From: Candidatus Spongiisocius variivorans
Lineage (GTDB): Bacteria > Actinomycetota > Acidimicrobiia > Spongiisociales > Spongiisociaceae
Reading direction: 5' to 3'
NCBI GenBank assembly: GCA_028279005.1
Contig: JAPYNS010000180.1
Location: forward strand, 1-31,777
Length of the DNA stretch: 31,777 bases
The position numbers and the translations under genes were made by a program. Below the pieces are notes generated by a model. That model did no database searches and was not told the origin of the DNA. It saw only the letters and a list, made by a program, of their open reading frames with translations. Positions 1 through 31,777 of the stretch are shown here, in pieces (position 1 is the stretch's first letter; every line of letters starts with the position of its first letter).

Positions 1-702
1 GGGTTCGCCACCGGCTTCATCAACGCGGTGGCCGGTGGGGGATCGGCTCTGACCATCCCGCTGCTCACGCTCATGTCCGATGCCAACATCGCCAACGGCA
101 CCAACCGGGTGCCGGTCCTGTTCGCCAACCTGGCCGGCATCGTCGCGTACCAGCGCGGGGACTCGGTCCCATGGAACAGGATCACGGTGTTGATACCGCC
201 GGTTCTGGCCGGGGCCGGCTTGGGAGCGTGGGTCGCCACCCAACTCCCGCCAGACGGGATGCAGCGGGTATTCGCGGTCGTGCTGCTGCTGGTGGCGGTC
301 TCGGCGGTGGTCAACACCAAGCAGTGGCTGGAGGAGGCGCCGTCCCGGCTGGGACCCGTCGGTCGGACTGTCGCCTTCTTCTTCATCGGTTTCTACGGCG
401 GCTTCGTCCAGATCGGGGTCGGCATCCTCCTTCTGACCGCACTGGTGCTCGGCTCCGGGTTCAGCATGCTGAGAGGGAATGGCGCCAAGGTGGTGATCAT
501 CGCCGCCTACTCGCTCATCACCCTGCCGTTCTACTTCTGGGCCGGGCACGTGAACCTGTGGCTCGGTGTGATCCTGGCCTTCGGGTTCTCGTCGGGTGCG
601 TACCTGGCCGCGCGGCTGGCGGTGAGCAAGGGGTCGGTCTGGGCGAGGTGGGTGCTGGTGGTCGCGGCGGTTGGGGCGGCTATCCGGATGATGTTCACCT
701 AG
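1..702 (+). CDS. Sulfite exporter TauE/SafE family membrane protein (5'-truncated by window)
   Basis: Frame is open from base 1 (GFATGFINAVAGGGSALTIP, the typical GxxxG-GG start). Hydrophobic helices and a second GFYGGFVQIGVG repeat. Stop TAG at 700-702. Confidence 0.85.
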   Translation, partial: GFATGFINAVAGGGSALTIPLLTLMSDANIANGTNRVPVLFANLAGIVAYQRGDSVPWNRITVLIPPVLAGAGLGAWVATQLPPDGMQRVFAVVLLLVAVSAVVNTKQWLEEAPSRLGPVGRTVAFFFIGFYGGFVQIGVGILLLTALVLGSGFSMLRGNGAKVVIIAAYSLITLPFYFWAGHVNLWLGVILAFGFSSGAYLAARLAVSKGSVWARWVLVVAAVGAAIRMMFT

Positions 703-721
703 GCGGCGGTTGCGGGCCGCC
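702..721. terminator. GC hairpin between convergent tauE-like gene and infA
   Basis: ggcggc-N8-gccgcc in a 33-bp convergent gap; no clear U-tract. Confidence 0.3.
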
Positions 722-735
722 CCGGCTTCCGGTTA

Positions 736-957
736 CTACTTGTATCGCCAGACGATCCGTCCACGGCTGGGGTCGTAGGCGGACAACTCCACGTCGACCC
801 GGTCGCCCGGGAGGATACGAATGAACCGTCCCCGTCGCATCTTGCCCGAGGCTCGGGCAAGCACCTCGAGGCCACCATCGATCTTCACGTTGAACATGGC
901 ATTAGGCAGGGTCTCGACAACGCTGCCCTGAACCCGCAGCACGTCATCCTTTGGCAA
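736..957 (-). CDS. infA: Translation initiation factor IF-1 (divergent, stand-alone copy)
   Basis: [21 protein letters not shown]...[37 protein letters not shown] start at 957 after AGAGGA gives 73 aa, the usual IF-1 size. The ORF track extends to 1020. Confidence 0.92.
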
Positions 958-1056
958 GAAAGGTCCTCTCTGTAGCGAATATGCGGCCGGGCTCTGGGTG
1001 CTGAGGCCCTGACCAGCCAAGGCTAACCCATGGAGCGCCGTGCCGGAGCGGCCTGG

Positions 1057-2505
1057 TCAGGCGGATCCTTCATCAACCGGGTCTGATGCCCGGCGGAGCG
1101 CCCGACGGCCCCGCTCGGCCAGCACGGCCCGCACCCTTGCGATGTCATCCGGACACGTTCGGGACGCCATCCAGTAGCACAGACCCGTCGGGATGAAGAA
1201 GACCTGGAAGAGGGCCAAGCCTATGGCGTAGTTCAACGGCGCCGCGAAGGCGGCGGAGAGCATCCCTGCCACCGGCACGGTGAGACCGTTCCCGGCCGCC
1301 CGGGACACTCCGTTGGACAGGTTGGCGATGCCGAACATGGTCCCCCGATGCTCTGGCAGGTTCACGTCGGAGATGAGGGCGAACCAGTTGGGGGAGTCGG
1401 CCGAGGAGAGGATGACCGCCACCAGGATCAGCAGGAAGGCGGTCGCCGCGTACGGGTTGGTGACCACGCTGCCGAGAGTGGCGAGGACGATGGCCATGCT
1501 TCCCTGGTCCGTCGGTATGTCGAGGCCGCGCAACGGGATGAAGAAGAAGGCCACGAAGAACGGGATGGCGCCCAGGATGCCGGTTGCGGAGATGGCGGCC
1601 CTCGCCCGGGCGGTCCTGCGCTGCATGCGGTCGCCCAGATGCCCCGCCAGGATTGAGGCAACTCCGCCGAGTTGGAAGATGGCGCCGAAGACAGCTCCTA
1701 CCGCCGTGGCGGTGGCAAGGTCGTAGCCGTCAGCCTCGACTTTGCTCTGGTACAGGAGGGGGACCCAGACCAACGATCCATAGGCCAGCTGGGCGGTCAG
1801 GCCCTGGAGCACGAGCCACGGGTTGGTGCGGATCCTCCAGAGCCTTGGTATGTCGGACCGCTCGATGCGGTACTCGTACGTTCCTCCGGCGGCCAGCGCC
1901 GCGGCCAACTCCGGCTCCGCCCGGCCCCGGTGTGCTTCGGCGGTGGTCAGATACAGGAGGGCGACGGCGGCGCCGACCAATGCCACGCCGACGAAGGGGC
2001 GCCTCCAGTCGGAAGCGCCCAGGACGCCGCCTAACAAGATGCCCAGGAAGCCCCCGGCACCCTGGGACAGTCCCCAGAAACTCATCGCCAGACCTCGGCG
2101 CCCGGGAGGGATGAAGTCGGAGATCACCGAGAAGCCTACGGAGGCTATGGCGCCCAATCCGATACCGACCAGCACCGACCACAGGGCCAGCTCGGTGAGG
2201 GATCCCGATCTTGACGCCAGCAGCAACCCGCCGCTCCATACCAGTGTGGCCCAGAAAAGTAGAGGCTTGCGTCGTGACCGATCCCCGATATAGCCCCAAC
2301 CCACCGCCGTCAGCGCTGTTACGAGGATGATCAGGGCGGTGACCAGCGCTACGCCGGTGTTGTCCTCACCCAGGTCGGCTGCCATTACGTTCGTGAGTAC
2401 CGGATAGAGCGCGATTGCAGCATTGTCCAGTGACGCCAGGATCACGAAGATCGTTATCGTGTAGACGACACGAACCTTGTCGTAAGCCCTAAAGAGCCTG
2501 GTCAT
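1057..2505 (-). CDS. MFS transporter
   Basis: About 12 TM segments and MFS motif A-like WGYIGDRSRRK, with a repeat GHLGDRMQRR. Start chosen at ATG 2505 (MTRLF); the ORF track extends to 2565. Confidence 0.88.
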   Translation of the reverse strand: MTRLFRAYDKVRVVYTITIFVILASLDNAAIALYPVLTNVMAADLGEDNTGVALVTALIILVTALTAVGWGYIGDRSRRKPLLFWATLVWSGGLLLASRSGSLTELALWSVLVGIGLGAIASVGFSVISDFIPPGRRGLAMSFWGLSQGAGGFLGILLGGVLGASDWRRPFVGVALVGAAVALLYLTTAEAHRGRAEPELAAALAAGGTYEYRIERSDIPRLWRIRTNPWLVLQGLTAQLAYGSLVWVPLLYQSKVEADGYDLATATAVGAVFGAIFQLGGVASILAGHLGDRMQRRTARARAAISATGILGAIPFFVAFFFIPLRGLDIPTDQGSMAIVLATLGSVVTNPYAATAFLLILVAVILSSADSPNWFALISDVNLPEHRGTMFGIANLSNGVSRAAGNGLTVPVAGMLSAAFAAPLNYAIGLALFQVFFIPTGLCYWMASRTCPDDIARVRAVLAERGRRALRRASDPVDEGSA

Positions 2506-2690
2506 TCGTACATTTCCGGTATCGTTACGCCTCCTCGGCCTGCTCTTCGAGCCTAATGGTGGCAATAGTCATAGAATTACGCTAAACTACCCTAGTTACC
2601 CACGAGAGGCGGGCTTTGACCGAAGGGGTCAGAGGCTGCCCTGGGTCACGACAGGTAGCCGTCATGGTATCCGACCAAGGAAGCGGGCTG

Positions 2691-2888
2691 ATGCAAAGCG
2701 AAGACAAGATTCTCGGCGCCAACGAGGTGGCCGACCTCCTGGGCATGGATGTCCAGATGATCAGGAAGTACGCGAGGGAAGGCCGCCTTCCCGCCTATCG
2801 CCTTCCGGGCGGTAGGACCTTCAAGTTCTTCCGTAGCGAGGTGCTGGACTTCGTCCGGGCTCATCCGGCGAGCACCGAAGGCAGTTGA
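2691..2888 (+). CDS. Excisionase/BldC-like (MerR-type) helix-turn-helix DNA-binding protein
   Basis: 65 aa: ILGANEVADLLGMDVQMIRKYAREGRLPAYRLPGGRTFKFFRSEV matches the Xis/HTH_17 pattern. ATG at 2691 follows AGGAAG. Confidence 0.82.
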   Translation: MQSEDKILGANEVADLLGMDVQMIRKYAREGRLPAYRLPGGRTFKFFRSEVLDFVRAHPASTEGS

Positions 2889-2903
2889 TAAGGCTCGTTA
2901 GTA

Positions 2904-2937
2904 GATAGGCCAGGCAGTAATCCTGTCCTGGCCTATC
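2904..2937. terminator. Hairpin between convergent HTH and GNAT genes
   Basis: Perfect 11-bp inverted repeat gataggccagg ... cctggcctatc, extendable by cag/ctg. Confidence 0.6.
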
Positions 2938-2988
2938 GGCCATCCGTGCGGCCCGGAGGCTGGACTCTCCACGCAGTCGCCGCTCGGG

Positions 2989-3567
2989 TCAGGCCCGGTA
3001 CTCGTGGTCGAGGAGGCCCCAGACCGAGTGGTCCATCCACCGACCGCCCACCTGTAGTTCCTCGCGCAGCACCCCTTCGCGCACGAACCCGAGTTTGGTG
3101 GCAATCCTCTCGCTGGCCTTGTTGCCCACCGCTACCCGGAGGACCATGCGGTGCATCGACAACTCTTCGAACCCGATCCGCAGTGCTTCACGGGTGGCTT
3201 CGGTGGCAACGCCCCGGCCCGTATCCTCGGTTCTGATCCAGTAACCGATCTCTCCGGATCGCGAGGTTCGGGAGACATGCCAGATGCTGATGTTGCCGAC
3301 GTGGCGATCAGGCCTTTCCTGCAGGCGGATCGCGAAGTCGTAGGCCTTGCCCTCGCGCCACGAGCGCATGCTCTCCCTGATGAAGCCGGCCGCTCCCGCT
3401 CGCGTGTAGGCCTTGTTGGCCCAGGGCAGGTACTCGGCCAACTCCGCTCTTGAGTCGCGCACCGCGGCGTACAGGGCTTCGATGTCACGCCGCCTGAACG
3501 GCCGGAGTATCAAACGCTCCGTGTAGCGCTCGAGCGGGGGTAACAGGTCTCGGGCCGAGATTCTCAT
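2989..3567 (-). CDS. GNAT family N-acetyltransferase (RimJ/RimL-like)
   Basis: TERLILRPF, GEIGYWI..GRGVATEA, NKASERIATKLGFVREGVLR. Start set at ATG 3567; the ORF track extends to 3642. Confidence 0.9.
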   Translation of the reverse strand: MRISARDLLPPLERYTERLILRPFRRRDIEALYAAVRDSRAELAEYLPWANKAYTRAGAAGFIRESMRSWREGKAYDFAIRLQERPDRHVGNISIWHVSRTSRSGEIGYWIRTEDTGRGVATEATREALRIGFEELSMHRMVLRVAVGNKASERIATKLGFVREGVLREELQVGGRWMDHSVWGLLDHEYRA

Positions 3568-3623
3568 GGCTATCGCGAGACTATCCGCTATGAGAGCCCC
3601 CGGCCACCGCGCTTCACCCTTTG

Positions 3624-3673
3624 CCACGGGACCTGCGATCACCGACGAACGCGCACAGCGTGACGCGCCCTAG
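3624..3673 (+). repeat. Interspersed element copy A (right arm only)
   Basis: ccacgggacctgcgatcaccgacgaacgcgcacagcgtgacgcgccctag aligns with copies B-E. Confidence 0.8.
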
Positions 3674-3682
3674 CATTTCCTG

Positions 3683-4219
3683 ATGGACGACTCTTGGAAC
3701 CCCGGCCGATTGCTGCCCGATCCGCCTTCCGGCGAGGGAACCCAGCAGGCGGCCGTACTGGCCCCTCTGTACGAGGACGGCGACGATCTCCGGCTGGTCC
3801 TGATCCGTCGTCCACTCCACATGCCCACCCACGGTGGGGATGTGGCCTTTCCGGGCGGTAAGCCGCGCCGTGGGGAGAGGCCTCTTGATACCGCCCTGCG
3901 CGAAGCCCGGGAGGAGGTCGGTATCGAGCCCGGCACGGTCGAGGTTCTCGGCTACCTGCCCGCCATCCACACGGTTAGTTATCCGCTGCTCGTGGTGCCG
4001 GTAGTCGGAATGCTGCCTGGGGTACCCAGCCTGCGACCCGATCCGAACGAGGTGGATCGGATCCATACTCCGACCATGAGTTCCCTCCTCGACGTGACCC
4101 GCTGGCATAGCAAGTCCTGGAGAGGTCACCAGGTGTTCGTGTTCGACCTCGATGGCGACACCTTGTGGGGAGCGACCGCTCGGATGGTTCGCCGGCTGAT
4201 CGGCCTGGAGACCTACTAG
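3683..4219 (+). CDS. Nudix hydrolase, CoA pyrophosphatase (NudL/Pcd1-like)
   Basis: AAVLAPL, HGGDVAFPGG, Nudix box GGK...ALREAREEVGI, C-terminal LWGATA. Confidence 0.9.
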   Translation: MDDSWNPGRLLPDPPSGEGTQQAAVLAPLYEDGDDLRLVLIRRPLHMPTHGGDVAFPGGKPRRGERPLDTALREAREEVGIEPGTVEVLGYLPAIHTVSYPLLVVPVVGMLPGVPSLRPDPNEVDRIHTPTMSSLLDVTRWHSKSWRGHQVFVFDLDGDTLWGATARMVRRLIGLETY

Positions 4220-4296
4220 ATGGCGTGGTCAGTCTGCGGGGACCGACCACGGGACCCGCGACAACTGCTAACGCGCAGAGCGTGAACACGCCCTAG
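4216..4296 (+). repeat. Interspersed element copy B (CTAG on both sides, internal inverted repeat)
   Basis: CTAG(4216)-atgg-cgtggtcagtc-tgcggg-gaccgaccacg-ggacccgcga...agcgtgaacacgcc-CTAG(4293). Confidence 0.85.
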
Positions 4297-4319
4297 CTCC
4301 GAAGGGGTTCTGGAAGTGG

Positions 4320-5111
4320 TCACCGGCCGGCGGCTGATCGACCGGTAACGAGGTGGCGGACGGCGTCGTGGAGTTCCCCGTTGGTTGCCAGGCCGGTTCC
4401 GGACCGGAACGACAGTTCTCCGGATAGGTCCGTGAACCTGCCGCCGGCCTCCGGGAGGATGACGGCCATCGGCGCCACGTCCCACGGATTGACGATCGGG
4501 TCGAGCATGGCGTCCACCCGCCCTGAGGCCACCAGGCTGTAGCCGTAGGCGTCACCCCATCCCCGCAGGATCATCGGCCCGGCGTGGAGGCGCTCGGCCA
4601 TGTCCTCGGGAAGGAGGTCGAACCCGCTGGTGCACATCGCGGCGCCCTCCAGATCGGATCGGCGGCGAACCGATACGGCGCGCTCGTTCAGGTAACAGCC
4701 CCGGCCCCGGCCTGCCGCCATGGTCTCGCCAAGAGCGGGGAGGTCTATGACTCCCACCGCCACACCGTGCTCATCCTCGAGAGCGAGCAGTGTGGCGAAG
4801 AGCGGCACGCCCCGGATGAAGGACTGGGTGCCGTCGATGGGATCGATGAACCAGGTGCGTCCGGACGAACCGCCGGTGTCGGCGAATTCCTCCCCAACGA
4901 TTCCATCCTCGGGGAAGTGCTGGGCAAGTTCGGAGCGCAGGAGCCGCTCCGCCGCCCGGTCGGCCTCTGTAACCGGGCTTCCGTCCTCCTTGACCATCAC
5001 CTCCGGGGAGCCGTCGTACCAGCGCATCGTGACCTGTCCGGCCGACTTGGCCAGGTGGACGGCCTGGCTGAGCAGCGACTCCTCGACCGGGGGTCCGGCG
5101 GCGCGGCTCAC
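4320..5111 (-). CDS. Inositol monophosphatase family protein, probable histidinol-phosphatase (HisN-like)
   Basis: KEDGSPVTEAD, GEE, WFIDPIDGT, GWGDAYGY, WDVAP. GTG start at 5111 overlaps the cimA stop (GTGA). Confidence 0.85.
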   Translation of the reverse strand: MSRAAGPPVEESLLSQAVHLAKSAGQVTMRWYDGSPEVMVKEDGSPVTEADRAAERLLRSELAQHFPEDGIVGEEFADTGGSSGRTWFIDPIDGTQSFIRGVPLFATLLALEDEHGVAVGVIDLPALGETMAAGRGRGCYLNERAVSVRRRSDLEGAAMCTSGFDLLPEDMAERLHAGPMILRGWGDAYGYSLVASGRVDAMLDPIVNPWDVAPMAVILPEAGGRFTDLSGELSFRSGTGLATNGELHDAVRHLVTGRSAAGR

Positions 5112-6709
5112 GGTCGGCTGCCGACCGCGCCGGCCGGCTCGGCTCCCGCCCGCAGCAGACCGATGACGATCCCGTCCGCCATCGCCTCCCACGTCGCTTC
5201 GATGATGTTCTCGTGCACCCCGATGGAGCCCCAGGTCGAGGGGCCGTCGCTCATTTCGATGAAGACTCTCACGACCGCGGCCGTTGAGGCGGTGGCGTCC
5301 AGGACACGTACGTTGTAGTTGGTGAGGCGTAGGGTGTCCAGCTGGGGATAGTGGTCCTTCAGCGCTTCCCGCAGGGCATGGTCGAGGGCGTTGACCGGCC
5401 CGTTGCCCTCACCGGTCCGTATCACCCGCTCGCCCCGGATCACGATCTTGACCGTGGCTTCCGCCATGACCAGTGCATCGGATCGATGCTCCGTAGAGAC
5501 CCGGAACGACTCCAGTTCGAAAAAGTCATGCGACCATCTGGCAGCCTGCCTCAGCATCAACTCGAACGATCCGTCAGCGGCCTCGAAGTGGTAGCCCCGG
5601 TTCTCCATGTGCTTGATCTCGTCGAGCACCTCGGCGGCCTGGTCGCCTGTCAGCGCGACGCCCAGATCCCGAGCCTTGGCGAGTACGGTCGAACGGCCCG
5701 ACAACTCCGAGACCACGGTACGGGTTCGGTTGCCTACCTGACCCGGGTTCTGGTGCTCGTAAGCGTCGGGACGCCGGGCCAGGGCCGAGGTGTGCAAGCC
5801 CGCTTTGTGGGTGAATGCCGACGCGCCCACGTACGGACTGTGAGGGTTGAGGCTGACGTTCACGATCTCCGCGATGTGGTGGGCGATGGGCGACAGTGTC
5901 TCGAGCCGGTTCGGATCGAGCACCGGGACTCCCATTTTCAGCACCAGGTCAGGGAGAATGGTGGAGAGGTCGGCGTTGCCGGTCCGCTCCCCGTAGCCGT
6001 TGATGCATCCCTGCACCTGGCGGACCCCCATCTCGACCGCTGCCAGCGACGACGCCACCGCGCAACCGGCGTCGTTGTGGAAGTGCACTCCTAGTTCGGC
6101 ATGGGGAAGGGCGCCTTGGACCCGGTCGATGGTGCCGGCGATGTCCGGCAGCAGGCGCCCTCCATTGGTGTCGCACAGGACCAGGCGCTCGGCGCCCTCC
6201 TCGAACGCGGCCCTCAGCACCCTCAGGGAGAACTCCGGGTTCGACCGGTAGCCGTCGAAGAAGTGCTCCGCGTCAAAGAAGACCCGCCGGTCGTGGCGTC
6301 TCAGGTACGCCACCGACTCGGCCACCATCGCGACTCCGTCGTCGAGGTCGGTCAGCAGGGCTTCCCGGACGTGGTAGTCCCACGCTTTCCCGACGATGCA
6401 TACGGCCTCGGTCTCCGCTTCGAGCAGATTGAGCATCTGCGGATCACCCTCAACAGATCGGCGGGGCCGGCGGGTGGCGCCGAACGCGGTCAGGGAAGCG
6501 GTGCGGAGGTTGACTTCGGAACGCGCCCGCTTGAAAAACTCGCTGTCCTTGGGGTTGGCGCCGGGCCATCCGCCCTCGATGTATCCGACCCCGAGATCGT
6601 CCAGCAGAGCGGCGATCCGCAGCTTGTCGGAAACGGTCAGCGAGATGCCTTCTTGCTGCGCCCCGTCTCGCAGGGTGGTGTCGTAGATTTCGAGTCGGGG
6701 ATGTGGCAT
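5108..6709 (-). CDS. cimA: Citramalate synthase
   Basis: YDTTLRDGAQQEG, EGGWPGANPKD, FFDAEHFFDG, GYGERTGNA, C-terminal regulatory domain GNGPVNALD. Real start at ATG 6709 after AGGAGAGGGAGG; the 969-aa ORF call is over-extended. Confidence 0.9.
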   Translation of the reverse strand: MPHPRLEIYDTTLRDGAQQEGISLTVSDKLRIAALLDDLGVGYIEGGWPGANPKDSEFFKRARSEVNLRTASLTAFGATRRPRRSVEGDPQMLNLLEAETEAVCIVGKAWDYHVREALLTDLDDGVAMVAESVAYLRRHDRRVFFDAEHFFDGYRSNPEFSLRVLRAAFEEGAERLVLCDTNGGRLLPDIAGTIDRVQGALPHAELGVHFHNDAGCAVASSLAAVEMGVRQVQGCINGYGERTGNADLSTILPDLVLKMGVPVLDPNRLETLSPIAHHIAEIVNVSLNPHSPYVGASAFTHKAGLHTSALARRPDAYEHQNPGQVGNRTRTVVSELSGRSTVLAKARDLGVALTGDQAAEVLDEIKHMENRGYHFEAADGSFELMLRQAARWSHDFFELESFRVSTEHRSDALVMAEATVKIVIRGERVIRTGEGNGPVNALDHALREALKDHYPQLDTLRLTNYNVRVLDATASTAAVVRVFIEMSDGPSTWGSIGVHENIIEATWEAMADGIVIGLLRAGAEPAGAVGSRP

Positions 6710-6754
6710 GCGAGCTTCCCTCCCTCTCCTGACCGCCGGCGGTACGTTCCTTGC

Positions 6755-6786
6755 AAATGAAGAGCCCTGCGCCGGGGCGCAGGGCT
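6755..6786 (-). terminator. Attenuator terminator upstream of cimA
   Basis: On the minus strand: AGCCCTGCGC-cccg-GCGCAGGGCT (10-bp perfect stem) followed by CUUCAUUU, about 45 nt before the cimA start. Confidence 0.7.
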
Positions 6787-6813
6787 GCGGGCACAGGGTC
6801 GGATCCCTATGCC

Positions 6814-6846
6814 CTAGTCGATAATGATCCCGGTGTGGATACTCAT
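6814..6846 (-). CDS. Putative Ile-rich leader peptide MSIHTGIIID
   Basis: ATG AGT ATC CAC ACC GGG ATC ATT ATC GAC TAG: 4 of 10 codons are Ile, three consecutive. It lies between a sigma70-type promoter and the terminator upstream of cimA. Confidence 0.75.
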   Translation of the reverse strand: MSIHTGIIID

Positions 6847-6856
6847 CTCCCGCCGG

Positions 6857-6885
6857 AGTGTCGCTGATCCGATCCGGGATGTCAA
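6857..6885 (-). promoter_or_regulatory. Sigma70/SigA-type promoter for the cimA leader
   Basis: Minus strand TTGACA (6885-6880), 17-bp spacer, GACACT (6862-6857), then 10 nt to the leader ATG. Confidence 0.6.
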
Positions 6886-6922
6886 CACCTATTCCCCACA
6901 CGCGCGCGGGGTGGCTGGTCCG

Positions 6923-6939
6923 GCGAGATGTCATCTCGC
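6923..6939. promoter_or_regulatory. Perfect palindrome, candidate operator
   Basis: GCGAGATG-T-CATCTCGC between the divergent cimA and trpS starts. Confidence 0.35.
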
Positions 6940-6991
6940 AGTCATCCCGTGGTCCGCGTAACCTCTGGGCGAGCTGAGCGGAGGTGATGAG

Positions 6992-7969
6992 GTGACCACC
7001 AGAAGGGTCTTTTCGGGCATCCAGCCCAGCGGTGACATCCACATCGGCAACTACATGGGAGCGCTCCGTAACTGGGTGGCCATGCAGGACGAGTACTCCA
7101 CGGTCTATTGCGTGGTCGATCTCCATGCGTTGACCCTCCCTCAGGATCCGGCCGAGTTGGCGGCGGCCCGGGTGCGGACCGCCAAGATCCTGCTGGCGGC
7201 GGGGATCAATCCCGGCCACTCCCTGGTCTACTACCAGAGCCAGGTTCCGCAGCACGCTGAGCTGTCCTGGATCATGGGAACCTTCGCCTCGATGGGCCAG
7301 TTGGGCCGGATGACTCAGTACAAGGAGAAGGAGGACAAGGGCGGGCAGAACCTGGGTCTGTTCTCCTATCCCGTGCTGATGGCAGCCGACATACTCGTCC
7401 ACCGTGTGCACGCTGTGCCGGTCGGCAACGACCAGACCCAGCACCTCGAGTTCACCCGTGATCTCGTGGATCGGTTCAATGCCCGGTACGGGGACTTCTT
7501 CCCGGTGCCGGAGCAGATAACGCCCCCGGTGGGAGCCCGGGTCATGTCCCTGAAGGACCCGAGCTCCAAGATGTCCAAGTCCGATCCAGATGGGGGCTCG
7601 CGGATAATCGTGACCGACGACGGCGACACCATCGTGAGAAAGGTCCGGCGGGCGGTGACCGACTCGGGCACCCGGGTCGCCTACGACGTGGAGCGCAAGC
7701 CGGGGATCAGCAACCTGCTGGACATCCTGTCCGCCTTCACGGGCCGTAGCGTCCACCAACTGGCGGAGGAGTACCGCTCCGTCGGTTACGGCCGCTTCAA
7801 GGAGGCCGTGGCCGAGGCGGTGATCTCCGGTCTGGCGCAGGTACGCCGAGCCTATCTGGACCTGGACGACTCCGAGGTGGAGCGGATCATGGCAGAGGGC
7901 GCGGAAGCGGCCCGGACCAGGGCCGAGGAGACCATGACCGGAGTGCGCCGCCTCATCGGACTCGGTTGA
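6992..7969 (+). CDS. trpS: Tryptophan--tRNA ligase
   Basis: FSGIQPSGDIHIGNY (HIGH), YPVLMAADIL, VPVGNDQTQHLE, KMSKS. Confidence 0.97.
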   Translation: MTTRRVFSGIQPSGDIHIGNYMGALRNWVAMQDEYSTVYCVVDLHALTLPQDPAELAAARVRTAKILLAAGINPGHSLVYYQSQVPQHAELSWIMGTFASMGQLGRMTQYKEKEDKGGQNLGLFSYPVLMAADILVHRVHAVPVGNDQTQHLEFTRDLVDRFNARYGDFFPVPEQITPPVGARVMSLKDPSSKMSKSDPDGGSRIIVTDDGDTIVRKVRRAVTDSGTRVAYDVERKPGISNLLDILSAFTGRSVHQLAEEYRSVGYGRFKEAVAEAVISGLAQVRRAYLDLDDSEVERIMAEGAEAARTRAEETMTGVRRLIGLG

Positions 7970-8064
7970 TCGTGGTCGGTCAGCGTGCTCTGGACCGCCA
8001 TCCCGCAGACCGACCACGGGACCCGCGAATACTAACGAACCCTCATAGTGTGAACATACACTAG
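7968..8064 (+). repeat. Interspersed element copy C
   Basis: gatcgtggtcggtc-a-gcgtgctctggaccgcca-tcccgca-gaccgaccacg-ggacccgcga...agtgtgaacataca-CTAG. Confidence 0.85.
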
Positions 8065-8067
8065 TTA

Positions 8068-8095
8068 TAACTACCAGCTAGCAACTACAGACTAG
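8068..8095 (+). repeat. 7-bp-period micro-array (taactac cagctag caactac agactag)
   Basis: CTAC/CTAG at 8071, 8078, 8085 and 8092; overlaps the last codons of the CPBP gene. Confidence 0.6.
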
Positions 8096-8813
8096 ATACT
8101 GGTGTCGGGAAGAAGTACAGCACTACCAGCGTCATCAGGTTGAAGCCGCTGTGGGCGAAGATCGATGGGCCGAGGATCCCGGTCCGCGCCCTCAGGGTTC
8201 CGAGGAAGATCCCGAATGCGAACAGGACCAGGAGGGTGACAGCTCCGGCCGCGCTGTACAGAGACGGATCCACCAGGTGGATGGCGCTGAAGATGACCGA
8301 GGTGACGATTACCACCGCCATAGGTTTGCGGTTGTTTCCCGAGAGCATCCGGAAGACGAGCCCGCGGTGGATCATCTCCTCGACGACCGGGCCCAGCACC
8401 GTGACGCTCACCACCACGGCCGCCATGGTGGTGGTTCCACGGGTCTCCACAACCGCCTCCACGATGGCCTGGGGTGTCTCGTCCTCGATGCCCAACAGGA
8501 TGCGCAGGCCGGCGGCGATCCAGGCGAGCGGTATCGAGATGGCGGCGCCAACCAGTACCCATCGGGCGTGGCTCGGCTCCACCTCGAAGGCCAGGCCCTC
8601 GGCCAGGCCAGGGAACCCGCGAGCCCTTCCGATCAATGTGAGCGCGCCGATGTGACCGAGGTTCTGGCAGGGGATGAGGACCCAGAAGTAGAAGTCGGCG
8701 TCGGTGGCATCCGCGCCGAGGGCGCTGGCGAGCAGTCCTGCGACCACCGCCCCCAGGACTCCTGCCCCCAGGACCATAAGGGCGTCGTACCAACGCCAGT
8801 GAGCTTCGAGCAC
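8085..8813 (-). CDS. CPBP/CAAX (Abi) family intramembrane glutamic endopeptidase
   Basis: Motifs GPVVEEMIHRG, FSAIHL, AHSGFN, plus TM helices. Confidence 0.9.
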   Translation of the reverse strand: MLEAHWRWYDALMVLGAGVLGAVVAGLLASALGADATDADFYFWVLIPCQNLGHIGALTLIGRARGFPGLAEGLAFEVEPSHARWVLVGAAISIPLAWIAAGLRILLGIEDETPQAIVEAVVETRGTTTMAAVVVSVTVLGPVVEEMIHRGLVFRMLSGNNRKPMAVVIVTSVIFSAIHLVDPSLYSAAGAVTLLVLFAFGIFLGTLRARTGILGPSIFAHSGFNLMTLVVLYFFPTPVSSL

Positions 8814-8825
8814 TGACCCGCCAGG

Positions 8826-9060
8826 CTAGTGCCCTGAGATCGTGGTCGGTCCGTGTTACGGCGGCGTGCTCTGGACCGCCACCGATGCCTCTGGATGCGT
8901 CCTGCATCCTCAACGTACCCTGCGGGTACACCTTCGTCAGCTGTCCTTGCCATAGACGCCGCTGGCGGCGCCGTACCCCACCACCGCCACCAACACCACA
9001 CAAACCAACCACGGGACCCGCGATAACAAGCGAACGCGCATAGCGTGAACACGCCCCTAG
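8826..9060 (+). repeat. Interspersed element copy D (longest, multi-hairpin interior)
   Basis: CTAG(8826)...gatcgtggtcggtc(8838)...gcgtgctctggaccgcca (8864-8881, 18/18 identical to copy C)...ccacgggacccgcga...agcgtgaacacgccc-CTAG(9057). Confidence 0.85.
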
Positions 9061-9125
9061 CCGCCCAGGACCGGATGCCGATCCAGGTCTGGTATTTTCT
9101 TGGAGCGCACTCGGAAGGTTGGCTG

Positions 9126-10286
9126 GTGGATATTTCAATAGGCATGGGTAAGGCGGGCCGGCGGGGCTACGGCTTCGACGACATATCCATAGTTCCCAGC
9201 CGCCGTACCCGCAATCCTGATGATGTCAACCTCTCCTGGGAGTTGGACGGCTACCGGTTCGACTTGCCGATGCTCGGATCGGCAATGGACTCGGCGGTAT
9301 CTCCCGCCACCGCGGTCGCCATCGGCCGGCTGGGAGGCTTGGGCGTGCTCAACCTGGAGGGCCTGTGGACGCGGTACCAGGATCCCGAACCGGTGTTCGA
9401 GGAGATAGCCACGCTGCCGGTCGCTAGCGCCACCGCCCGGCTCCAGGAGATGTACCGGGCGCCGATCGACCCGGATCTCATGCGAGAGCGCATCTCGTAC
9501 GTCAAGTCGGCGGGGGTGGTCGCCGCCGCCTCCCTCACTCCGCAGAGCGTGGAGCGTTACATCGACGGGGTGGTGGAGGCCGGGCTAGACGTCCTGGTGA
9601 TCCAGGGCACGGTGGTATCGGCCGAGCACGTCTCCAGCCGCGGCGATACCCTCGACCTGTCGTCCTTCATCGCCCGCCTGGACCTTCCCGTAATCGTGGG
9701 CGGCTGCGCCTCATACGCCGGAGCGATCCACCTGATGCGGACCGGCGCCGCCGGAATCTTGGTCGGGGTCGGTCCCGGCGCGGCCTGTACCACCCGGCGA
9801 GTGCTGGGTATGGGGGTGCCGCAAGCCACCGCAATCGCCGACGCCGCGGGCGCCCGGATCCGGTACCTGGCCGAGGCCGGCCGGTACGTCCACGTCATAG
9901 CTGACGGTGGTATGAGCACCGGCGGTGACATCGCCAAGGCGATCGCCTGCGGGGCGGATGCGGTGATGATCGGCTCCCCGCTCGCCGCGGCGGTCGAGGC
10001 GCCGGGGCGAGGCGCCCACTGGGGAATGGCCACCTTCCATCCGTCGGTTCCCCGGGGCACGAGGGTGATGACCGGGCAACTGGGCACCCTCGAGCAGATC
10101 CTGGTGGGTCCGGCGCGTGAGAACGACGGCCGCCAGAACCTGTTCGGTGCGTTGAGGCTGGCCATGGCAAGCACGGGATACGCCGACCTCAGGGAGTTCA
10201 ACGAGGCGGCGTTGGTGGTGGCGCCCTCGATCCGGACCGAGGGAAAGGCCCTCCAGCAGAGCCAGCAAGTCGGAATGGGTTCTTGA
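9126..10286 (+). CDS. guaB: GuaB3-type IMP dehydrogenase family protein
   Basis: [37 protein letters not shown], catalytic loop [20 protein letters not shown] start at 9126 after GGAAGG. Confidence 0.9.
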
Positions 10287-11845
10287 AGCCACCCCCGTCG
10301 ACCGGTGGGGGAGTCCTCCATCGGCCGGTGCTGGTAGTCGATTTGGGCGCCCAGTACGCCCAACTGATCGCTCGCCGGATCCGCCAGGCCGGGGTCTTCT
10401 CGCTGATCGTGTCGCGGGACATCACCGTCGAGGAGGCGCGGGGCCACCACCCGCTCGGTCTCGTGCTGTCCGGAGGCCCGCTGTCCGTCTACTCCGAAGA
10501 CGCCTATCTGATCGACCCCGGCCTCGTGGAGATGGGGGTGCCCATCCTCGGTATCTGCTACGGCCACCAGCTCCTGGCCCACCTGCTGGGGGGAACGGTG
10601 GAGCGCACCGGCGAGGCCGAGTACGGGCGTACATCACTCGAGGTGACTGGCGATTCCCTGCTGCTGGCGGGAACTCCGGCGCACCAGGATGTCTGGATGA
10701 GCCACATGGATGCGGTCACCGGTCCTCCGCACGGGTTTGCCGCAGTGGCCACCACGCCGGGCTCGCCCGTGGCGACCATGGAGAGCCCGGAGCGGCGCAT
10801 GTACGGCGTCCAGTTCCACCCCGAGGTGGTCCATACCGACCACGGGTTCGACGTCATGGAGCGGTTCCTGCGGGATGCGTGCGGAGCAGCACCGGACTGG
10901 ACCGGCGGGTCGATCATCACCGATCAGGTCAGTGCCATCCGGGCCACGGTGGGAGATGCGCGGGTTGTCTGCGGCCTCTCCGGCGGGGTGGACTCGGCGG
11001 TTGCCGCGGCCTTGGCCCACCGGGCGGTCGGGGACCGCCTCACCTGCGTGTTCGTGGATCACGGGCTGCTGCGTGCGGGCGAGGCGGAGCAGGTAGACGA
11101 GACCTTCCGCCGGAACTTCGAGGTCGATCTGGTGCAGGTTGACGCCACCGACCGGTTCCTGGATGCGCTGACCGGAGTGGCCGATCCCGAGCAGAAGCGC
11201 CGGATCATCGGTGAGCTCTTCATCCGAACCTTCGAGGAGGCGACCACTGGCATTCCTGATGCCCGGTTCCTGGTCCAGGGGACGCTGTATCCGGATGTCA
11301 TCGAGTCGGGCGGCGCCTCTGCCGCCACGATCAAGACCCACCACAACGTGGGCGGGCTGCCCGACAACCTCGGATTCGAGCTCATCGAGCCGCTCCGCGA
11401 TCTGTTCAAGGACGAGGTCAGGGCGGTGGGGGAGGAGTTGGGGCTTCCCGAGGAGATCGTCTGGCGGCAGCCCTTCCCCGGTCCCGGCCTGGCCGTGCGG
11501 GTGATCGGCGAGATAACCCGGGAGCGGCTGGAACTTCTCCGGGCGGCCGACGCGATCGTGACCGAGGAGATCCGGCGGGCCGGGCTCTACCGGGAAATAT
11601 GGCAGTCATTCGCCGTGCTGCCCAACGTCAGGACGGTAGGGGTGCAAGGCGATGGACGGACCTATGCCCACGCCCTAGTGGTGCGAGCAGTCACCTCCGA
11701 GGACGCCATGACAGCGGACTTCGCCCGGATCCCGTACCCCGTTCTAGAACGGATCTCCAGCCGGGTGATGAACGAAGTTCCGGGAATCAACCGGGTGGCC
11801 TACGACATCTCCTCGAAGCCCCCCTCCACCATCGAATGGGAGTAA
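10283..11845 (+). CDS. guaA: GMP synthase (glutamine-hydrolyzing)
   Basis: [63 protein letters not shown]. Confidence 0.97.
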
Positions 11846-11876
11846 CCTCGCCTGCCGGCAGAGCCGTGCAGCTCGA

Positions 11877-13079
11877 CTACTGAGGGTTGCGGCGGTTAGT
11901 CCAGTAGCGCTTGAGGACATGGCGGATGACGTTCGCTGGGGTGTCGCGCCAGCACTGCAGCGGGTCCCAGCCATCATGGGCCAGGCACATGTTGCATGAC
12001 ACGCACTCGACCCCGCCCGTCCGTCCGGCCTCGAGCTTGCGCACCAGGTCGGGTTCGCGGATGAACGGGCGAGCCATGGCCACGAAGTCGGCGTCGCCGG
12101 AGGCCAGGATGTCGGTCATGGTGCCGGTGGTCCGCACCCCTCCCACCAGGATCGTAGGCACGCCGGCGGCCCGGCGGACGTCCCGGGCGAAGGGGCGGTA
12201 GTAGGCCTCCGGGCCCTCGGGACTCCAGCATCGTTGGGCCACCATCTGCCGCCAGGCCTGGCGGCGGCCGACCGCCACGTAGGGGCGGATGTTCTCGAAG
12301 TAGCTACGCATCACCCCGAAGGTGGTCTCGAGTCCGTCGATGCCGCGCTCGGCCAGCAGCCTGGCCCGCTGGAGCGACTCCTCCCGTTGCAAGCCACCCG
12401 GAACCGAATCCTCCACACTGAGCCGGGCCGTCACCGGAAACCCGGTTCCGACCGCCGCGCGCACGGCCTCGTAGACCTCGATGAAGAATCGGCTGCGGCG
12501 CTCGGCGTCACCACCCCAGCCGTCCTCCCTGGTATTGGCATGGGGCGAGCAGAACTCCGAGATCAGGTAACCGTTGCCGCCGTGAATGTGAACGCCGTCG
12601 AAACCTGCCTCTCGGGCCCGCCGGGCCGCGTCGCCAAAGGCCCGCACCAGCGCCCAGATGCCGGCCTCGGACAGTCCCTCCGGCTGGCGGGCGTACATGG
12701 CGTTCGGCACCGGCGAGGGCGCTACCGCAGTGATGGACAACATCATGGTCTGGCTGCCGCAATGGCCGAGTTGGGCGAATACCAGCCCGCCGGCCTCGTG
12801 TACGGCACCGGTCGCCCGCCGGAGGGCGGGGACCACGCGGTCGTCGTGGATCCCGGTCTGGTTGCGGCTGGCCTGGCCGCGCGGGTCGACGTACATGTGT
12901 CCCGTGAGGATGAGGCCCGCTCCGCCGGCGGCGAGGCGCCGATACAGGTCCACGTAGGAGTCGAGCACCGCTCCGTCCGTCGTGGCCATGGTCTCGGACG
13001 TGGCGGCGCGCACAACCCGGTTGGCGGTGGTCACCGTCCCGATCCGCCCGGGCCGGAGGTAGAGCGGCGGGTTGCTCAT
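11877..13079 (-). CDS. NADH:flavin oxidoreductase (Old Yellow Enzyme family)
   Basis: NRVVRAAT, QLGHCG, GFDGVHIHGGNGYLISEFCSP..NTREDGWGG, RPFIREPDL, C-terminal CVSCNMC. Confidence 0.9.
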   Translation of the reverse strand: MSNPPLYLRPGRIGTVTTANRVVRAATSETMATTDGAVLDSYVDLYRRLAAGGAGLILTGHMYVDPRGQASRNQTGIHDDRVVPALRRATGAVHEAGGLVFAQLGHCGSQTMMLSITAVAPSPVPNAMYARQPEGLSEAGIWALVRAFGDAARRAREAGFDGVHIHGGNGYLISEFCSPHANTREDGWGGDAERRSRFFIEVYEAVRAAVGTGFPVTARLSVEDSVPGGLQREESLQRARLLAERGIDGLETTFGVMRSYFENIRPYVAVGRRQAWRQMVAQRCWSPEGPEAYYRPFARDVRRAAGVPTILVGGVRTTGTMTDILASGDADFVAMARPFIREPDLVRKLEAGRTGGVECVSCNMCLAHDGWDPLQCWRDTPANVIRHVLKRYWTNRRNPQ

Positions 13080-13160
13080 CGCGATCTCCTGATGCGGTCG
13101 GCGAGGTCCGGTGGGGGCATTCTGGCACGCGCCCTGCGGCCGGCCCTACCACTCGGCTGC

Positions 13161-13180
13161 TAATTACAACACTGTGATTA
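13161..13180. promoter_or_regulatory. Imperfect palindrome TAATTACA-acac-TGTGATTA
   Basis: 7 of 8 positions symmetric; AT-rich island between the divergent OYE gene and pcrA. A similar site lies at 29758. Confidence 0.45.
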
Positions 13181-13211
13181 CATGTCATGGGCACTGGTTA
13201 ACATGACCGGG

Positions 13212-15425
13212 ATGGTCCAGATGCTCGCAACAGACACCGCTCCGGGCGACCCAGCGGACTCTCCGCTGTTCGCCGATCTCAGCCCGACGCAGCGGGAGGC
13301 GGTGGCTGCCACGGAGGGTCCCGTGCTGGTGGTCGCGGGCGCCGGCTCGGGCAAGACCAGGGTGCTCACCTACCGGGTTGCCCACCTGATCCGCGACCTC
13401 GGGGTGGCCCCCTGGGAGGTGCTTGCGATCACCTTCACCAACAAGGCTGCCGGTGAGATGAAGGAGCGGGTTGGGAGGCTGGTCGGTCCGATCGCCACGG
13501 GGATGTGGATATCCACCTTCCACTCGGCGTGCGTGCGGATCCTGCGTAGGGAGGCGCCCCGGCTGGGCTACTCGTCACGGTTCACGATCTATGACGCCCA
13601 GGACTCGCTCCGGGCGATCAGCCAGGTGGTCCGCGACCTGCGCCTGGATCCGAAGAAGTTCCAGCCCCGAGCGATACGAGCCAAGATCTCCAACGCCAAG
13701 AACGAGTTGGTCGACTACGAGAGCTTCCGGGAACAGGGGGGGAACTTCCGGCACGAGATCGAGGCTGACATCTACCGGCTCTACCAGGAGCAGCTGTTGA
13801 GGAACTCGGCAATGGACTTCGACGACCTCCTGATGGTCGCAACGGAGCTATTCGACGCCTTCCCGGACGTGCTGGATCACTACCGGGAGCGCCTCCGGTA
13901 CCTCCATGTCGACGAGTTCCAGGACACCAACCGCGCCCAGTACGTGCTGGTCAGGCAACTCGGTGGGGAGCGAGCCAATATCTGCGCGGTCGGGGACTCC
14001 GATCAGTCGATCTACAGGTTCCGCGGCGCCGACATCCGCAACATCCTCAACTTCGAGCGGGACTACCCCCAGGCTCGGGTGGTGGTGCTCGACCAGAACT
14101 ACCGCTCCACCCAGACCATCCTGGAGGCTGCCAACGCGGTGATCTCCCACAACGGGCGCCGCCGGCCCAAGCGGCTGTGGAGCGACCTCGGCCAGGGTGC
14201 TCCCATCTCGCTGTTCACCGCTGAGGACGAGGCCGACGAGGGCGGGTTCGTGGCCGAGGAGATCGGAAAGTTGTCGAGAGAGGGGTTCGACCTGTCTCGA
14301 ATGGCGGTCTTCTACCGGGTCAACGCCCAGAGCCGGGCCGTGGAGGAGAGCTTCGCCCGCTTCGGCGTAGCCTACAAGGTGATCGGTACGGTGCGGTTCT
14401 ACGAGCGGCGCGAGATCAAGGACGTGCTGGCCTACCTGAGGGTGCTGGCCAACCCGGCCGACGGGGTCTCCGCGCGCCGGATCATCAACCTACCGCGGCG
14501 GGGGATCGGCCGAGTGACGATCGGTTGGTTGGATTGGTTCGCCGAGATGGAGGAGATCACGTTCTTCGACGCGGTACGGCGCCATGCGGAGAACCACTCC
14601 CTGGCGAAACGGGCCCACGCGGCCATCGACTCCTTCCTGGGCGAGATGGAGAAGGTCGCGGAGGCGTGCGGGTCGGGTCCCGCCGCAGCCGTGAGGGCGG
14701 TGCTGGAGGAGGTGGGCTACCTCGAGGCGGTCGAGGCGGAGCGCACCCCCGAAGCACAGGGCAGGGCCGAAAACCTGCGCGAGCTCCTTTCCGGGGCCGA
14801 GGAGTACGAACTGGCCGCCCTGGCCGACGAGGGGGAAGAACCGGAAGGCATGCGCCTGGTGGAGCAATTCCTGGAGTCGGTAAGCCTGGTGAGCGATACC
14901 GACGAGCTCGATGGCGAGGGCGGTGCGGTGACCCTCATGACCCTGCACAACGCCAAGGGTCTCGAGTTCCCGGTGGTGTTCATCGTGGGCATGGAGGACG
15001 GGGTCTTCCCGCATGCGCGGGCGCTCACGGATCATGACGAGCTCGAGGAGGAGCGCCGGCTGTGCTACGTCGGTGTCACCCGGGCCCAAGAGCGCCTCTA
15101 CCTGACGGCCTCCCAGTCCCGCATGCTGTACGGGATGTCCACCTACAACCCGCCGTCGCGGTTCCTGAGAGAGATCCCGGTCGGCCTGGTCAGCAAGCTG
15201 GGAAGGCGCCTGAGGGATCGCCGGCGGGAGTCGATGGGCGGGCGCCGGCCGGCGCCGCTCCGTACCGAGTTGGCTGCGGGCGATCTGGTGCGTCACGAGG
15301 TCTGGGGTCTCGGCCGGGTGGTCCGGGTGGCCGGCGCCGGTGACGGCGCCCAGGCCGAGGTGGAGTTTCCGGGCAAGGGCACTAAGCGGCTCCTGGTCCA
15401 CTGGGCCCCGCTGGAAAAGGTCTAG
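13212..15425 (+). CDS. pcrA: ATP-dependent DNA helicase PcrA/UvrD
   Basis: VAGAGSGKTRVLT, AITFTNKAA, DEFQDTN, VGDSDQSIYRFRGA, TLHNAKGLEF, EERRLCYVGVTRA, C-terminal Tudor-like domain. ATG 13212 lies 7 nt after a TAACAT -10 box; upstream ATGs at 13182 and 13203 are also possible. Confidence 0.95.
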   Translation: MVQMLATDTAPGDPADSPLFADLSPTQREAVAATEGPVLVVAGAGSGKTRVLTYRVAHLIRDLGVAPWEVLAITFTNKAAGEMKERVGRLVGPIATGMWISTFHSACVRILRREAPRLGYSSRFTIYDAQDSLRAISQVVRDLRLDPKKFQPRAIRAKISNAKNELVDYESFREQGGNFRHEIEADIYRLYQEQLLRNSAMDFDDLLMVATELFDAFPDVLDHYRERLRYLHVDEFQDTNRAQYVLVRQLGGERANICAVGDSDQSIYRFRGADIRNILNFERDYPQARVVVLDQNYRSTQTILEAANAVISHNGRRRPKRLWSDLGQGAPISLFTAEDEADEGGFVAEEIGKLSREGFDLSRMAVFYRVNAQSRAVEESFARFGVAYKVIGTVRFYERREIKDVLAYLRVLANPADGVSARRIINLPRRGIGRVTIGWLDWFAEMEEITFFDAVRRHAENHSLAKRAHAAIDSFLGEMEKVAEACGSGPAAAVRAVLEEVGYLEAVEAERTPEAQGRAENLRELLSGAEEYELAALADEGEEPEGMRLVEQFLESVSLVSDTDELDGEGGAVTLMTLHNAKGLEFPVVFIVGMEDGVFPHARALTDHDELEEERRLCYVGVTRAQERLYLTASQSRMLYGMSTYNPPSRFLREIPVGLVSKLGRRLRDRRRESMGGRRPAPLRTELAAGDLVRHEVWGLGRVVRVAGAGDGAQAEVEFPGKGTKRLLVHWAPLEKV

Positions 15426-15452
15426 CTCTAGTTCCTAGTTGGTAGTTTCTAG
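15422..15452 (-). repeat. 7-bp-period micro-array (CTAG/GTAG at 15422, 15428, 15435, 15442, 15449)
   Basis: ctagct ctagttc ctagttg gtagttt ctag, beginning at the pcrA stop; reverse complement of the 8068 unit type. Confidence 0.6.
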
Positions 15453-15457
15453 TGGAT

Positions 15458-15474
15458 CAGTGCTGGTAGCACTG
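15458..15474. terminator. Small hairpin after pcrA
   Basis: cagtgct-ggt-agcactg, a perfect 7-bp stem. Confidence 0.35.
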
Positions 15475-15628
15475 GAATGACCTGGTTACCAATACGGCAT
15501 ACCACAGCCCGGTCTCCGGGGTACGTACGCTTACTGGTGTATCCCAAGGCGAGCGGTACGTATTACCGTTGGGAGGCCTCGTGCGGAAGTCCCGACGGGG
15601 TGACCGCGTGAGATCGGGGAGGCAGGAC

Positions 15629-16765
15629 GTGAACGGAGAGAGAGGCTTGAGGCTGCGTGCCCTCGGTGCGCTGGGGCAGTCGGTGTGGCTCGACTCCATT
15701 TCCAGGGAGATGCTCCGATCAGGCGAGCTGGAGCGATACGTGGAGGCCGGGATCACCGGGATCACCTCCAACCCCACGATCTTCGCCAAGGCGATGCTGT
15801 CCGGTGATTCCTACGACACCCAGATCGACGAACTGGTTTCCCACGATGCGGGTGTTGACGAGATATACACGGCGTTGGTCACCCGTGACATCCGCCGGGC
15901 CTGCGACGTCATGGCGCCCACCCACCGCCGGTCCGGCGGCCTGGACGGATTCGTGTCGGTCGAGGTGTCGCCGGAGTTGGCCCACGAGGCGGAGGCTACA
16001 GTCGCGGAGGCTCGTGACTGGGTGAAGCGGGTCGACCGGCCCAACCTGCTCATCAAAATACCGGCGACCCGGCCAGGCCTCACCGCAATAGAGGCTGCCA
16101 TCGCGGAGGGCATTTCGGTGAACGTGACGCTCATCTTCTCGCTGGAGCGCTACCTGGCGGTGATCGACGCCTACATGAGCGGGCTGGAGAGGTTCCGGGC
16201 GGCGGGCGGTAACCCGGCATCCGTCAACTCGGTGGCCTCGTTCTTCGTCTCCCGCTTCGACACCGAGGTGGACAAGCGCCTCGGCCGGATCGGCACCCCG
16301 GAGGCGGGAGCGCTGGAGGGCCACACCGCGGTCGCCAACGCTCGGGTGGCCTACCTGGAGTTCCTGCGGGCCTTCTCTTCCGACCGCTGGTACCGGCTCC
16401 GCCGGAACGGCGCCAACGTCCAGAAGCCGCTCTGGGCATCCACCTCTACCAAGAACCCGGCCTACTCCAAGACCCTCTACATCGACACGCTGGTGGCGCC
16501 CGAGACGGTCAACACCCTGCCCGAATCGGCCATCGCCGCCTACCAGGATCACGGGCCGGATGCCCCGGAAGTGTTGGGTATCAACCAACTGGCGGACGGG
16601 GTGCTGGTGCTGGAGGACCTTGAGGCGGTTGGGGTCGACTACGACGACGTCACGGCCAAGCTGGAGCGGGACGGTGTGGGCAGTTTCGCGGTTTCCTTCC
16701 GGGAGATGATCAGCGACATCGAGCGGAAGCGGGCCATGTCCCTCCCGGGCGCCCCCGGCAAGTAA
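15629..16765 (+). CDS. tal: Transaldolase (actinobacterial type)
   Basis: GQSVWLD, GITSNPTIF, VSVEVSP, LIKIPAT, VNVTLIFS, VASFFVSR, PLWASTSTKNP. GTG start at 15629 after GGAGG. Confidence 0.95.
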   Translation: MNGERGLRLRALGALGQSVWLDSISREMLRSGELERYVEAGITGITSNPTIFAKAMLSGDSYDTQIDELVSHDAGVDEIYTALVTRDIRRACDVMAPTHRRSGGLDGFVSVEVSPELAHEAEATVAEARDWVKRVDRPNLLIKIPATRPGLTAIEAAIAEGISVNVTLIFSLERYLAVIDAYMSGLERFRAAGGNPASVNSVASFFVSRFDTEVDKRLGRIGTPEAGALEGHTAVANARVAYLEFLRAFSSDRWYRLRRNGANVQKPLWASTSTKNPAYSKTLYIDTLVAPETVNTLPESAIAAYQDHGPDAPEVLGINQLADGVLVLEDLEAVGVDYDDVTAKLERDGVGSFAVSFREMISDIERKRAMSLPGAPGK

Positions 16766-16783
16766 CGGGCGGCCGAGCCTCTC

Positions 16784-17176
16784 ATGCCTCGACGGATCCT
16801 GGTTGCCAAGCCCGGCCTGGACGGTCATGACCGGGGCGCCAAGGTGGTGGCCAGGGCGCTCCGGGATGCGGGGAACGAGGTCATCTACTCCGGACTTCAC
16901 CAGACTCCGACCCAGATCGTCGAGACCGCCATCCAGGAGGACGTGAACGCCATCGGTCTCTCGGCCCTGTCTGGCGCCCACATGACCCTCTTCCCCGCGG
17001 TCCTCGAGCTGCTCCGGGAGCGGGCTGCGGACGACATCGTGGTCTTCGGCGGCGGGATTGTCCCCGAACGTGATGCCGAGATGCTCAAGGAGCAGGGGAT
17101 GGCGGCGATCTTCACCCCCGGAACCCCCCTGGCCGAGGTGACCCGATGGGTCGAGTCCAACGTCCGCTCCCGGTGA
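16784..17176 (+). CDS. Methylmalonyl-CoA mutase cobalamin-binding subunit
   Basis: [43 protein letters not shown]. Confidence 0.93.
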
Positions 17177-17379
17177 GGAACAGACCGCGGGGACGCCCGG
17201 TCGCCGGATCGGAGCAAGGCGCCCGGCGCCCGACGTGGGTGTCCCGCGATCAGTTCATCCGCGACGTCCTGCCCTACCAAGCCGATCCGGGCCTGACCGA
17301 GGATCTCGCGTTGCTGATGGCCGAGACCACGGACGAAGATGTCCAACACGTGACCGCCTCGAGGCCGATTCGGATCTGA
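17173..17379 (+). pseudogene. Probable remnant of a Phd/YefM-type antitoxin (C-terminal half)
   Basis: RGRPVA...RRPTWVSRDQFIRDVLPYQADPGLTEDLALLMAETTDED resembles, from memory, the C-termini of actinobacterial prevent-host-death antitoxins. The N-terminal DNA-binding part and a toxin partner are not seen. Confidence 0.45.
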
Positions 17380-17474
17380 CCAGCGGGCCGCACCGTCGGG
17401 TGGTGATTGGCTCCGGCAGATCGGCGGGCACGAAGGCCGCCCTCTCCGCTGATCAAGACCGTCTGGCGCCCGGA

Positions 17475-17480
17475 TAGAAT
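17475..17480 (+). promoter_or_regulatory. -10 box TAGAAT, probable leaderless sucC promoter
   Basis: TAGAAT lies 8 nt before the GTG start, with no Shine-Dalgarno sequence. Confidence 0.5.
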
Positions 17481-17488
17481 CACGGTCC

Positions 17489-18634
17489 GTGGATCTGCTC
17501 GAGCACCAGGGAAAAGAATTCTTCGGTCGGTACGGGCTTCCCGTGTCGCCCGGTTTCGTAGCTCGAGGAGTGCCCGGGGCGCGTGAGATAGCGGACCGGC
17601 TCGGTTACCCAGTGGTGGTGAAGGCCCAGGTCCACATCGGAGGCCGAGGCAAGGCCGGCGGCATCAGGTTGGCCCAGGACGCCGAGGAGGTGACAGCCGC
17701 CGCCGAGTCCATCCTGGGTATGGACATCGGGGGCCACACGGTGGGTTGCGTCCTCGTGGAAGAAGCCGCCCGGATCGCCGCCGAGTACTACGCCAGCTTC
17801 ACTCTTGACCGTTCCGGCGGCCGCTATCTGGGCATGCTGTCCGCCCGGGGCGGGGTGGACATCGAGGCGGTGGCGGAGTCGGACCCCGGCAGCATCGCCA
17901 GGATGTGGGTGGATCCTGTCGAGGGTCTGGACGAGTCCGAAGTCCGGGGGTGGGTCCGAGCCGCCCGGCTCGACGAAACGGCCGCCGACGAACTGGTGGA
18001 GGTGCTGCTCCAGCTCTACCAGGCCTTCGTGGATGGTGACGCCGACCTGGTCGAGATCAATCCCCTGATCCTGACGACCGACGGACGGGTCCGTGTCCTC
18101 GATGCCAAGGTAACCCTGGACGACAACTCGCTGTTCCGCCATCCCGAGTACAGCGCCTATGACGCTACCCAACCCCGGGACGAGCGCGAGGCATCGGCCC
18201 ATGCCCTGGGCCTGCAGTACGTGGGGCTCGACGGAACGGTGGGCGTGATAGCCAACGGCGCCGGGCTGGCCATGAGCACGGTGGATGTGGTGGCACAAGC
18301 CGGCGGCGCGGCCGCCAACTTCCTCGACATCGGCGGGGGCGCGGACGCAGACACGATGGCCGCCGCACTCCGGGTCATCAACAACGACCCCTCGGTCAAG
18401 GCGATCTTCATCAACATCTTCGGCGGGATCGTGCAGGGAGAGGTGGTGGCCCAGGGCATCCTCGACGCGCTGGATCGGGTCGAGTTGCGAGCCCCCATCG
18501 TTCTGCGGCTCGATGGCACCAACGCCGACCAGGGCCGGGCGATGGTGGCGCCCCAGCTATCGGAGATGCTGATGATGGCCGATTCGATGTCCGGCGGCGC
18601 CGCCCGCGCCGTGGAGATAGCGGGTAGTGGATGA
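17489..18634 (+). CDS. sucC: Succinate--CoA ligase beta subunit
   Basis: MDLLEHQGKE, VKAQVHIGGRGKAGG, EINPL, NGAGLAMST, ANFLDIGGG, NIFGGI. Confidence 0.97.
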   Translation: MDLLEHQGKEFFGRYGLPVSPGFVARGVPGAREIADRLGYPVVVKAQVHIGGRGKAGGIRLAQDAEEVTAAAESILGMDIGGHTVGCVLVEEAARIAAEYYASFTLDRSGGRYLGMLSARGGVDIEAVAESDPGSIARMWVDPVEGLDESEVRGWVRAARLDETAADELVEVLLQLYQAFVDGDADLVEINPLILTTDGRVRVLDAKVTLDDNSLFRHPEYSAYDATQPRDEREASAHALGLQYVGLDGTVGVIANGAGLAMSTVDVVAQAGGAAANFLDIGGGADADTMAAALRVINNDPSVKAIFINIFGGIVQGEVVAQGILDALDRVELRAPIVLRLDGTNADQGRAMVAPQLSEMLMMADSMSGGAARAVEIAGSG

Positions 18635-19515
18635 GTATCTGGCTAGACGAGCGCAGCAGGGTGGTCTACCAGGGGCTGACCGGGCGCGCCGGCCGCTTCC
18701 ATGCGCTCCGGAACCGCGCCTACGGCACCCGGGTTGTGGCCGGTACCAACCCGTCCAAGGCCGGGACCTCGGTGGAGGGCATCCCGGTGTTCGCCACGGT
18801 CGGCGACGCGGTGGAGGCCACCGGCGCTGACGTTTCCTGCGTGTTCGTTCCCGCTCCCTACGTCAGGGGTGCGGTGGTGGAGGCGGCCGAGGGAGGCGTG
18901 ACCCTGGTGGTGGTGATCACCGAGGGCGTGCCTGCCAAGGACGAGGCCTGGCTGGGCGGCAAGCTCGGGCGTGATCACCCGGAGGTCCGGGTGATCGGTC
19001 CTAACTGTCCCGGTCTGATCAGCCCCGGCAAGGCCAATGTCGGCATCACCGCCAGCGACATCGCCCTGCCCGGCGGCCCGGTAGGCCTGGTCAGCCGCTC
19101 CGGCACCCTCACCTACCAGGCCCTCTACGAACTGAAGCAGGGCGGGATCGGGGTTACCACCTGCGTGGGGATCGGCGGTGATCCGGTTCCCGGGACGTCC
19201 TTTACCGACTGCCTGGCCGCTTTCGAGGAAGACCCCGAGACCGGCGCTGTGATGATGATTGGGGAGATCGGCGGGTCGGCGGAGGAGGAGGCGGCCGCGT
19301 TCATCGCCGAACACATGACCAAACCGGTGGTTGCCTACATCGCCGGGATCACCGCTCCACCGGGCAAGAAGATGGGCCATGCCGGGGCCATCGTCTCAGG
19401 CGGGAAGGGAACCGCCGCCGCCAAGATCGAGACCCTGGGTGCAGCCGGTGTGCGGGTGGGGGAGAGCCCGGCGGAGGCCGGGAGCCTCATGGTGGAAGTG
19501 GTCGCCGACCTCTGA
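18631..19515 (+). CDS. sucD: Succinate--CoA ligase alpha subunit
   Basis: QGLTG, IGPNCPG, SRSGTLTY, GIGGDP, GEIGG, KKMGHAGA (phospho-His). Confidence 0.97.
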   Translation: MSIWLDERSRVVYQGLTGRAGRFHALRNRAYGTRVVAGTNPSKAGTSVEGIPVFATVGDAVEATGADVSCVFVPAPYVRGAVVEAAEGGVTLVVVITEGVPAKDEAWLGGKLGRDHPEVRVIGPNCPGLISPGKANVGITASDIALPGGPVGLVSRSGTLTYQALYELKQGGIGVTTCVGIGGDPVPGTSFTDCLAAFEEDPETGAVMMIGEIGGSAEEEAAAFIAEHMTKPVVAYIAGITAPPGKKMGHAGAIVSGGKGTAAAKIETLGAAGVRVGESPAEAGSLMVEVVADL

Positions 19516-19572
19516 TGATCCGGGCGCCGGCTTGCTGAAGCGGATCTCACCACCGCCCTACCGATCCGGGGG

Positions 19573-21111
19573 GTGGTGAGCTTGAACCGCCGGGCACTCC
19601 TGTCGGTATTCGACAAGTCGGGGCTGGTCGAGTTCGCCACCGGGCTGGTCGAAGCGGGATGGCAACTGCTGGCGAGCGGCGGGACCGCCGCGGCCCTGGC
19701 GGGTGCCGGACTCGAGGTCACCGACCTGGCCGACCACACCGGCTTTCCGGCCATGCTTGGCCATCGGGTGGTCACGCTCCATCCGAAGGTCCACGGAGGC
19801 ATCCTGGCCGATCGATCGGACCCCGACCACCAGGCCGACATGGATCGGTACGGGATCGAGCCGATCGACCTGGTGGTGGTGAACCTCTACCCCTTCGAGG
19901 CCAAGCCCGGAGTGGAGACCATTGACGTCGGCGGTCCCACCCTCATTAGGGCGGCGGCCAAGAACCATCACCATGTCGGGGTGGTATGCGACCCGTCGGA
20001 TTACGCGGCTGTTCTCGACGAGATCCGCTCCGGGGGGTGGCTGTCTGGTCCGACACGCCGGTCTCTGGCCAGGAAGGCCTTCGCCCGCACCGCCGCCTAT
20101 GACGGAACGATCGTGAGCTGGCTCGACGATCACCACGAGGAAACCCTCCTCCCGCCGACCCTCCACCTTTCGTTGGAGCGGGCCGCAGTGCTCCGCTACG
20201 GGGAGAATCCCGATCAACCGGCAGCTCGCTATCTGCGCGTCGGGACCCCCGGCTCCGCGGAGGATGCCGAGGATTGGTGGAACGCCGTGGTCCAGCACGG
20301 GGGCGTGCCGCTGAGCTACCTCAACCTGCTGGATGCCGGAGCGGCCTGGGCCCTGGTCCACGACCTCGGTGATCAGCCGGCGGCGGCGATCATCAAGCAC
20401 GCCGGGCCGTGCGGCGCCGCTATCGGAGAGGATCCAGCCGGCGCCTACCGCAAGGCGCTGGAGTGTGACGAGAGGGCTGCCTTTGGCGGGGTGGTGGCCC
20501 TGAACCGGCCGGCGGATCTCGAGACGGCGGCGCTGGTTGATGGGGCGCCGCAAGCGGATGTCATCATCGCCCCCGGTTATGCCGAGGGGGTGGTCGAGCG
20601 GATCCGGGCTCGGCGAGCCGGCACCCGGGTCCTCGAAGCTCCGGCTCCGCGGCGCGCCGGCCGGACGGTGCGCCAGATCGAAGGGGGCTGGCTGGTGCAG
20701 GGCGTATCACCCGACGTATCGGGCAGGTCGGGATGGCGGGTGGGGAGCCGGCGCGATCCCGGCCATCTGGTGCAAGATGCCGAATTCGCGTGGCGGGTCG
20801 CCGCCCACGTGGCCTCCAATGCTGCGGTCCTGGCCAGGAACGGCACCGCCTTGGGAATCGGCGGCGGGCAGCAGGACCGGGTGGGAGCGGTGGAGATCGC
20901 TGTCCGCAAGGCGTCCGGACGGGCGGCGGGCGGGGTGTGCGCCTCGGATGGGTTCATCCCGTTCGCCGACGCGATAGAGGCGGCCGCATCCGCGGGCGTA
21001 GAGTTGATCATCCAACCCGGCGGCTCGGTGAACGACCAGGCGGTCGTGGAGGCGGCGGATCGGCTCGGCCTATCGATGATCTTCACCGGCCGGCGGCGAT
21101 TCCGGCACTGA
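19573..21111 (+). CDS. purH: Bifunctional AICAR formyltransferase/IMP cyclohydrolase
   Basis: RALLSVFDKSG, TLHPKVHGGIL, VVNLYPF, IDVGGPTLIRAAAKNH, LRYGENP, IIQPGGSVND, FTGRRRFRH. Confidence 0.95.
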   Translation: MVSLNRRALLSVFDKSGLVEFATGLVEAGWQLLASGGTAAALAGAGLEVTDLADHTGFPAMLGHRVVTLHPKVHGGILADRSDPDHQADMDRYGIEPIDLVVVNLYPFEAKPGVETIDVGGPTLIRAAAKNHHHVGVVCDPSDYAAVLDEIRSGGWLSGPTRRSLARKAFARTAAYDGTIVSWLDDHHEETLLPPTLHLSLERAAVLRYGENPDQPAARYLRVGTPGSAEDAEDWWNAVVQHGGVPLSYLNLLDAGAAWALVHDLGDQPAAAIIKHAGPCGAAIGEDPAGAYRKALECDERAAFGGVVALNRPADLETAALVDGAPQADVIIAPGYAEGVVERIRARRAGTRVLEAPAPRRAGRTVRQIEGGWLVQGVSPDVSGRSGWRVGSRRDPGHLVQDAEFAWRVAAHVASNAAVLARNGTALGIGGGQQDRVGAVEIAVRKASGRAAGGVCASDGFIPFADAIEAAASAGVELIIQPGGSVNDQAVVEAADRLGLSMIFTGRRRFRH

Positions 21112-21125
21112 GAAGGGACGGTCAG

Positions 21126-21986
21126 ATGGGCGCACAGGTCCTCGATGGCAAAGCAGTGGCGCGAGAGGTTCTGGACGAGACCGCCGAACGGGTGGCCGCC
21201 CTGCGCGACCGGGGAAAGGAAACCACCCTGGCGACCGTGCTGGTGGGGGATGACCCTGCCTCGGCCGCCTACGTTCGGTCCAAACGCAGGCGGGCCGCGG
21301 AGGTAGGCATTCGCTCCGTCCACCATGGACTAGGCAGCGACGTGTCCCAGGACCGGGTGGTGGACCTCCTCCGGCGTCTCAACGACGATCCATCCGTGGA
21401 TGGCATCCTGCTCCAGCTCCCCCTCCCGGACGGATTGGACGACCAGGGCACCGCGCTCGAGATCGATCCGGCCAAGGATGTGGACGGTCTTCATCCCACC
21501 AACCTCGGGATGATCGTTCTGGATCGTCCCGTGTTCGCCCCCTGCACGCCGAGCGGATGCCTCCGCATCCTTCAGCACTACGGCATCCCCATCCGGGGTG
21601 CGAACGTGGTGGTGGTGGGACGTTCCTTCCTGGTGGGGCGACCCCTGGCGTTGCTCTTGGCTGCGCGCGGCGCCGACGCCACGGTCACGATCGCCCACTC
21701 CCGGACGGCGGACCTGGCCGGCGTCGCCCGCCGGGCCGACATCCTGGTGGTGGCGGTCGGCAGGCCGGAGATGGTGACCGCCTGCTACGTCCGGGAGGGC
21801 GCCGTGGTGATCGACGTCGGAATCAACCGGAACGAGGCGGGTTCGCTGGTGGGAGACGTCAAGTATGACGAGGTGGCCGAGGTGGCGTCCGCCATCACCC
21901 CAGTACCCGGCGGCGTCGGTCCCATGACCGTGGCCATGCTCATGCACAACACGGCCATAGCCGCTGGGATGAGGGAGCCTACCTAG
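21126..21986 (+). CDS. folD: Methylenetetrahydrofolate dehydrogenase/cyclohydrolase
   Basis: LVGDDPASAAYV, GILLQLPLP, KDVDGLHP, PCTP, VGRSFLVGRP, ITPVPGGVGPMT. ATG at 21126. Confidence 0.96.
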   Translation: MGAQVLDGKAVAREVLDETAERVAALRDRGKETTLATVLVGDDPASAAYVRSKRRRAAEVGIRSVHHGLGSDVSQDRVVDLLRRLNDDPSVDGILLQLPLPDGLDDQGTALEIDPAKDVDGLHPTNLGMIVLDRPVFAPCTPSGCLRILQHYGIPIRGANVVVVGRSFLVGRPLALLLAARGADATVTIAHSRTADLAGVARRADILVVAVGRPEMVTACYVREGAVVIDVGINRNEAGSLVGDVKYDEVAEVASAITPVPGGVGPMTVAMLMHNTAIAAGMREPT

Positions 21987-21997
21987 GGGGTTGTAGA

Positions 21998-22039
21998 AGT
22001 GGTCAGTGGTCAGTGGCAACTACTAACTATCAACCAACC
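21998..22039. repeat. Inverted 7-bp-period micro-array between convergent folD and menC-like genes
   Basis: agtggtc agtggtc agtggca | actacta actatca accaacc. The second half is approximately complementary to the first (G-U pairs allowed). Confidence 0.6.
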
Positions 22040-22041
22040 GG

Positions 22042-23091
22042 TTAGAGGACGAATTCAGCCTTGCGTCTGACGCAGTCGGACAAGGGTGGCTCGGCGGTAC
22101 TCACCTCTACGCCGCGCTCGTCGAGCGGGAACAGAAGTCCGTCCACCACCTCCCATGCGTGAGGGGACGGGTCGGCGGCCAGCAGCCACAAGGGGGGGAC
22201 CAGGTCGGTATAGGAGACCGAAGGCCGGGAGGCCAGGGCCAGGGCGTGGGCCCGTCCCACCGAAGTCTCCACCAGGCCACCGATCTTGGCGCCTATCCCG
22301 GCCGAGGAGAGCATCTCGATCGACCTCAGCGTCGCGGCCGGTCCCAGGATGCCGGGCTTCAGGCTCACGAGGTCGGCCGCCTCGTGCTCGATGATCCGCT
22401 CCACGGCGGCCGCGGTGGTGGCCGGCTCGTCCAGGCAGATCGGGGTCGCCAACTGCCTGCGCAAGCGGGCGTGACCCTCCAGGTCCCGACCCGGCAACGG
22501 TTGCTCCAGGTAGGCCAGGCCCAGTTCGTCGAGCTCCGCCGGTGACGGGTTGTCCAGCCGGTAACTGCCGTTGGCATCAGCAGCGACCGAGAGGCCCGGG
22601 AACCGTTCGCGAACCGCCCTCACGTGGTCGACGTCCCTCCCGGGCTCGATCTTGATCTTCACCTGCTGGGCGCCGGCCTCACTCATCCGTTCGACCCGAA
22701 CGACCAGCAGGTCGGGTGACTCCTCCAGGCCGATGGCCGAGCATGCCATCGACGGCCCTCCGGATCCGCCGAGATAGGACCACAGCGGGACACCGGCTCG
22801 CCGGGCGGCCAGATCTGCCAGGGCCTGCTCGAGAGCAGCGGCCGCGGTAGCGGGAAGTCCCGCGCGCGCACTACCGAGCAAGCGAGCGCCCCGGGCGGTC
22901 AGCGCCTCCCAGACATCCCCCACGGTCTCGAGCGTGTAGGCGGGATAGGGCGCCGCCTCCCCCCAGCCGGTCGAGCCGTCCTCGGTGACTCCCACCAGTA
23001 CGACCCGACGTTCAGAGATGGCGGCGATGGAGTTGGAGAACCGGTGGCGGAGTGGAATGCCCAACTCGACCAAATGCAGGAAGCGGGACAT
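22042..23091 (-). CDS. o-succinylbenzoate synthase / N-acylamino-acid racemase (enolase superfamily)
   Basis: GWGEAAP, KxK motif VKIKI, metal ligands in DANG, LEQP and LDE, second Lys in LKPG. Candidate -10 box TATCCT 6 nt upstream. Confidence 0.85.
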
Positions 23092-23178
23092 GCCGGAAGG
23101 ATACCGGCGGCCATACCTGCGGAGTCACTAGGCTCGCGGCGGTTGGGAACGAGGAACTCAGTACAGACAGGAGTCGCC

Positions 23179-24450
23179 ATGCCGGACCGCATCACCATGG
23201 GAGAAGCGGGGCTGGAGGTACCCGACGAGCCGATCGTTCCCTTCATCGAGGGCGACGGGATCGGACCGGACATCTGGCGAGCCGCCAGAGAGGTGTTCGA
23301 TGCCGCGGTCGAGCACGTCTACGGGGGTGGTCGCCGGATAGCCTGGCACGAGATCTACGCCGGAGAGACATCCTTCAAGAGGAACGGCGAGTGGCTCCCG
23401 GACGAGACGATCGAGGCGTTCCAGGAATACCTCGTGGGCATCAAGGGCCCGCTCACTACTCCCGTCGGGGGCGGGATCCGTTCGTTGAACGTCACGATCC
23501 GCCAGACCCTCGACCTGTACGCCTGCCTCCGGCCGGTTCGTTGGTACCGGGGCATTCCATCGCCGATCCGCACCCCGCACCTGGTGGACATGGTCATCTT
23601 TCGGGAGAACACCGAGGATGTGTATGCCGGCATGGAGGTGGAGGAAGCCAGCGACGAGGCCGGAAGGCTGATCGGGTTCCTGGCTGATGAGTTCGGCTGG
23701 AAGATCAAGCCGGATTCCGGCGTGGGCATCAAACCCATATCGGACGGCGGCTCCAAGCGCCTGGTGCGCGCCGCCATCCAGTACGCCATTATGTTCGGGC
23801 GGCGATCCGTCACCCTCGTCCACAAGGGCAACATCATGAAGTTCACCGAGGGAGCCTTCCGGAACTGGGGATACGAGGTGGCCCGGGAGGAGTTCGCGAA
23901 GGAGACTGTCACGTGGGACGAGTGCGGGGGAGAGCCGGGTAACAAGATCCTGATCCAGGACGTGATCGCTGACGCCATGTTGCAGCAGGTGCTGACCCGT
24001 CCCGCAAACTACGACGTCATCGCCACCACCAACCTGAACGGCGACTACCTGTCGGACGCCCTGGCCGCCCAGGTGGGAGGCATCGGACTGGCGCCGGGCG
24101 GGAACATCAACTACGCCACCGGCCATGCCGTCTTCGAGGCCACCCACGGCACCGCTCCCAAGTATGCCGGATTGGACAAGGTCAATCCGGGCTCGGTGAT
24201 CCTCTCAGGCGCCAACATGCTCCGCTACATGGGTTGGCGGGGGGCCGCCGATCTGATCGAATCCAGCCTGGAAGCTGTGATAGGGGATCGGATCGTGACC
24301 TACGACCTGGCCCGGCTGATGAAATATTCCACCGAGGTCCGGACTTCCGAGTTCGCCGCCGCCCTGGTGGAGCGGATGCCGATCATCGAACGCTACGCCG
24401 CCATGAGCGGGACCCGGCGGGCGCCGAGCCACGTCCGGGCCTACATGTAG
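23179..24450 (+). CDS. icd: NADP-dependent isocitrate dehydrogenase (E. coli-type dimer)
   Basis: [72 protein letters not shown] 23179 after AGGAG. Confidence 0.97.
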
Positions 24451-24481
24451 GATCAAGTGGTCTGACCAGGGAGATCCGGAC

Positions 24482-25429
24482 GTGACCCGTTCGAAGAAGA
24501 TCACGGTTGTGGGCGCGGGAAAGTACGGTTCCTCCACCGCGCAACGGCTAGCGGCCATGGACATCGCCGACGAGGTGGTGATGACCGACATCGTGGAGGG
24601 GCTGCCCCAGGGTCTTGCGCTGGACATGAACCAGTCGCGTCCCGTCGAGCGGTACCGCACCCGGGTGATCGGTTCCAACGGCTACGAGGAGACGGCGGGG
24701 AGCGATGTCGGCATCATCACGGCCGGGCTGGCCCGCAAGCCCGGAATGTCGCGCATGGACCTCTTGGCGGTCAACGCCAAGATCGTCCGGCAGGTCACTC
24801 GAGAGCTGGTCGATCGGTCCCCGGATGTGACCATCATCATGGTGACCAACCCGCTGGATCAGATGACCGTCCTGGCGGCCGACGTGAGCGGCCTGCCTCG
24901 GCACCGGGTGATGGGACAGGCAGGTGTGCTGGACTCGTCCCGCTTCGCCCACTTCATCGCCGAGCGCCTCGGGGTGGACATTCTCTCGGTGGAGGCTCTG
25001 ACTCTAGGAAGCCACGGCGCGACCATGGTCCCCGTGCCGTCCCAGTGCTTCGTGGACGGGACGCCCCTGCCGCGGATCCTTGCCGAGGATGAAATCGAGG
25101 GGCTGGTGGAGAGGACCCGGGGTGGCGGTGCGGAGATCGTCGCATACCTGAAGACGGGGAGCGCCTTCTACGCTCCTTCGTCGGCGGCTGCCCTCATGGC
25201 GCGGGCGATCCTCAACGACGAGGGCCGGGTGGTGCCGGTATGCGCCTGGCTCACGGGGGAGTACGGGTTGTCGGACATTTACCTGGGCGTTCCGGCCCGT
25301 CTCGGCGCGGCGGGTGTGGGGGAAGTCGTCGAGTTGGACCTCACCGCTACCGAACGAGCCGGTCTCCACGCCGCGGCCGCCGCGGTGCGGGACAAGATTG
25401 AGGAGATGAAGACGATCCTGCGCGGCTGA
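24482..25429 (+). CDS. mdh: Malate dehydrogenase (LDH-like)
   Basis: ITVVGAGKYG, TAGLARKPGMSRMDLL, VTNPLD, LDSSRF, GSHG, GGAEIV..LKTGSA. Confidence 0.95.
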   Translation: MTRSKKITVVGAGKYGSSTAQRLAAMDIADEVVMTDIVEGLPQGLALDMNQSRPVERYRTRVIGSNGYEETAGSDVGIITAGLARKPGMSRMDLLAVNAKIVRQVTRELVDRSPDVTIIMVTNPLDQMTVLAADVSGLPRHRVMGQAGVLDSSRFAHFIAERLGVDILSVEALTLGSHGATMVPVPSQCFVDGTPLPRILAEDEIEGLVERTRGGGAEIVAYLKTGSAFYAPSSAAALMARAILNDEGRVVPVCAWLTGEYGLSDIYLGVPARLGAAGVGEVVELDLTATERAGLHAAAAAVRDKIEEMKTILRG

Positions 25430-25463
25430 GCATGTCCGTATCGTCCGGTAAGAGAGAAGCAAG

Positions 25464-25739
25464 ATGAATAAGCGTGATCTGGCAGATGTGGTCGCCTACG
25501 AGACCGGAACGGCACGGAGCCGGGCCATGGCGAGTGTCAACTTGGTGTTCGAGACCATCGCGGAAGCTCTCCGGGAGGGAGCAGACGTCCGGATCACCGG
25601 GTTCGGCACGTTCGAGGTGAGGCAACGCACGGCTCGGACCGGTCGCAATCCCCGGACAGGCGAGGCGGTCGATATCCCGGCTGCCAGAGTCCCCGCCTTC
25701 AAGCCTTCGAGGGCCCTAAAGGACCGCATCAACAGCTAG
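25464..25739 (+). CDS. hup: HU family nucleoid DNA-binding protein
   Basis: MNKRDL, ITGFGTFEVRQRTARTGRNPRTGE, PAFKPSRALK. Confidence 0.93.
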   Translation: MNKRDLADVVAYETGTARSRAMASVNLVFETIAEALREGADVRITGFGTFEVRQRTARTGRNPRTGEAVDIPAARVPAFKPSRALKDRINS

Positions 25740-25806
25740 TTGCTACAGACCGACCACGGGGGACCCGCGACTACTAACAAACGCTCATAGCGTGGTCACG
25801 CGCTAG
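25736..25806 (+). repeat. Interspersed element copy E (CTAG on both sides)
   Basis: CTAG(25736, HU stop)-ttgctaca-gaccgaccacg-ggggacccgcga-ctactaacaaacgctcatagcgtggtcacgcg-CTAG(25803). Confidence 0.85.
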
Positions 25807-25807
25807 T

Positions 25808-26197
25808 TCAGTACTCCACGTCGAGCCCGGAGACGGCATCCGCCAGGTGGTCCAGCGCTCGCTGGTTTAAAAGCAGCTTGGCAACGTTGCCCGAGATGGA
25901 CAGCTTCCCGCTGAAGAAGGCGCTCTGGATCTTCAGTGTGCCCTGGGAGATGGACGCCGCGGTGGCATAGTCGGTCCTCACGGTGAGGTCGGCCTGCCCC
26001 AGGGTCCCGATCTCCAGGGAGGCATCATCGTGGGCCACGTCGAGGTAGTAGCGGGCAGCACCCCCGTCGGGGACTTGATCGATCTCGAACTGGACCGAGA
26101 ACTCGATGCCCTCCACCGCGGGCCCGAATCCGGGATGGTCATGCACTGCCGCAGTCACCTCTTCGGCCCACTCGGCGCTCAGGAACCTAGCCGCCAC
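25808..26197 (-). CDS. SCP2 sterol/lipid-binding domain protein
   Basis: FLSAEW, ADLTVRTDY, AFFSGKLSISGNVAKLL. GTG at 26197 follows GGAGG; the ORF track starts at 26212. Confidence 0.8.
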   Translation of the reverse strand: MAARFLSAEWAEEVTAAVHDHPGFGPAVEGIEFSVQFEIDQVPDGGAARYYLDVAHDDASLEIGTLGQADLTVRTDYATAASISQGTLKIQSAFFSGKLSISGNVAKLLLNQRALDHLADAVSGLDVEY

Positions 26198-26221
26198 GGG
26201 GGCTACCTCCATGATGCTCCA

Positions 26222-26983
26222 TCACCTCTGCCCTTCCAGCTTGCGGTTGCGAATCTTCGAAAACAGGTAGTCGCGGTTCATCAGGGCGATGTTATCCACC
26301 GAGATCTCTTTGGGACAGGCCGGCTCGCACTCTCCGTGGTTGGTGCAGGAGCCGAAGTACTCCTCCATGGTCTCCACCATCCGCTCGACCCGCATCCAGC
26401 GCTCCGGTTGGCCTTGCGGTATCAGGTTGAGGTGGGCGACCTTGGCGGCGGTGAACAGCTGGGCTGCTCCATTGGGACAGGCGGCCACGCACGCCCCGCA
26501 TCCGATGCAGGCCGCCGCATCCATGGCGGCGTCAGCCGTTTCCTTAGGGACGGGCGTCAGGTTGGCCTCGGGCGCCGATCCGGTCGGGGCGCTGATGTAG
26601 CCCCCTGCCTCGATGATCCGGTCGAACGCTCCACGGTCTACGACCAGGTCGCGCACGATCGGGAAAGAGGTGGCCCGCCAGGGCTCGATCACGATGGTGT
26701 CACCATCCGAGAACTCCCGCATGTGGAGCTGGCAGGTCGCGGTGCTTCCCTGTGGTCCGTGTGCTCGGCCGTCGATCATCATGCCGCACGATCCGCAGAT
26801 ACCCTCCCTGCAGTCGTGGTCGAAGGCGATCGGTTCGCGTCCTCCGGTCACGAGGCGCTCGTTGATGAGATCGAGCATCTCGAGGAACGACATGTCCTGG
26901 TGGATGCCGGCGGCCTCATATGTCTCGAACCGGCCTTCCGCCCCGGGGCCGTCCTGCCGCCATACCCGCAACGTCAGATGCAT
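26222..26983 (-). CDS. sdhB: Succinate dehydrogenase/fumarate reductase iron-sulfur subunit
   Basis: [36 protein letters not shown]. Start at [10 protein letters not shown]. Confidence 0.95.
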
Positions 26984-26993
26984 GCGGCCTCTC

Positions 26994-28904
26994 CTACTTG
27001 TAGCTGCGCCGGGTCGGCTTGACGTACTCGAAGGCAAGCGGCTCCTGGTGCAGAACCGGCTCGTCTCCGTCGGTCCAGCCCCAAGCCGCCGCGTAGGAGA
27101 AGTTGGCATCATCCCGCCTGGCCTCCCCGTCCTCCGTCTGGTGCTCGACTCGGAAATGGCCGCCGCACGACTCCTCGCGGTGCAGGGCGTCCACGCACAT
27201 CAGGCGAGCCAGCTGCAAGAAGTCATCCACTCGGCCCGCCTTCTCGAGGGACTGGTTGAGGGTGCTACTCGCGCCCAGAACCCGCAGGTCCCGGTCGAAC
27301 TCCTCCTTGAGGGAGTCGATGTCCGAGATCGCCCGGCGTAATCCATCCGCGCTCCGCTCCATGCCACAGTGTTCCCATAGCACCTTTCCGAGTTCCCGAT
27401 GGAACCAGTCCACCGACCGCGAGCCCCTGATGGACAGGTAGCGCTCGGTCCGGGCGGCCACCTGCCTCTCGGTCTCCACGAATGCCGGATCGTTGCTCGA
27501 GACCAGGCTCTCTCCCAGACGGGGCGCCAGGTAGTCGCCGAGCGTGTACGGGATGACGAAATAGCCGTCCGCCAGACCTTGCATCAGGGCGGACGCGCCG
27601 AGGCGATTGGCGCCGTGGTCGGAGAAGTTGGCCTCTCCAAGCGCGTACAACCCACGGATGGTGGTCATCAGGTTGTAGTCCACCCAGAGACCGCCCATCG
27701 TGTAATGCATCGCCGGGTAAATGCGCATGGGCGTCTCGTAGGGGCTGTCGCCGGTGATGCGGTGGTACATGTCGAAGAGATTGCCGTACCGCTCCCGCAC
27801 GGTGGCCTGTCCCAGCCGCCCAAGCGCCTCCTCGAAGTCCAGGTATACCCCGTTGGCGAGCGGCCCGACCCCCTTACCCCGGTCTACCTCTACCTTGGCG
27901 GCCCGGGAGGCCACATCGCGGGGTACCAGGTTGCCGAAGGCGGGGTAGCGGCGCTCAAGGTAGTAGTCACGGTCCGCCTCCCCTATGTCATCCGGCGGCC
28001 GGGTGTCGCCTGCCCGGACCGGAACCCAGATCCGTCCGTCGTTGCGCAACGACTCGGACATCAGCGTGAGCTTCGACTGGAACTCGTCCGAGGCAGGAAT
28101 GCACGTGGGATGGATCTGCGTGTAGCAAGGGTTGGCGAATAGGCCCCCCCTCCGATGGGCGCGCCACACCGCGGTGACGTTGGACTTCATCGCGTTGGTA
28201 GAGAGGTAGAAGACGTTGCTGTAGCCGCCCGTGGCCAGGAGCACGGCGTGGCCCGGATGGGAAGCGATCTCCCCGGTGACCAGATCGCGAGTGATGATGC
28301 CCACGGCTCGGCCGTCCTTTACCGCCACATCCAGCATCTCGGTCTGGGTATGGAGCTCCACCGCGCCGCGGTCGACCTGGCGCATCATCGCCTGGTACGC
28401 CCCCAGCAGGAGTTGCTGGCCGGTCTGGCCCCGCGCGTAGAAGGTGCGGGAGACCTGGGCTCCGCCGAAGGAGCGGTTCGCTAGGAGGCCGCCATACTCT
28501 CGGGCGAAGGGCACACCCTGAGCGGTGCATTGATCAATGATCTCCACCGAGAGCTGGGCGAGCCGGTAGACGTTCGATTCGCGCGATCGGTAGTCGCCGC
28601 CCTTGACGGTGTCGTAGAACAGCCGGTGGATCGAATCACCGTCGTTGGGGTAGTTCTTAGCGGCGTTGATGCCGCCCTGGGCGGCGATGGAGTGCGCCCG
28701 GCGGGCTGAGTCGTGGAAGGTATACGCCTTTACCCGGTAGCCGAGTTCGGCGAGGGTGGCGGCCGCTGAGGCTCCCGCGAGGCCGGTTCCGACCACGATG
28801 ATGGTGAAACGTCGCTTATTGGCCGGGCTGACCAGGTCTATCGAGGTCCGGTGGTTGTCCCAGTGCTCGTTGATTGCCCCCGACGGGATCCTGGCGTCCA
28901 GCAT
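26994..28904 (-). CDS. sdhA: Succinate dehydrogenase/fumarate reductase flavoprotein subunit
   Basis: [22 protein letters not shown] (covalent FAD His), [27 protein letters not shown], [10 protein letters not shown]. Confidence 0.96.
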
Positions 28905-28908
28905 ACGG

Positions 28909-29652
28909 TTACGAGACGATGTCCAGGGCGACGCCGACCGGTACGGACAGGAAGCCGGCCACCACCACGGTGGCGAAGGCATGGGCGAACGTCCGGCGGA
29001 AGCGGTTGAAGCGGGGATTGTTGACCCCCAGGCTCTGAAACAGGCTCCATGCCCCGTGCCAGATGTGGAAGGCCAGAGCCAACTGGGCCGCTACGTACAA
29101 TATCCACACCGGCCAGCGGCTCAGGCTCGAGACCAGGTTGTGGTAGACGGACCCGCGCACGAACTCCGGGTTGACGGCTTCCACTCCGATGGTCAGGTCC
29201 GCCAGATGCCATGCCAGGAACAGGAGCACGATCACCCCGCTCCAGCGCATGGTCCGGCTGGCGTAACCGGCGGCCAGGTAATCCCGCGGCGACTGGTACT
29301 TGGTTTCCCGAGCGGCCCGGTTGCTTCGGGTCAGGGCGAAGGCGGCGTGGATGTGGATCACGAAGGCAATCGCCAGGGGAATCCGGAGAAACGCCCAGAG
29401 AACCAGGGTGCGCGGGAACAGCGGCTCGCCCAGATCCCTTAGACCCTCGCCGTACTCATCTATGCGGAAGGTGTCTCCGTGAGCGCCCTCGAAGACGTGG
29501 AGGTTCCCGATCATGTGGCCCAGCACGAACAGCAGCAGTAACACGCCAGTGATCGCCATGGCGTATTTCTTGCCGGTATCGGTGCGATAGATGGAGACGA
29601 TCCAGGGTGCCCGCCGGGCCTGCTCCGGTCCGGCGCGCCTTAGGTTGAGCAT
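28909..29652 (-). CDS. sdhC: Succinate dehydrogenase cytochrome b subunit (single-anchor type)
   Basis: [39 protein letters not shown] (heme-ligating His residues); first gene of the sdhCAB cluster. Confidence 0.9.
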
Positions 29653-29730
29653 GTCGCCACCTTACCGGCTCGCGGCCTCATCCAATGTGCGGCCCGTACT
29701 TCACTACGGGCGCCGGGAGCCGCGTCCGGC

Positions 29731-29773
29731 TTGACGCCCGCCGCGTGTGGCAACTATATTACAATACTGTAAT
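29731..29773 (+). promoter_or_regulatory. whiB promoter with overlapping palindrome
   Basis: TTGACG (29731) - 18 bp - TATATT (29755); perfect palindrome ATTACA-atac-TGTAAT at 29758-29773. Confidence 0.55.
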
Positions 29774-29799
29774 TGCGCGTGTGTAAGTAGGGGTGGAGA

Positions 29800-30081
29800 T
29801 TGCGGCGCGAACTCATTGATGCTCTGGCTGTCGAGCAGGTCGGGTGGAAGGAATACGCCAACTGTCTCGGCGCTCATCACGACCTCTTCTTCCCGGACCG
29901 CGGCGCATCAACTCGGGCCGCCAAGCAGATCTGCGCCGAATGCCAGGTGCGCGTCGACTGCCTCGAATATGCCGTGACCAGAGGGGAGAAGTTCGGCATC
30001 TGGGGTGGCCTGTCCGAGCGGGAGCGGAGAAAGATCCGGAAGCAGCGGGCTGCTGAGGCTCTGCAGCGGGCCGTCTCCTGA
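29800..30081 (+). CDS. whiB: WhiB family Fe-S transcription factor (WhiB2-like)
   Basis: C-x-LFFP-x-C-x2-C-x5-C cysteine pattern and GIWGGLSERER. Confidence 0.93.
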   Translation: MRRELIDALAVEQVGWKEYANCLGAHHDLFFPDRGASTRAAKQICAECQVRVDCLEYAVTRGEKFGIWGGLSERERRKIRKQRAAEALQRAVS

Positions 30082-30121
30082 ATATTTCCCAATTCCACTG
30101 GCTCGCAGTTACAGTATGAGG

Positions 30122-31429
30122 ATGACGCCTTCCCCGATCGTTTCCCTTGCCCGGAGCCGCGCCATGTGGCTCCTATCTGCTCTCGTGTTGGCCCTGGCCG
30201 CATGCTCCGGCGATCCCGAGGAAGTCCCTCCTGAAACCACGGCGCCGGACACTACGACGGCGGTGATTCTGGACACGACCACCACCGCCGCGCCACCGGT
30301 GGATACCACCGCGCCGACCACGACTCCCACCACCACTCCCGACGAGGACTTCCCCGGCCCGACCGTTCTTGCCTATCTGCAAGAGGTCCGGAACATCGCG
30401 GTGGCCACCGGCCAGGTGGCGGAGGACATGCGAGCTGCCAACAACGACTGGGATAATCGATCGGTCACTGGCGTCTCGTTTGGCGAGACGGAGGCAGCCT
30501 TGGTGGGCATCAGGGACCAGGCCCGCCAGTTGCGTGACGCCATCGGGTTGGTCGATCCGCCTACCGAGTTCGGCCTTCCGGTGGAGCATGAAACGGCTTG
30601 GTCGGCGTCCGGGAAGATGGCGGACGCCGCAGTAGAAGCCCTGGCCGGGCTGAGGTCACCTGATACTGGGGAGCGGCGCCGCGCGGCGCTCTCTGAGTTC
30701 ATCGTGTCGTTCGAGCGCTTCAGCGGAGCGATTGGCCGTATCGTCGACATCATCGACGTCGGCACAGATATCGACCTTCCTACTATCACAGTGGCGACCA
30801 CGGCTGCGACCACCACCACTACTACTGCGGCCACTACGACGACTGCCGCGTCGGGTACGACCACCACTACGGCAGCCGCCACGACTACCACCGCTGAGGC
30901 CACGACCACGACCACCTTGCCGGCGGTTGCCGATCACACCATCGTTGACAGCGGAGGAGAAGCCACCGACCCGATCCAACTGTGGCTCATCGTCTCCGTG
31001 GAGGCCGGCACGACCAAGGACCAGCTGGCGAGGCTGGGTACCCGGCTGGCCACCGAGTACCGGCTCTCACGCGAGTATCAAGCCCTCGTGATCCAGTTCG
31101 TTCGTTTCCCCGAGGGTGTTGCCACGCTCGGGAGGTGGACCGATGCGCCCCACGGTGACTGGGAGCGGGCCGGCGAGGCGACCAAGGGTGACTACTCCAC
31201 CCACCAGATCGTGGACGAGACCGTTGAGAAGGACTGGTCGCTACTCCCAACGGATGAGCAGATGGACGTCTTCCGCAGGTACAGGGACTACCAGGCCAAT
31301 TACCAGGTCCAGAACGAAGAGTCTCTGCCCGACGCAGAGCTGATCCCGCTGGCCGCCGCGGCTCTCGGTCTCGAAGAGGCAGTTATCCGGGGTGCCCTCG
31401 ATGCTTGGAGTGCGTGGGTGGGGTATTAG
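30122..31429 (+). CDS. Hypothetical lipoprotein with two Thr-rich linkers
   Basis: Lipobox LALAAC after a hydrophobic stretch; Thr/Pro/Ala low-complexity linkers. ATG 30122 lies 6 nt after TACAGT; alternative starts at 30116 and 30164. Confidence 0.75.
   Translation: MTPSPIVSLARSRAMWLLSALVLALAACSGDPEEVPPETTAPDTTTAVILDTTTTAAPPVDTTAPTTTPTTTPDEDFPGPTVLAYLQEVRNIAVATGQVAEDMRAANNDWDNRSVTGVSFGETEAALVGIRDQARQLRDAIGLVDPPTEFGLPVEHETAWSASGKMADAAVEALAGLRSPDTGERRRAALSEFIVSFERFSGAIGRIVDIIDVGTDIDLPTITVATTAATTTTTTAATTTTAASGTTTTTAAATTTTAEATTTTTLPAVADHTIVDSGGEATDPIQLWLIVSVEAGTTKDQLARLGTRLATEYRLSREYQALVIQFVRFPEGVATLGRWTDAPHGDWERAGEATKGDYSTHQIVDETVEKDWSLLPTDEQMDVFRRYRDYQANYQVQNEESLPDAELIPLAAAALGLEEAVIRGALDAWSAWVGY
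30785..30915 (+). repeat. Low-complexity Thr-rich coding repeat
   Basis: Encodes TITVATTAATTTTTTAATTTTAASGTTTTTAAATTTTAEATTTTT using mixed ACC/ACT/ACG codons. Confidence 0.7.
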
Positions 31430-31529
31430 ACCCCACCGGTGATGGTGCGCTCGTTCCGCCGACCGGAGAACTCAAGCTGTTGACCGGGCTTCGCTGTTAT
31501 CATGGGGTCCAAGGGAAGGGAGACTACGG

Positions 31530-31751
31530 ATGATTCCCAAGATCCAAGGTGGCGAGATCATCATTATCCTCGTGGTGATTCTGCTCCTGTTCGGCGCCCG
31601 GAAGCTTCCGGAACTGGCGCGTTCGCTGGGCAGCTCGGCTCGTGAGTTCCGTAAGGGAGTCGAGGAGGGCCGGACCGAGGAAAAAGACGAGGCAGCGCCC
31701 ACCACGATGATCTCCGACTCCAACACGACCACTTCCGGTACCGAGACCTAG
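31530..31751 (+). CDS. tatA: Twin-arginine translocase TatA/TatE subunit
   Basis: GGEIIIILVVILLLFGARKLPELARSLGSSAREFRKG. Confidence 0.95.
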   Translation: MIPKIQGGEIIIILVVILLLFGARKLPELARSLGSSAREFRKGVEEGRTEEKDEAAPTTMISDSNTTTSGTET

Positions 31752-31777
31752 CGGTCTTATCGCTGATCCCCGAGCAT

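Follow-up and report, generated by a model that had tools for sequence, protein, structure and literature searches.

The MITEs closest in kind to the repeats described here are known from other bacteria. MITEPsy1 of Pseudomonas syringae is derived from an IS5-family insertion sequence (IS) (PMC3189936), and an IS982-derived MITE occurs in another symbiont, Cardinium (PMC9769881). Within the Actinobacteria, CTAG-flanked IS of the IS5 family have been described, namely ISMysh01 and the ISMt1/IS427-type elements (PMC9241763). A survey of transposon orientation recorded little or no bias in most IS5 subgroups, IS982 and IS630, and a strong bias in IS200/IS605, IS607, IS91 and IS110 (PMC3971601).

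The window, a stretch of 31,777 nucleotides, comes from the genome of Candidatus Spongiisocius, a sponge-associated member of the Acidimicrobiia represented by a 2.6-Mb draft that is 83% complete. An earlier note made from the sequence alone had described five copies of a CTAG-ended repeat within it, and all five were found in place, on the + strand and between genes (Table 1). With a probability of roughly 0.7, these copies belong to a lineage-specific, non-autonomous, MITE-like family derived from an IS5-family IS whose transposase carries DUF4096 and DDE_Tnp_1. Similar to MITEPsy1 and the Cardinium MITE, the element is short (50-235 bp), non-coding, multicopy and located between genes; its terminal repeat and target site are common to a transposase-bearing IS, and its presence varies among relatives. 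Unlike in those MITEs, one end only matches the IS, the other being a shifted, degenerate repeat, and the interior is a separate hairpin element present in 0-5 copies. A further difference is that the copy-richest genomes are without a detected cognate transposase, and the orientation of the copies is locked to replication.

Table 1. Repeat copies and associated features of the window.
Feature	Coordinates	Strand	Structure and context	nhmmer E
Copy A	3624..3673	+	Right arm only, without left end; terminal CTAG 3670-3673; between divergent genes	4e-11
Copy B	4216..4296	+	CTAG, 11-bp stem with 6-nt loop, right arm 4247-4296; terminal CTAG 4293-4296	
Copy C	7966..8064	+	Left end TTGATCG, stem around 26 nt, diverged right arm 8014-8064; CTAG 8061-8064	
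Copy D	8837..9060	+	Long form: one ~160-bp hairpin module and right arm 9009-9060; CTAG 9057-9060	
Copy E	25736..25806	+	CTAG-TTG, right stem half, right arm 25754-25806; CTAG 25803-25806; between convergent genes	
Terminal repeat common to parent IS5-family IS	9044..9060	+	...GCGTGAACACGCC + CTAG in copy D; same block closes copies A, B, C and E	
Short CTAG/CTAC array, 7-bp period	8061..8098	+	Immediately 3' of copy C	

The initial CTAG of copy B contains the TAG stop codon of the upstream gene, and the TGA within the TTGATCG of copy C is the stop codon of the gene at 6992-7969. Copy D starts near 8837-8839. The adjacent CTAG at 8826-8829 belongs to the flank and lies outside the element; as it is found in relatives without copy D, it is an ancestral feature of the site. 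The left stem CGTGGTC(G/A)GTC of copies B, C and D pairs with GACCGACCACG, just as the note had proposed. The 15-mer CCACGGGACCCGCGA, with up to two mismatches allowed, gave five matches in the window against 0.56 expected, a number reached by none of 100 shuffled sequences. Four of the five matches are copies of the element, and the fifth (8608) is a chance match within a gene.

The relationship to an IS is carried by the right arm. Its end, ...TAGCGTGAACACGCC followed by CTAG, is identical to an IS inverted repeat over 15-16 consecutive bases plus the CTAG, and IS repeats matching the element end were found in G002, G007, G024, G042 and G043. The parent IS is ~840 bp long; one congener has it intact, and a sister genus has several copies of it. 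The copy in G002 (L034:1045-1891) measures 847 bp and contains two reading frames, with GGGCCTGTTCAC... and ...GTGAACACGCCC as its repeats; its relatives in the sister genus encode a fused 261-aa transposase, which matches NF033580 at 240.5 bits (cut-off 110) together with DUF4096 (PF13340) and DDE_Tnp_1 (PF01609). One of two readings put forward previously, an IS5-like terminal inverted repeat with a CTAG target, is therefore supported, as the right-arm end matches the inverted repeat of a CTAG-flanked IS5-family IS (NF033580, 240 bits). The parent IS, rather than the element, is of the same kind as ISMysh01 and the ISMt1/IS427-type elements: a length of ~840 bp, a DDE_Tnp_1 transposase with DUF4096 at its N-terminus, encoded in one or two frames, and terminal repeats flanked on either side by CTAG.

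Several IS copies contain the common repeat GGGCGTGTTCAC(G/T/A)CT and flanks of the form cTA|G...C|TAg. Element and IS alike are bounded by CTAG, the IS being flanked by TA within CTAG/YTAR. Unlike the 4-bp duplication of the actinobacterial elements, a 2-bp duplication of TA in a YTAR target is suggested for the parent IS by copies with unequal outer bases (TTAG...CTAG, CTAG...CTAA). Most complete copies of the element have CTAG or YTAR at both ends, which fits a TA duplicated within YTAR, as in the parent IS.

The element itself is modular and consists of a left end, CTAG-TTGATCG, 0 to 5 hairpin modules of ~160 bp, and a 50-bp right arm closing in CTAG. The long-hairpin module also occurs alone as a sister miniature element with 12-14-bp terminal repeats, and these hairpin-only copies are flanked as CTA|GTGGTC...GACCAC|TAG. 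The closed genome of a relative, G006, contains tandem arrays of the module (159 bp x5, 98% identity) between intact left and right ends. The copies had been taken for MITE deletion derivatives forming a nested size series. The series is real, and the term is apt in part, but the interior is a separate hairpin module which may be absent, partial, single or tandemly repeated. At least at site D, a single position, its form varies from one species to another, which points to change in place after insertion and not to separate jumps of different-sized elements.

The two ends are unequal in their likeness to the IS. The right end is a complete IS-type repeat, whereas the left end matches the IS terminal repeat at 9/14 bases and needs a 3-base shift to do so. 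Its first bases are more like the end of an IS982-family IS than the IS5-family repeat, a point which was counted against derivation from IS5. Given this incomplete match and the IS982-like first bases, movement of the element as a two-ended unit by one enzyme is at most a tentative proposal. The ends of the IS982-family IS, which also resemble the first bases of the left end, contain 8 consecutive bases like the hairpin-module repeat. These CTAG-flanked IS, found in G007 and sister genera, were rejected as partner of the right arm, which they leave unmatched; G007 has a single right arm.

Other candidate partners were rejected as well. For derivation from IS630/Tc1-mariner, with TA within CTAG, the partner DDE_3 transposase (PF13358) was found in 0/12 genomes of the genus searched. 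IS110-family IS are present in 5/5 genomes tested, but their ends are unlike the element. The IS110-family IS sit within a different repeat family. The only DDE_Tnp_1 fragment of the source genome, on contig C389, has ends unrelated to the element.

Across the source genome, a profile built from the five arms of the window gave 32 right arms at E<1e-4. The extrapolation in the note to hundreds per genome, from one copy per 6 kb, was thus far too high: density is about 1 per 80 kb and the window is a local cluster. The elements are small, non-coding and dispersed, their 32 right arms belonging to copies of 50-235 bp without a coding frame and with unrelated flanks. Six full-length copies of ~220 bp have flanks that are unrelated on both sides, and similarity among copies ends abruptly at the terminal CTAG. 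All of the copies (32/32) lie outside rough gene calls. The tetranucleotide CTAG is rare in this genome, with 1952 occurrences against 3632 expected; more than half of these are outside gene bodies, and most fall at the ends of genes, where many supply a TAG stop codon. The strictly intergenic placement of the copies fits this distribution.

Comparison of relatives confirmed that sites are gained and lost. At site A, a shortened remnant is present at the orthologous position in G001, G003, G009 and G010. Site B is filled only in the source genome; six relatives are without the element and three others have unrelated sequence, and divergence of the flanks precludes a base-perfect empty site. 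Site C has a degenerate copy in G005 and an unrelated short sequence in the other relatives. At site D the element is missing from G009 and G008, takes a stem-only form in G005 and has about 1.6 modules in G006. Site E is again filled only in the source genome, with 7-bp (CTAGNNN)n arrays in its place in four relatives and contig breaks there in G003; arrays related to that at 8061..8098 occur in relatives at sites C and E. The proposed comparison of filled and empty sites showed presence and absence at orthologous positions but gave no base-perfect pair, the species being ~85-89% identical, and this was counted against the derivation from IS5. Copies C and D do not bracket a mobile one-gene cassette, as the intervening gene is syntenic in relatives without either copy.

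The most unusual property of the family is its orientation. In G006, 23/24 right-arm copies are co-oriented with replication (p=3e-6). With dnaA at 450 kb, and GC skew positive over 520-2150 kb and negative over 2420-3500 kb, right arms are + at 10/10 sites of the first arc and - at 12/13 of the remaining sites; the single exception is in the first arc. In the source genome, contig GC skew read in the direction of the element is positive in 22/25 contigs (p=1.6e-4). The strand reading CTAG-TTGATCG...CTAG is the G-rich leading strand. For an element of the IS5 type, a strong replication-linked bias is not expected from the published survey (PMC3971601), and this too, like the absence of bias in the parent IS of sister genomes, was counted against the IS5-derived explanation.

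Single-strand transposition into the lagging-strand template leaves such a bias as its signature (PMC3971601, PMC6006769), and the other reading of the note, a REP-like element served by a RAYT, would account for it. The element would then be REP/REPIN-like or IS200/IS605-like and moved as single-stranded DNA at the fork by a Y1 HUH enzyme, with CTAG as cleavage tetranucleotide and the hairpins as recognition structures. The orientation rule in G006 and in the source contigs agrees with this, and there are further likenesses to both groups: intergenic hairpin repeats, asymmetric ends with subterminal hairpins, and long-hairpin modules in tandem clusters resembling BIME/REPIN arrays. The link between orientation and the replication fork is itself shared with IS200/IS605 (PMC3971601). 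However, PF01797 (Y1_Tnp), which also covers the RAYTs, matched in 0/12 genus genomes, three of them closed or nearly closed and G006 included, although control genomes do score. A lone TnpB fragment in G006 adjoins no copy, the right end is a DDE-type inverted repeat of the IS5 family, and the flanks fit TA duplication. This explanation, and with it an origin as a palindrome-associated element of IS200/IS605, is highly improbable.

Orientation could instead be set by survival. In each full-length copy the bottom strand has the more stable fold, by 7-18 kcal/mol, and copies placing this more stable hairpin on the lagging-strand template might be deleted. The hairpin-only family of G006 is biased in agreement with this (15 loci vs 5), but in the source genome hairpin-only copies are divided 4 vs 6, on short contigs with noisy skew. 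Short copies without the hairpin obey the rule as strictly (11/12 in G006), and those in unfavourable orientation, expected to arise after hairpin loss, were not seen. There is accordingly little chance that deletion of this kind explains the rule.

The same short copies would be explained if the host had adopted the right arm as a polar DNA site or structured RNA, with selection and not the insertion mechanism setting orientation. Neighbouring genes are arranged in varied ways around the copies and hence do not set their orientation; the parent IS in sister genomes is unbiased (roughly 10/18 co-oriented); and right arms at common sites are still recognisable where the flanks have diverged beyond alignment. 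For a structured RNA, the top strand folds no better than shuffled sequence (z=-1.3). The small right-arm stem has 20 top-strand against 8 bottom-strand wobble cells, but these represent only ~5 vs 4 independent variant types, and the suggestion of strand-specific wobble was dropped since it gives no strand-specific covariation. No Rfam 15 model matched the window at gathering score, and at E<=1 over 3500-9200 there were two chance matches only. Some 30 copies, in part of the genus and at sites gained and lost between species, are ill-suited to a core chromosome function. Host adoption is unlikely, if slightly less so than the two preceding explanations.

Under the favoured derivation from an IS5-family IS, the transposase would have moved the elements in trans. 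The note had supposed a partner acting in trans, and this holds more strongly than was meant: neither parent IS nor cognate transposase was found in the source genome (83% complete) or in the closed G006, with its at least 22 right arms. That the enzyme was not found where copies are most abundant, despite some source-genome copies being 96% identical to one another, weighs against the derivation. Most genomes of the genus may later have lost the transposase, which would leave most copies now stranded. The left end, with its degenerate repeat 3 bases inward, would render the element asymmetric, and insertion of an asymmetric transposition complex at replication forks is the favoured guess for the origin of the orientation rule. 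It is possible, if doubtful, that a DDE-type element derived from IS5 is fork-coupled in its insertion or survival almost as strictly as the HUH transposons, its parent IS not being so.

The repeat family itself is ordinary selfish DNA, a lineage-specific MITE whose IS5-family parent can be identified, and in these sponge-symbiont genomes it accounts for the repeats ending in CTAG and for many of the contig breaks. Two properties go beyond the routine. The first is an IS-type end joined to a separate hairpin element, which grows and shrinks where it stands. The second, for elements of the IS5 type, is the co-orientation of about 90-96% of copies with replication, a rule by which contigs of these draft genomes can be given a replichore direction. 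If the fork coupling is true, asymmetric ends would by themselves suffice to give a DDE transposition complex its replication polarity, or else the right arm would have become a polar chromosomal site. If the bias arises at insertion, the family would be a natural setting in which to test how transposon orientation is set by end asymmetry and the replication fork.

The five element copies described in the earlier note are present in the window. They belong to a MITE-like family that is real and lineage-specific, for which an IS5-family parent was identified and whose target is TA/CTAG. The core 15-mer (up to 2 mismatches) has 5 matches in the window vs 0.56 expected, a number reached in 0 of 100 shuffles; 4 of these matches are element copies and 1 is a chance match within a gene. 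The host draft genome (2.6 Mb in 443 contigs, 83% complete, 66% GC, the window being one entire contig) contains 32 right arms at E<1e-4, detected with a profile built from the five window arms. At approximately one right arm per 80 kb, the window is therefore a local cluster, and the earlier extrapolation to hundreds per genome was wrong. The terminal CTAG is an abrupt limit of similarity among the right arms, and all 32 copies fall outside gene calls, as rough gene calling places them.

The consensus of ~220 bp, derived from six full-length copies, begins with CTAG and the left end TTGATCG, followed by a ~160-bp hairpin, the 50-bp right arm and a final CTAG. The hairpin is imperfect, with stems CGTGGTCGGTCTG... 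and ...CAGACCGACCACG and the apex GTACCCTGCGGGTAC. Among element copies it is missing, reduced to the basal stem alone, single or tandem. The closed genome of a congener, G006, has five 159-bp units bounded by normal left and right ends, and its tandem arrays show recent in-place expansion without transposition. The hairpin also occurs alone as a sister family (at least 10 copies in the host genome), with clean terminal repeats and the flanks CTA/GTGGTCTGTCTG...CAGACAGACCAC/TAG.

When one genome per species was scanned for the exact pattern, the right arm was located in two records only: one is an Acidimicrobiia MAG, the other a Candidatus Spongiisocius chromosome. Copy D as a query gave matches in 10 of the 11 other genus genomes, chiefly via the hairpin part. 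Right arms are abundant only in the host genome, G006 and G005, with one copy each in G007 and G008, a patchy distribution across the genus. The unpublished genome G039 gave a marginal match only and is the basis of no claim.

The parent insertion sequence (IS) was located by tabulation of right-arm ends. An 847-bp segment of the congener G002 carries the right-arm terminal block at both ends, inverted, and codes for an IS5-type transposase in two overlapping frames. Its sister-genus relatives (825-840 bp) have a fused 261-aa transposase, which matched NF033580 at 240 bits (cut-off 110) as well as DUF4096 and DDE_Tnp_1. Their repeats read GGGCGTGTTCAC(G/T/A)CT; the right end of the element, on the minus strand, is GGGCGTGTTCACGCTAT, and 15-16 bases with the adjoining CTAG are identical to the IS repeat. 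This supports the proposal of a terminal repeat of an IS5-like element with a CTAG target. The alternative put forward with it, a REP sequence mobilised by RAYT, is not supported, as no Y1/RAYT gene was found in the 12 genus genomes; an IS630-type gene was likewise not found in these genomes. IS5-family IS flanked by CTAG are already known in Actinobacteria (PMC9241763), and there is precedent for IS-derived MITEs in symbionts (PMC9769881). Every parent-IS copy is bounded by cTA/G...C/TAg. Three copies with unequal outer bases (TTAG...CTAG, CTAG...CTAA) fit duplication of TA within a YTAR target, rather than of 4 bp. CTAG is scarce in the host genome (1952 observed vs 3632 expected), with over half of its sites outside gene bodies; the contact of element copies with stop codons is consistent with this.

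Three points fit less neatly. Among congeners, the parent transposase is intact only in G002 and decayed in G007, G001, G004, G005, G008 and G011. It was not found in the host genome (83% complete) or in closed G006, and G006, without a detected parent transposase, is the genome richest in copies. Two element copies in the host genome are 96% identical to each other. The IS match is confined to the right end of the element, as the left end agrees at 9 of 14 bases once shifted by 3 bases. At the left end the first bases, like the hairpin repeat, are closer to a CTAG-flanked IS982-family IS (NF033520, 178 bits) of G007 and the sister genera, where nearly all copies have these flanks. The right repeat of this IS and the hairpin-only repeat have 8 consecutive bases in common (TGGTCTGT), a likeness in sequence by which it may be the parent of the hairpin-only element. 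Because its left end and hairpin repeat resemble the IS982-family IS and its right end the IS5-family IS, the element may be chimeric, its ends coming from two related DDE families with a common target. One enzyme may move the whole element as a unit.

Two further repeats were observed. The GAACGCGAAAAWCGCG-type repeat has two copies with the hairpin module and two without in the host genome. Two IS110-family IS types are inserted at one identical point within it in G006, and the repeat thus looks like a specific IS110 target. The TGGAGCGTGGTCGGCCATGCC hairpin repeat is unrelated to the element except for a common GTGGTCGG.

Coordinates of the element copies and associated features (C, contig; L, locus; G000, host genome)
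Feature	Genome	Position	Details
Copy A	G000	window 3624-3673	
Copy B	G000	window 4216-4296	
Copy C	G000	window 7966-8064	
Copy D	G000	window 8837-9060	
Copy E	G000	window 25736-25806	
Tandem hairpin modules (159-161 bp) in single elements	G006	C1:3554305-3555133 (L026:1830-2624)	x5, 98% identity
Tandem hairpin modules (159-161 bp) in single elements	G006	C1:3590399-3590771	x2, 91% identity
Parent IS	G002	L034:1045-1891	
IS982-family IS, ~1.05 kb	G007	L031, L037, L040, L056-L062	10 near-identical copies, 2 of second type
IS982-family IS	G044, G015, G041	L064-L066, L072, L079, L085, L090	sister genera
Interspersed repeat GAACGCGAAAAWCGCG ... GGGCCCTCCCCC ... GCCRCCACC ... GCGCGTTCCGCC	G000	C236:136-591, C31:2478-2817, C197:3559-3844, C423:40-172	
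Same repeat	G006	L122-L124, L095, L100	
Short hairpin repeat TGGAGCGTGGTCGGCCATGCC...CGCTCCA	G000	C169:3, C237:18371, C270:10620, C429:33, C77:7036, C9:3423, C331:7954, C350:4159	at least 8 copies
7-bp-period arrays	G000	window 8061-8098, C283:6682-6723	
7-bp-period arrays	relatives	sites C/E (L128-L132), G008 site C	

Good synteny across the genus made a site-by-site comparison possible, in species only ~85-89% identical and with no base-perfect empty site among them. The element is found at sites B and E in the host genome only; at site E, four relatives have 7-bp (CTAGNNN)n arrays and the contig breaks in G003. Site C is occupied in the host genome and, by a degenerate copy, in G005. At site D the element is missing from G009 (…CCAGG-CTAG-CGGTCTGG…) and G008 but present in three species, each with a different interior (stem only, one module or ~1.6 modules). 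The insertions therefore occurred at different times, and the interior of the element alters in place. Copies C and D were considered as a mobile cassette around a membrane-protease-like gene (window 8085-8813), which was rejected as the gene is syntenic in relatives without either copy (L043-L055). An extra gene lies in the site D intergenic gap of G001, G002, G003 and G010 (L045-L048), its product having a secreted-like start and then Thr/Ala-rich repeats. The 7-bp-period arrays, (CTAG/CTAC + NNN)n, are found between convergent genes. Their variable triplet is often TTG/CAA. The arrays put TAG in every frame on both strands. Among short distances between paired CTAG sites, 7 bp is the commonest (15 cases). 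The arrays may be footprints left by the excision of CTAG-targeting elements, or may result from slippage.

Each of the five window copies is on the + strand, as part of a genome-wide orientation rule. In closed G006, where dnaA is at 450 kb, sampled GC skew has positive values between 520 and 2150 kb, is ~0 at 2280 kb and has negative values between 2420 and 3500 kb. The 10 sites between 705 and 2221 kb all have + right arms, and right arms are - at 11 sites from 2355 to 3590 kb and at 408 kb, the sole exception to the rule being at 875 kb; 23/24 follow the direction of replication (binomial p=3e-6). Read in element orientation, GC skew is positive in 22/25 contigs of the host genome (p=1.6e-4). 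All four flanking-gene arrangements are present (11, 7, 4 and 6), therefore transcription is not the determinant. The parent IS has no clear bias (~10/18 co-oriented in three sister genomes, symmetric replichores assumed). The hairpin-only family has a weak bias in G006 (15 loci vs 5) and none in the host genome (4 vs 6, where the contigs are short and the skew is noisy).

In a published survey, IS200/IS605, IS607, IS91 and IS110 had strong orientation bias, whereas most IS5 subgroups, IS982 and IS630 had little or no bias (PMC3971601). A bias such as that seen here is therefore unexpected for this IS class. Single-strand HUH transposition would orient copies, but no such enzyme was detected in the 12 genus genomes. 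Loss of copies with the more stable hairpin strand on the lagging-strand template agrees with the bottom strand folding 7-18 kcal/mol better, but G006 copies without the long hairpin obey the rule equally (11/12). A polar host function of the element is opposed by its patchy occurrence within the genus, and neither an Rfam match nor strand-specific covariation was seen. The favoured guess is that an asymmetric transposition complex, with insertion coupled to the replication fork, would produce the bias. The new features of this family are its modular architecture, the link between its right arm and the parent IS, and its replication-locked orientation.
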